Translations under genes and position numbers: made by a program
Notes under the pieces: generated by a model
The model's input: the letters and a program-made list of their open reading frames with translations, nothing else
What the model was told of the DNA's origin: nothing
Databases searched by the model: none
Virus record (IMG/VR): IMGVR_UViG_3300035698_021910
Location: 1-13,907 of that record
Direction: 5' to 3' (one strand)
Origin: a virus
Length of the DNA stretch: 13,907 nucleotides
Shown: piece by piece, positions 1 to 13,907 of the stretch
Position numbering within the stretch: position 1 is the stretch's first letter
Layout: each line of letters begins with the position of its first letter

Positions 1-127
1 GGGCTAAATTTATTATAATGATTAGCCCCCTGTCTTGTCAAATCTTTTCTACAAGATTTTTTGTTAATATTGTTGTGGATAACCTCCGCCATTATTTTGG
101 TTTCCGTTGTTCTGATTTTGGTTGCCA
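1..127. repeat. Terminal direct repeat, copy 1 (exact duplicate of 13781-13907); marks a circular or permuted genome assembly
   Basis: The 127 nt from gggctaaatttattataatg to ttctgattttggttgcca are identical at both window ends. The boundaries fall inside a G-run of a hairpin stem and inside the CDS 64..279, so they look arbitrary rather than biological. Confidence 0.9.
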
Positions 128-279
128 GCTCCTTTAGTGTTCCACGATATTGATTGAAGTTCCTGCAAAACGCATTCAAATTTGGCTTTGCCCGGTCGGA
201 ATAATTTGCATTCAGAATTACATAAAACTTTGTTTTTCCCAGTACTCATGAAAGGGCATATTTTTTTATCATCAGACAT
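64..279 (-). CDS. Hypothetical small protein (71 aa) with four Cys and an N/Q/G-rich C-terminal tail
   Basis: ORF track. Cys at positions 8, 20, 24 and 36; low-complexity tail GAGNQNQNNGNQNNGGGYPQQY. It is the last gene of the minus-strand series and is followed by hairpins. No family recognised. Confidence 0.5.
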   Translation of the reverse strand: MSDDKKICPFMSTGKNKVLCNSECKLFRPGKAKFECVLQELQSISWNTKGAGNQNQNNGNQNNGGGYPQQY

Positions 280-351
280 ATTTTTCTAAATTTTAAATTT
301 ATTAAATTAAATGGTTTATGATTTTGTGCCCACGAATATCTTTTGTAATAT

Positions 352-510
352 TTATTTTTTTTCATCTTGTTTTTTTTTATTTTTTAATAAAACCCAATCG
401 CCCTTGAGTTCGTGCCAGCAATACATTTTATTGTCATCACCTAGCCCATAGCTCCAATAGTAGCCATTGTTCCCCGGTTGTGGCACGACATGAAATTGAA
501 TTATTTGCAT
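352..510 (-). CDS. Small hypothetical ORF (52 aa), below the track cut-off
   Basis: Hand translation from the ATG at 510: MQIIQFHVVPQPGNNGYYWSYGLGDDNKMYCWHELKGDWVLLKNKKKQDEKK, stop TAA at 352-354. It fills the gap between two same-strand ORFs and has a Trp/Tyr-rich, non-repetitive composition. Confidence 0.4.
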   Translation of the reverse strand: MQIIQFHVVPQPGNNGYYWSYGLGDDNKMYCWHELKGDWVLLKNKKKQDEKK

Positions 511-519
511 AAGATTTTT

Positions 520-738
520 TTATTTTCTAGTTAGAGTTAATTCAACTTCATCTTCATAGATTTGAGCATTTGAAATTTTATAATCGATACCAGAACGGCA
601 ATCATTTTTTTTTCTGCTTATTCTCAAAGTATTAATTTTTAAATAATAACTTAAAATTTTCGATAAGCCTTTTTTATTTGGAAAGCTGGAGCGTTGTTTT
701 CTGCCTATATTTAAATGTAGTTTTTCGGGATATTTCAT
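520..738 (-). CDS. Hypothetical basic protein (72 aa)
   Basis: ORF track. Its start lies 2 nt after the stop of the upstream ORF 740..1003 (tight coupling). No recognisable family. Confidence 0.5.
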   Translation of the reverse strand: MKYPEKLHLNIGRKQRSSFPNKKGLSKILSYYLKINTLRISRKKNDCRSGIDYKISNAQIYEDEVELTLTRK

Positions 739-739
739 T

Positions 740-1003
740 TTAGTTGTGGCTTAATAAAACCATTAGAACATGAGATTTTTCTGACAATTTAGTACAGATA
801 AATCTTTCAAATGCAATAACTTTTTTTATTGTGCAGTTACATTTTTTAGAAATTTGTTTTTGTGTTTTCCTTGCGGGGCTGTTGTCCGTTTGCAAAACAC
901 GATTTAAAATAATAATAAGAATTAATCGTTTATCCTCATCATCATCAAATTTTTCACGAATGTCCTTTTTTAATTTTTCAGCCATTTTCAATGATTTAGT
1001 CAT
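740..1003 (-). CDS. Small putative helix-turn-helix DNA-binding protein (87 aa)
   Basis: ORF track. The segment KTQKQISKKCNCTIKKVIAFERFICTKL looks like an HTH (sigma region-4 or regulator-like), preceded by an acidic or charged N-terminus. By-eye call only. Confidence 0.4.
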   Translation of the reverse strand: MTKSLKMAEKLKKDIREKFDDDEDKRLILIIILNRVLQTDNSPARKTQKQISKKCNCTIKKVIAFERFICTKLSEKSHVLMVLLSHN

Positions 1004-1212
1004 AACTTAAATTTTAATTGTTTAGATTTTTTAATGGGAAAATTGGGGTGTCTGATTAGTTCAGGCACAACAATTTTTTTAATTAAATTTCTCGACCTTT
1101 GTAATTTGCTATTTTTTAATTTTAACAAATATCTTTTATAATACATTTTCCATTGCATCCGTTTGAAGTTTTTTAGTCTTTATTTTTGAATGTATCATTT
1201 TTTTGAATTAGT

Positions 1213-1233
1213 GGGGCGGATTATTTCCACCCC
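1213..1233 (-). terminator. GC-rich hairpin downstream of CDS 1261..1545
   Basis: Minus-strand RNA GGGGUGGA-AAUAA-UCCGCCCC forms an 8-bp stem. The one non-Watson-Crick pair is U.G on the minus strand but C x A on the plus strand, favouring a minus-strand RNA. No clear U-tract follows, so terminator function is uncertain. Confidence 0.35.
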
Positions 1234-1260
1234 AATTATATATTTATTATTAATGTTAAA

Positions 1261-1545
1261 TTAAATTTTTATAACCTGTTTTATGTAAAAAAGATTGATG
1301 TACTTTTTACGTTTTTCCTCTTCTCCTTTTTTATTTTTGAATGTGATCATAATATATGATTTTATCGCTTTCTGTCCTGCTTTGACATGATAGCCATTTT
1401 TATTCCATTGAAAAAGTGTTCGGCAATTTCTAGCAGGATTATATTTTTTAGCTTCGTCTTTTCCAAATCTTGCAATGATTTGGGCTTCTACAAGTTCGGC
1501 AGTTTTTATGCTTCCCGAGTAGTTTGTTTTTTCGAGTTTTTTCAT
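1261..1545 (-). CDS. Small protein (94 aa) resembling the ArdC N-terminal / DUF1738-type ssDNA-binding domain (tentative)
   Basis: ORF track. The motif RTLFQWNKNGYHVKAGQKAIKS resembles the WxxxxxxGxxVKKGEKg signature remembered from ArdC-N-like phage and plasmid proteins. First gene downstream of the consensus promoter at 1590-1617. Confidence 0.35.
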   Translation of the reverse strand: MKKLEKTNYSGSIKTAELVEAQIIARFGKDEAKKYNPARNCRTLFQWNKNGYHVKAGQKAIKSYIMITFKNKKGEEEKRKKYINLFYIKQVIKI

Positions 1546-1589
1546 ATGTTGGTTTTTTTATGTGAGAGTTATCCCCCTCATCTATTATT

Positions 1590-1617
1590 ATTATATCATA
1601 TCGGTTACCGATGTCAA
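1590..1617 (-). promoter_or_regulatory. Consensus sigma70-type promoter (minus strand) with a palindromic operator in the spacer
   Basis: The minus strand reads TTGACA (1617-1612), a 16-nt spacer, then TGaTATAAT (extended -10; TATAAT = 1595-1590). The 13-bp palindrome ATCGGT-T-ACCGAT (1600-1612) fills the spacer. It lies about 45 nt upstream of the ATG at 1545. Confidence 0.65.
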
Positions 1618-1627
1618 GCGTTTCAAC

Positions 1628-1636
1628 TGTGGATAA
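1628..1636. promoter_or_regulatory. Perfect DnaA box (TGTGGATAA, reverse complement of TTATCCACA), 10 nt upstream of the -35 hexamer
   Basis: Exact 9-mer match to the bacterial DnaA-box consensus, located in the 240-bp intergenic region 1546-1785. Confidence 0.55.
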
Positions 1637-1683
1637 GTAACCGCAACAGTTACCGAAGTATCAGACACTTCTATAATAAAAGA

Positions 1684-1733
1684 TAACTGATAAAAATACA
1701 AAATCAATCGATTAAAAGTAACTGATAAAAATA
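1684..1733. repeat. Two 15-bp direct repeats TAACTGATAAAAATA (1684-1698 and 1719-1733) flanking the palindrome AATCGATT (1706-1713)
   Basis: Read directly from the sequence. They sit in the intergenic region upstream of the promoter at 1590-1617 and are possible regulator sites. Confidence 0.5.
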
Positions 1734-1736
1734 AAA

Positions 1737-1763
1737 AAATAGGCTGAACCAACAAACCTATTT
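1737..1763 (-). terminator. Weak intrinsic-terminator-like hairpin after the lysis cassette
   Basis: AAATAGG (1737-1743) pairs with CCTATTT (1757-1763) around a 13-nt loop. On the minus strand it is followed by UUUUAUUUUUAUC. It starts 23 nt after the stop of CDS 1786..1974. The stem is AT-rich and therefore weak. Confidence 0.4.
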
Positions 1764-1785
1764 TAATATTTTCTTAGCTTTCTCT

Positions 1786-1974
1786 TTATTGTTTTTCTGA
1801 TGTACTAGACTTTTTTTGGTAGGTATTTAACCCACTATAAAGACCAACAACAACGAGAACAATTTTTATAAATTCAACAGAATTAATCTTATTGAATAAT
1901 ATCAATAAAAAAGTAAAAAATAATAGTACTGATGAAAGTAGAAATTTTCTACCTCCTAAGTCTTTAATTTTCAT
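1786..1974 (-). CDS. Small membrane protein with two predicted TM segments (62 aa); holin or lysis-accessory candidate
   Basis: ORF track. Hydrophobic stretches FLLSSVLLFFTFLLILF and FIKIVLVVVGLYSGL with a charged C-terminus. Immediately downstream of the endolysin. Confidence 0.5.
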   Translation of the reverse strand: MKIKDLGGRKFLLSSVLLFFTFLLILFNKINSVEFIKIVLVVVGLYSGLNTYQKKSSTSEKQ

Positions 1975-2071
1975 AATGTGATTTTGAAAGTCTAAAAAAT
2001 TTTTTCCCTAACGGGAAACCTCTCTCAACTTTTCTTAATTCTAATTATTTAAATTGAATATAAAGTGATAG

Positions 2072-2728
2072 TTATATTCCCTTATTTTTTAGAACAGGTA
2101 TTTTTAAAACTTGCCCCGGATAAATCAAATGAGGATTTTTTAATTGGTCTTCATTCACTAAATAAATTTCCATAAAGTGTCCGCCATTACCATAAAATTT
2201 TTCCGCTATTTTCCACAAACTATCACCCTCGACGACAACATGATTCCCGTGAAAAACTTTTAAACTATCATCGTCTTTATTAAATAAATTTAATTCGTCG
2301 GGGTCAATATGTTTTAAAAGTGGCAAAGGATCCACAAAATGACCAGAAACAGAAATGCCAAAATGTAGATGATAGCCATTTACACCACGCCAGAAACCAC
2401 TTCGTCCACTATACCCGACTGATTGCCCAGCCTTAAGTTTCCAACCCTCTTTTACTGTAATTTCATTTAGATGAGCTAGTAGGAAAATATAGATAGCACC
2501 GTTTTTATGGCGAGTCTCAATATAAACAGCTTTCCCATATCCACTGGTACATTCAGGTGTTATTCTTTTTACAATGCCGTCAACTGGAGAAATGAGGCGT
2601 GTGAGCTTTGGCAGTCCAAAGTCAACTCCTTTGTGAGTAGCAATTTTTCCTTGATATAGATATTTTACTCCAAATTTTTGAGTAATTGGGTATTTATCAG
2701 GTGTTTGAAAAGGTAAAATAATTTTCAT
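2072..2728 (-). CDS. Endolysin: M23 (LytM-type) metallopeptidase domain plus C-terminal LysM domain
   Basis: ORF track. HKGVDFG (HxxxD) and GYHLHFG (HxH) are the M23 zinc-ligand motifs. The C-terminal HVVVEGDSLWKIAEKFYG...IYPGQVLKIP is a typical LysM repeat. Confidence 0.9.
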   Translation of the reverse strand: MKIILPFQTPDKYPITQKFGVKYLYQGKIATHKGVDFGLPKLTRLISPVDGIVKRITPECTSGYGKAVYIETRHKNGAIYIFLLAHLNEITVKEGWKLKAGQSVGYSGRSGFWRGVNGYHLHFGISVSGHFVDPLPLLKHIDPDELNLFNKDDDSLKVFHGNHVVVEGDSLWKIAEKFYGNGGHFMEIYLVNEDQLKNPHLIYPGQVLKIPVLKNKGI

Positions 2729-2736
2729 AAATTTAA

Positions 2737-2955
2737 TTAGACTTTATTATTTATTGTTTTTTTTATCCAAGTAATATCAGTTTTTAAAATTTCTAAAATA
2801 GTGTAAATTTTATTGACAGGACAAACAGTTTGAGTATTTTCAATTTTATTTATTCTTTTGATTAAGTTATTATAAATATAAATAATAAGACTTATGCAAG
2901 AACCTGCAAAAAAACCGACAATGCAAATAAATTGTGAAATAGATATACTAATCAT
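2737..2955 (-). CDS. Small membrane protein with an N-terminal TM segment (72 aa); holin candidate
   Basis: ORF track. Hydrophobic ISQFICIVGFFAGSCISLIIYIY followed by a polar tail. Its ATG overlaps the upstream stop (ATGA) and it sits directly upstream of the endolysin. Confidence 0.5.
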   Translation of the reverse strand: MISISISQFICIVGFFAGSCISLIIYIYNNLIKRINKIENTQTVCPVNKIYTILEILKTDITWIKKTINNKV

Positions 2956-3455
2956 TTGCTAACAGCTAACGGAGTTATAACTAAATTGCCGTGTTCGACA
3001 GTAATGACTGGACCATTTGTATCGCTTGTAATCATAATTTGAAAAGTATCACCAGTAGATAAAGTAAAAAAACCAGAACCAGAGAGATGACCAACATCGC
3101 CACCAGTGGCTATTTTACGGCACAATTTAAGAGTAGCATTAGCAGTACCATTAATAGCAGGGGCAAATCTAATTATAACATTATTAGTATCAGAAATAAT
3201 ACAAGCGGAAAAAGTAACTAGAACATCAATATCAAGTTCGCCATTATAAGTAACGACACCGCCGACTTGAGTGAAATCGTCTTCGCTAACAGTTGAAAAA
3301 GTTCCTGCAATAGCATAAAAAGTTTCAGCGGTAGTAATGGTAGTAGTAGCACTAGAAGAGATATAATAATAAGCACTAGCAATAGATTTATAAATACGAA
3401 CGCCTTTGATCGCCTCCGTAAGTTTATTTATAGCATTTACAATAGCATTTAACAT
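2952..3455 (-). CDS. Putative tail-fibre tip or receptor-binding protein (167 aa), beta-rich
   Basis: ORF track. A short N-terminal helix is followed by a Ser/Thr/Gly-rich beta-strand pattern (..VTFSACIISD..TLSTGDTFQIMITSD..) reminiscent of TNF/C1q-like jelly-rolls. It is the last structural gene before lysis. By-eye resemblance only. Confidence 0.35.
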   Translation of the reverse strand: MLNAIVNAINKLTEAIKGVRIYKSIASAYYYISSSATTTITTAETFYAIAGTFSTVSEDDFTQVGGVVTYNGELDIDVLVTFSACIISDTNNVIIRFAPAINGTANATLKLCRKIATGGDVGHLSGSGFFTLSTGDTFQIMITSDTNGPVITVEHGNLVITPLAVSK

Positions 3456-3459
3456 AATT

Positions 3460-4893
3460 TTATTTAGAGGCTAATAAGCCAATAGGTTTATATAAATAAG
3501 TTACTTCAAAATCTTCAATTCCATAAGAACCAGCAGAATTAACAATCAAAGCAAATTCGATAAAATCAACAGTCTCTAAATTTCGAATATCATGAATTTT
3601 ACCAGTACTACCAGTTACACCACCAACACCAAGATTTGTTGAATAATCAGTAGTAAGATAATCAATATTTGCACCGATAGAATAATAATTTGAAGCATTC
3701 TCGACTACAGGCTTATGAGTTACAATAATATAACAAGGTACATGTTTAAAATTCAATCGAGGGAATCTGAAATTTGCGGTTTTAGTTGAAATTGTTGAAG
3801 TAGTATCATCATAGATATGGCTTTTACCGTCAGAGCCAACAGATAAAAAATGAATTTCACCAAAAAAATTAACCATTTCAATTAGAGTTTCTTTGCTATC
3901 AATAACTTTCAATAAAAAAATACCACCGTTTTCATTCATTTTGTAGAGGTATCTAAAGCTAGTTGAAGCCTTTGCAGTAAAATAAATATTAAATCTATCA
4001 GTACCAATTATTTTAACATCAGTATACTCATTTAAATTTTCATTAGAAAATAATATTGTTTCAGATTTATCATATCTATAAATTAAAACTCTATCTTTAT
4101 AAATATTAGCAATATAGATATTTTCATTTAATTTAATCATTGTTGCTGTATATTCATAATCTTCAAAAGTTTTTAAAAATTCAAGATCATTAGAAGTATA
4201 TTTACAAAAATAATTTGCGTTTAAATTACCATTTCTAATTATAAAATAAATATATCCGTCTAATTCAGAAATATCAACAACTTGATTATCTAAAGTTGCA
4301 CCGTCATAAAAAGTTTCCCAATCCACCGCATTATTAGAGCGAACAACAAGTCCTGTGTCATCAACAACATAAAAATAACCGTCAGTACCGATTAATGTTT
4401 TAACAGGCACAGAATAAGCCCAATCAGCGTGACTAAAAGTACTAGAATTATCAATACTATAAGATATTCTTTTTGTACCAGAAAGAAGACTAAATGCAAT
4501 TAAAAAATTTTTATAAGCAGTAAGCATATAGCAACTAGTGGTATTTGCAGGGAATGTGTAACCGAGGGTATAAGCATCATCACCTTGATCCTTATAATAA
4601 ATTAAAGGAACATCACCAGAAACATTACGAGCATTAAAAAGTTGAACATTACCGACAACACCTTGAACAGCTAAAGATTTTTTATCATAATTTACAGGAC
4701 TATCATAAGTGATAAGAGTATAATCAGGAGATAAATTTAATTTATGTGAAAAATCATCAATAACCATATTGACGGAAAGTTTAAATTTTGAAAGATCTTT
4801 CAAATCAATATATTCTTGATTAGATTTTCCAGTCATCAAATCAAAATTAATCCGTTGGTATCTTTTTGAGGTACTTCTAAATTTTTTATTCAT
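3460..4893 (-). CDS. Large structural protein (477 aa), likely a tail or host-recognition component
   Basis: ORF track. It is the largest ORF in the post-capsid block, with a beta-rich Tyr/Asn/Asp-rich composition. No tape-measure-sized gene is present, so a short-tailed virion is plausible. Confidence 0.45.
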   Translation of the reverse strand: MNKKFRSTSKRYQRINFDLMTGKSNQEYIDLKDLSKFKLSVNMVIDDFSHKLNLSPDYTLITYDSPVNYDKKSLAVQGVVGNVQLFNARNVSGDVPLIYYKDQGDDAYTLGYTFPANTTSCYMLTAYKNFLIAFSLLSGTKRISYSIDNSSTFSHADWAYSVPVKTLIGTDGYFYVVDDTGLVVRSNNAVDWETFYDGATLDNQVVDISELDGYIYFIIRNGNLNANYFCKYTSNDLEFLKTFEDYEYTATMIKLNENIYIANIYKDRVLIYRYDKSETILFSNENLNEYTDVKIIGTDRFNIYFTAKASTSFRYLYKMNENGGIFLLKVIDSKETLIEMVNFFGEIHFLSVGSDGKSHIYDDTTSTISTKTANFRFPRLNFKHVPCYIIVTHKPVVENASNYYSIGANIDYLTTDYSTNLGVGGVTGSTGKIHDIRNLETVDFIEFALIVNSAGSYGIEDFEVTYLYKPIGLLASK

Positions 4894-4900
4894 ATTATTA

Positions 4901-5482
4901 TTAGCTATTTATTTGTATAGCGTTTAACATTTCAAAATAATGTTTCTTAAAATCATCTCTAATTTTTCTTAATTCTTCGGGTTTTACATCAGGCAATTCA
5001 TCTTTATTTAGAACCATTTTTGTAATAAGTAAATTATAATATCTATATTGTGCACCAAGGTAAACGAGTTCTAATAATTTATAAGGGACATCTGTAACGG
5101 TAGCGGTAGCTGGTTCTTTAAAACCTTTTTCATACAAAATGCGGGTAGTTTTAACAGAAGTAAAAATATTAGTAAATTGAATTGAACCATTGTATTCATA
5201 CCACCTTTGAGTGCTTTGAAGACGGACAGTTTCAAGATCTTTAATATCATTTAATTTTCTTATCTCTTCGCCTTCAATAAAAACAGCCAAAACTTCCATA
5301 CTATTAGTCGGAATATTTAAGGTTTCTTCATCGACAACAGTACTTTGACTTTCATCAAATGAGGGAATACCAAAAAAAGATGACAAAAAATTGATTGAGT
5401 CAAAAATTGGTTGCTCAACGACGGCGGCGGAATCATCGAGATAAGCCCTTACTATTGCTGTAATTTGTGCTAGATTTTTCAT
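4901..5482 (-). CDS. Structural protein (193 aa), possible head-tail adaptor
   Basis: ORF track. The position between the capsid block and tail genes, and the N-terminus ITAIVRAYLDDSAA, resemble head-tail connector proteins. Weak evidence. Confidence 0.3.
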   Translation of the reverse strand: MKNLAQITAIVRAYLDDSAAVVEQPIFDSINFLSSFFGIPSFDESQSTVVDEETLNIPTNSMEVLAVFIEGEEIRKLNDIKDLETVRLQSTQRWYEYNGSIQFTNIFTSVKTTRILYEKGFKEPATATVTDVPYKLLELVYLGAQYRYYNLLITKMVLNKDELPDVKPEELRKIRDDFKKHYFEMLNAIQINS

Positions 5483-5492
5483 AAATTTGAGT

Positions 5493-5518
5493 TTAAGGTT
5501 TTTATGGAAAAACCTTAA
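5493..5518 (-). promoter_or_regulatory. Perfect 11-bp stem / 4-nt loop intercistronic hairpin
   Basis: TTAAGGTTTTT (5493-5503), loop atgg, AAAAACCTTAA (5508-5518). It lies 12 nt after the stop of CDS 5531..5713 and 10 nt before the ATG at 5482. Possible attenuator, processing site or mRNA-stability element. Confidence 0.5.
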
Positions 5519-5530
5519 AAACCATATTTA

Positions 5531-5713
5531 TTAAAAAAATTTGTGTGAAAAATCGCCGTGGATACGACAATTATAAGTGCCTGATTTTCTCTGTAAAATG
5601 CGTTTACAAACTGGGCATAAAAATTGATAAGGAGGTTTTTTTAACCTTTCAAGTTTAATTACTTTTGAAATTTTAACTTGATAATCATCAATAAAAATAT
5701 TTATTTCTGCCAT
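5531..5713 (-). CDS. Small zinc-ribbon-like protein (60 aa)
   Basis: ORF track. CPVC followed 12 residues later by CRIH. Overlaps the upstream ORF by 13 nt. Confidence 0.45.
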   Translation of the reverse strand: MAEINIFIDDYQVKISKVIKLERLKKPPYQFLCPVCKRILQRKSGTYNCRIHGDFSHKFF

Positions 5714-5892
5714 TTTACAATCTCCTTTTTGGGGTATGTTGCATTGATTAAAAGATTAAGCATAATGTCATTATCTTCTAATAATTCCCGAATTGGAATA
5801 ATGAGATCCATGAGTTTGTCATGAGGTATTTCAATATTCGCTTCGAGAAAATGAATTTGGAGCTGTTCGTAAATAGTAAAGTCTGAAATCAT
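5701..5892 (-). CDS. Hypothetical acidic protein (63 aa)
   Basis: ORF track. ATGA-type 4-nt overlap with the upstream ORF 5889..6140. Same-strand, tightly packed. Confidence 0.45.
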   Translation of the reverse strand: MISDFTIYEQLQIHFLEANIEIPHDKLMDLIIPIRELLEDNDIMLNLLINATYPKKEIVKWQK

Positions 5893-6140
5893 TTTTTTTC
5901 CTTTTTTGGTTTTTCTATAGCATTGAATTGAATAATTTCGGGGTCATTTTTTAAAAATTTAATTTCTTCATTATTAGAAGTTAAATAGTTTTGACGATTT
6001 TCAATTTTAATAACTTTATTATTGAAATTTCCAGTGTAACTGCCAGGGCGAGGTTCTTTTCTAATAAAGCAAATTTTTTTTGCCTCAACCTCTTCTTTAT
6101 AATTTGAATCATCTTTTTGGGTGTCTTTTGTAATAGCCAT
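5889..6140 (-). CDS. Hypothetical charged protein (83 aa)
   Basis: ORF track. Same-strand packing downstream of the LamG-like gene. Confidence 0.5.
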   Translation of the reverse strand: MAITKDTQKDDSNYKEEVEAKKICFIRKEPRPGSYTGNFNNKVIKIENRQNYLTSNNEEIKFLKNDPEIIQFNAIEKPKKEKK

Positions 6141-6158
6141 AATTTTTATAATTAATAA

Positions 6159-6896
6159 TTAAATTAGTGGTAACATTCCAAATTTTGCATAAATATGTTT
6201 ATTTATTTTAGTCAAATTTTCCATACCTAGTGCCTTATTATAAATTCTAAATAAAGCGATTGAGCCAGAATAAGGGGAATTAAAATCTAAGGGATCTATA
6301 GAAAAGATTAAATCATAATCTGCACTAAAAAGTATGTTAGTGTTATCACTAGAATCAGTTTTAACAAGTAAACCGTTTGAATAAGCACGACAACTAACAG
6401 AATCAAGTTCCCAAGCTAACAAATAATATCCGCTATCGCCGATTGCATGATAACTGCTAATATCAACATTATCCTCTTCCAAAGTATCACCCCAAGTTTT
6501 AAAACGAACACGCTCAGAGCTATCAAGATAAAATTCAAAAGTAGAACGACTTATCTCGTCTCCAACATCAACAAGAGAATTTTTGATAAATACTTGCTCG
6601 GAATCAAGCATATTAGTGAGTGGTTTTTTGACAAGCATGATAATAGTAAATTCATCCAAAAGAAAATCAGCACTATGTGCGATTGTAGCGAAATCATCAG
6701 CACCGTCAAAACTAATTACTTGTTTGTTTCCAACAGAGCTATCTTTTTCAAGAGTACAACCGTCAATAACCATATCATTACCGTTTCCACTTCTATCAAG
6801 CATAGTCAATCCAGTGTCATAATGTGGAAAAATATCACAAAATAAACCGTCCCGATAATCAGGTGTTATAATTTTATAAGGTGGAGTTCTCAACAT
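6159..6896 (-). CDS. LamG / concanavalin-A-like lectin-fold protein (245 aa); probable virion-surface or fibre component
   Basis: ORF track. DRSGNGNDMVIDGCTL...ISFDGADDFATIAHSADFLLDEFTIIMLVK matches the remembered Laminin_G_3 pattern (D-SGNGN..G...FDG-DD-v-i......l....FTi..wvk). Confidence 0.6.
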   Translation of the reverse strand: MLRTPPYKIITPDYRDGLFCDIFPHYDTGLTMLDRSGNGNDMVIDGCTLEKDSSVGNKQVISFDGADDFATIAHSADFLLDEFTIIMLVKKPLTNMLDSEQVFIKNSLVDVGDEISRSTFEFYLDSSERVRFKTWGDTLEEDNVDISSYHAIGDSGYYLLAWELDSVSCRAYSNGLLVKTDSSDNTNILFSADYDLIFSIDPLDFNSPYSGSIALFRIYNKALGMENLTKINKHIYAKFGMLPLI

Positions 6897-6912
6897 ATTT
6901 TTAAAATTATTT

Positions 6913-6964
6913 TACAAAGGTTTGTCGCCTTAAATCATAAGTTTAAAGCGACAAGGTCTTTGTA
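6913..6964 (-). terminator. Composite stem-loop downstream of the major capsid gene
   Basis: TACAAAG (6913-6919) pairs with CTTTGTA (6958-6964), and TTGTCGC (6922-6928) pairs with GCGACAA (6948-6954), with further TTAAA/TTTAA pairing inside. On the minus strand it starts 40 nt after the capsid stop and is followed by AAUAAUUUU. Confidence 0.5.
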
Positions 6965-7004
6965 AATCAATCCCCACGACTGATGTTATCTAAAAAAGAA
7001 CAAT

Positions 7005-8159
7005 TTAAGTAATTCCATACATTCTAGTACCTCCACCATTTGATACTCTCATTGTGTATTCACCCAAAATTTGAATAGCAAGTTGCTTTCCGTTAGTTTT
7101 GTCATAAACGGGATAAGTAGCAAAAGCACCACCTTGCCCTTTGACACCACCGTCCAAAGGTCCATAACCAACTCTATTATAATCTAAGATTAAAGCCTCA
7201 TCTGATCGCATGTGTTTATCAACATGCAATTCGATTTCATAACCCAAAACAACTATAGTATTTATTTCAGTACCACCTTTTTTATCACTAACTTTAGTTC
7301 TAACAGCACCTTGATATAATTGCTCTATATCTCCAATAGATTCTGGAGAACCATGAATAGCAGACGGATATAATCCGCCGTCAATATGAGCGGTAACAGC
7401 AGTATAGATTTTGGCAACAGATAAAGCACCACCAACATTTGAAGTAATCGTGATAAATTCACGAAGTCCGCCCATTGTACCAATAAAATTAGTAGTGTCC
7501 AAATCAACAACACCTTCGAGCATAGTATAATTCAAACTTTTTAATAATTCCTTTAACTTTTTAACTACTTGATAATCCAATTCATCACCATTTGCCATTT
7601 TAGATCTTCGAAGTGTACCAGAAATTTGTGCAACATCTTCAAAAATTTGAGTATAATTTAAGCCAGCAGTTTGAGCGGTAAAATTAGCGGCGATAGGGTC
7701 GCCATTTTCGATTTGAGCATTACCAATGATTTTACAAACATGAGAACTATCGTGAGCCAAAACAGCAGCAGTTGAAGAACCGTGTCCACGGGCATAAACA
7801 TCTATAGATAAAGCGGCCAAAGCTGAAACAATCATAATCTCATCTGCATCAGTCAATAAAACATCGCCAATCCGCAATTTTAATCGGTCAGGTGCAGTAA
7901 TTGGTAAAGCAGTTTTATCAGAGGTAGTGTCCCAATCGGCAGCGTCCCCGCTGGCGGTAACTGTTATATATTCAGACCTTGCGGCATCGTCAAGCCATTC
8001 GTGCTTTTGAGCAGTAACCTTTTTATTAAAAGCCTTTTCAATAGAGGGTAAAAAATTAATAAATGATAAATATTTCATATCATCATCTTTTAGTGCCAAA
8101 ATGTCAATGACACTACTTAAATCTTCTCGCTCTCGTCTATTAGTTGTAATTAAATCCAT
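7005..8159 (-). CDS. Major capsid protein (HK97-fold type), 384 aa
   Basis: The track ORF 7005..8378 is trimmed to Met74 (ATG at 8159, MDLITTNRRE...). The upstream 73 codons overlap the scaffold ORF and are K-rich filler. The gene follows portal and scaffold. Motifs HEWLDD and NYTQIFED, plus the Gly/Ala-rich core, resemble capsid families I remember. Confidence 0.8.
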   Translation of the reverse strand: MDLITTNRREREDLSSVIDILALKDDDMKYLSFINFLPSIEKAFNKKVTAQKHEWLDDAARSEYITVTASGDAADWDTTSDKTALPITAPDRLKLRIGDVLLTDADEIMIVSALAALSIDVYARGHGSSTAAVLAHDSSHVCKIIGNAQIENGDPIAANFTAQTAGLNYTQIFEDVAQISGTLRRSKMANGDELDYQVVKKLKELLKSLNYTMLEGVVDLDTTNFIGTMGGLREFITITSNVGGALSVAKIYTAVTAHIDGGLYPSAIHGSPESIGDIEQLYQGAVRTKVSDKKGGTEINTIVVLGYEIELHVDKHMRSDEALILDYNRVGYGPLDGGVKGQGGAFATYPVYDKTNGKQLAIQILGEYTMRVSNGGGTRMYGIT

Positions 8160-8166
8160 ATTATTA

Positions 8167-8760
8167 TTATACAGGTAAATTTTCTTTCTGCCGATTAAGT
8201 TTGAGTATATCGACAGCTGAACTTTCACCGTTTTTAGTTTTATCTTCTTTAACTTTATCGATTGCCTCGTCAAAATCTGCCTCGGTTGAAAAACTAGGTG
8301 GTGCAAAATGTTGACTATCGCCATACATTTTTTTATTGACTTCTCGTTGTTTATCAACAATTTTTTCAATCTCATCATTACTTTTTCCGATTAAAAATTC
8401 GGGAAGTATATCAGGATAAGTTTTTTGCAAAACTTCCGATTGATGAGCTGTATTCATCACCTCAATATTTTTAGTTAAGTCTTCAACAGTCTTGCTTAAA
8501 TTTTCGATTTTTTTTTCAGAGTCCGACTTTTTGTCGTCATTTGTTTTTTTAATTTTTTCAAAATCCTCTTCAATTTTTTTTAAATCTAAATCTTTTTGAC
8601 TAAGCGTTTTTTGAAGTTTTTTAAAGTCTTCATCTTTTTTGAACTTACCGCTTGATTTTTCAAAAAGTTTACTAAAATCTTCAGGACTTATTGAATCAGG
8701 CAGAGTTTTTTCGTCAAGGTTTAAAAAGGTTCTAAACATTAACAGTAATTTTTTATCCAT
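8167..8760 (-). CDS. Scaffolding protein (197 aa)
   Basis: ORF track. Extremely K/E/D-rich and helical or coiled-coil-like. It lies between portal and capsid, and its stop is 7 nt before the capsid ATG. Confidence 0.6.
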   Translation of the reverse strand: MDKKLLLMFRTFLNLDEKTLPDSISPEDFSKLFEKSSGKFKKDEDFKKLQKTLSQKDLDLKKIEEDFEKIKKTNDDKKSDSEKKIENLSKTVEDLTKNIEVMNTAHQSEVLQKTYPDILPEFLIGKSNDEIEKIVDKQREVNKKMYGDSQHFAPPSFSTEADFDEAIDKVKEDKTKNGESSAVDILKLNRQKENLPV

Positions 8761-8786
8761 TTTTTTTGATTATTATTATTATTTAA

Positions 8787-10178
8787 TTAATTATTATTTT
8801 GCGGTTCTACTTTTGGCGGAATTTTTACGGGTATATTTTCTTCAAACAATTTTTTTTCCTCAAGAATTAAAGCAAGTTTTTCTTCGGCATTTTCAACGCC
8901 TCTTAATTCGTCAATAGCATCTCTGTGCGAGATTAAGTCATTTTCGGTCATTTTAACATATTGATCAACACGCTCATCATTATCTTGAACCAAAAAAGGT
9001 TGATAGATTGGGTCAGTATTGTAAACACTTTCTTTATATTTATAACTGAGGATAGCATGATTTAATTCTCTAAAAGCCTTATCCCACTTTAACCTTAAAA
9101 ATCCGATTAAATCCATCATATCAGAATATTGATAAGTTAAAGATTTACCACTAACATTTGATTTTATACTTCCTGCACTGTGAACAATACCAGTTTTATT
9201 AATTATTCTTTTTTCAATAACATCAAGCCAACCGACAATTTCCCGACCCTCTTTTAATTCAAGATATTTCATATCATCATCAACGCCAAGTCTAGTCTGT
9301 TTTTTTCGTCCTCTTTTAATACTTTTACTTTCCGCCATAGCAGATTTTATCAACAAATGCGGGTCAGTATTTTCCTCAATTCGTTTATCATAATTTGATG
9401 AATTTCTATTATAAGCACGATCTAATTCAGAAAGTAATTTAGTTTTTGGGATACCCTCATGACTATGAGGTTTTGGACTATTAGGTATCCAAGAGAACGG
9501 AATAAAATTATATTTATTAGTTTCAGTATGAATTTTTTCAGCATTTTCATCTATAATAATTATTTGGTGTAAATCATAATAAGTAATTCTATATTTAGAT
9601 TTTCCTATATATTCTTTATAAGCAAATTGTACCAGTTGCCCTTTATCCCAACCAAGATAGCATTTTGTGGGGTCTAATGAAAAAATATTTGCCCTTTTTG
9701 TGATTGGGTCAACGGGATAATATAAACAGCCAGCACCACCAACAAAAAAATTCAAAGATTGTTCATTTAGAATATCAGGAATATGATTTGTTTGATAAAT
9801 TTCTAAAATTTCATCTTCAAATTTTCTATTTAAAGCCTTGTTAGTTTCTTTAACTTTTACGCCGATTTCAAGTACACCAGTATGAGGATTTCTAGGAAAA
9901 AGACGGGCAATATATCTCGACACATATTCTTCGGTAAAATTAAAAGTCAAACATTTTTCATTTTCAGAATCTTTTATATTTAATTCACTGGAAGTCCATT
10001 GTTTACTTTCTAAAACAAAATCCATTAGAGCAGAAAATTCCGCGGACCTTTTTCTAGTTTGGTCACTAGCAAATTTAAGAAAATTATTAACAAATTCCCT
10101 TGAATTGCCAGAAAAATCAAGACTATTAGTTTTGTTTAATTCATTGCTTTTATTAAAAAGATAATTCAAAATTGACAT
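8787..10178 (-). CDS. Portal protein (463 aa)
   Basis: ORF track. Size and position are canonical (immediately after terL and before scaffold and capsid). No diagnostic motif recognised by eye. Confidence 0.7.
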   Translation of the reverse strand: MSILNYLFNKSNELNKTNSLDFSGNSREFVNNFLKFASDQTRKRSAEFSALMDFVLESKQWTSSELNIKDSENEKCLTFNFTEEYVSRYIARLFPRNPHTGVLEIGVKVKETNKALNRKFEDEILEIYQTNHIPDILNEQSLNFFVGGAGCLYYPVDPITKRANIFSLDPTKCYLGWDKGQLVQFAYKEYIGKSKYRITYYDLHQIIIIDENAEKIHTETNKYNFIPFSWIPNSPKPHSHEGIPKTKLLSELDRAYNRNSSNYDKRIEENTDPHLLIKSAMAESKSIKRGRKKQTRLGVDDDMKYLELKEGREIVGWLDVIEKRIINKTGIVHSAGSIKSNVSGKSLTYQYSDMMDLIGFLRLKWDKAFRELNHAILSYKYKESVYNTDPIYQPFLVQDNDERVDQYVKMTENDLISHRDAIDELRGVENAEEKLALILEEKKLFEENIPVKIPPKVEPQNNN

Positions 10179-10224
10179 AATAGAGAAATAAAAAAATTAT
10201 ATTTAAATTATAGCAAAATTTAAT

Positions 10225-11589
10225 TTAACCGTCAACAGTTCCATAAGTATTAGTTATAACAGGAATTTTAGAGCAAGCAACAGCTAAAGCCATTAAATTA
10301 TCAGTCTCAAGATTTCCGTCGGCTCGTTGGTAAGTGGTCATTTCGTCGGCAAGTTCGGGAATATAAGGAGATTGAATTAATCCACCGTCAATAACAGCCT
10401 GAAGATGATCAAGCAAAAAATCTTTATTTCCACCACGGAAATCGACGGGGTGGACTACATCCATACACATTTCCCACAAAGTATCACCGACACCAGTACT
10501 ATCCATAAAAGATTGAGAACCACTTTCAAGTTGGGCGGTCCTAATTTCTTTTTCCATAGACGACGGAGCTTTGATTTCATTTTCTTTATTAAAATTTTCA
10601 CGTCCTTTTTCAGTCCAAGGTAATTGAAAAGCCCAACGCTTAACTATTTTATAAGGTTTTTTTCCTTTTAGAATACGGAAGCCAACAGTTTGGTCAGATA
10701 AACTTCCACGACGACCACGTGCTAAATCCCAACCCTCAATATAATCATAACCATTTTCAACAATATCAGTTAAATCAAGTTTATTATTGAAAAGTTTATC
10801 AACTCTTGAGGCAAACATCATTTCAGCAGTATCAATAAATTTTCCTTTGACAATTTGGTCTATTTTATTTTTACTCCAAGTTGAACAAAGATAATCAAAA
10901 AGTTTATGATCAATATGTGGATTTTCATAGGAAGTACCGCCACGAATAAATCCGCCTTTCCTTTCAATATCATTTTTAATTCGATAATAAGAATTAAAAC
11001 CTTTTGGCGTGGCATAAAAATCAAGTTGGCTATCTTTCCATTTTCTAGTCCTAGGAAGCAAAATTTTTTCGCGAATAAATTCAAGGTGTCTTTCGAGAGC
11101 AATTTCGTCAGCGGAAATATAACCGTATTCTTTACCCTCAATACTTTCACCTTTTCTTTTAGTGGTTTTAAATTCGGTACAAGCACCATTTTTGAAACGG
11201 ATTTGAGGGTAAGGATGATGAACAACATCTTTTTTAATATCACAAAACCAAGTACCAAGTAAGGGACTATGAGAAATTAAAGCAATCATTCGTTCGAGTA
11301 CAAGCTCTGATAATTCTTGAGTAATAGCAACATTTAAAGTTTTATATTTTTCACAATCAAGATAATGATACAATAAAAATCTCAAATGCTTTTTAGCAAT
11401 AACATCAGTTTTGCCCCAACCATTGCCCGGATGCAATAAATTTTCTTTTTTAGTAGAATTTTTAAGCCAATCTAATTGTCCCGGATGACTTTTATAATCA
11501 AGAACCAAATCATCAAAAGCAGACCAATCATTGTCAGTTTCAATAAGTTTCAAAGAGAAAGCTATAATATTTAATATTTTTTTATTCAT
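10225..11589 (-). CDS. terL: Terminase large subunit
   Basis: ORF track (454 aa). Walker A-like HPGNGWGKTD, Walker B-like GYISADEIA, YATPKG coupling-type motif, and C-terminal nuclease-type acidic motifs GWDLARG, MDSTGVGD and ETDNLMA. Confidence 0.9.
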   Translation of the reverse strand: MNKKILNIIAFSLKLIETDNDWSAFDDLVLDYKSHPGQLDWLKNSTKKENLLHPGNGWGKTDVIAKKHLRFLLYHYLDCEKYKTLNVAITQELSELVLERMIALISHSPLLGTWFCDIKKDVVHHPYPQIRFKNGACTEFKTTKRKGESIEGKEYGYISADEIALERHLEFIREKILLPRTRKWKDSQLDFYATPKGFNSYYRIKNDIERKGGFIRGGTSYENPHIDHKLFDYLCSTWSKNKIDQIVKGKFIDTAEMMFASRVDKLFNNKLDLTDIVENGYDYIEGWDLARGRRGSLSDQTVGFRILKGKKPYKIVKRWAFQLPWTEKGRENFNKENEIKAPSSMEKEIRTAQLESGSQSFMDSTGVGDTLWEMCMDVVHPVDFRGGNKDFLLDHLQAVIDGGLIQSPYIPELADEMTTYQRADGNLETDNLMALAVACSKIPVITNTYGTVDG

Positions 11590-11626
11590 TTTTTTAAAAG
11601 TAAAAAAATTATTTCTTCGATAGATT

Positions 11627-11710
11627 TTTGAGTTTTTTTTAAAGATGAAAAGTGAAAAAAGCGTTTGAGTTTTTTTTTAAAAATGAAAAGTAAAAAAGCG
11701 TTTGAGTTTT
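11627..11710. repeat. 2.3 tandem copies of a 37-bp repeat just upstream of the terL start
   Basis: Copies are TTTGAGTTTTTTTTAAAGATGAAAAGTGAAAAAAGCG (11627-11663), TTTGAGTTTTTTTTTAAAAATGAAAAGTAAAAAAGCG (11664-11700) and a partial TTTGAGTTTT (11701-11710). Confidence 0.85.
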
Positions 11711-11780
11711 CTCCGAAATCTTAATATATATAACACCCCCACTCTTTTGTTTTTGCTTTTTAAACATTAAACATTCAATA

Positions 11781-11960
11781 TTTAAACATTTAAACATTCA
11801 AGTTTCAACATTTAAACATTTAAACATTCAAGTTTCAACATTTAAACATTTAAACATTCAAGTTTCAACATTTAAACATTAAAACATTCAAGTTTCAACA
11901 TTTAAACATTAAAACATTCAAGTTTCAACATTTAAACATTAAAACATTCAAGTTTCAACA
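11781..11960. repeat. Six head-to-tail copies of a 30-bp unit (iteron-like array)
   Basis: The unit is TTTAAACATT(T/A)AAACATTCAAGTTTCAACA. Copies 1-3 carry T at unit position 11 and copies 4-6 carry A; otherwise they are identical. A degenerate partial copy lies at about 11759-11780. Each unit holds three AACATT hexamers spaced 8 and 14 nt apart. There are no spacers, so it is not a CRISPR array. Confidence 0.95.
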
Positions 11961-12160
11961 TTAAAGATTAAATAAGATGAAGATATAACAAACAAAGTTA
12001 AATAACATCATTAAATACAATATTGATATTGTACTTAATACTATTAAATAAGATAATAATACAACAAGATTAACAAAATTTAATAAACAAGACATAAATA
12101 ATACTAATTAATATACTATATATAGCCATACAAACAAGTAATATGTAACAATATATAGTA
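11961..12160. other. Extremely AT-rich, A-biased tract; candidate DNA-unwinding or bent region
   Basis: A manual count gives about 14 G and 19 C in 200 nt (about 16-17% GC). A greatly exceeds T on the plus strand, opposite to the coding regions, where the plus strand is T-rich. It directly abuts the 30-bp array. Confidence 0.5.
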
Positions 12161-12332
12161 ATACCACACCGCCCGACATTCAATTCACCTAATAGTCAAG
12201 ACTAAACCGCCCAACATTCAATCTTCCTAAGCACTAATATAGCTTAATATTGCCACAAAAGCTATGAATATATAACAATATAAAGCGATACCACTCCGCC
12301 AAATTACTGATTGACCTAATAACTAAGATTAA
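12138..12332. repeat. Degenerate ~67-bp direct repeat (12138-12205 and 12266-12332) with an extra half-copy (12204-12237), each carrying a CCGCC(C) core
   Basis: ATACCACACCGCCCGACATTCAATTCACCTAATAGTCAAGACTAA aligned with ATACCACTCCGCCAAATTACTGATTGACCTAATAACTAAGATTAA gives 31/45 identical without gaps, by hand. AACCGCCCAACATTCAATCTTCCTAAGCACTAA is a third related site. Confidence 0.6.
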
Positions 12333-12371
12333 TCCGAATAGAACTTCAAATGGATTAACTCCAAAAAGGAT

Positions 12372-12448
12372 GTCTAATTTGATACTCTTTTTACAACTCC
12401 CTCTTCACTTGAAAGTGAACCCGTTGTAAAAAGAGTATCAAATTAGAC
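12372..12448. repeat. Perfect 26-bp inverted repeat (77-nt hairpin or cruciform) with a nested mini-hairpin in the loop
   Basis: GTCTAATTTGATACTCTTTTTACAAC (12372-12397) is the exact reverse complement of GTTGTAAAAAGAGTATCAAATTAGAC (12423-12448). The 25-nt loop contains TTCACT-tgaa-AGTGAA (12404-12419). Confidence 0.95.
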
Positions 12449-12501
12449 TTTATCACTGCGGGATTAGCTCTAATGCTTCCTATTCTGCAATGGTTAGGCA
12501 T

Positions 12502-12527
12502 CATCGCATAATGTATATTAAGCGAAG
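12502..12527. promoter_or_regulatory. Imperfect 26-bp palindrome, copy 1 (CATCGCATAAT-gtat-ATTAAGCGAAG)
   Basis: It is self-complementary and also complementary to copy 2: 12505-12528 against 12621-12644 gives 24 bp with one G.T position. It is followed by TAGCC, as copy 2 is followed by AAGCC. Confidence 0.6.
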
Positions 12528-12621
12528 TAGCCTCAAACTTTAACTTTATTTAAAACTATATCGCGGGGCATTTAACTATAAGATATTACATATCATTTAC
12601 TAAAAAATAAAGCAGTACTAA

Positions 12622-12647
12622 CTTCGCTTAATATGCATTATGCGAAG
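12622..12647. promoter_or_regulatory. Imperfect 26-bp palindrome, copy 2 (CTTCGCTTAAT-atgc-ATTATGCGAAG)
   Basis: Same architecture as copy 1, with centres 120 bp apart. Direct alignment of the 28-nt cores gives 22/28 identity by hand. Confidence 0.6.
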
Positions 12648-12816
12648 AAGCCCACTTTTAACTGCCTGCGTGTACTCTGTTCTTTTACTGTTTATCTAGT
12701 TGGCTTCTGCTAGCTCGTTTTCTTTTGCAAATTTCCTGCTTAGCCAATTCCATATGTGAGAAATTTAAACTTAAATTTAACAAGAAAACTTTTTTTATTC
12801 CTGCCTCGTGTCATTT

Positions 12817-12888
12817 GTAGCTACCGCCCCCCGGTCTTTCCGCCCTGCGGGCGATATTACTTGCTCGTCCCTACTTCCTGCCGGGGCG
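12817..12888. ncRNA. GC-rich nested stem-loop element; candidate structured RNA of unknown class and undetermined strand
   Basis: Palindrome GTAGCTAC (12817-12824). Outer helix CGCCCC (12825-12830) with GGGGCG (12883-12888), or the alternative register CCCCGG with CCGGGG. Inner hairpin CGCCC-tgc-GGGCG (12841-12853). An alternative GGGCGA/TCGTCCC pairing is also possible. Local GC is about double the genome average. Confidence 0.35.
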
Positions 12889-13024
12889 AACTCATCATTC
12901 ATTCCAGCTAGTATTTATTGCAATTTTTTATTTTCAATTAGTCCAAGTCTTTTAATTAAAGGTTATTTACACAACTGCTAAAACTTTTGTGCTTTTAAAA
13001 ACTATCCCTTTTGTTGCACACAAA

Positions 13025-13564
13025 TTAAGTTTTAAATAAAACTGCCTGCTCATTCATTTGTAATCCGTATTTATCAGTCGCTTTTTGGAATACAGCTAGA
13101 ACATCTTTATTGTCTAAATTGTCGCCCTGTAATATTTGATAACGGATTTTAGCTAATTTTTCTAAATCAGAAATATCAATTTTATAGCTATTAGTATTCA
13201 TGGCATTTAAAATTTTATCATAAGCTAGATCAAGTAATTGAACAGTTTTTTGTAGATGAACTGATTGACTGGTGATTTCCTCGAGCGTCTCATTCTTAAT
13301 AATTTTAGTTGCTACATTTCTTTTATAATCAGCATAATTTTTAAAATGACGACATAGGCTAGCAGGCGAAACGCTATAACCAAACTGCTCCGAACACGCA
13401 ATAACTATCTCATCAAATGTTTTCCCGTTTTTTCTTAATTTATGAATTTCAGGTAAATAGCCAGAGTTACAGATTGAACAACGAGCGTCGCATATCTTTT
13501 CGTCAATTCCGCAAGATTTAAGTTGAGAGTCGATTGTTTTTTTTTCTTCGATAGTTTTATTCAT
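13025..13564 (-). CDS. Cys4 + helix-turn-helix DNA-binding protein (179 aa); small-terminase-like or replication/packaging initiator candidate
   Basis: ORF track. N-terminal CX6CX3CX2C cluster, an HTH-like segment GKTFDEIVIACSEQFGYSVSPASLCRHFKNY, and a helical C-terminal half. It is upstream of terL on the same strand but separated from it by 1.43 kb. Confidence 0.4.
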   Translation of the reverse strand: MNKTIEEKKTIDSQLKSCGIDEKICDARCSICNSGYLPEIHKLRKNGKTFDEIVIACSEQFGYSVSPASLCRHFKNYADYKRNVATKIIKNETLEEITSQSVHLQKTVQLLDLAYDKILNAMNTNSYKIDISDLEKLAKIRYQILQGDNLDNKDVLAVFQKATDKYGLQMNEQAVLFKT

Positions 13565-13672
13565 TGTTGAAAGTTATCCACAGCCCTTAGTGAGCGAGTT
13601 TAAAAAAGTGAGAATGATAATGATAGTTATTACTTTAGTAAGTTAGTAGTTAGTTAGTAAGTAACTAACTTA

Positions 13673-13701
13673 AGAGTAACTTTAATTTTGGGATTTGTCA
13701 A
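13673..13701 (-). promoter_or_regulatory. Candidate sigma70-type promoter for the terS-like gene
   Basis: The minus strand reads TTGACA (13701-13696), a 17-nt spacer, then TACTCT (13678-13673; only T1, A2 and T6 match the consensus). A DnaA box lies 3 nt upstream of the -35. Confidence 0.35.
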
Positions 13702-13778
13702 GCCTGTGGAAAAGGGGCTTATTTATCCACCTACTTATCCACAAGGACTAATCCCATAATTTGGGACCTATAAGAATG

Positions 13779-13810
13779 GGGGGCTAAATTTATTATAATG
13801 ATTAGCCCCC
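13779..13810 (-). terminator. GC-capped 9-bp hairpin at the end of the minus-strand gene series
   Basis: GGGGGCTAA (13779-13787), a 14-nt loop, TTAGCCCCC (13802-13810). On the minus strand it follows the stop of CDS 64..279 (across the circular junction) and is followed by AUUCUUAU. Copy 1 (1-30) is truncated by the window edge. Confidence 0.5.
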
Positions 13811-13907
13811 TGTCTTGTCAAATCTTTTCTACAAGATTTTTTGTTAATATTGTTGTGGATAACCTCCGCCATTATTTTGGTTTCCGTTGTTCTGATTTTG
13901 GTTGCCA
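13781..13907. repeat. Terminal direct repeat, copy 2 (exact duplicate of 1-127)
   Basis: Identical 127 nt. It includes the 3' part of the same CDS as 64..127, so it is not an independent gene. Confidence 0.9.
13792..13821 (-). promoter_or_regulatory. Near-consensus sigma70-type promoter embedded in the hairpin (also at 12-41)
   Basis: The minus strand reads TTGACA (13821-13816), an 18-nt spacer, then TATAAT (13797-13792). The -10 hexamer lies in the loop of the 13779-13810 hairpin. Confidence 0.45.

Follow-up and report, generated by a model that had tools for sequence, protein, structure and literature searches.

How does a tailed phage replicate and persist when its genome carries virion and lysis genes but encodes no detectable enzyme for replication, recombination or integration? 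The window, which is the whole 13,907-nt stretch that we analysed (IMG/VR record IMGVR_UViG_3300035698_021910), raised this question because an earlier note, made from the letters alone, read it as a complete minimal phage genome that must outsource replication entirely to its host. We conclude that this is a complete 13.8-kb tailed-phage genome from a widespread, uncultured lineage of ultra-small (Patescibacteria) bacteria. It carries mimics of the host chromosome's dif site and a cluster of DnaA boxes, so it probably uses host machinery both to integrate and to replicate.

We first checked that the observation itself was sound, and it was. Bases 1–127 equal bases 13781–13907 exactly, which closes the sequence into a 13,780-bp circle at 30.5% GC, and all credible ORFs are on the minus strand, in line with the co-oriented genes that the note had described. 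Searches against Pfam and PHROGs, together with gene position and conservation in relatives, gave the following features. Relatives are labelled L001 onwards.

1–127: terminal overlap identical to 13781–13907; relatives also close as circles.
13025–13564, minus: probable small terminase (TerS), 179 aa, with a Zn-ribbon plus HTH and then a long helix; phrog_426 TerS at E=0.019; homologs weakly hit Phage_Mu_Gp27; the AF2 model has a confident HTH at residues 25–75 and a helix at 77–123; the best, non-significant, Foldseek hits are the phage G20c small terminase; conserved in all relatives, always upstream of terL.
10225–11589, minus: large terminase (TerL); Terminase_6N, 6e-7; 52–79% identical in relatives.
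8787–10178, minus: portal protein of the SPP1 type; SPP1_portal, 1.6e-20.
8167–8760, minus: scaffold-like coiled-coil protein; phrog_4866 at E=0.006, with support from position and conservation.
7005–8159, minus: major capsid protein (MCP) of the SU10/DUF5309 type, HK97 class; SU10_MCP, 1.3e-35; its profile hits the PDB 9in6 capsid at 2.6e-8.
6159–6896, minus: LamG/concanavalin-like protein (decoration or fibre); Laminin_G_3, 1e-9.
4901–5482, minus: head-to-tail adaptor of the SU10 type, 193 aa; 10 of 13 family members hit Pfam SU10_adaptor (PF24175), best 2e-8.
3460–4893, minus: 477-aa all-beta protein directly after the adaptor, with weak beta-propeller/BNR matches; its AF2 model was unusable (pLDDT 35), and its role as a tail nozzle is inferred only.
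2952–3455, minus: 167-aa fibre-like or receptor-binding candidate; C-terminal match to phrog_16509 at 4.8e-8; a variable module in relatives, with C1q, CBM and LamG domains.
2072–2955, minus: lysis cassette, with a 72-aa hydrophobic, holin-like protein (2737–2955) and an M23 peptidase plus LysM lysin (2072–2728).
1261–1545, minus: 94-aa ArdC-N-like (ssDNA-binding type) protein; PF08401 at 22.5 bits against a cutoff of 22.6; two accessory ORFs in relatives hit ArdcN, best 4.8e-6.
64–279, minus: 71-aa four-cysteine protein (p71), a core gene of the whole family; four invariant Cys in 18 homologs and no family or PDB match.

Every ORF of 150 aa or more is accounted for by packaging, virion or lysis functions. 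The note had named a replication initiator or polymerase among the small ORFs as something that would overturn its reading, and we found none: no ORF hits a polymerase, primase, helicase, Rep, terminal protein, integrase or resolvase in Pfam, PHROGs or NCBIfam. A scan of 114 accessory ORFs from 23 relatives found no such enzyme either, and only SSB, ArdC_N and HTH_36/DnaD_N appeared there. Dependence on the host is therefore the only economical reading.

We considered whether a cryptic initiator or recombination factor could still be present among the small, unannotated ORFs (p71, p87, p72, p52, p94 and others), in which case replication or integration would be only partly outsourced. The conservation of p71 across the whole family allows for this, and some relatives carry HTH_36/DnaD_N-like proteins (174 aa in L029, 1e-9), a bona fide SSB (L007) or ArdC-N-like proteins. 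In addition, L020, L028 and L029 have a Zn-ribbon+HTH gene next to attR, a placement that parallels the terminal regulator and XafT genes of known IMEXs (PMC12715192). However, no family or PDB match was found for any of the small ORFs, and all are 94 aa or shorter in the window, which is too small for a polymerase, helicase, primase, HUH Rep, or tyrosine or serine recombinase. The HTH_36 and Zn-ribbon+HTH genes have no homolog in the window. We think this alternative is unlikely, although a novel factor such as p71, p87 or p72 remains possible.

The lack of any replication gene, and a genome size in the range of capsid-forming satellites, could also suggest a satellite-like element that relies on a co-infecting phage or plasmid rather than on the host. 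We consider this very unlikely. The genome encodes its own TerS, TerL, portal, scaffold, MCP, adaptor, tail candidates and lysis genes, which is the opposite of the known satellite pattern, it has no integrase or primase-Rep module as in PICI or P4, and its cis signals, namely DnaA boxes and dif mimics, are of host type.

The genome is not an assembly accident. More than 120 capsid-protein clusters mostly sit on contigs of 12–15.7 kb, and the relatives L002, L003, L004, L006, L007, L008 and L027 close as circles of 11.9–15.5 kb, with end overlaps of 125, 127, 114, 69, 25, 127 and 141 nt, respectively, and share the same gene order. The bins in which relatives are found name Parcubacteria, Moraniibacteriota and Patescibacteria. 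The note suggested an undescribed minimal Caudoviricetes group. The group has no name and is very far from any isolate, with 24–27% identity for MCP, portal and TerL, but it is abundant in public metagenomes and already sits in Patescibacteria MAG bins.

The note also took as a premise that tailed phages of 11–19 kb usually carry a protein-primed polymerase. This ignores the roughly 109 actinophages under 20 kb (bioRxiv 10.1101/2022.02.05.479200), a paper whose text never mentions a polymerase. Small actinophages, such as Rhodococcus phage RRH1 (14.2 kb) and Microbacterium cluster EE, are for the most part not known to carry a polymerase. They are siphoviruses of Actinobacteria, we found no sequence similarity to them, and no Xer-site strategy is known for them. 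The phi29-like Picovirinae and Mycoplasma phage P1 are podophages of 11.7–19 kb (PMC7762592), comparable in genome size and in the probable short tail. These phages replicate linear genomes with a protein-primed PolB and terminal protein, neither of which is present here, and this genome closes as a circle.

Overall, the note's interpretation was partly supported. It was correct that there are no integration genes, but this does not mean that there is no integration, and the note missed that the lineage is probably temperate through host Xer recombination. Between terS and terL, a gap of 431–1689 nt without ORFs is present in all 23 relatives that carry both genes. In the window, we found no conserved ORF in this gap in any frame, also with recoded stop codons. 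The region contains the following elements.

11590–13024, minus: 1.4-kb ORF-free region between terS and terL; candidate att, pac and ori region.
12621–12648, minus: dif-like site A, CTTCGCATAA TGCATA TTAAGCGAAGT (arm, 6-nt spacer, arm).
12501–12528, plus: dif-like site B, inverted relative to A, TCATCGCATAA TGTATA TTAAGCGAAGT; its 16-nt core CGCATAATGTATATTA is identical to E. coli dif.
12372–12448, minus: conserved structured hairpin with a 26-bp perfect stem, a small apical stem and a purine-rich internal loop.
11759–11969, minus: tandem array of 7 x 30 bp; with 12176–12221 it holds 9 copies of TTGAATGT.
11627–11710, minus: tandem repeat of 2.3 x 37 bp just upstream of terL.

The two 28-bp dif-like sites compare with 0 expected by chance, and the 8-mer TCGCAYAA occurs nowhere else in the genome. 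The pair is conserved in ten relatives (L001, L002, L003, L004, L040, L043, L025, L026, L007 and L008), and the two 6-nt spacers of a pair always differ. As ssDNA the pair folds at −32 kcal/mol (z = −6.3).

Two more distant relatives are integrated in host contigs, and each is flanked by a direct repeat equal to one arm plus the spacer of a full dif-like site. L020 is a 12.6-kb element between 17-nt direct repeats ACGTCGCACAATGTAGA, of which the right copy is a full 11-6-11 imperfect palindrome. In L020 the host genes converge on the site and GC skew flips from +0.16 to −0.06 across it, as expected at a replication terminus. L029, on a 65.8-kb Moraniibacteriota contig, is a 13.8-kb element between 19-nt repeats GCATGTCGCATAAGTTACA, and its right copy is again a full palindrome. 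The contig of a third relative, L028, ends exactly in such a site. Neither integrated element has an integrase or resolvase, and together with the flanking repeats this is the signature of an IMEX. There is precedent for this arrangement, as "left-armed 17-bp" attP sites are described for known phage IMEXs (PMC12715192), and the gonococcal genetic island (GGI), VGJ-phi and TLC-phi have the same arm-plus-central-region logic (PMC5357621).

We therefore believe, with moderate confidence, that the window is the complete genome of a minimal short-tailed (podovirus-like, with SU10-type capsid and adaptor) temperate phage of Patescibacteria, encoding only packaging, virion and lysis functions plus a few small proteins. 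In this view, host Xer tyrosine recombinases would recombine one of the two inverted mimics of dif, the chromosome dimer-resolution site, with chromosomal dif, which would make the phage an IMEX. The difference between the two central regions would either block Xer-mediated inversion between the sites or give a mismatched central region if the pair folds into a CTX-phi-like hairpin. Our analysis establishes the completeness of the genome, its gene content, the absence of the enzymes, the conserved sites and the integrated relatives at dif-like sites, while dependence on Xer and DnaA, the tail type and the role of each cis element are inferences from sequence. The tail is only partly documented. 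The case for integration has weaknesses. We found no integrated copy of the window's own clade, the type with paired sites, and the two integrated relatives share only 46–49% MCP identity with the window, have a single left-armed site upstream of terS and lack the pair. All integrated copies come from metagenome assemblies, the host dif is inferred from the junctions alone, and only L020 gives terminus-type context. A full dif on both flanks should be excised efficiently by FtsK-XerCD, so stable lysogeny of the window type is uncertain.

Because no integrated copy of the paired-site type was found among more than 120 relatives, it is possible, though we think unlikely, that the element is a strictly lytic or plasmid-like (episomal) phage whose dif-like sites are cer/psi-like multimer-resolution sites of a circular replicon initiated by host factors. 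The sites have both arms intact, like a functional dif, and they sit in a long ORF-free, hairpin-rich region with repeats, next to a DnaA-box cluster. This would resemble ColE1-type plasmids, which have no initiator protein of their own, replicate entirely by host enzymes from an ORF-free origin region and use XerCD at cer. However, cer is a single site with accessory sequences and not an inverted pair, we have no evidence here for an RNA II/RNA I primer system, and ColE1 is not a virus. Multimer resolution needs one site per monomer, not a conserved inverted pair with deliberately different spacers, and relatives with the same core genes are integrated at dif-like sites. In addition, pac-type packaging benefits from concatemers, so resolving them would be counter-productive.

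It is also possible, but doubtful, that the resemblance to dif is coincidental in the window's clade, and that the paired TCGCAYAA palindromes are operators for a phage or host HTH regulator, or RNA or DNA hairpins with another role such as RNase III sites or single-strand initiation signals. The pair folds well as a single strand, the integrated relatives lack it, and the gap is full of other long hairpins. One of these, at 12372–12448, shows strong covariation, with 25 of 30 pairs compensatory across six genomes (0 of 500 shuffles). However, the stems of that hairpin are free to change, whereas in the pair the arm sequences are conserved and the loop is not. The same arm motif and 11-6-11 geometry form the attachment cores and host sites of L020, L029 and L028, and there is the 16-nt identity to canonical dif.

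For replication, the note had pointed to DnaA boxes and to an iteron-like locus. The DnaA-box enrichment is real, with 13 matches at no more than one mismatch against 4.9 expected, and 0 of 200 shuffles reached 13. The relevant elements lie upstream of terS.

13574–13862: DnaA-box cluster, with boxes at 13574, 13705, 13723, 13735 and 13854 (the last equals 74–82) and an AT-rich repeat tract between them; candidate host-dependent origin or DnaA-controlled promoter region.
13792–13821, minus: perfect sigma-70 consensus promoter (TTGACA-18-TATAAT) reading into the DnaA boxes and terS.

The same arrangement is conserved in L001, L002 and L004, and most other relatives have 2–3 boxes there, although boxes are absent or single in some (L003, L007, L027). 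In our model, replication is also outsourced: as a prophage the genome would be copied with the chromosome, and as a free circle it would most likely start from the DnaA-box cluster, AT-rich tract and strong promoter, using host DnaA and the host replisome, perhaps assisted by the small ArdC-N-like protein. The boxes lie between a promoter and terS, so they could simply regulate transcription. The 30-bp "iterons" are a real tandem array, but they are not conserved in relatives and there is no Rep to bind them, so this part of the note's reading was not supported. A pac or TerS-binding site is at least as likely.

The closest known systems that we identified are the IMEX phages CTX-phi, VGJ-phi and TLC-phi (Inoviridae) and dif-type double-jelly-roll (DJR) vibriophages. 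They have no recombinase of their own, a dif-like attP, a prophage at chromosomal dif flanked by repeats equal to one arm plus the central region, and small genomes that economise by using host functions (PMC12715192, PMC5357621). CTX-phi has two inverted dif-like sites about 90 nt apart, which is like the 92-nt spacing here. Those phages are ssDNA filamentous or tailless DJR phages of Vibrio and other Proteobacteria, and they encode their own replication initiator (RstA in CTX-phi), while this is a dsDNA, terminase-packaged, HK97-class tailed phage of Patescibacteria with no initiator. One of these papers speaks of "non-tailed IMEXs" and contrasts them with Int-encoding tailed phages (PMC12715192). 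The GGI and other dif-flanked islands have a degenerate dif with a conserved XerC-side arm and central region and a divergent XerD-side arm (PMC5357621), as in the attP of L020 and L029, but they are non-viral islands of tens of kb. For the virion module, the MCP and adaptor families point to Escherichia phage SU10 (Kuravirus). SU10 is a phage of about 77 kb with its own replication genes, and the similarity here is at profile level only.

Bases 1-127 are identical to 13781-13907, so the sequence closes into a circle of 13,780 bp at 30.5% GC. All credible ORFs lie on the minus strand, and reading in the direction of transcription we found the following order.

13025-13564, minus strand: a 179-aa Zn-ribbon/HTH protein, most likely the small terminase (TerS)
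then a 1.4-kb ORF-free stretch
10225-11589, minus strand: large terminase, TerL (Terminase_6N, 6e-7)
8787-10178, minus strand: portal (SPP1_portal, 1.6e-20)
8167-8760, minus strand: a scaffold-like protein
7005-8159, minus strand: major capsid protein, MCP (SU10_MCP, 1.3e-35)
then a LamG protein, three small ORFs, a 193-aa protein, a 477-aa all-beta protein (p477), a 167-aa protein and a small hydrophobic, holin-like protein, in that order
2072-2728, minus strand: an M23+LysM lysin
then seven small ORFs

The HK97-class capsid protein, portal and large terminase are those of the Caudoviricetes. The tail is less well documented. The 193-aa protein belongs to a family in which 10 of 13 members hit Pfam SU10_adaptor, and fibre-type domains (LamG, C1q, CBM) occur in the variable module. 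For p477, which follows the adaptor candidate, we found only weak beta-propeller signals, a word-based homolog search found nothing, and the single-sequence AF2 model was unusable at pLDDT 35, so calling it a nozzle is an inference from gene position. We believe that the 179-aa protein is the small terminase because it has a PHROG TerS match at E=0.019, its homologs weakly hit Mu gp27, its model has an HTH followed by a long helix, and it sits upstream of terL in every relative. Foldseek gave no significant match for it, although small terminases ranked first at E = 1.5.

No ORF in the window matched a polymerase, primase, helicase, Rep, terminal protein, integrase, resolvase or transposase in Pfam, PHROGs or NCBIfam, and every ORF of 150 aa or more is already assigned. 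The only replication-flavoured hit is a 94-aa ArdC-N-like (ssDNA-binding type) protein that scores at the Pfam threshold. A 71-aa protein at 64-279, with homologs in 17 relatives, has four invariant cysteines (CPF..C...C..YR....YEC.FQE). It is a core gene of the whole family, is more conserved than TerS, and lies just upstream of the promoter and DnaA-box region. It matched no family or structure, and profiles of both the 71-aa and the 94-aa protein found nothing in PDB. Protein-primed small podophages (Picovirinae-like) are defined by a family-B DNA polymerase, a terminal protein and a linear genome with inverted terminal repeats; here there is no such ORF, no ORF of suitable size, and the genome closes as a circle. 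Phage satellites (PICI, cf-PICI, P4-like) are defined by an integrase plus a primase/Rep module and by dependence on helper structural genes; here there is no integrase or primase, and the element has its own packaging, capsid, adaptor, tail-candidate and lysis genes.

This genome is not an artefact; it belongs to a widespread lineage. The capsid protein has 130 relatives at E <= 0.001, of which at least 120 share 41-97% identity, and most of their longest contigs are 12-15.7 kb. Seven relatives close as circles of 11.9-15.5 kb with different end overlaps (125, 127, 114, 69, 25, 127 and 141 nt) and the same gene order. Longer contigs with the capsid gene, of 19-25 kb, are head-to-tail concatemer assemblies, not prophages; in the relatives L033/L034, L036 and L037 these scaffolds are concatemers of one genome of about 14.6 kb, or of two closely related genomes, and L037 joins two variants whose gaps are 76% identical. 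MAG bins and source names point to Parcubacteria, Moraniibacteriota and the "Patescibacteria group". GenBank phages share no DNA similarity and only 24-27% protein identity for TerL, MCP and portal, and two papers on Patescibacteria phages do not describe this lineage.

We also scanned 114 accessory ORFs of 90 aa or more from 23 relatives and found no integrase, resolvase, transposase, polymerase, primase, helicase or Rep. The hits were SSB (2), ArdC_N (2), HTH_36/DnaD_N (2/1) and fibre-type domains (LamG, C1q, CBM). The HTH_36/DnaD_N-like protein (1e-9) of relative L029 (257-781) and the bona fide SSB (2.5e-31) of relative L007 (7657-8058) have no homolog in the window.

All 23 relatives that carry both terS and terL keep 431-1689 nt without a conserved ORF between them. 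We considered a hidden gene in this gap and rejected it, since no conserved ORF appears, even when TGA, TAG or TAA is read as sense, and conservation is independent of reading frame. In the window this region contains two 28-bp imperfect palindromes in inverted orientation, 92 nt apart.

12501-12528, plus strand: dif-like site B, TCATCGCATAA-TGTATA-TTAAGCGAAGT
12621-12648, minus strand: dif-like site A, CTTCGCATAA-TGCATA-TTAAGCGAAGT

None is expected by chance, and the 8-mer TCGCAYAA occurs nowhere else in the genome. The geometry of an 11-nt arm, a 6-nt centre and an 11-nt arm is that of dif (PMC5357621), and a 16-nt core is identical to E. coli dif, GGTGCGCATAATGTATATTATGTTAAAT. The pair is conserved in ten relatives (L001, L002, L003, L004, L040, L043, L025, L026, L007 and L008), while the DNA between the two sites is not. 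In every pair the arms match but the central regions differ, at position 3 in eight genomes (for example TGCATA/TGTATA, CGCACA/CGGACA and CACAGA/CATAGA) and at positions 4-6 in three genomes. In the six closest relatives in which we compared the right arms (L001-L004, L040, L043), one site also has an arm one nucleotide longer than the other.

A maintained difference between two otherwise matching sites suggests that the two sites interact. The heterology may prevent recombination between them, which would invert the segment, or it may give a mismatched centre if the two fold together. As single-stranded DNA they fold at -32 kcal/mol (z = -6.3), and this is the arrangement of attP1 and attP2 in CTX-phi. 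We looked for covariation in the flanks of the pair to separate the hairpin model from the duplex model, but the flank is a conserved GGCAAAT-like extension and does not discriminate. A scan of IMG/VR for the window's site pattern gave 33 hits, none in this family, which is close to what we estimate chance would give. Unrelated viral contigs in IMG/VR (L126, of 4.2 kb, L129 and L150) carry a perfectly palindromic TCGCATAA-N6-...GCGAAGT-type site, and L127, L128, L133 and L139 are contigs of 4.0-4.6 kb with single matches; these may be other Xer-exploiting small viruses, or chance matches.

The earlier note had proposed looking for prophage copies, and we found two relatives integrated in host DNA. 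L020 lies on a 57-kb contig, shares 49% MCP identity with the window, carries the same core genes and is flanked by cellular genes. A unique 17-nt direct repeat, ACGTCGCACAATGTAGA, brackets 12.6 kb, and the right copy continues as a full site, CGTCGCACAA-TGTAGA-TTTTGCGAAGT. The host sequences on the two sides are complementary to each other (TATCATAC ... GTATGATA), as expected if they once formed one extended palindrome. Host genes converge on the site and GC skew changes from +0.16 to -0.06 across it, and both are signatures of a replication terminus. L029 lies on a 65.8-kb contig of a Moraniibacteriota MAG and shares 46% MCP identity. Here a 19-nt repeat, GCATGTCGCATAAGTTACA, brackets 13.8 kb, and the right copy is a full palindrome, ATGTCGCATAA-GTTACA-TAGTACGACAT, followed by host genes. 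A third relative, L028, is a contig that ends exactly inside such a site.

Neither integrated element has a recombinase. Their attP therefore keeps the XerC-type arm and the central region of the host site, with a divergent second arm. This matches the "left-armed 17-bp" attP described for inovirus and double-jelly-roll IMEXs (integrative mobile elements exploiting Xer) in Vibrio (PMC12715192), a paper that describes "non-tailed IMEXs" and contrasts them with Int-encoding tailed phages. It also matches the logic of GGI, VGJ-phi and TLC-phi (PMC5357621). Our searches found no tailed-phage IMEX, although that is not proof of absence. The integrated relatives carry the site upstream of terS, and they lack the pair and the long hairpins in the gap. 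An IMEX encodes no site-specific recombinase of its own and carries a dif-like attachment site, and the window shows both; integrated copies of an IMEX lie at the chromosomal dif, flanked by dif/attP hybrid repeats with one junction that regenerates a full dif, a pattern that the relatives L020 and L029 fit. We found no integrated copy of the window's own clade, so transfer of the conclusion to the window rests on the shared motif and shared core genome, not on an observed junction.

The gene next to the att site in L020 (15735-16274), L029 (13119-13676) and L028 (8016-8504) encodes a Zn-ribbon + C-terminal HTH protein of 179-185 aa, which occurs only in the subclade with a single left-armed attP. 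A TTATCCACAGGGG box lies about 115 nt before the site in L020 and L028. The position of this gene parallels the terminal regulator and XafT genes of known IMEXs. A further case is relative L021 (WBZQ01000313.1, a 41.6-kb contig of an NCBI MAG), where at 3700-21173 host DNA is followed by a full element and then by an inverted partial second element, with a second terL on the minus strand at 18440-19765 and a dif-like site at 20430 in its gap. Two direct dif-like sites lie at 3740 and 3951 at the left border. We could not define the right junction, and this may be an IMEX array or an assembly chimera.

For replication, we searched for TTATCCACA with at most one mismatch and found it 13 times against 4.9 expected, and 0 of 200 shuffles reached 13. 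Five copies lie within about 290 nt (13574-13862), at 13574, 13705, 13723, 13735 and 13854 (the last equals 74-82). They flank an AT-rich repeat tract and sit just downstream of a perfect consensus promoter at 13821-13792. The same arrangement of boxes upstream of terS recurs in L001, L002 and L004, two or three boxes occur there in L040, L043, L006, L025 and L044, L003, L024 and L026 have one, and L007 and L027 have none. This fits a DnaA-dependent (oriC-type) origin, which has a cluster of DnaA boxes next to an AT-rich unwinding region, and equally a DnaA-controlled promoter. We hold the origin reading only tentatively. The promoter at 13792-13821 (= 12-41) is one of two perfect 12/12 sigma-70 consensus promoters on the coding strand, and its -10 box lies in the loop of a GGGGGCTAA/TTAGCCCCC stem. 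The other, at 1590-1617, lies upstream of the small-ORF block that starts with the ArdC-N-like gene.

The earlier note said that the DnaA boxes and an iteron-like locus fit replication by the host. The locus is an array of 7 x 30 bp (11759-11969) that is absent from relatives, some of which have unrelated tandem repeats at the same place (L007 2.7 x 56 bp, L008 2.4 x 35 bp). Together with two further copies at 12176-12221 it gives nine TTGAATGT motifs on the minus strand, seven of them phased at 30 bp, against 1.2 expected in the whole window. With no Rep protein to bind it, a pac or TerS-binding site is at least as plausible as an iteron set. Between the array and the hairpin described next, at 12120-12320, lie two 54-nt and three 33-nt imperfect direct repeats (GGCGG[A/T]GTGGTAT..., ...ATTGAATGT[C/T]GGGCGGT).

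Directly downstream of the dif-like pair, the window and five relatives carry a second conserved cis element, a hairpin of 70-80 nt.

12372-12448 in the window
10927-11001 in L001
8-82 in L002
310-382 in L003
3365-3437 in L004
4056-4129 in L040

It has a stem of about 25 bp of non-conserved sequence, a 5-bp apical CTGGC/GCCAG stem and a purine-rich internal loop (GAGGAG). Of 30 pairs, 25 show compensatory double changes, 96% of all cells are paired, 0 of 500 shuffles reach the observed values, and slid controls give 43-58%. The sequences were picked as hairpins, so pairing within each is partly by selection, but their shared position and shared apical motif argue that they are homologous. G-U pairs are almost absent, so RNA and single-stranded DNA cannot be told apart. 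Every free genome examined has one to seven such long hairpins in the gap. The hairpin matches no Rfam family, and a search of the window for known RNA families and tRNAs found none; Rfam reported only chance miRNA-type hits on long hairpins.

What the earlier note observed, a complete tailed-phage genome with morphogenesis and lysis genes but without replication, recombination or integration genes, is confirmed. Its interpretation, that the lineage leaves replication entirely to the host, is partly supported. The genome is complete, minimal and host-dependent, but the more interesting point is that the lineage appears to outsource integration as well as replication, since it carries mimics of the host dif site and has integrase-free prophage copies at dif-like sites. 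We are highly confident that this is a complete tailed-phage genome without replication or recombination enzymes, and confident that the family includes Xer-type integrating members. We are only moderately confident that the window's own paired sites are Xer substrates. The closed circle, the gene content, the conserved pair and the integrated relatives come directly from the sequences, while recombination by host XerC/XerD (or a single Xer), origin function at the DnaA boxes and the identity of the nozzle are inferred.

If this reading is correct, it would extend Xer hijacking from filamentous and tailless phages and genomic islands, where it is already known, to tailed phages, and it would show how far a tailed phage can be reduced, to virion, packaging and lysis genes plus cis-acting mimics of host sites. 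It gives a sequence handle, TCGCAYAA-N6-TTRYGCGA, for locating dif and the replication terminus in Patescibacteria, which are mostly uncultured, and it offers a natural, very small integrating vector backbone for them. It also warns that prophage and lifestyle predictors that rely on integrase genes will misclassify such phages as lytic. A bolder reading is possible, although we consider it less likely than not. In this view, this is the first tailed (HK97-class, terminase-packaging) phage lineage that is an IMEX, a Patescibacteria-specific family of podophages of about 12-15 kb that has lost every replication and recombination enzyme. Its CTX-phi-like pair of inverted dif mimics with an obligatory central-region mismatch, next to covarying hairpins and ssDNA-binding proteins, would suggest that a folded single-stranded or cruciform attP, and perhaps ssDNA-type priming signals, operate in a dsDNA tailed phage.

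The window also has a GC-rich island in an AT-rich genome, at 12795-12902, with nested GC stems (GCCCCGG...CCGGGGGGC, CGCCC-GCA-GGGCG). As RNA its fold is only weakly better than shuffles (z = -2.2). GC-rich hairpins occur at the same relative position in L001, L027 and L036. The non-coding gap of L027 (11627-12177) is 67-70% identical at the nucleotide level over about 545 nt to those of L036 (4572-5137) and L033 (4156-4701), although the MCPs of these phages are each only 51-56% identical to the window's. The stretch includes three long hairpins, one of which is the dif-like pair, and this points to strong constraint on the cis region.

Follow-up and report, generated by a model that had tools for sequence, protein, structure and literature searches.

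In the intergenic region of f1/M13, hairpins A-E constitute the packaging signal and the minus- and plus-strand origins, and they work on one strand and in one orientation, within the packaged single strand. The RNase III sites of T7 are single hairpins of ~60 nt in short spacers, while the SPP1-type pac and lambda cosB sites lie upstream of or inside terS, extend over ~100-300 bp and have no compensatory hairpins. The sso elements of rolling-circle plasmids are orientation-dependent hairpin regions of ~160 nt (PMC5703833), with CS-6, the sso loop motif, reading TAGCGA (PMC6395029). Finally, the sequence GCGNAGC forms an "extraordinarily stable DNA mini-hairpin" at primase and hairpin-promoter sites, being known at the priming sites of G4, St-1 and alpha3, at RSF1010 ssiA and at the N4 hairpin promoters (PMC13037366).

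Here we compare with these systems a non-coding locus of a viral genome from a metagenome collection (IMGVR_UViG_3300035698_021910), the window being the whole stretch of DNA analysed, 13,907 nt long. The two ends of the window overlap exactly over 127 bp, so the genome is a circular assembly of 13,780 bp, and all of its genes lie on the minus strand. The locus (11590-13024, minus strand) separates terL, the large terminase gene downstream (10225-11589, minus strand; Pfam Terminase_6N), from a terS-like gene upstream (13025-13564, minus strand). It contains no ORF of at least 60 aa on either strand, as the initial annotation had stated, the longest having 57, 52, 51 and 44 aa. This spacer amounts to 10.4% of the genome, whose coding density elsewhere is 91%, and the second- and third-largest non-coding stretches measure 279 bp (13565-13780 plus 1-63) and 240 bp, in agreement with the earlier estimate that no other gap exceeds about 280 bp. 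Each frame of the spacer is crowded with 17-30 TAA codons, plus TAG and TGA, so that an alternative genetic code gives no ORF either. A frameshifted or recoded gene was ruled out, since all frames are stop-rich and the relatives share no ORF.

The terS-like protein shows a Zn-ribbon, a helix-turn-helix and a long helix. The protein of the window matches nothing in Pfam or PHROG, and a PDB profile search gave no match; 4 of 31 members of its family match Phage_Mu_Gp27 of Pfam, with a best E of 7e-6. An AF2 model made from database homologues has a pLDDT of 67 (~90 over residues 30-70), and its top Foldseek match in the PDB is the G20c small terminase, at a non-significant E of 1.5. We call the gene terS-like, its identification as a small terminase being weakly supported. 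No replication gene was recognised among the proteins of the 13.8-kb genome, the window's proteins include no Rep or HUH domain, no dso was found, and the window contains no tRNA or tmRNA.

The locus resembles the f1/M13 region in being one large non-coding region with several long imperfect hairpins in a small phage genome. However, f1 and M13 are single-stranded-DNA phages, whereas this is a double-stranded-DNA phage of the terminase/portal/HK97 type, with no sequence similarity to that region and no gpII-type nickase. The T7/T3 RNase III sites offer another parallel, namely hairpins of at least 20 bp with internal loops in intercistronic RNA, and by analogy the hairpins here would form stable 3' ends and uncouple the neighbouring cistrons. 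Unlike the T7/T3 sites, the present 1.4-kb spacer holds many hairpins, with perfect stems of 26-34 bp. Stable bacterial RNAs rarely have such stems, which RNase III would cleave. The SPP1 pac and lambda cosB sites are similar in that repeated protein-binding sites lie beside a small-terminase gene, but the present module lies between the terS-like gene and terL and contains compensatory hairpins.

A further parallel is the phi29 pRNA, a structured non-coding RNA linked to packaging in a tailed phage of very small size, with a conserved structure but not a conserved sequence. Nevertheless, phi29 uses a gp16/terminal-protein system, in contrast to the classical terL and terS-like gene found here, and the window has no Rfam match even with the E limit set at 10. 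At this limit, Rfam 15 returned only miRNA-precursor models on one hairpin (hairpin B, below), far below their thresholds, and 17 relatives gave no match at the gathering thresholds, the models including phi29 pRNA, GOLLD, ROOL, tmRNA and 6S. The earlier remark that no known RNA family is recognised here thus holds for the window and for these 17 relatives.

We found ~50 relatives with terL proteins of 51-100% amino acid identity, several of them binned with Patescibacteria. The family is one of ~13-15-kb tailed-phage genomes associated with Patescibacteria; no deposited phage genome is related to the lineage by DNA or terL protein, and GenBank phages give no nucleotide match to the window's gap. 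A gap of 432-1747 bp between the terS-like gene and terL occurs in every relative in which both genes were located, and no conserved protein gene fills it. The ORFs inside the gaps of high-GC relatives are of low complexity and not common to several relatives, and a 146-aa ORF in the gap of one relative (L013) has no Pfam match and is broken in a close relative (L012). The intact protein gene that would point to an assembly or frameshift error was looked for in the related genomes and not found, and the initial proposal of a dedicated non-coding module, rather than an artefact, is upheld by the preserved gap. An attP site is unlikely, as the terS-like gene, the gap and terL are contiguous in one relative (L058) lying within a 65.8-kb Moraniibacteriota contig. 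We also considered contig ends as genome termini, several near-complete contigs breaking in the gap; these are circular assemblies with k-mer-sized overlaps (114-127 nt) and therefore say nothing about termini.

The primary sequence of the spacer is almost unalignable among the relatives, and blastn with the window's gap recovers almost nothing, only element A (described below) and a weak match to a tandem array. Sequence turnover is fast, and the blocks are distributed as a mosaic among the relatives. What they have in common is the architecture: a GC-enriched chain of long hairpins in the terS-proximal part, followed by an AT-rich, repeat-rich part on the terL side. In most relatives the GC-richest 100 nt fall 5-30% into the gap from the terS side, and in 36 of 44 the AT-richest 100 nt fall at 60-97%, towards terL. 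Gap GC content exceeds that of coding DNA in most relatives, and the polarity from GC-rich to AT-rich is conserved. Among six assemblies of the window's own phage, hairpin B and the arms of element A are invariant or nearly so, and the apex, the linker between A and B and the tandem array vary. The phage occurs in samples JGI 3300025697, ENA ERZ27316756, ERZ27315476 and ERZ27315773, and SRR5458845 and SRR8862237.

Element A (12489-12662, minus strand), recognised as an inverted repeat and by a covariance model, is a hairpin of ~30 bp in which a pyrimidine mismatch is conserved and an apical insert varies. Its arms (12497-12528 and 12621-12652) are 32 nt each and 91% complementary. The initial annotation described twin 26-bp palindromes at this place; the complementary sequences exist, but they are really the two arms of one long-range inverted repeat. 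The covariance model matches on the gene-sense strand in 15 distinct genomes, with higher scores for sense. Over these 15 genomes, 92.5% of the cells are paired and 16 of 24 pairs show compensatory changes, whereas slid controls reach at most 46% and none of 500 shuffles was equally good. The covariation check on homologues, suggested at the outset, thus revealed a conserved secondary structure. The non-Watson-Crick pairs on the gene-sense strand are G·U in 12 cases versus A·C in 2. Element A is conserved in both sequence and structure down to 58% terL identity, and its inter-arm spacer ranges from 13 to ~200 nt among relatives, which means that the arms have to pair with one another and do not form the operator of a dimer. 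An exact-motif scan for element A in IMG/VR was set aside, the extra matches being due to chance and lacking the structure.

Hairpin B (12372-12448, minus strand) has a perfect 26-bp stem (26/26 between 12372-12397 and 12423-12448, as initially reported), then an asymmetric internal loop whose 3' side is rich in purines, and at the apex a stem of 6 bp; it folds with -42.7 kcal/mol (z -10.3). The eight closest relatives carry a B-shaped hairpin ~45-50 nt after element A, and these hairpins are 93% paired with arms only 33% identical; the shape is kept despite unrelated sequence, and the order A then B and the spacing are conserved. We rejected an anti-Shine-Dalgarno role for the sequence ACUCCUUA that follows the B-type hairpins of relatives, since the window's genes have no Shine-Dalgarno sequence and the window has no ACTCCT. 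A search for antisense targets of the hairpin arms elsewhere in the genome gave only chance 12-13-mers.

The GC-rich nested hairpin of the initial annotation is also present (12815-12895, minus strand), its fold reaching -32.7 kcal/mol (z -3.0) on the minus strand but only -25.0 kcal/mol (z -1.3) on the plus strand. It holds CGCCC-GCA-GGGCG with a GNA triloop on the sense strand (12841-12853), a run of six G (12827-12832) and one sense-strand motif of mini-hairpin type, GCGGTAGC (12820-12827). The whole of 12290-12940 has a folding z-score of -7.4.

Per kb, the gaps hold 24 times as many long hairpins (at least 16 Watson-Crick pairs) as coding DNA does (1.46 versus 0.06). Over all gap hairpins, G·T mismatches number 50 versus 22 for A·C, but G·T is only ~1.5-fold over-represented among hairpin mismatches, which a folded DNA strand would also fit. 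When whole-gap minimum-free-energy structures were compared between pairs of relatives, covariation did not exceed slid controls, so that support is limited to the discrete hairpins. The difference in folding energy between sense and antisense strands, seen in 44 of 44 gaps, was dropped as evidence because the excess of G over C, itself found on the sense strand of 44 of 44 gaps, is genome-wide. The gap hairpins are not classical intrinsic terminators, as they are not followed by T-runs: 6 of 77 have at least 5 T in the downstream 8 nt, versus 9 with at least 5 A upstream. The preservation of long hairpins by matching mutations indicates that the spacer is a working non-coding element.

The gaps of relatives also contain an 11-mer, GAGCGNAGCGA, with the core GCGNAGC, which is strictly confined to the sense strand and absent from the window. 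It caps the apex of element A in one relative (L003), and such hairpin caps occur in multiple copies per gap in relatives, whereas the window has no repeated cap. For the wider pattern GCG-N1-2-AGC, the density in the gaps is 3.28 per kb in sense and 0.33 in antisense orientation, versus 0.38 elsewhere, and GAGCG-N1-2-AGCG is found 49 times in sense and never in antisense orientation in the gaps, versus once in 234 kb elsewhere. In the window's gap, the only motifs of the G4/ssi type (GCGNAGC or GCGNNAGC) are a single GCGGTAGC, with one C-GCA-G triloop hairpin. As a separate observation, the GAGCGNAGCGA hairpin cap is enriched in the non-coding DNA of many unrelated phage contigs, where the motif shows no tie to the coding strand, lying on it in 18 cases and on the opposite strand in 36, with 58 unclear. 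At least 120 other contigs carry GAGCGNAGCGA pairs.

In the terL-proximal part, every block listed in the initial annotation was recovered, with some corrections. A 37-nt tandem repeat (x2.3; 11627-11710, minus strand) lies just upstream of terL. The 30-bp array (11759-11969, minus strand) has 7.1 copies instead of the six first counted, and each unit holds three TTT[A/C]AACA sub-repeats spaced 8, 8 and 14 nt. It adjoins an AT-rich tract (11970-12140) of about 16-18% GC; the ~16% GC first given compares with ~18% around 11850-12150. The CCGCC-core repeats correspond to three dispersed direct copies (12120-12319, minus strand), all rich in G in sense orientation, whose GGGCGGT/GGCGGAG core lies at 12160-12319; GGGCGG occurs 4 times in the gap in sense and never in antisense orientation.

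When the 30-nt array is folded as RNA, only the minus strand forms a structure, which depends on G·U pairs (-63 kcal/mol, z -9.9 to -14.3, versus -10 kcal/mol, z -2.8 on the plus strand). Assemblies of this one phage differ in the length of the array, which may reflect assembly collapse. One relative (L002) has a related 39-nt array, the remaining ones have unrelated arrays or none, and the arrays in other relatives are unstructured. We rejected a CRISPR array, because the repeats are head-to-tail without spacers, and a ToxI-like type III antitoxin array, whose repeats of ~34-40 nt directly precede a toxN-type endoribonuclease gene, because the gene next to the 30-nt array is terL and there is no toxN-like ORF.

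A perfect sigma-70 promoter, TTGACA-18-TATAAT, lies at 13821-13792 upstream of the terS-like gene, in an intergenic region outside the module (13565-13907, minus strand) that also holds DnaA boxes and an AT-rich stretch. A simple scan for minus-strand terminators in the locus gave one weak site (12300-12284), consistent with the earlier failure to find a convincing one. Consensus sigma-70 promoters inside the gaps occur at no consistent position and without strand preference (16 sense versus 12 antisense). In most relatives the terL ATG is preceded, at a distance of 6-8 nt, by a -10-like box (TAnnnT, often TGnTATnAT), and, judging from sequence, terL is therefore probably transcribed from a promoter of its own as a leaderless mRNA. 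The window has only a weak version of the box, the putative promoter hexamer TACTTT (11597-11602, minus strand) 7 nt before the ATG. The initial suggestion that the locus is co-transcribed with the late operon therefore needs qualification: no strong terminator follows the upstream promoter, but with a likely terL promoter the locus is probably not simply a leader.

Set beside the conserved gap without a conserved gene, the compensatory evolution of the hairpins, the sense-strand asymmetry and the GC-to-AT polarity that we observe, the reading that we favour, though tentatively, is that of a cis-acting module whose sense strand works in folded, unpaired-from-its-complement form, the simplest version being RNA at the 3' end of the terS-like transcript. 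The module would have two parts, a GC-enriched hairpin chain (~13024-12300) and an AT-rich, repeat-rich, fast-evolving part (~12300-11590). The transcript from the promoter at 13821, encoding the terS-like protein, would run straight into the GC clamp, element A and hairpin B, which would act folded and single-stranded on the gene-sense strand and form the structured 3' end of this early message. These hairpins may bind protein and serve as RNase III-type processing or stabilising sites that end early transcription or insulate it from the late operon. The second part would be the upstream region of a separate terL promoter giving the leaderless late mRNA, with unstable tandem arrays. That the active molecule would be RNA rather than DNA is our assumption, and the processing or insulating role is one that we infer. 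Several points count against this reading: the long perfect stems, the G·T excess of only ~1.5-fold, the missing T-runs, the lack of covariation above control in whole-gap structures, and the relatives' sense-strand 11-mer with its DNA mini-hairpin core, a motif whose orientation in unrelated contigs does not follow the coding strand.

The same hairpins could instead act as DNA, a reading that we regard as possible but rather unlikely. Folded on the sense strand while it is displaced or templates lagging-strand synthesis, they would recruit the host primase, RNA polymerase or PriA, in the manner of rolling-circle plasmid sso elements, G4-type complementary-strand origins and ssi sites. Such signals would be needed because the phage encodes no replication protein, and indeed none was recognised. 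The strand-strict motif of the gaps is the DNA mini-hairpin of known priming sites, it is found in many other phage contigs, on either strand relative to the genes, and CS-6 (TAGCGA) is half of the relatives' 11-mer, in which [G/A/T]AGCGA is often placed in hairpin loops. Moreover, ssoA, G4 and ssi sites are hairpin regions of ~150 nt, orientation-dependent and conserved in structure more than in sequence, and in the gaps, too, structure is conserved and sequence is not. An ssoA has extensive intrastrand pairing over ~130-200 nt that functions in one orientation; the gaps hold long hairpins with sense-strand asymmetry. Nevertheless, the window has no 11-mer, only one GCGNNAGC and, in its gap, no CS-6 (TAGCG[AT]) on either strand. 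RSB (TTTATGCCGAGAAAA-like), the second defining sequence of ssoA, is absent from all gaps at up to 2 mismatches, matches with 3-4 mismatches being scattered on both strands. There is also no HUH Rep or dso, and the known sites are exceeded 3-10 times in length. With the DnaA-box origin candidate that lies in another part of the genome, and given DnaB and DnaG, a special priming site would be needless, and the fixed position between the terS-like gene and terL is left without a reason.

Another reading is a pac region, where the terS-like DNA-binding protein would load on repeats adjoining the gene that encodes it and terL would cut close by. The region always adjoins both genes, the upstream protein family has weak terS-like features, and the three sub-sites per unit of the 30-bp array fall at about one per helical turn on average. 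Several relatives have terL-proximal tandem arrays, whose sequences differ as the terS-like protein diverges, and the circular assemblies are compatible with circular permutation. We still consider a pac region unlikely, since arrays are absent from many relatives and differ in length between assemblies of one phage, such a site needs ~100-300 bp rather than 0.4-1.7 kb, and the compensatory hairpins and strand asymmetry are left unexplained.

Equally improbable in our view is that the hairpin domain (GC clamp, A and B) represents a new structured-RNA family of minimal Patescibacteria tailed phages, released from the early transcript and acting in trans. It would serve, for example, as a cofactor or scaffold of the terminase/portal machine, or would titrate a host protein as a sponge or decoy, with the GAGCGNAGCGA cap as the protein-recognition module. 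We give still less credence to trans-acting RNA(s) in the broader sense of a protein sponge or decoy, an anti-defence mimic (a pseudo-antitoxin array) or a packaging cofactor RNA. The structural evidence for a folded 3' end of the terS-like message applies equally to such RNAs, the relatives' gaps hold several copies of one hairpin-cap motif, the 30-nt array of variable copy number folds only as sense RNA, and the position beside the packaging genes is invariant. On the other side, there is no partner gene (toxN-like or for an RNA-binding protein), neither the window (E limit 10) nor the 17 relatives (gathering thresholds) have an Rfam match, the window lacks the repeated cap, the arrays of other relatives are unstructured, and the copy-number differences may be due to assembly collapse.

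The initial annotation also proposed a replication origin, which we now find quite doubtful, whether of the iteron type, the 30-bp repeats binding an initiator and the 16-18% GC tract melting, or of the R-loop type, a G-rich transcript from the upstream promoter priming DNA synthesis as in ColE1, T4 oriF and T7. The array adjoins the AT-rich tract, a strong promoter lies upstream, no phage replication gene is recognised, and in addition to the G excess in 44 of 44 gaps, the GC skew over the whole window is most extreme at 11700-12450. However, DnaA boxes (TTATCCACA) occur at 13574, 13705, 13723, 13735 and 13854 and adjoin an AT-rich, TAG/TAA-rich stretch (~13600-13690). Most relatives have conserved this cluster (13574-13862 in the window) in front of the terS-like gene, whereas the window's gap has no DnaA box, making the region 13565-13907 the better origin candidate. 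One sub-clade does have a DnaA box 40-54 nt before terL, but it lies beside the -10-like box and may be regulatory. No initiator was recognised for the supposed iterons; many relatives lack them, their sequence changes from one relative to another, and their copy number is not constant across assemblies of one phage. G-runs are only mildly enriched.

Mostly non-functional filler, tolerating palindrome and repeat insertions and kept only for headful genome length, is very unlikely: the fast mosaic turnover, four-fold length variation and unstable arrays would suit it, but not the conservation of element A down to 58% terL identity, the conserved order and spacing of A and B, the GC-to-AT polarity or the strict motif orientation.

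In size the genome comes close to the minimum for tailed phages, yet a non-coding module taking up 10% of it is kept by the whole lineage. This module bears on early-to-late expression, replication priming or packaging achieved through host factors and nucleic-acid structure rather than through proteins. Element A and the A-B pair are candidates for a new family of structured elements, and the GAGCGNAGCGA cap suggests that a mini-hairpin signal, DNA or RNA, is far commoner in phages than its occurrence in G4, N4 and RSF1010. With a tiny genome, no recognisable replication protein and a module kept throughout the lineage, the locus offers a direct handle on the minimal phages of the little-known Patescibacteria.

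The gap between the terS-like gene and terL (11590-13024) contains no ORF of at least 60 aa on either strand, as the initial annotation had stated, and every frame is rich in stop codons (17-30 TAA per frame, plus TAG and TGA), so that no known recoding would produce a gene there. All credible genes of the window lie on the minus strand, hereafter the sense strand, in the order terS-like gene (13564-13025, 179 aa), gap, terL (11589-10225, Terminase_6N), portal (SPP1_portal), scaffold-like protein, major capsid protein (SU10_MCP), tail-like proteins, lysin (M23+LysM), and five small ORFs. Outside the gap, genes cover 91% of the sequence, and the next-longest non-coding stretches measure 279 and 240 bp. 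Since the first 127 bases of the window are identical to the last 127 (1-127 and 13781-13907), the assembly is circular, its overlap is k-mer-sized, and the true genome length is 13,780 bp; the overlapping ends are located within a small gene (64-279). The 457-aa capsid ORF (7005-8378) overlaps the scaffold-like gene (8167-8760) by 212 nt, and its true start is probably an internal Met near residue 74, given that the relatives' alignment begins only around residue 70-82.

All of the repeat and structure blocks listed in the initial annotation were found in the gap, with two corrections: the array of 30-bp units comprises 7.1 copies rather than six, and the supposed twin palindromes are the two arms of one long-range inverted repeat. 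These structures exceed chance by far, with folding z-scores of -10.3 for the perfect-stem hairpin B, -9.9 to -14.3 for the minus strand of the array, and -7.4 for the region 12290-12940. We also observe that the sense-strand 12-mer CTATCGAAGAAA occurs twice, at 11612-11623 (23 nt before terL begins) and at 13543-13554 (codons 4-7 of the terS-like gene), which may be a small duplication or chance, and that both genes share the start ATGAATAAA.

Relatives recruited through terL (51-100% identity) comprise 11 IMG/VR contigs, 39 metagenome contigs, and 11 contigs of GTDB genomes, eight of these 11 being part of MAGs labelled Parcubacteria, Moraniibacteriota/Moranbacteria, or Patescibacteria; the host assignment comes from binning only. 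No GenBank phage matched, either by DNA or by terL protein, and a literature search found no description of the phage lineage or of the spacer. Wherever both the terS-like gene and terL are visible in a locus, 432-1747 bp lie between them, and the relatives do not have the intact protein gene there that, according to the initial annotation, would have pointed to an assembly or frameshift error: the ORFs are short at low GC and, at high GC, of low complexity, on either strand, and unshared. Locus L013 carries a protein-like 146-aa ORF without Pfam match just upstream of terL (3243-3683, gap positions 1152-1592); in L012, where the corresponding sequence is 80% identical, no ORF exceeds 40 aa, and the L013 ORF may be a decaying accessory gene. 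Two different family members lie in opposite orientation on the 41.6-kb contig WBZQ01000313.1, and another is found at the end of the 65.8-kb Moraniibacteriota contig JAAXXZ010000003.1; they may represent prophages, larger elements, or assembly chimeras.

Nucleotide similarity between the gap of the window and those of the relatives is almost nil, the gaps being mosaics whose blocks are each common to a subset of relatives. Per kb, the gaps hold 1.46 hairpins of at least 16 Watson-Crick pairs, versus 0.06 in downstream coding DNA. The long hairpin named element A (12662-12489, minus strand) has a helix of about 30 bp, with a lower stem UCGCAyAAC/GUUrUGCGA and an upper stem GCGAAGU/ACUUCGC. A single pyrimidine mismatch is conserved in it and there is usually a 5' bulge of one nucleotide; the outer extension of the helix covaries, and the insert at its apex measures 13 to about 200 nt. 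On the sense strand, a covariance model detects element A in 15 different genomes, whose terL identity goes as low as 58%. A covariation check on a hand-anchored alignment gave 92.5% of cells paired and compensatory changes in 16 of 24 pairs; none of 500 shuffles was as good, and partners slid by 1-3 columns paired at 46% or less. The arms are separated by such variable distances that they must pair with each other and cannot be two half-sites of a dimer operator. Hairpin B (12448-12372, minus strand) consists of a perfect 26-bp stem and an apical stem of 6 bp, between which lies an internal loop of 2-3 nt on its 5' side and 5-6 purine-rich nt on its 3' side; the closest relatives have a like-shaped hairpin about 45-50 nt after A, 93% paired with arms just 33% identical.

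The gaps are also polar. Their GC content is usually higher than that of coding DNA, the GC-richest 100 nt fall in the terS-proximal 5-30%, and, for 36 of 44 relatives, the AT-richest 100 nt fall in the terL-proximal 60-97%. Tandem arrays with unrelated units are present on the terL side of the gap in the window and seven relatives. In eight relatives ACUCCU(U)A, resembling the 3' end of 16S rRNA (anti-Shine-Dalgarno), directly follows B-type hairpins, and six of the closest relatives share a conserved block, element C (ATATTAGAGCGTAAGCGTTTATAGAGnAAAGAGCGGAGCGAC.CCTTTTTT); both ACTCCT and element C are absent from the window.

Read in the sense orientation, element A contains 12 G·U/U·G versus 2 A·C/C·A cells, and a strand-symmetric search of all gap hairpins gave 50 versus 22, where base composition predicts about 57:43. 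This excess indicates that the functional fold is on the sense strand. Such a fold fits an RNA. The terS-like gene is driven by a perfect sigma-70 promoter (TTGACA-18-TATAAT, 13821-13792, minus strand) and, in agreement with the initial annotation, there is no convincing terminator downstream. The sense strand of the DNA, if folded, fits equally, since G·T is the best-tolerated mismatch in DNA.

We interpret the module as bipartite: in Part 1 (13024 to about 12300) successive hairpins fold in the single-stranded state on the sense strand, and Part 2 (about 12300 to 11590) is an AT-rich, repeat-rich region upstream of a proposed separate terL promoter. For Part 1 we tentatively favor RNA, which would form a structured 3' terminus of the early message from the terS-like gene and, through protein binding and RNase III-type processing, would end, stabilize, or insulate this message; a classical terminator was ruled out by analysis of the gap hairpins. 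As for the putative terL promoter, a -10-like box (TAnnnT, often TGnTATnAT) precedes the terL ATG by 6-8 nt in most relatives and suggests that mRNAs are leaderless; its counterpart in the window is a weak TACTTT (11602-11597, minus strand). None of the 21 ORF starts of the window is preceded by a Shine-Dalgarno sequence, and the regions upstream of them are A/T-rich. In a sub-clade of eight relatives a DnaA box lies at a fixed distance of 40-54 nt before terL, just upstream of the -10-like box, and DnaA may regulate the late promoter there.

The strongest rival, which we consider rather unlikely, is that the hairpins are ssDNA priming or sso-like signals. The relatives' gaps contain 78 copies of the 11-mer GAGCG[G/A/T]AGCGA, all in sense orientation; outside the gaps the motif is essentially absent. 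With tandem G·A pairs, two G-C pairs, and a triloop of the GNA type, it can fold on its own. The core GCGNAGC corresponds to the "extraordinarily stable mini-hairpin DNA" reported from the G4, St-1, and alpha3 primase sites, RSF1010 ssiA, and N4 hairpin promoters (PMC13037366), and the 11-mer also contains TAGCGA, the ssoA loop motif CS-6 (PMC6395029). The 11-mer often caps hairpins, as at the apex of element A in L003; together with its strand bias and its core, this points towards DNA. At least 120 unrelated contigs of IMG/VR carry pairs of copies at most 30 nt apart, versus about 3-15 expected by our own estimate (about 10-40 times chance). These contigs range from 27 to 65% GC, and the sites are mostly non-coding, with one motif strand per contig and flanks complementary over at least 2 bp in 46% of cases; relative to the dominant coding direction, by a crude gene-strand assignment, 18 are in the same orientation, 36 opposite, and 58 unclear. 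Nevertheless, the window itself has no 11-mer, only a single GCGGTAGC and a single C-GCA-G hairpin, RSB is absent from all gaps examined, and no Rep was found. Moreover, a replisome with DnaB and DnaG that starts from a DnaA origin needs no special priming sites.

That the gap is a pac region is less probable still. The upstream protein is only weakly terS-like, and all near-complete contigs are circular assemblies and so carry no information on termini. An origin in the gap, either of the iteron type raised in the initial annotation or of an R-loop type, is doubtful. The array is indeed present, but it lacks a known initiator, is not conserved among relatives, and differs in length among assemblies of this one phage (-180, about -50, 0, and +60 nt on a 210-nt array, where short-read collapse is possible). 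No recognisable replication protein is encoded anywhere in the genome; a 94-aa protein (1261-1545) matches the N-terminal, ssDNA-binding domain of ArdC at a borderline level (Pfam ArdcN, E 1.4e-4, a little under the cut-off). The gap of the window has no DnaA boxes, whereas five (TTATCCACA; 13574, 13705, 13723, 13735, and 13854) cluster at 13574-13862, next to the promoter and an AT-rich, TAG/TAA-rich stretch (about 13600-13690), and in most relatives such a cluster is found in the corresponding position, 90-300 nt before the terS-like gene. The region 13565-13907 is thus a better, oriC-like candidate, even if its boxes could be elements of a DnaA-regulated promoter. We give a trans-acting RNA as little credence as a gap origin. 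Mere filler is very improbable: the hairpins covary and the relatives share an architecture, contrary to the hypervariable region without conserved structure that the initial annotation had considered.

Among known systems, the module resembles the f1 intergenic region and plasmid sso/ssi elements in its strand-specific hairpins, T7 RNase III sites in its intercistronic hairpins, and, more loosely, phi29 pRNA, but it lacks testable features by which such systems are defined. We rate it as a structured cis-acting intergenic module, a known type, here in a minimal tailed phage, with a modest chance that it represents a genuinely new RNA family.

Follow-up and report, generated by a model that had tools for sequence, protein, structure and literature searches.

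A hypervariable 30-bp tandem repeat array in the non-coding region upstream of terL in a small uncultured tailed phage

What is a long run of near-perfect 30-bp repeats doing in the only large non-coding region of a very small phage genome? The window analysed here is the whole 13,907-nucleotide virus record IMGVR_UViG_3300035698_021910. A first-pass annotation of its sequence described an iteron-like array and read it as a multimeric binding platform for a phage DNA-binding protein, possibly at a replication origin or a packaging site. Here we follow up that reading with comparisons among related genomes, profile searches and structure models. We tentatively favour protein docking upstream of the late operon, and weigh it against a packaging site, a neutral minisatellite and an origin.

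The window begins and ends with the same 127 bases and is therefore a circular assembly of about 13.78 kb: the complete circular genome of a small tailed phage. All of its credible genes are carried on the minus strand, and most of them are not preceded by a Shine–Dalgarno sequence. The genes are as follows.

10225–11589, minus strand: terL, the large terminase gene (Pfam Terminase_6N, E 6e-7; also supported by relatives), which heads the packaging and structural operon directly downstream of the array region
13025–13564, minus strand: a 179-aa Zn(CCCH)-HTH protein, the probable small terminase (TerS)
740–1003, minus strand: an 87-aa HTH protein, weakly similar to sigma-70 region 4 and with no significant match
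Other genes, minus strand: an SPP1-type portal, a scaffold-like protein and an SU10-type major capsid protein
Further genes, minus strand: a lectin-fold protein, tail-like proteins, an M23/LysM lysin and a run of small ORFs

Searches of every ORF against Pfam and PHROGs returned no replication, Rep-like initiator, partition or integration family. ARAGORN found no tRNA, and Rfam matches of the window and of seven related loci were limited to long-hairpin 'miRNA' noise, far under gathering scores. The relatives are uncultured contigs of 12.5–15.7 kb, many of which likewise close into circles; some have been binned into Parcubacteria or Moranbacteria metagenome-assembled genomes (MAGs), which is only a hint at the host. 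A 50.9-kb MAG contig (L064) was considered as host or prophage context and set aside, as it bears a terS homologue only, with no matching terL. We found no similar cultured phage: the non-coding gap has no match in INPHARED, and TerL and the capsid protein reach at best 25–28% identity to proteins of Serratia and Clostridium phages. The main value of the array is as an entry point to a hitherto unstudied family of very small (13–15.7 kb) uncultured tailed phages, whose members have no recognisable replication genes and retain a long, structured stretch of non-coding DNA between terS and terL. The unusual features of this locus belong more to that surrounding family than to the array itself.

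Architecture of the array and the non-coding gap

Reading the sequence and printing out the units confirmed the six contiguous 30-bp units at 11781–11960 on which the first-pass annotation was built. They are identical except at position 11, which is T in units 1–3 and A in units 4–6. An exact period-30 run extends up to 81 nt, compared with a maximum of 11 in 200 shuffles. The earlier estimate of about 20 AACATT hexamers also holds, with 20 counted between 11763 and 11962 and one more at 12213, and their phasing in the regular part of the array is 8, 8, 14. The positions given for nine plus-strand copies of the 8-mer ACATTCAA are all correct, but the statement that this 8-mer occurs nowhere else in the genome is wrong, because minus-strand copies lie at 1186 and 1337. 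Genome-wide, 11 copies are observed against 1.36 expected, and the two minus-strand outliers fit the chance expectation.

On the minus strand, which is the transcribed one, the array can be written as 28 contiguous sub-repeats of 7–8 bp, (TTGAAAC TTGAATG TTTWAATG TTTAAATG)n, and its autocorrelation peaks at lags of 7–8 and 30; the array is a hierarchical satellite. Within the sub-repeats, TTGAAA and TTGAAT match the −35 consensus at five and four of six positions, respectively. The 30-bp unit was found in independent assemblies from at least five other datasets, so the array is no assembly artefact. A coding function was rejected on manual inspection: stop codons interrupt all three minus-strand frames, and the single open plus-strand frame lacks a start codon. 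An exact 19-mer from the array gave two single-copy matches in IMG/VR, both in apparently coding regions of unrelated contigs, and these were dismissed as chance. As a type of object, the array is familiar: a variable-number tandem repeat (VNTR) in a phage control region.

The array lies inside a 1,435-bp gap (11590–13024) between terL and the 179-aa ORF. The probable terS lies 1.05–1.27 kb upstream of the array, and about 170 bp separate the array end from the terL ATG downstream. Counting along transcription, the gap contains nine elements, listed here with their internal features.

Element 1, just downstream of terS: a GC-rich segment
Element 2, arms 12621–12652 and 12497–12528: a long inverted repeat, I1
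Element 3, 12372–12448: a perfect hairpin with 26-bp arms, followed by a T-run
Element 4: two 127-bp direct repeats containing three GC boxes, with the 8-mer fused to two of the boxes
Within 12160–12230, no strand assigned: two extra ACATTCAA boxes (12176–12183 and 12214–12221), each fused to a GC box (CCGCCCRACATTCAA)
Element 5, 11963–12162, no strand assigned: an AT-rich tract (GC 0.17) separating the array from the two outlying boxes
Inside the AT-rich tract, arms 11998–12023 and 12026–12051: a near-palindrome
Flanking the near-palindrome, 11967–11991 and 12043–12067: 25-nt direct repeats
Element 6, 11759–11969, no strand assigned: the 30-bp tandem array, after the AT-rich tract (TRF: period 30, 7.1 copies, 96% matches, score 359)
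Element 7, 11727–11735, minus strand: TGTTATATA, an imperfect extended −10-like box, by consensus resemblance only
Element 8, 11627–11710, no strand assigned: 2.3 copies of a 37-bp repeat, in the stretch that separates the array from the terL start
Element 9: the terL ATG

The repeats are genuinely in one orientation and adjoin an AT-rich tract in the genome's one large non-coding region, as the first-pass annotation had it. For the GC-rich segment, consensus RNA structure prediction from a poor alignment gave zero pairs. Both CCGCCCRACATTCAA-fused boxes, which sit beside GC boxes 210–250 bp further upstream than the array, belong to a 33-nt direct-repeat family whose third copy (12287–12319) is without the 8-mer. 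The TGTTATATA box lies 23 bp downstream of the array end in the direction of transcription and is missing the T at −7; TTGTTAYATAT boxes that resemble it recur in the 127-bp repeats. By eye, the sequence directly before the terL ATG resembles another partial copy of the 37-bp repeat.

Variation between near-identical genomes and among relatives

Six contigs from other datasets encode an identical 179-aa protein. Contigs L015–L018 are 99.5–99.9% identical to the window by BLAST, and alignment of the gap revealed no differences outside the array. Within the array, the alleles were as follows.

L015 and L017: one TTTTAATG-type unit and one TTTAAATG-type unit
The window: three TTTTAATG-type units and three TTTAAATG-type units
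L016: three TTTTAATG-type units and five TTTAAATG-type units

A slightly diverged strain (L014) carries 1+1 units plus a different tail. Arrays longer than the assembler k-mer may hold more units than counted, and repeat collapse by iterative assemblers is conceivable; the short allele, however, was found in two independent assemblies and in the diverged strain. Array copy number changes much faster than point mutations accumulate, and it does so unit by unit within homogeneous blocks. The alleles 1+1, 3+3 and 3+5 contradict the earlier proposal that the array grew by duplication of a 90-bp block. Among the findings that would together refute its binding-platform reading, the first-pass annotation had also listed a copy number that varied freely, or fell to zero, in otherwise identical genomes. 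The first of these is what we see, with overall counts of about 3, 7 or 9 repeats among near-identical contigs. The second is not: no contig has zero, and even the smallest allele retains three 8-mer boxes and the two outlying ones. Given that copy number ranges from about 3 to 9 between otherwise identical genomes, a tunable docking or regulatory array, or a neutral minisatellite, is likelier than an origin.

We then compared the regions upstream of terL across the family. Among about 26 non-redundant lineages, enrichment of an ATGTT core is confined to the window lineage (22 copies per 400 bp) and to L002/L034 (11 copies), with 0–3 copies in the others; an array of this kind is absent from about 20 related lineages. 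In L002/L034, a 39-bp ATGTT-core array of 2.7 copies ends about 25 bp upstream of an extended −10 motif, which in L002 stands 6 nt before the terL ATG, and the final repeat supplies a −35-like TTGATT at 17-bp spacing. L002 and the window are neighbours in the TerL tree, with TerL proteins that are 78% identical, and their gaps align solely at the array and the I1 arms (E 6e-5 to 0.03 in a database of about 26 kb). That a sister lineage has a sequence-related array in the corresponding position speaks for some function, protein docking being one example.

More broadly, 10 of the 26 non-redundant relatives have an extended −10 motif (TGnTAnnnT) whose end falls 3–12 nt ahead of the terL ATG (P ~3e-13), implying that much of the family transcribes terL from a promoter here, as a leaderless message. 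In the window itself, a canonical extended −10 is missing both near the terL ATG and right after the array, the nearest candidate being TGTTATATA without the conserved T, and the link between array and promoter in this genome therefore rests on analogy with relatives. Several other lineages place different repeats at the same point. In L041, a 34-bp array of 3.6 copies runs directly into TGTGCTATAAT-N7-ATG; in L040, a 15-bp triplet repeat itself builds TTGACA-17-TATAAT; and L058 has a 69-bp unit holding a palindrome and a promoter-like sequence. The feature that recurs across lineages is tandem duplication juxtaposed with the terL promoter region. Of motifs shared by the gaps family-wide, the only conspicuous ones are T-runs and GCGGAGCG, which occurs on the forward strand in 12 of 26 lineages. 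GCGNAGCG is entirely absent from the window, and the GAGCGGAGCGA-like motifs that many relatives carry in 2–12 forward-strand copies are also missing from it.

These comparisons bear on a serious, if on balance unlikely, rival: that the array is a neutral or nearly neutral minisatellite in a slippage-prone AT-rich region, with no sequence-specific role. Counts of about 3, 7 and 9 among contigs that are otherwise the same across the aligned gap are equally expected of such an element. Its hierarchical structure of 7–8 bp and 30 bp and its block-wise expansion are typical of slippage, and a second tandem repeat, of 37 bp, adjoins it. Unrelated AT-rich arrays also occur at other intergenic positions in the family, for example after terL in L006 and L007, and the array is missing from most relatives. 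Set against neutrality are its retention in all six independent contigs of the window lineage, the recurrence of the 8-mer outside the array at two GC-box sites, and the persistence of an ATGTT-core array in the same place in the lineage with 78% TerL identity, in a gap that is otherwise unalignable.

Origin, packaging or protein docking

We consider it improbable that the array is a replication origin, in which iterons would be bound by a phage initiator beside a DNA-unwinding element or, in an initiator-free variant of the R-loop type, a promoter-like box would fire into the AT-rich tract. Some features do suit an origin. The 7.1 30-bp units and the nine same-strand ACATTCAA copies provide several direct repeats in one orientation, and by our arithmetic the 30-bp spacing is near three helical turns. 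The adjacent AT-rich tract noted in the first-pass annotation is real: at z=3.0, 11963–12162 ranks as the genome's least stable 200-bp stretch. This is only marginally extreme, as the runner-up region reaches z=2.8, and the internal palindrome and direct repeats of the tract form a structure more typical of an operator. The phage must replicate, and because it does so without a recognisable replication protein, an unconventional origin is needed somewhere.

Several observations argue that it is not here. A cognate Rep- or O-type initiator gene was not found, the neighbours of the array being the probable terS and terL, and the gap at 11590–13024 contains no DnaA box. Four perfect TTATCCACA DnaA boxes (against 0.16 expected) lie elsewhere, at 13574, 13735, 13854 and 1628–1636. 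The first three, joined by near-perfect copies at 13705 and 13723, surround a sigma-70 promoter upstream of the 179-aa gene that matches the consensus at 12 of 12 positions; this cluster is about 1.4 kb from the array. The fourth adjoins a second consensus sigma-70 (early) promoter at about 1590–1615. Relatives keep DnaA-like boxes upstream of the 179-aa gene, and the position of the cluster is in that sense conserved. With copy number unconstrained as well, and some 20 lineages managing without the array, the iteron-origin reading of the first-pass annotation is weak. A combined scheme, in which the array and AT-rich tract form an origin and the TerS-like Zn-HTH protein doubles as its initiator, coupling the initiation of replication and packaging with copy number tuning both, strikes us as very improbable.

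The first-pass annotation had named the 179-aa protein as the obvious candidate binder and described it as a Cys4 protein; its conserved residues are instead C25, C29, C32 and H41, a CCCH set. Homologues occur in every relative examined, always upstream of terL across a non-coding gap of 0.4–1.6 kb. The third helix of the HTH (residues 67–73, SxASLxRHF), the putative recognition helix, is near-invariant among 40 homologues. PHROG 426 ('terminase small subunit') matches the protein weakly (E 0.002–0.02), Pfam Phage_Mu_Gp27 matches six of the 40 homologues (best E 7e-6), and in the AlphaFold2 (AF2) model, whose top, non-significant PDB match is the G20c small terminase (Foldseek E 1.5), a long helix comes after the HTH. 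From gene order and these weak PHROG, Pfam and structure matches, the 179-aa protein is probably a small terminase, which indicates packaging rather than replication; none of the tests run identified it as a Rep-like initiator. That its HTH helix is near-invariant while the array motif is confined to particular lineages speaks against the two forming a specific pair.

The 87-aa HTH protein is an alternative candidate for binding TTGAAx-type repeats. The profile of its homologues has RpoH region 4.2 as its best PDB match (E 0.06), Pfam Sigma70_r4 matches two of 11 family members, and its AF2 model (pLDDT 87) has sigma-A domain 4 and LuxR-type chains among its non-significant Foldseek matches. 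Identifying either protein by structure was abandoned: the AF2 models are usable and all Foldseek matches are non-significant, other top matches of the two models being phage protein 2ao9 and sigma-A domain 4 (E at least 0.15). Phylogenetic profiling of proteins against array presence found no ORF exclusive to array-bearing lineages, and 87-aa homologues are also present in array-less relatives.

If the 179-aa protein is TerS, the array may be its pac platform, a possible reading about which we are nonetheless doubtful. A ring-shaped small terminase would dock by avidity on the repeated boxes, and TerL would make its initial cut for headful packaging in the AT-rich tract, which has the array on one side and the outlying boxes on the other. 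The location between probable terS and terL is as this predicts, as are one-orientation 8-mer boxes on either side of a 190-bp AT-rich tract, and the circular assembly with its 127-bp overlap is compatible with a permuted, headful-packaged genome. However, the array-less majority of relatives share both the TerS family and its near-invariant HTH helix. A recognition element common to phages of the same TerS specificity would be expected, and the array occurs in two of about 26 lineages. The layout of array, AT-rich tract and outlying boxes is not seen in L002, and TerS itself is a probable assignment (Foldseek E ≥0.1, PHROG E 0.002–0.02). The invariant recognition helix is not decisive against lineage-specific pac DNA, and pac and promoter roles can coincide.

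The reading we prefer, and hold tentatively, is that a phage HTH protein docks along the array, upstream of the late and packaging operon; as a multimeric binding platform, in the words of the first-pass annotation, the array is plausible. A short TTGAAx/AATGTT box would have expanded in tandem, hypervariably, in the control region upstream of the terL-led operon. The repeats would dock a small phage HTH protein, or RNA polymerase through sigma region 4 or alpha-CTD, and the docked protein would modulate transcription of the packaging and structural genes. The favoured binder is the 87-aa sigma-region-4-like protein, with the TerS-like protein as the alternative. Replication slippage or unequal recombination would shift the number of sites rapidly, whether drifting or tuned, and so 8-mer boxes would range from 3 to 11 copies between natural populations.

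We favour docking because duplications are juxtaposed with the terL promoter region in several lineages, the sub-repeats are −35-like and the 87-aa protein is weakly similar to sigma region 4; from these patterns we infer protein binding, the identity of the binder and an effect on transcription alike. Counting against docking are the sub-threshold level of that similarity, the finding that no protein's presence or absence tracks the array, and the roughly 20 related lineages that lack it. The array yields defined DNA of 1 to 9 units for binding assays with three small candidate proteins: the 179-aa TerS-like protein, the 87-aa HTH protein and a 71-aa Cys-rich protein (64–279). Should the array be a docking platform whose size differs from population to population, it would offer a simple case, found in nature, of a phage that tunes late expression or packaging by repeat number.

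Comparison with known repeat systems

Iteron origins include lambda ori with its O-protein sites, P1 incC/incA and P4 ori/crr. Like them, the array combines multiple same-orientation short repeats with an AT-rich, easily melted tract. Unlike them, it has neither a cognate Rep- or O-type gene nor an adjacent DnaA box, and its 30-bp units built of 7–8-bp sub-repeats differ from iterons of 17–22 bp. It is also hypervariable between near-identical genomes and missing from most relatives.

Among packaging sites, P1 pac consists of hexamer clusters. The pacL–pacC–pacR region of SPP1 and SF6 resembles the array in its direct repeats by the small-terminase gene (for the array, the probable terS), its overlap with promoter DNA (putative for the array) and its boxes flanking a central tract, and in both cases the binder or candidate binder is a ring-forming, low-specificity HTH protein (PMC4737164). 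In contrast to SPP1/SF6 and P1, the present repeats make up one long perfect tandem array within a 1.4-kb non-coding gap, on the downstream side of terS, and are not conserved across the family; TerS binding and cleavage are putative.

Contiguous heptad arrays are bound by the ribbon–helix–helix (RHH) protein omega of pSM19035, and comparable repeats form ParR/parC centromeres. In these systems small cooperative DNA-binding proteins coat unbroken direct repeats of 7–11 bp upstream of promoters, and the array resembles them in its unbroken run of short sub-repeats. The window encodes neither a ParA/ParM-type NTPase nor a recognised RHH protein, and the motif is unrelated. A partition centromere (a parC/parS array) was accordingly rejected, with no such NTPase or centromere-binding family in any ORF.

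Contingency loci such as the TAAA tract of Neisseria nadA and the TA tract of Haemophilus hif are variable, promoter-associated tandem repeats. Their units of 1–7 bp alter spacing or regulator binding at bacterial surface-antigen genes, whereas the array has a 30-bp unit in a phage late operon and a putative effect on expression. A promoter-associated VNTR has a polymorphic copy number, as the 1+1, 3+3 and 3+5 alleles do, and lies within or just upstream of a promoter, which holds for L002, L041 and L040, with an imperfect −10-like box in the window. As at nadA and hif, a fast expanding and contracting tract upstream of or within a promoter region (a putative one in the window) is polymorphic in otherwise identical genomes.

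A small circular genome from an uncultured phage family

The window assembles into a complete circle of ~13,780 bp, in which positions 1–127 recur exactly as 13781–13907 (a 127-bp terminal overlap). It belongs to a family of uncultured tailed phages with genomes of 12.5–15.7 kb and a gene order on one strand; it lacks cultured relatives, and some relatives were binned in Parcubacteria or Moranbacteria MAGs. Two different terL/terS sets of the family occur on a single contig, WBZQ01000313.1 (41.6 kb; L044 and L052), and JAUSEG010000006.1 (L064, a 50.9-kb MAG contig) carries a terS homologue with the matching terL absent. These two contigs may represent a larger relative, tandem elements or a chimera of assembly. 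In its listed form (7005–8378), the capsid ORF overlaps a scaffold-like ORF (8167–8760) by ~210 nt and its Pfam match begins only at residue 97; translation of the capsid protein probably starts at an internal Met.

Structures and repeats of the terS–terL gap

Only two parts of the non-coding gap between terL and the 179-aa gene (a probable terS) can still be aligned between lineages, namely the 30-bp array and a long inverted repeat, I1.

Features of the gap in the window
11627–11710: 37-bp repeat, ×2.3
11998–12051: near-palindrome within the AT tract, with the core TACAATAT-TG-ATATTGTA
12120–12336: two 127-bp direct repeats (families D3/D8)
12372–12448: perfect hairpin (26-bp arms, 25-nt loop), with the T-run ATCCTTTTTGG after it on the minus strand
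12497–12528 and 12621–12652: arms of the long I1 stem

Read on the minus strand, I1 has the form TTCGCATAACGCAyATTnnnnCGAAGT ... ACTTCGnnnnAATrTnCGTTATGCGA, with an enclosed insert that varies from 20 to 180 nt. It is kept in nine lineages, in which 9 of the 25 predicted pairs show compensatory changes and hardly any are broken, and it corresponds to no Rfam family. I1 may form a structured RNA, or else a cruciform or single-stranded DNA element. The neighbouring perfect hairpin looks like a terminator, and several long hairpins of similar kind, each followed by a T-run, are found in the gaps of relatives.

In each 127-bp repeat, TATATTGTTAYATAT comes after a GC box that reads GGCGG...GTGGTAT on the minus strand; the similar GAGTGGGGGTGTTATATATAT comes after the 30-bp array, so that this box is present three times in the gap. 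The near-palindrome is flanked by 25-nt direct repeats (11967–11991 and 12043–12067), an operator-like arrangement. Most relatives carry 2–12 copies of another motif, GAGCGGAGCGA (GCGNAGCG), nearly all on the transcribed strand and nearly confined to the terS–terL gap (carriers include L001–L011, L031, L053 and L059, among others); it is wholly missing from the window. Tandem arrays also occur elsewhere in the family: directly downstream of terL, L006 (2669–2779) and L007 (8081–8271) have AT-rich arrays, with 11-bp units ×9.7 and 9- or 14-bp units ×10–20, in an intergenic position that differs from that of the window's array.

In 10 of 26 lineages (L002, L005, L006, L009, L031, L033, L045, L049, L058 and G3; P about 3e-13), the final 20 nt ahead of terL hold an extended −10 motif, TGnTAnnnT, whose end lies 3–12 nt before the ATG. 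This spacing implies a leaderless terL mRNA across much of the family. The motif is absent from the window lineage (11590–11620), which has in its place the 37-bp repeat, apparently a duplication of terL-proximal sequence.

DnaA boxes around consensus promoters

No replication, partition or integration genes are recognisable in the window's phage family. The window contains four unique perfect DnaA boxes, TTATCCACA, against 0.16 expected, and two further copies with one mismatch.

DnaA boxes, promoters and candidate regulators
13574–13582, 13735–13743, 13854–13862 (=74–82) and 1628–1636: perfect DnaA boxes
13705–13713 and 13723–13731: DnaA boxes with one mismatch
13821–13792, minus strand: 12/12 sigma-70 promoter, TTGACA-18-TATAAT, upstream of the 179-aa gene
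about 1590–1615, minus strand: second consensus promoter, TTGACA-16-TATAAT
13635–13664: TAG/TAA-rich short tandem repeat TTAGTAAGTTAGTAGTTAGTTAGTAAG, between DnaA boxes
64–279, minus strand: 71-aa protein with four Cys residues and a tail rich in Q, N and G
740–1003, minus strand: 87-aa HTH protein with weak sigma-70 region 4/LuxR-type similarity

The majority of the boxes are grouped upstream of the 179-aa gene, around the 12/12 promoter, and one lies directly upstream of the second promoter. DnaA-like boxes are also found upstream of terS in relatives and, in L009, L011 and L049, right at the terL promoter. The 71-aa protein is conserved across the family and encoded immediately upstream of the region that holds the terS promoter; like the 87-aa HTH protein, it is a candidate regulator. 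The DnaA-box region is a candidate for a host-DnaA-dependent origin or a DnaA-regulated promoter. The TTAGTAAGTTAGTAGTTAGTTAGTAAG repeat loosely resembles DnaA-trio elements, though with imperfect 3-nt phasing.

Follow-up and report, generated by a model that had tools for sequence, protein, structure and literature searches.

Genomic context

The window, by which we mean the whole stretch of 13,907 nt analysed here, is a complete virus record. It has a terminal overlap of 127 nt and, since this is a common assembler word length, we take the overlap to close the sequence into a circle of 13,780 bp. All genes of the window lie on the minus strand and the hairpin described below, HP-B, is co-oriented with them (Table 1). 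In addition to the large terminase, the genes encode an SPP1-type portal, an SU10-type capsid protein, a lectin-fold tail protein, an M23/LysM lysin and many small ORFs; Pfam and PHROG searches of the window genes recognised no replication protein. We found no tRNA or tmRNA, and no nucleotide similarity to any of 50,697 phage records.

Table 1 Features of the ORF179-terL locus in the window
Feature	Position	Strand	Description
terL (large terminase)	10225..11589	-	First late gene downstream of HP-B; Terminase_6N, E = 6e-7
ORF-free region holding HP-B	11590..13024	-	1,435 nt; separates ORF179 from terL
37-bp repeat	11625-11713		Within ORF-free region
30-bp x 7 tandem repeat	11759-11970		Within ORF-free region
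127-bp x 2 repeat	12120-12340		Within ORF-free region
Copy GGCGGAGTGG of oriented motif GAGCGGAGCGA	12294..12299	-	Motif downstream of HP-B in relatives
3' flank of HP-B (ATCCTTTTTGG)	12361..12371	-	Window's version of relatives' (T)ACTCCTT
HP-B hairpin	12372..12448	-	Gene-sense strand; 26-bp perfect stem, 25-nt loop (12398-12422)
Inner mini-hairpin in HP-B loop	12404..12419	-	6-bp stem (12404-12409 with 12414-12419), 4-nt loop
HP-A, twin quasi-palindromic sites of 26-32 nt	12497-12528 and 12621-12652	-	TCGCRTAAYGCAYRTT..GCGAAGT; sequence conserved in relatives
ORF179	13025..13564	-	179 aa, conserved; CxxC..H..H motif, N-terminal DNA-binding-like domain, long helix
Consensus sigma-70 promoter	13792..13821	-	TTGACA-18-TATAAT, 12/12, upstream of ORF179; promoter scan

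Neither genetic code 11 nor code 4 nor a TAG=Q code gives a convincing ORF in 11590-13024, and as the two alternative codes open none, the region is not hidden coding sequence. A small ORF beside HP-B was considered and discarded, no conserved one ending at or overlapping the hairpin. The GC content of the region is 0.36 upstream of HP-B and 0.24 downstream, where the sequence becomes AT- and T-rich and C-poor. The number of 30-bp units varies between near-identical genomes, with two additional units in a contig (L052) 99.6 % identical to the window, and a related 39-bp repeat made of the same ATGTT-type words is present in relative G002.

Transcripts running into HP-B probably start at the consensus promoter upstream of ORF179. 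A simple scan of the sense strand from ORF179 to HP-B found no terminator-like site. The evident terminators of this phage are short GC stems with a direct T run, such as TTTCCC-gtta-GGGAAA followed by AAATTTTTT at about 2011..1986. Matches to the DnaA box (TTATCCACA, at most one mismatch) cluster at 13574-13862, just upstream of ORF179 and its promoter and not at HP-B; the placement is the same in G002, G003 and G004, where the hairpin region is likewise devoid of a cluster.

ORF179 and 11 homologues share an N-terminal domain in which C29, C32 and H73 are invariant and H41 is nearly so, a CxxC..H..H arrangement that suggests a zinc-stabilised DNA-binding fold. The protein has no matches in Pfam or PHROG. 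Its AF2 model (pLDDT 70, with the N-terminal domain confidently modelled) gave the TerS proteins of G20c and P74-26 as best Foldseek matches with E about 1, and a wider VIA structural search returned generic helical matches only (G20c TerS, Z 6.4, rmsd 13). The original prediction had labelled this gene terS. The position adjoining terL is kept in 11 of 11 viral relatives, in which 670-1,550 nt of non-coding DNA separate ORF179 from terL downstream, while the Foldseek scores leave the identity unproven; by position only, ORF179 is a plausible candidate for TerS.

A perfect 26-bp inverted repeat upstream of terL

The arms of HP-B, 12372-12397 (GTCTAATTTGATACTCTTTTTACAAC) and 12423-12448, are 100 % complementary over 26 nt and lie 25 nt apart. 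This is the sole perfect inverted repeat of at least 14 nt with a loop of at most 80 nt in the window, it is single-copy in the genome, and it is unchanged in L052, which derives from a different sample. The tetraloop of the inner mini-hairpin reads TGAA on the plus strand and UUCA on the gene-sense strand, where the mini-hairpin is followed by a purine-rich tail, GAGGGA (12403..12398). The stem has a GC content of 27 % and a T run begins 5 nt past it.

Folded as RNA in the gene sense, the 101-nt region reaches -44.6 kcal/mol (z = -9.8), with none of 200 shuffles as good. Folded as DNA, the same length reaches -28.1 kcal/mol on the plus strand and -29.0 kcal/mol on the minus strand (z = -11.7 and -10.8, again 0/200 shuffles), and thus both strands fold equally well. 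By our own arithmetic, fewer than 1e-7 perfect 26-mer inverted repeats with a loop of at most 200 nt are expected by chance in 13.9 kb. Recomputed pairing and folding therefore confirm the perfect 26-bp repeat, the 25-nt loop and the 6-bp inner stem described in the original prediction, as well as its statement that the repeat is far beyond chance. An Rfam search of HP-B gave only microRNA-precursor models, at 23-28 bits against thresholds of 80-100, and no family was reached.

Relatives and probable host

Searches with TerL in three collections yielded 11 viral contigs of 13-15.6 kb, 33 metagenome contigs and 8 MAG-binned contigs; no cultured relative was found for TerL. Five of the eight MAG-binned contigs are labelled Parcubacteria, Moraniibacteriota/Moranbacteria or Patescibacteria and therefore, judged by binning, the host of these phages is probably a Patescibacterium. 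The candidate-host MAGs (G012-G016, reached via L072-L076 and L079) are incomplete. RNase III (TIGR02191) is above cut-off in all five of these binning-linked MAGs and PriA in three, and SbcD (TIGR00619) is detected in none of the five incomplete MAGs compared to 13 of 14 control genomes. In hosts that lack SbcCD, long palindromes would be tolerable (PMC4245961).

Two contigs deserve separate mention. WBZQ01000313.1 (41.6 kb; L054 and L062) carries two different relatives in opposite orientation, with TerL 62 % and 59 % identical to that of the window, which could reflect tandem integration, a chimeric assembly or a larger element. DAOVOJ010000021.1 starts with a 58-bp perfect palindrome with a 4-nt loop (L074 4425-4544), just downstream of terL at the very end of the 13.8-kb contig; it is probably an assembly fold-back artefact.

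The pairing of HP-B is conserved and its sequence is not

At least 13 genomes, with TerL down to 60 % identity (60-80 % for the relatives with such a hairpin), have a near-perfect stem of 17-33 bp with a loop of 21-31 nt at an equivalent position, which lies 290-1,060 nt upstream of terL (Table 2). L073, a further relative, has a variant with a small loop. Of the 13 stems, 12 measure at least 21 bp, and several are only 8-17 % GC with the G-C pairs clustered toward the loop end. None of this is visible by nucleotide similarity, a blastn search of the window spacer against the relatives giving no match at E <= 1e-3.

Table 2 Stem pairing and loop length of the 13 independent hairpins
Genome	Stem positions paired	Loop (nt)
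Window	26/26	25
G002	26/26	25
G007	30/30	22
L039	24/24	24
L072	24/24	26
L041	22/22	28
L043	21/21	25
G010	17/17	24
G001	23/24	23
G003	21/22	31
G004	20/21	27
L075	24/26	21
L074	30/33	21

When the 13 hairpins are anchored on the loop, 214 of 221 cells are Watson-Crick pairs (97 %) and 2 are G.T. Each of the 17 pair positions shows two to four pair types, and the identity of the arms is 0.37, compared to 0.33 for random arms of this composition. From three hairpins we built a covariance model, which retrieved five others at E <= 1e-6 and scored the sense strand of the three founding hairpins about 30 bits above the antisense strand. In the alignment fitted to this model, 94 % of the cells are paired, 22 of 23 pairs have double-sided changes, and the 17 outer pairs contain no one-sided change. 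Double-changed cells in this model-fitted alignment number 98, compared to 28.9 +/- 4.1 in shuffles (0/500 reach the observed value), and sliding the 3' partner lowers pairing to 42-56 %. Because this alignment was fitted to its model, and because three of its rows are antisense and two of its hits weak, the independent loop-anchored count is our primary figure; a MAFFT alignment of the 13 hairpins, being out of register, was excluded from the counts. Across 46 long hairpins we found 36 mismatches, 6 of the G.T type, 3 of the A.C type and 27 others, so that G.U is not enriched.

Selection keeps the pairing rather than the stem sequence. Since relatives preserve the pairing through compensatory change, HP-B is a selected structure, and the search for such changes proposed with the original prediction turned out strongly positive.

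The loop is organised as well. Most copies consist of 1-5 nt, a GC-rich Watson-Crick mini-hairpin of 6-8 bp and a purine-rich tail, the latter always on the 3' side of the sense strand, so that loop orientation is the same in all 13 hairpins. G001 and G004 share one mini-hairpin, CTGGCT-TTTT-AGCCAG, and that of G003 is nearly the same, despite different outer stems; L041 has the compensated variant CTGGTT/AACCAG. A search with the inner-loop motif CTGGCTTTTTAGCCAGGA found family members plus one chance match in another phage contig, apparently coding and devoid of the outer palindrome.

Several specific identities were considered for the hairpin and discarded. A pseudoknot between the AGGAG tail of the loop and the ACTCCT flank would need a linker of 1-2 nt to span a 24-bp helix, which on geometric grounds it should be unable to do. 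A rolling-hairpin or flip-flop telomere disagrees with the constant loop orientation, and no resolvase-sized gene was recognised. For an integron attC-like site, the GTTGT/ACAAC boxes lie at the loop end and not at the outer end, and they are missing from the relatives. Finally, a promoter at the hairpin is not supported, as the ATAAAGG flank has no consistent -35 element before it.

Oriented motifs and other elements in the spacer

Relatives partly share the flanks of the hairpin, ATAAAGG on the upstream side and (T)ACTCCTT on the downstream side; in 34 upstream regions, ACTCCTT is found 12 times in sense and never in antisense. Further downstream lies the strongly oriented motif GAGCGGAGCGA: GCGGAGC is found 41 times in sense and never in antisense in the 34 regions, an 18-fold enrichment compared to the remainder of the genomes. 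The motif GAGCGGAGCGA is present in the spacers of all 12 full genomes, sometimes in tandem (G011) and sometimes exposed in the loop of a long hairpin (L040). It contains AGCGG, and a Chi-like reading was tried and rejected: GCGGAGCG is only 1.3-2.7 times its control in the candidate-host MAGs, about one per 20-50 kb, which is too rare for a Chi-type signal.

Upstream of HP-B sits HP-A, whose arms, unlike the HP-B stem, keep their sequence. The twin sites are able to pair together over a spacer of 40-95 nt in the window, G001-G004, L039, L041 and L072, and changes are mirrored between the copies, for example CGCGAAG/CTTCGCG versus CCCGAAG/CTTCGGG in L072. HP-A could represent RNA or DNA pairing, or two inverted operator sites.

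In every genome examined the hairpin stands at a compositional boundary, the GC content being 0.36-0.52 on its upstream side and 0.24-0.38 on the downstream side, where the sequence is T-rich and C-poor. Across 12 genomes, the ORF179-terL spacer contains 20 long hairpins in 14 kb and the remaining sequence 4 in 133 kb, a 48-fold difference in density. Some relatives have three to five such hairpins in series. In L041 a second hairpin (1960-2502) likewise contains a nested mini-hairpin, ACCTG-TTTTT-CAGGT, and in G001 the next hairpin (spacer 610-909) encloses a promoter-like TTGACA-17-TAAATT whose -35 falls in the stem and whose -10 falls in the loop. Five relatives have promoter-like sites scoring at least 10/12 in the ORF179-terL gap solely downstream of the hairpin; the window has no promoter of at least 10/12 between HP-B and terL.

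What HP-B may do

The best explanation of these observations is that HP-B is a structure-selected cis element at the boundary between an early unit and the late operon. The early unit would be composed of the promoter at 13821..13792, ORF179 and the GC-rich untranslated stretch, and the late structural operon would start with terL. We tentatively favour HP-B being an RNase III-type processing hairpin of an early-to-late read-through transcript, a reading that we hold to be possible rather than probable. Transcripts from the early promoter would enter the ORF-free region and fold into a perfect dsRNA hairpin of 26 bp, which host RNase III would cut. The cut would split the upstream message from the downstream RNA and leave defined, stem-protected ends, as at the early intercistronic sites of T7. 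The conserved nested loop and purine-rich tail may serve a second function, for example as a protein docking site.

In idealised form, the substrate of E. coli RNase III comprises 22 bp, corresponding to two A-helical turns, and T7 early RNA has five such signals (PMC3867540). With 26 bp, the window stem exceeds the length of about 20-22 bp of dsRNA given for such substrates (PMC3867540), and by inference a perfect RNA helix of this size would be expected to be cut in such a cell regardless of other roles. RNase III processing is consistent with pairing that is conserved without sequence conservation in 13 independent hairpins, with stems of at least two helical turns, and with RNase III in 5/5 candidate-host MAGs. 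The loop asymmetry and the flanking motifs (12:0 and 41:0) keep one orientation with respect to transcription, the genes are co-oriented behind a consensus promoter, and the scan finds no terminator before the hairpin. The position at a compositional boundary and the downstream-only promoter-like sites of five relatives fit as well.

Other properties are not predicted by RNase III processing. G.U is tolerated no more than other mismatches and there are zero one-sided changes, which is unusual for an RNA helix; the enzyme requires neither a conserved nested loop nor a fixed loop orientation; several stems are very poor in GC; and the long palindromes, tandem repeats and operator-like sites of the same region look like DNA-level features. 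The near-absence of mismatches and of G.U is best explained by template-switch correction of quasi-palindromes during DNA synthesis. Template switching copies a change from one arm to the other in one step and extends arm identity (PMC3820800). As it can explain perfect pairing under an RNA or a DNA reading, the argument from missing G.U is weakened. Given that no promoter of at least 10/12 lies between HP-B and terL, cutting would detach terL from the one promoter evident for it, unless there is a late promoter of non-consensus type. The RNase III site between terS and terL that headed the original prediction thus stands as the most economical reading in view of orientation, stem length and host rnc, while the scarcity of G.U, the conserved nested loop and the AT-rich stems do not follow from such a site by itself.

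Several of these same properties are accommodated by a DNA-level landmark, that is, a single-stranded DNA hairpin or extruded cruciform recognised by its shape for replication or packaging, a serious possibility that we nevertheless consider somewhat improbable. It could serve as a lagging-strand priming signal, similar to primosome-assembly sites or single-strand origins, or as a structure-specific entry or cut site for the terminase, and the central GC-rich mini-palindrome would nucleate the folding of the AT-rich arms. Strict Watson-Crick pairing with no wobble enrichment and no one-sided change in the outer stem, equal folding of both DNA strands (-28 and -29 kcal/mol), and very AT-rich stems with G-C pairs at the loop end around a GC-rich nested hairpin all argue for DNA. 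So do the 48-fold density of long hairpins in the spacer and the variable-copy tandem repeats and conserved operator-like palindromes that accompany them. No replication protein is recognised in the genome, PriA is found in 3/5 candidate-host MAGs and SbcD, a subunit of a hairpin-cutting nuclease, in 0/5, and a fixed loop orientation suits a function on one strand of single-stranded DNA. A landmark of this type was already listed in the original prediction and is a live rival; the DnaA boxes, however, gather upstream of ORF179 and not at the hairpin. In addition, a non-palindromic centre of 22-31 nt makes cruciform extrusion from duplex DNA kinetically costly, and the priming signals of this kind known to us come from ssDNA phages and plasmids and not from tailed dsDNA phages. 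Perfect pairing, moreover, can arise mutationally whatever the function (PMC3820800). It is conceivable, though we think it rather unlikely, that HP-B is a self-perfecting DNA palindrome acting as a shape-only landmark. The conserved GC-rich mini-hairpin would then nucleate the fast-evolving AT-rich arms on one strand, and the resulting T-shaped hairpin would be read by PriA/DnaG, RNA polymerase or terminase.

We give considerably less credence to a transcription stop or insulator, a role in which HP-B would terminate the early transcript or prevent read-through from reaching the late promoter and packaging region, perhaps acting bidirectionally. The boundary position and the downstream promoters of some relatives would suit it, and in G003, G004, L039 and L041 the 5' arm begins A-rich and the 3' arm ends T-rich, as in bidirectional terminators. 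Yet the evident terminators of this phage have their short GC stems directly before T runs, and the hairpins of the window, G007 and G010 have no adjacent T run. In intrinsic terminators the stem is short and GC-rich, the loop has 3-8 nt and a T run follows within 0-2 nt; HP-B, with its 26-bp stem and 25-nt loop, is far from that consensus, and the scan makes no call. Equally improbable in our view is that the element has no function of its own, quasi-palindromes simply arising and perfecting themselves by template switching in a loosely constrained spacer of hosts seemingly without SbcCD. This would account for SbcD in 0/5 candidate-host MAGs, for the many different palindromes in the spacer, and for arm identity being extended by template-switch mutations (PMC3820800). 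It does not account for an architecture of stem, loop, usually nested hairpin, oriented tail and flanks that recurs in at least 13 genomes, or for CTGGCT-TTTT-AGCCAG being shared by G001, G004 and nearly by G003 when their outer stems differ. Least probable by far is an RNA decoy mimicking a CRISPR repeat or repeat:anti-repeat duplex in the manner of an RNA anti-CRISPR, which the original prediction had raised on the arm ends GTTGTA.../...ACAAC. These ends are its only support and occur in the window genome alone. The arms of relatives are unrelated and differ in every one, most being A/T runs such as AAAAAAAGAGAATTTTAAAAAAGC; HP-B is single-copy, its Rfam matches are sub-threshold microRNA noise, and no HP-B arm was found within 3 mismatches in 401 Patescibacteria genomes. 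The decoy reading is not supported.

Significance

The phages concerned are among the smallest tailed ones and appear to infect Patescibacteria, whose phage biology is hardly known. About 10 % of the genome is devoted to one non-coding region, in which HP-B is the clearest selected element, with a stem sequence that has completely turned over among phages and is still paired. If HP-B is an RNase III site, a minimal phage would rely entirely on host enzymes to part its early expression from the late. Should it instead be a DNA hairpin, it would point to a priming or packaging signal independent of sequence, something new for a tailed dsDNA phage; as a shape-only landmark, it would allow a 13.8-kb phage to start lagging-strand synthesis or packaging in SbcCD-less Patescibacteria. 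Under either reading, the hairpin is a compact target that can be tested heterologously for viruses not yet culturable.

Comparison with known systems

The HP-B element is a variant of known structured cis elements, without a described family, in a phage group without a cultured member. The processing sites of T7 contain an internal loop that leads to single-strand cleavage, and they tolerate non-Watson-Crick pairs. Like the RNase III signals of T7 early RNA (R0.3-R1.3; PMC3867540), HP-B is intercistronic, measures about two helical turns or more, would lie in a co-directional phage transcript, is defined by structure and would rely on a host enzyme. Unlike them, its stem is perfect, the stems of the family are often very AT-rich and enclose a conserved nested loop, the non-coding region is 0.7-1.5 kb instead of a short gap, and cleavage is only inferred.

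Primosome assembly (n') sites, as in phiX174 and ColE1, and the single-strand origins of rolling-circle replicons are long, orientation-specific DNA hairpins with little sequence conservation. Both are structures recognised by host priming proteins, in replicons with few or no replication proteins. HP-B resembles these sites (PAS/sso) in being orientation-specific, in keeping structure over sequence and in folding as single-stranded DNA, and PriA in 3/5 MAGs speaks to feasibility only. In contrast to HP-B, n' sites and single-strand origins are usually imperfect multi-loop structures and come from ssDNA phages and plasmids, and no CS-6/RSB-type boxes are established for HP-B.

In the boxB of rrn operons the structure is conserved and the sequence is not, and boxB stems are about 5 bp long. 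HP-B is similar to the elements of processive antitermination, lambda nut boxB and rrn boxB with linear boxA, in combining a hairpin with an oriented linear motif between early and later genes. It differs in that HP-B-type stems are 17-33 bp, no N-like protein is identified and GAGCGGAGCGA has no resemblance to boxA.

The element also resembles the palindromes that are attacked by SbcCD and perfected by template switching, being perfect, interrupted and hairpin-forming on single strands (PMC4245961, PMC3315005, PMC3820800). A symmetric change made in one step explains the absence of one-sided substitutions. Studies of long palindromes treat them as hazards (PMC4245961, PMC3315005, PMC3820800). 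Unlike such hazard palindromes, HP-B keeps a constant position and has a conserved centre, a combination that implies use.

Follow-up and report, generated by a model that had tools for sequence, protein, structure and literature searches.

How a tailed phage without recognisable replication genes is copied, and how it orders early and late expression, is the question touched by a cluster of DnaA boxes in the viral DNA analysed here (hereafter the window, 13,907 nt). Tailed phages without replication genes are rare. The unique genome is a 13,780-bp circle, positions 1–127 repeating 13781–13907, and every gene on it lies on one strand (minus). Searches against Pfam, PHROGs and NCBIfam returned TerL, portal, scaffold, an SU10-type capsid and an M23/LysM lysin; no polymerase, primase, helicase, Rep or integrase was detected in the window with these three collections, and the claim of the first-pass annotation that the phage encodes no replication proteins therefore holds at profile level. 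With no detectable replication gene, the phage must somewhere have an origin that is driven by the host. GC skew was without information as an origin marker, because with all genes on one strand it runs nearly monotonically across the genome. Shine–Dalgarno motifs are absent from the genes of this genome, no tRNA genes were found in the window, and no known RNA families were found in the window and eight relatives.

The GenBank phage collection held no named relative by DNA or by protein, and the family comparison was made on a set of 33 non-redundant related genomes (291 kb). Relatives occur in genome bins of Patescibacteria, which are ultra-small and mostly uncultured bacteria with small genomes, and the phage host is probably also a member of this group, an assignment made only via the binning of relatives with Patescibacteria genomes. 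Two relatives share a bin and have similar coverage there, as would suit carriage as an episome. A Pfam search for replication genes in the 112 accessory ORF clusters of the phage family gave HTH_36/DnaD_N-like matches only, and these were traced to the lineage of two distant relatives, L018 and L019, where the gene lies directly upstream of tandem boxes; this hints at a replication role in those two relatives.

The perfect 9-mer TTATCCACA occurs at four unique sites, 13574 and 13735 on the plus strand and 13854 and 1628 on the minus strand, a further minus-strand match at 74 being the same site as 13854 because 1–127 repeats 13781–13907. All of these coordinates had been reported correctly, as had the two near-consensus boxes with one mismatch each (13705, minus strand, TTTTCCACA; 13723, plus strand, TTATCCACC), of which the former obeys the relaxed consensus TTWTNCACA and the latter deviates from it at the last base. 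Against four perfect boxes, 0.16 were expected (earlier rough estimate, about 0.2), and the observed count was reached in 0 of 200 shuffles; the relaxed consensus gave 11 matches in the window vs 3.0 expected. The five boxes placed within 290 bp by the annotation span 289 nt, and in a scan statistic with a window of that size neither five boxes (at most one mismatch) nor three perfect ones were reached in any of 1000 dinucleotide shuffles. A chance or composition artefact was ruled out by these shuffles together with the family statistics given below. The elements of the region upstream of ORF179 are as follows, in the direction of transcription:

13854–13862 (= 74–82), minus strand: DnaA box E, perfect, within the last ORF71 codons and 32 nt upstream of the P1 -35
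13792–13821, minus strand: promoter P1, 12/12 match, TTGACA-18-TATAAT, with its -10 in the loop of the terminator hairpin
13779–13810, minus strand: terminator hairpin GGGGGCTAA...TTAGCCCCC, which ends the upstream operon
13735–13743, minus strand: DnaA box A, perfect, TGTGGATAA on the gene strand, between P1 and P2
13723–13731, minus strand: DnaA box B, reading GGTGGATAA on the gene strand with one mismatch, separated from box A by 3 bp
13705–13713, minus strand: DnaA box C, TTTTCCACA on the gene strand, fitting TTWTNCACA, 3 nt upstream of the P2 -35
13673–13701, minus strand: promoter P2, read from the sequence, with a perfect -35 (TTGACA, 13701–13696), a 17-nt spacer and a weak -10 (TACTCT, 13678–13673)
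13583–13667, minus strand: AT-rich 5' leader of ORF179, flanked by boxes, with a 5' hairpin AGTTAGTTA/TAACTAACT; its predicted start (13667) is placed by reference to the P2 -10
13574–13582, minus strand: DnaA box D, perfect, TGTGGATAA on the gene strand, located in the leader with 9 nt between it and the ORF179 ATG (13564)
13025–13564, minus strand: ORF179, first gene downstream of the boxes, with a Cys4/HTH N-terminus and a long helix

The product of ORF179 is a candidate small terminase (TerS-like): its best fold matches were to the G20c small terminase, at a non-significant E = 1.5, alongside a weak, below-cutoff match to a resolvase-type HTH; neither Pfam nor PHROGs gave a match, and PDB gave no usable sequence match. 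Together with TerL and the structural genes it forms the transcription unit downstream of P1/P2 and box D.

In the relatives, homologues of box A were found in L002, L004, L012, L028 and L035, and a box matching D in position and orientation is present in L002, L004, L028, L030, L035 and L038. In L027, a near-identical contig, the box B site is without mismatch, and the position of box C reads TTATACACA in L002, TTATGCACA in L004, TTATCCACA in L012 and TTTTCCACA in L035. Box E is absent from all relatives (including L002 and L004) save L027; lying within ORF71 codons and lacking in relatives, it may stand outside the conserved set. P1 is conserved in the alignment of relatives, as are the elements of P2 (TTGACAA and TACTCTTA), a promoter missed by the consensus promoter scan because its -10 matches at only 3/6 positions. 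The arms of the terminator hairpin differ yet stay complementary in L002, L004 and L022, and a T-run follows it in relatives. For the 5' hairpin of the leader, the RNA fold z-score in the window is a modest -2.3; both of its arms were seen by eye to be changed in L030 and L035, and RNAalifold returned no consensus pairs on the leader of the relatives, the alignment being poor.

Across the 33 genomes, 34 perfect boxes were counted vs 2.2 expected (~15-fold), of which 27 lie outside ORFs, a fraction that makes up 24% of the sequence. They recur at three sites, namely upstream of ORF179 homologues (~14), upstream of ORF94 homologues (~6) and just after the TerL stop (~10). The variants found at box positions in relatives (TTATGCACA, TTATACACA and TTTTCCACA) match the known degeneracy of DnaA boxes, and the family flank consensus is AG-TTATCCACA; the AG flank is also found at R1 and R4 of E. 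coli oriC. Enrichment, intergenic position, TTWTNCACA variants and flank make the identification of the 9-mers as DnaA boxes well supported at the level of sequence, and they are accordingly treated as predicted sites of the host DnaA, with the qualification that the consensus is a general bacterial one and may not be that of the host. It had also been asked of the boxes that they be conserved in related genomes, and they are kept at the ORF179 promoter, at the ORF94 promoter and after TerL.

This conservation is graded. Among the first 16 relatives with the upstream region available, 13 carry a box (at most one mismatch) at or near the ORF179 promoter and one further has a weak site at -258; most of the relatives examined later likewise carry one. 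Box number at the locus varies (0–5), a single box is what about half of those relatives that have the control region keep there, and many have only one to three boxes per genome. No box within one mismatch was found at the ORF179 promoter of L010, L015 and L020, so DnaA control would be dispensable there; L007 and L014 do have a box, though their leader is nearly identical to that of the box-less L010.

The sites away from ORF179 lie 1.6 and 3.3 kb from the cluster. Upstream of ORF94, whose product is ArdC-N-like, the elements are:

1628–1636, minus strand: DnaA box F, perfect, forward relative to the genes, upstream of the ORF94 promoter -35 by 10 nt
1590–1617, minus strand: ORF94 promoter, 12/12 match plus TG extension, TTGACA-16-TGaTATAAT
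1569–1577, minus strand: GGGGGATAA, a weak box in reverse orientation with two mismatches, 12 nt past the ORF94 promoter -10; an alternative reading is that of a small hairpin's loop

A forward box 0–10 nt upstream of an ORF94-type promoter (its -35 or a near-match) was found in L002, L003, L004, L005, L022 and L030, and the position of the weak reverse box is occupied by AGTGGATAA, TGGGGATAA or TGTGGATAT in relatives. Orientation depends on the site, being forward in 6/6 boxes at the ORF94 promoter and reverse in 8/10 after TerL, which suggests that their geometry with respect to the promoter is constrained. For 13 of the 34 perfect family boxes, a TTGAC[AT] -35 hexamer starts 0–20 nt downstream on the gene strand (0.7 expected), and a second class of boxes, nearly always TGTGGATAAC, lies 1–15 nt past the -10, over the transcription start. 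Of the three best consensus promoters of the window, P1 and the ORF94 promoter have a box ~30 nt or less upstream of the -35, and the weaker-scoring P2 carries most boxes of the window. The distances given in the annotation proved right when read on the gene strand (minus): TTTTCCACA-ggc-TTGACA leaves 3 nt at P2, TTATCCACA-N10-TTGACA leaves 10 nt at 1628, and TGTGGATAA-N9-ATG precedes ORF179. Boxes are thus found inside or next to core promoter elements, as at DnaA-regulated promoters (3 nt at P2, 10 nt at the ORF94 promoter); what they mark is a set of promoters, not a single locus.

Placement of this kind bears on whether the motif is read by DnaA at all. It might be recognised by another DNA-binding protein of host or phage, or act as a signal at the RNA level, the latter being considered because TGTGGATAAC often precedes a start codon by 3–20 nt and the genome has no Shine–Dalgarno motifs. 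The start codons of ORF179, the post-TerL ORF and ORF94 homologues, genes that lack such motifs, are indeed closely preceded by reverse boxes, and the ORF94 box has its GGATAA core in a small hairpin loop, the arms of which vary between relatives but stay complementary (GGAGG/CCTCC, GGTGG/CCGCC). Against this stand the 34 exact matches to the universal DnaA consensus in both orientations, the forward boxes upstream of -35 elements in a region that is not transcribed, the restriction of the motif to these gene starts, and the failure to identify any phage DNA-binding regulator; a reader other than DnaA is therefore regarded as highly improbable.

The annotation had left three roles side by side, namely an origin, control of transcription and titration of DnaA. 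Control of transcription fits best, with boxes at the -35 or the start of three promoters, and the chance that host DnaA controls the main promoters of the phage through these 9-mers is put at about even on the basis of sequence. In the mechanism proposed, boxes A, B and C would act from their position between the tandem promoters P1 and P2, box C nearly abutting the P2 -35, box D from the transcribed leader before the first gene of the ORF179–TerL–structural unit, and box F from its place against the ORF94 promoter. Bound DnaA would hinder RNA polymerase by promoter occlusion, as a roadblock, or through a DNA loop that joins box D to the upstream boxes ~130 bp away, and the expression of packaging and structural genes would follow the level of free DnaA in the host. 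As every new phage genome brings four to six strong boxes, phage replication could titrate DnaA; with rising copy number the promoters would then be released, giving a replication-coupled switch without a phage-encoded regulator. DnaA binding, repression rather than activation and the titration timer are what we infer from the motif, its enrichment, its conservation and the promoter geometry. Boxes just upstream of a -35 could serve activation instead of repression, which the weak -10 of P2 would suit.

A box beside the -35 or over the start site is the usual mode of DnaA as a transcription factor (nrdAB, B. subtilis dnaA, sda), and in E. coli dnaA a DnaA box lies between the tandem promoters p1 and p2. 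The phage boxes resemble the latter arrangement in standing between or beside tandem sigma-70-type promoters that both transcribe into one gene. They differ from it, and from other host promoters, in that the target is a packaging and structural operon, that the device is reused at two more promoters, and that four or five strong boxes are involved. In phage lambda, DnaA stimulates transcription at pR, and DnaA-protected boxes lie downstream of pO (PMC3985674). There, too, boxes adjoin phage promoters and bound host DnaA alters replication-relevant transcription (PMC3985674); unlike the present family, in which no replication gene is recognisable, lambda encodes the initiator O and the helicase loader P, and its boxes are downstream of the promoters.

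Titration might also be the chief function, the boxes absorbing host DnaA as phage copies build up and blocking re-initiation by the host, as the datA locus, a DnaA sink, does in E. coli. Four to six predicted high-affinity boxes per 13.8-kb genome, at ~15 times chance family-wide, agree with such a sink, and a phage burst could outnumber the host boxes, given the small genomes of Patescibacteria. A sink, however, offers no reason for the precise placing at -35 elements and transcription starts or for the site-specific orientation, and many relatives have only one to three boxes; as a main role it is considered very unlikely. Titration would rather be a by-product of either a promoter or an origin role.

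Paired boxes are also known from T5-like phages, in which conserved DnaA boxes, in pairs 3 bp apart, lie in non-coding DNA and have no link to replication (bioRxiv 10.1101/866236). The same 3-bp gap separates boxes A and B, and consensus and near-consensus boxes in non-coding phage DNA recall the T5 injection-stop region, so that the pair might tether incoming DNA to membrane-bound DnaA. The T5 boxes, by contrast, are set within the long inverted repeats of an untranslated terminal region, whereas here they are promoter-linked, spread over three sites of a small genome whose assembly is circular and thus does not give its ends, and no long inverted repeat was found around boxes A/B in the window. 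As the T5 model is itself a proposal, an entry anchor of this type is scarcely credible for the present phage.

The remaining role, a DnaA-dependent origin mimicking oriC, would have host DnaA on boxes A–D open the AT-rich leader, which the convergent boxes C and D enclose, so that the host replisome copies the phage; transcription from P1/P2 may help the opening, and promoter control would be compatible with it. It would account for the lack of a replication gene in the window and in the 112 accessory ORF clusters, and it agrees with four strong boxes inside 170 bp, including the pair with a 3-bp gap. Boxes C and D are directed towards the AT-rich stretch, and a G+C-rich spacer precedes box D (CACTAAGGGC-TGTGGATAA); in E. 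coli oriC, box R1 likewise follows a G+C-rich spacer. The DnaD_N/HTH_36-like gene beside the tandem boxes of L018 and L019 and the pair of relatives in one Patescibacteria bin, as would fit an episome, point the same way. With oriC the region thus shares a box cluster, a tandem pair, an adjacent AT-rich stretch and a box after a G+C-rich spacer.

The tests run did not bear this reading out. The bacterial basal unwinding system consists of DnaA boxes, DnaA-trios and an AT-rich element (PMC8287927), and a search was made for correctly oriented sets of at least three DnaA-trios (3'-NAN-5') no more than 16 bp from a box, a rule taken from the same work (PMC8287927). None of boxes A–F passed, vs 45% of random genome positions, and a scripted search of the relatives gave trio matches at chance level only. 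The orientation used in the trio search was that of R1 in E. coli oriC. That boxes flank an AT-rich stretch was upheld; the stretch, however, is the conserved, transcribed leader of ORF179 with its 5' hairpin, and its duplex stability (13610–13690) is at the 95th percentile for low stability only, at least 12 other sites being less stable. Unlike oriC, the cluster is not family-wide, about half of the relatives having a single box and L010, L015 and L020 none (at most one mismatch), and the same boxes stand at two further promoters. Origins of mobile elements with DnaA as cofactor combine DnaA boxes, iterons and a Rep gene at one locus (P1 oriR, pSC101, F, RK2), and the pBR322 origin has a DnaA box. 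The phage shares with these the boxes for host DnaA and the presence of tandem repeats (11759–11969); unlike in iteron origins, no Rep is recognisable and the repeats are ~1.6 kb from the boxes. An origin at the box cluster is accordingly judged possible but doubtful.

In number, the four or five strong boxes exceed those of most DnaA-regulated promoters and are also origin-like. Both roles could be joined, the P1/P2 cluster being an oriC-like, transcription-coupled origin and the phage a DnaA-dependent episome in step with its host, which turns on its packaging genes when its own copies titrate DnaA and cedes both initiation and late timing to host DnaA; this fuller scheme is rather unlikely. 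Of conserved regulatory signals here, the motif is the only one, and each main promoter bears it. With conserved DnaA sites on its main promoters and no recognisable replication genes, the phage probably times its expression, and perhaps its replication, by the replication state of the host. If DnaA does control the promoters or fire an origin, the phage would be a minimal viral readout of the host cell cycle without a regulator of its own, and would provide a first handle on virus–host coupling in Patescibacteria.

For the phage family, the boxes and the neighbouring non-coding stretch before TerL mark two candidate places for an origin. This stretch is a better origin or pac candidate than the box cluster, which also argues against the oriC mimic: it is positionally conserved at 0.9–1.5 kb (1.4 kb in the window, 11590–13024) and contains tandem repeats and long hairpins. 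Hidden genes under another genetic code were rejected as its content, as no long ORF appeared in the 1.4-kb gap when any single stop codon was ignored. Its tandem repeats have a unit of 30 nt and lie on the far side of ORF179 from the boxes.

Exact copies of the 9-mer DnaA-box consensus TTATCCACA were confirmed at 13574(+), 13735(+), 13854(−) and 1628(−), position 74 being the same site as 13854, and one-mismatch copies at 13705(−) and 13723(+), all as reported in the first-pass annotation. Its rough expectation of about 0.2 perfect boxes was borne out by a computed value of 0.16, and the observed count was reached in 0/200 shuffles. The clustering it described also exceeded chance: with the genome treated as a circle, 0/1000 dinucleotide shuffles had as many as five boxes of zero or one mismatch in 289 nt, and 0/1000 had three perfect boxes per 289-nt window. 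The relaxed consensus TTWTNCACA gave 11 matches in the window (3.0 expected). All six strong boxes, A–F, are promoter-associated, since A–E flank P1 and P2, the tandem predicted promoters upstream of the TerS-like candidate ORF179, and F precedes the ORF94 promoter. The layout was read on the gene strand, from high to low coordinates.

ORF179 control region and ORF94 promoter in the window
13862–13854, minus, box E, inside the last codons of ORF71
13821–13816 and 13797–13792, minus, P1 (TTGACA and TATAAT; 12/12 consensus match)
13810–13779, minus, hairpin GGGGGCTAA/TTAGCCCCC, ending the upstream operon, P1 −10 in its loop
13752–13766, small palindrome TCCCAAATTATGGGA between P1 and box A
13743–13735, minus, box A, TGTGGATAA
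13731–13723, minus, box B, GGTGGATAA, 3 bp past box A
13713–13705, minus, box C, TTTTCCACA, 3 nt before the P2 −35
13701–13696 and 13678–13673, minus, P2 (TTGACA, 17-nt spacer, weak −10 TACTCT)
between P2 and box D, minus, AT-rich leader of about 85 nt
13582–13574, minus, box D, TGTGGATAA, ORF179 ATG 9 nt further
1636–1628, minus, box F, 10 nt upstream of the ORF94 promoter −35
1617–1590, minus, ORF94 promoter, TG-extended, the genome's other 12/12 promoter besides P1
1577–1569, minus, weak reverse box GGGGGATAA after the −10 of the ORF94 promoter

P1 is set within the terminator of the preceding operon (13779–13821, also 1–41), its −35 just upstream of the hairpin and TATAAT in the loop; with this overlap, read-through RNA would terminate and RNA started at P1 would be without the 5′ arm. 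In the related phage loci L002, L004 and L022, the hairpin arms have changed in sequence and retained complementarity. Between terminator and DnaA boxes, relatives carry TTTGTTCG direct repeats in 2–3 copies about 11 nt apart (L002 7730–7757, L004 2303–2330, equivalent positions of L012 and L022); the window lacks them at that place and has the palindrome TCCCAAATTATGGGA instead, and these elements may be a second, lineage-specific operator of the control region. GGTAACC-type palindromes around and within the ORF94 promoter spacer (window 1596–1660; at least six copies upstream in L003, 11170–11420) are probably an operator for another regulator.

Conservation in related genomes, a check named in the same annotation, was examined in 40 related loci collapsed to 33 non-redundant ones (291 kb). 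The boxes recur at homologous promoters, with 34 perfect copies against 2.2 expected, 27 of which lie outside ORFs of at least 50 aa, sequence that makes up 24% of the total. TTGAC[AT] begins 0–20 nt downstream of 13/34 (0.7 expected), and the flank consensus is AG-TTATCCACA. Orientation on the gene strand varied with the site, being forward in 6/6 boxes at ORF94, and reverse in 8/10 after TerL (large terminase) and in 11/14 before ORF179.

The ORF179 upstream control region is the sole non-coding part with detectable DNA similarity (71–74% to L002 and L004). A closer subgroup keeps the order upstream boxes, P2, leader of about 115 nt, reverse box and ATG, with the box variants TTATACACA, TTATGCACA, AGTGGATAA, GGTGGATAA and TGTGGAAAA; the variation of boxes at this promoter is of the kind seen in DnaA boxes. 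Distant relatives have one consensus box near the promoter, variable in position. The box lies 5–18 nt upstream of the −35, in either orientation, in L007, L009, L011, L014 and L039, within the spacer in L008 and directly after the −10 in L005; three boxes were counted in L016 and two in L019. No box within one mismatch was found at this promoter in L010, L015 and L020, L010 being boxless although its leader is almost identical to those of box-bearing L007 and L014. In the ~40 nt next to the promoter, the leader of L007, L009, L010, L011, L014, L017 and L020 opens with a polypurine run that is conserved (e.g. GAAAAAAAAAGAAAAGAGAAGCAGAAAAGAAAAG), followed by a partly complementary polypyrimidine run; the pair could form an RNA hairpin or be prone to R-loops or triplexes.

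At the promoter of ORF94 homologues, a forward box lies 0–10 nt upstream of the −35 or near-match in L002, L003, L004, L005, L022, L030 and the window. After TerL, a small ORF or the portal gene has a box between its start codon and a TG-extended −10 in L002, L003, L005, L006, L013 and L039, and upstream of the −35 instead in L007 and L016.

Motif, degeneracy, flanks and enrichment all fit host DnaA boxes, and at each of three independent loci the boxes sit on core elements of promoters, which is the look of DnaA-regulated promoters. Because of this fit, the repeated placement and the precedent of phage lambda, where DnaA acts at promoters of the phage (PMC3985674), the favoured reading is that host DnaA controls the main phage promoters, the boxes being its predicted operators. 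These operators are best read as varying a type of control already known. In E. coli, a DnaA box lies between the tandem promoters p1 and p2 of dnaA; phage boxes A–C likewise sit between P1 and P2. Boxes that cover the start of transcription or sit on the leader point to repression; activation would equally be allowed by P2, with its near-perfect −35, weak −10 and box 3 nt upstream. Plausibly, the boxes would form a titration timer: the few boxes of an entering phage would be bound by host DnaA, and as phage genomes multiplied there would be more boxes than DnaA, which would free the promoters of packaging and structural genes.

Bases 1–127 are repeated at 13781–13907, and the sequence is therefore a 13,780-bp circle. 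Every credible gene is on the minus strand, and the genetic code is the standard one; 18/20 genes stop at TAA, and a Shine–Dalgarno motif precedes almost no start.

Genes of the window assigned by profile search
10225–11589, minus, large terminase
8787–10178, minus, SPP1-type portal
minus, scaffold protein
minus, SU10-type major capsid protein
minus, lectin-fold protein
minus, M23/LysM lysin
1261–1545, minus, ORF94, marginal ArdC-N-like ssDNA-binding match, the sole match among the small ORFs

No polymerase, primase, helicase, Rep nuclease, initiator or integrase was detectable by profile searches of the window, in agreement with the earlier claim that replication proteins are absent. The phage thus needs a host-driven origin, and a DnaA-dependent one at the box cluster would be compatible with promoter control; it is considered unlikely. 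The cluster is unusually dense, and its converging boxes C and D flank an AT-rich stretch; this stretch, however, is the 5′ leader, conserved and carrying a hairpin at its 5′ end. In low duplex stability it ranks at the 95th percentile, at least 12 other sites of the genome being less stable. Box D is preceded by a G+C-rich spacer, as is R1 of E. coli oriC. The basal unwinding system combines a box with at least three DnaA-trios within 16 bp (PMC8287927), an arrangement found at 0 of boxes A–F against 45% of random positions in the same genome. The origin option of the first-pass annotation was rated lower, and its transcription-control option favoured. Relatives, all without replication genes, have zero to five boxes at the ORF179 locus, the same boxes are found again at other promoters, and a conserved array of DnaA boxes in a phage is not necessarily an origin, as phage T5 illustrates (bioRxiv 10.1101/866236). 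Pointing towards an origin, a DnaD_N/HTH_36-like gene (L019 257–781, L018 99–623) adjoins tandem boxes, directly upstream of these and the ORF179 homologue. Both loci are distant relatives of high GC (53–55%), and L019 forms one end of a 65.9-kb Moraniibacteriota contig and could therefore have been integrated there or mis-joined.

A better place to seek an origin or pac site is the stretch before TerL, which is ORF-free over 0.9–1.5 kb in every relative.

Elements between ORF179 and TerL in the window
11590–13024, ORF-free stretch (1.4 kb)
12497–12528 and 12621–12652, inverted repeat TTCGCATAAYGCATATT...AATATACGTTATGCGA (L002 8889–9015; L004 3170–3302; L001 106–260)
11759–11969, tandem array of seven 30-nt repeats immediately 5′ of TerL
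11627–11710, tandem array of 2.3 repeats of 37 nt, also immediately 5′ of TerL

Its position is kept and its sequence is not, blastn giving no alignment to relatives, and it matched no Rfam family. Conserved in sequence within this otherwise divergent stretch is the inverted repeat TTCGCATAAYGCATATT..GCGAAGT / ACTTCGC..AATATACGTTATGCGA, with 92–101 nt between the arms. Long near-perfect hairpins are frequent (e.g. a 26-bp stem at 12372–12448), and the gene-strand RNA fold of 12150–13024 gave z = −4.2 versus +0.3 for a coding control. The tandem repeats resemble iterons or sites bound by terminase; L002 has, in the corresponding position, four 39-nt copies whose sequence is unrelated. Since ORF179 has a Cys4/HTH head with a long helix, and a small terminase as the target of its best, non-significant fold matches, these hairpins and repeats could serve as pac sites, as an origin or as both; the stretch as a whole is a candidate for an origin, a pac region or a non-coding RNA. 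A recoded gene was ruled out, as stop-codon recoding does not make it coding.

Nothing similar to the window was found among GenBank phages. Relatives were found in IMG/VR, in metagenomes and as contigs of 13–15 kb in genome bins of Parcubacteria and Moraniibacteriota, which makes a patescibacterium the most likely host. L014 and L020 (contigs DAOVOJ010000021 and DAOVOJ010000022; coverage stated in their names 37.9 and 40.0) are two different family members in one Moraniibacteriota bin; at the ORF179 promoter, L014 has a DnaA box and L020 lacks one.
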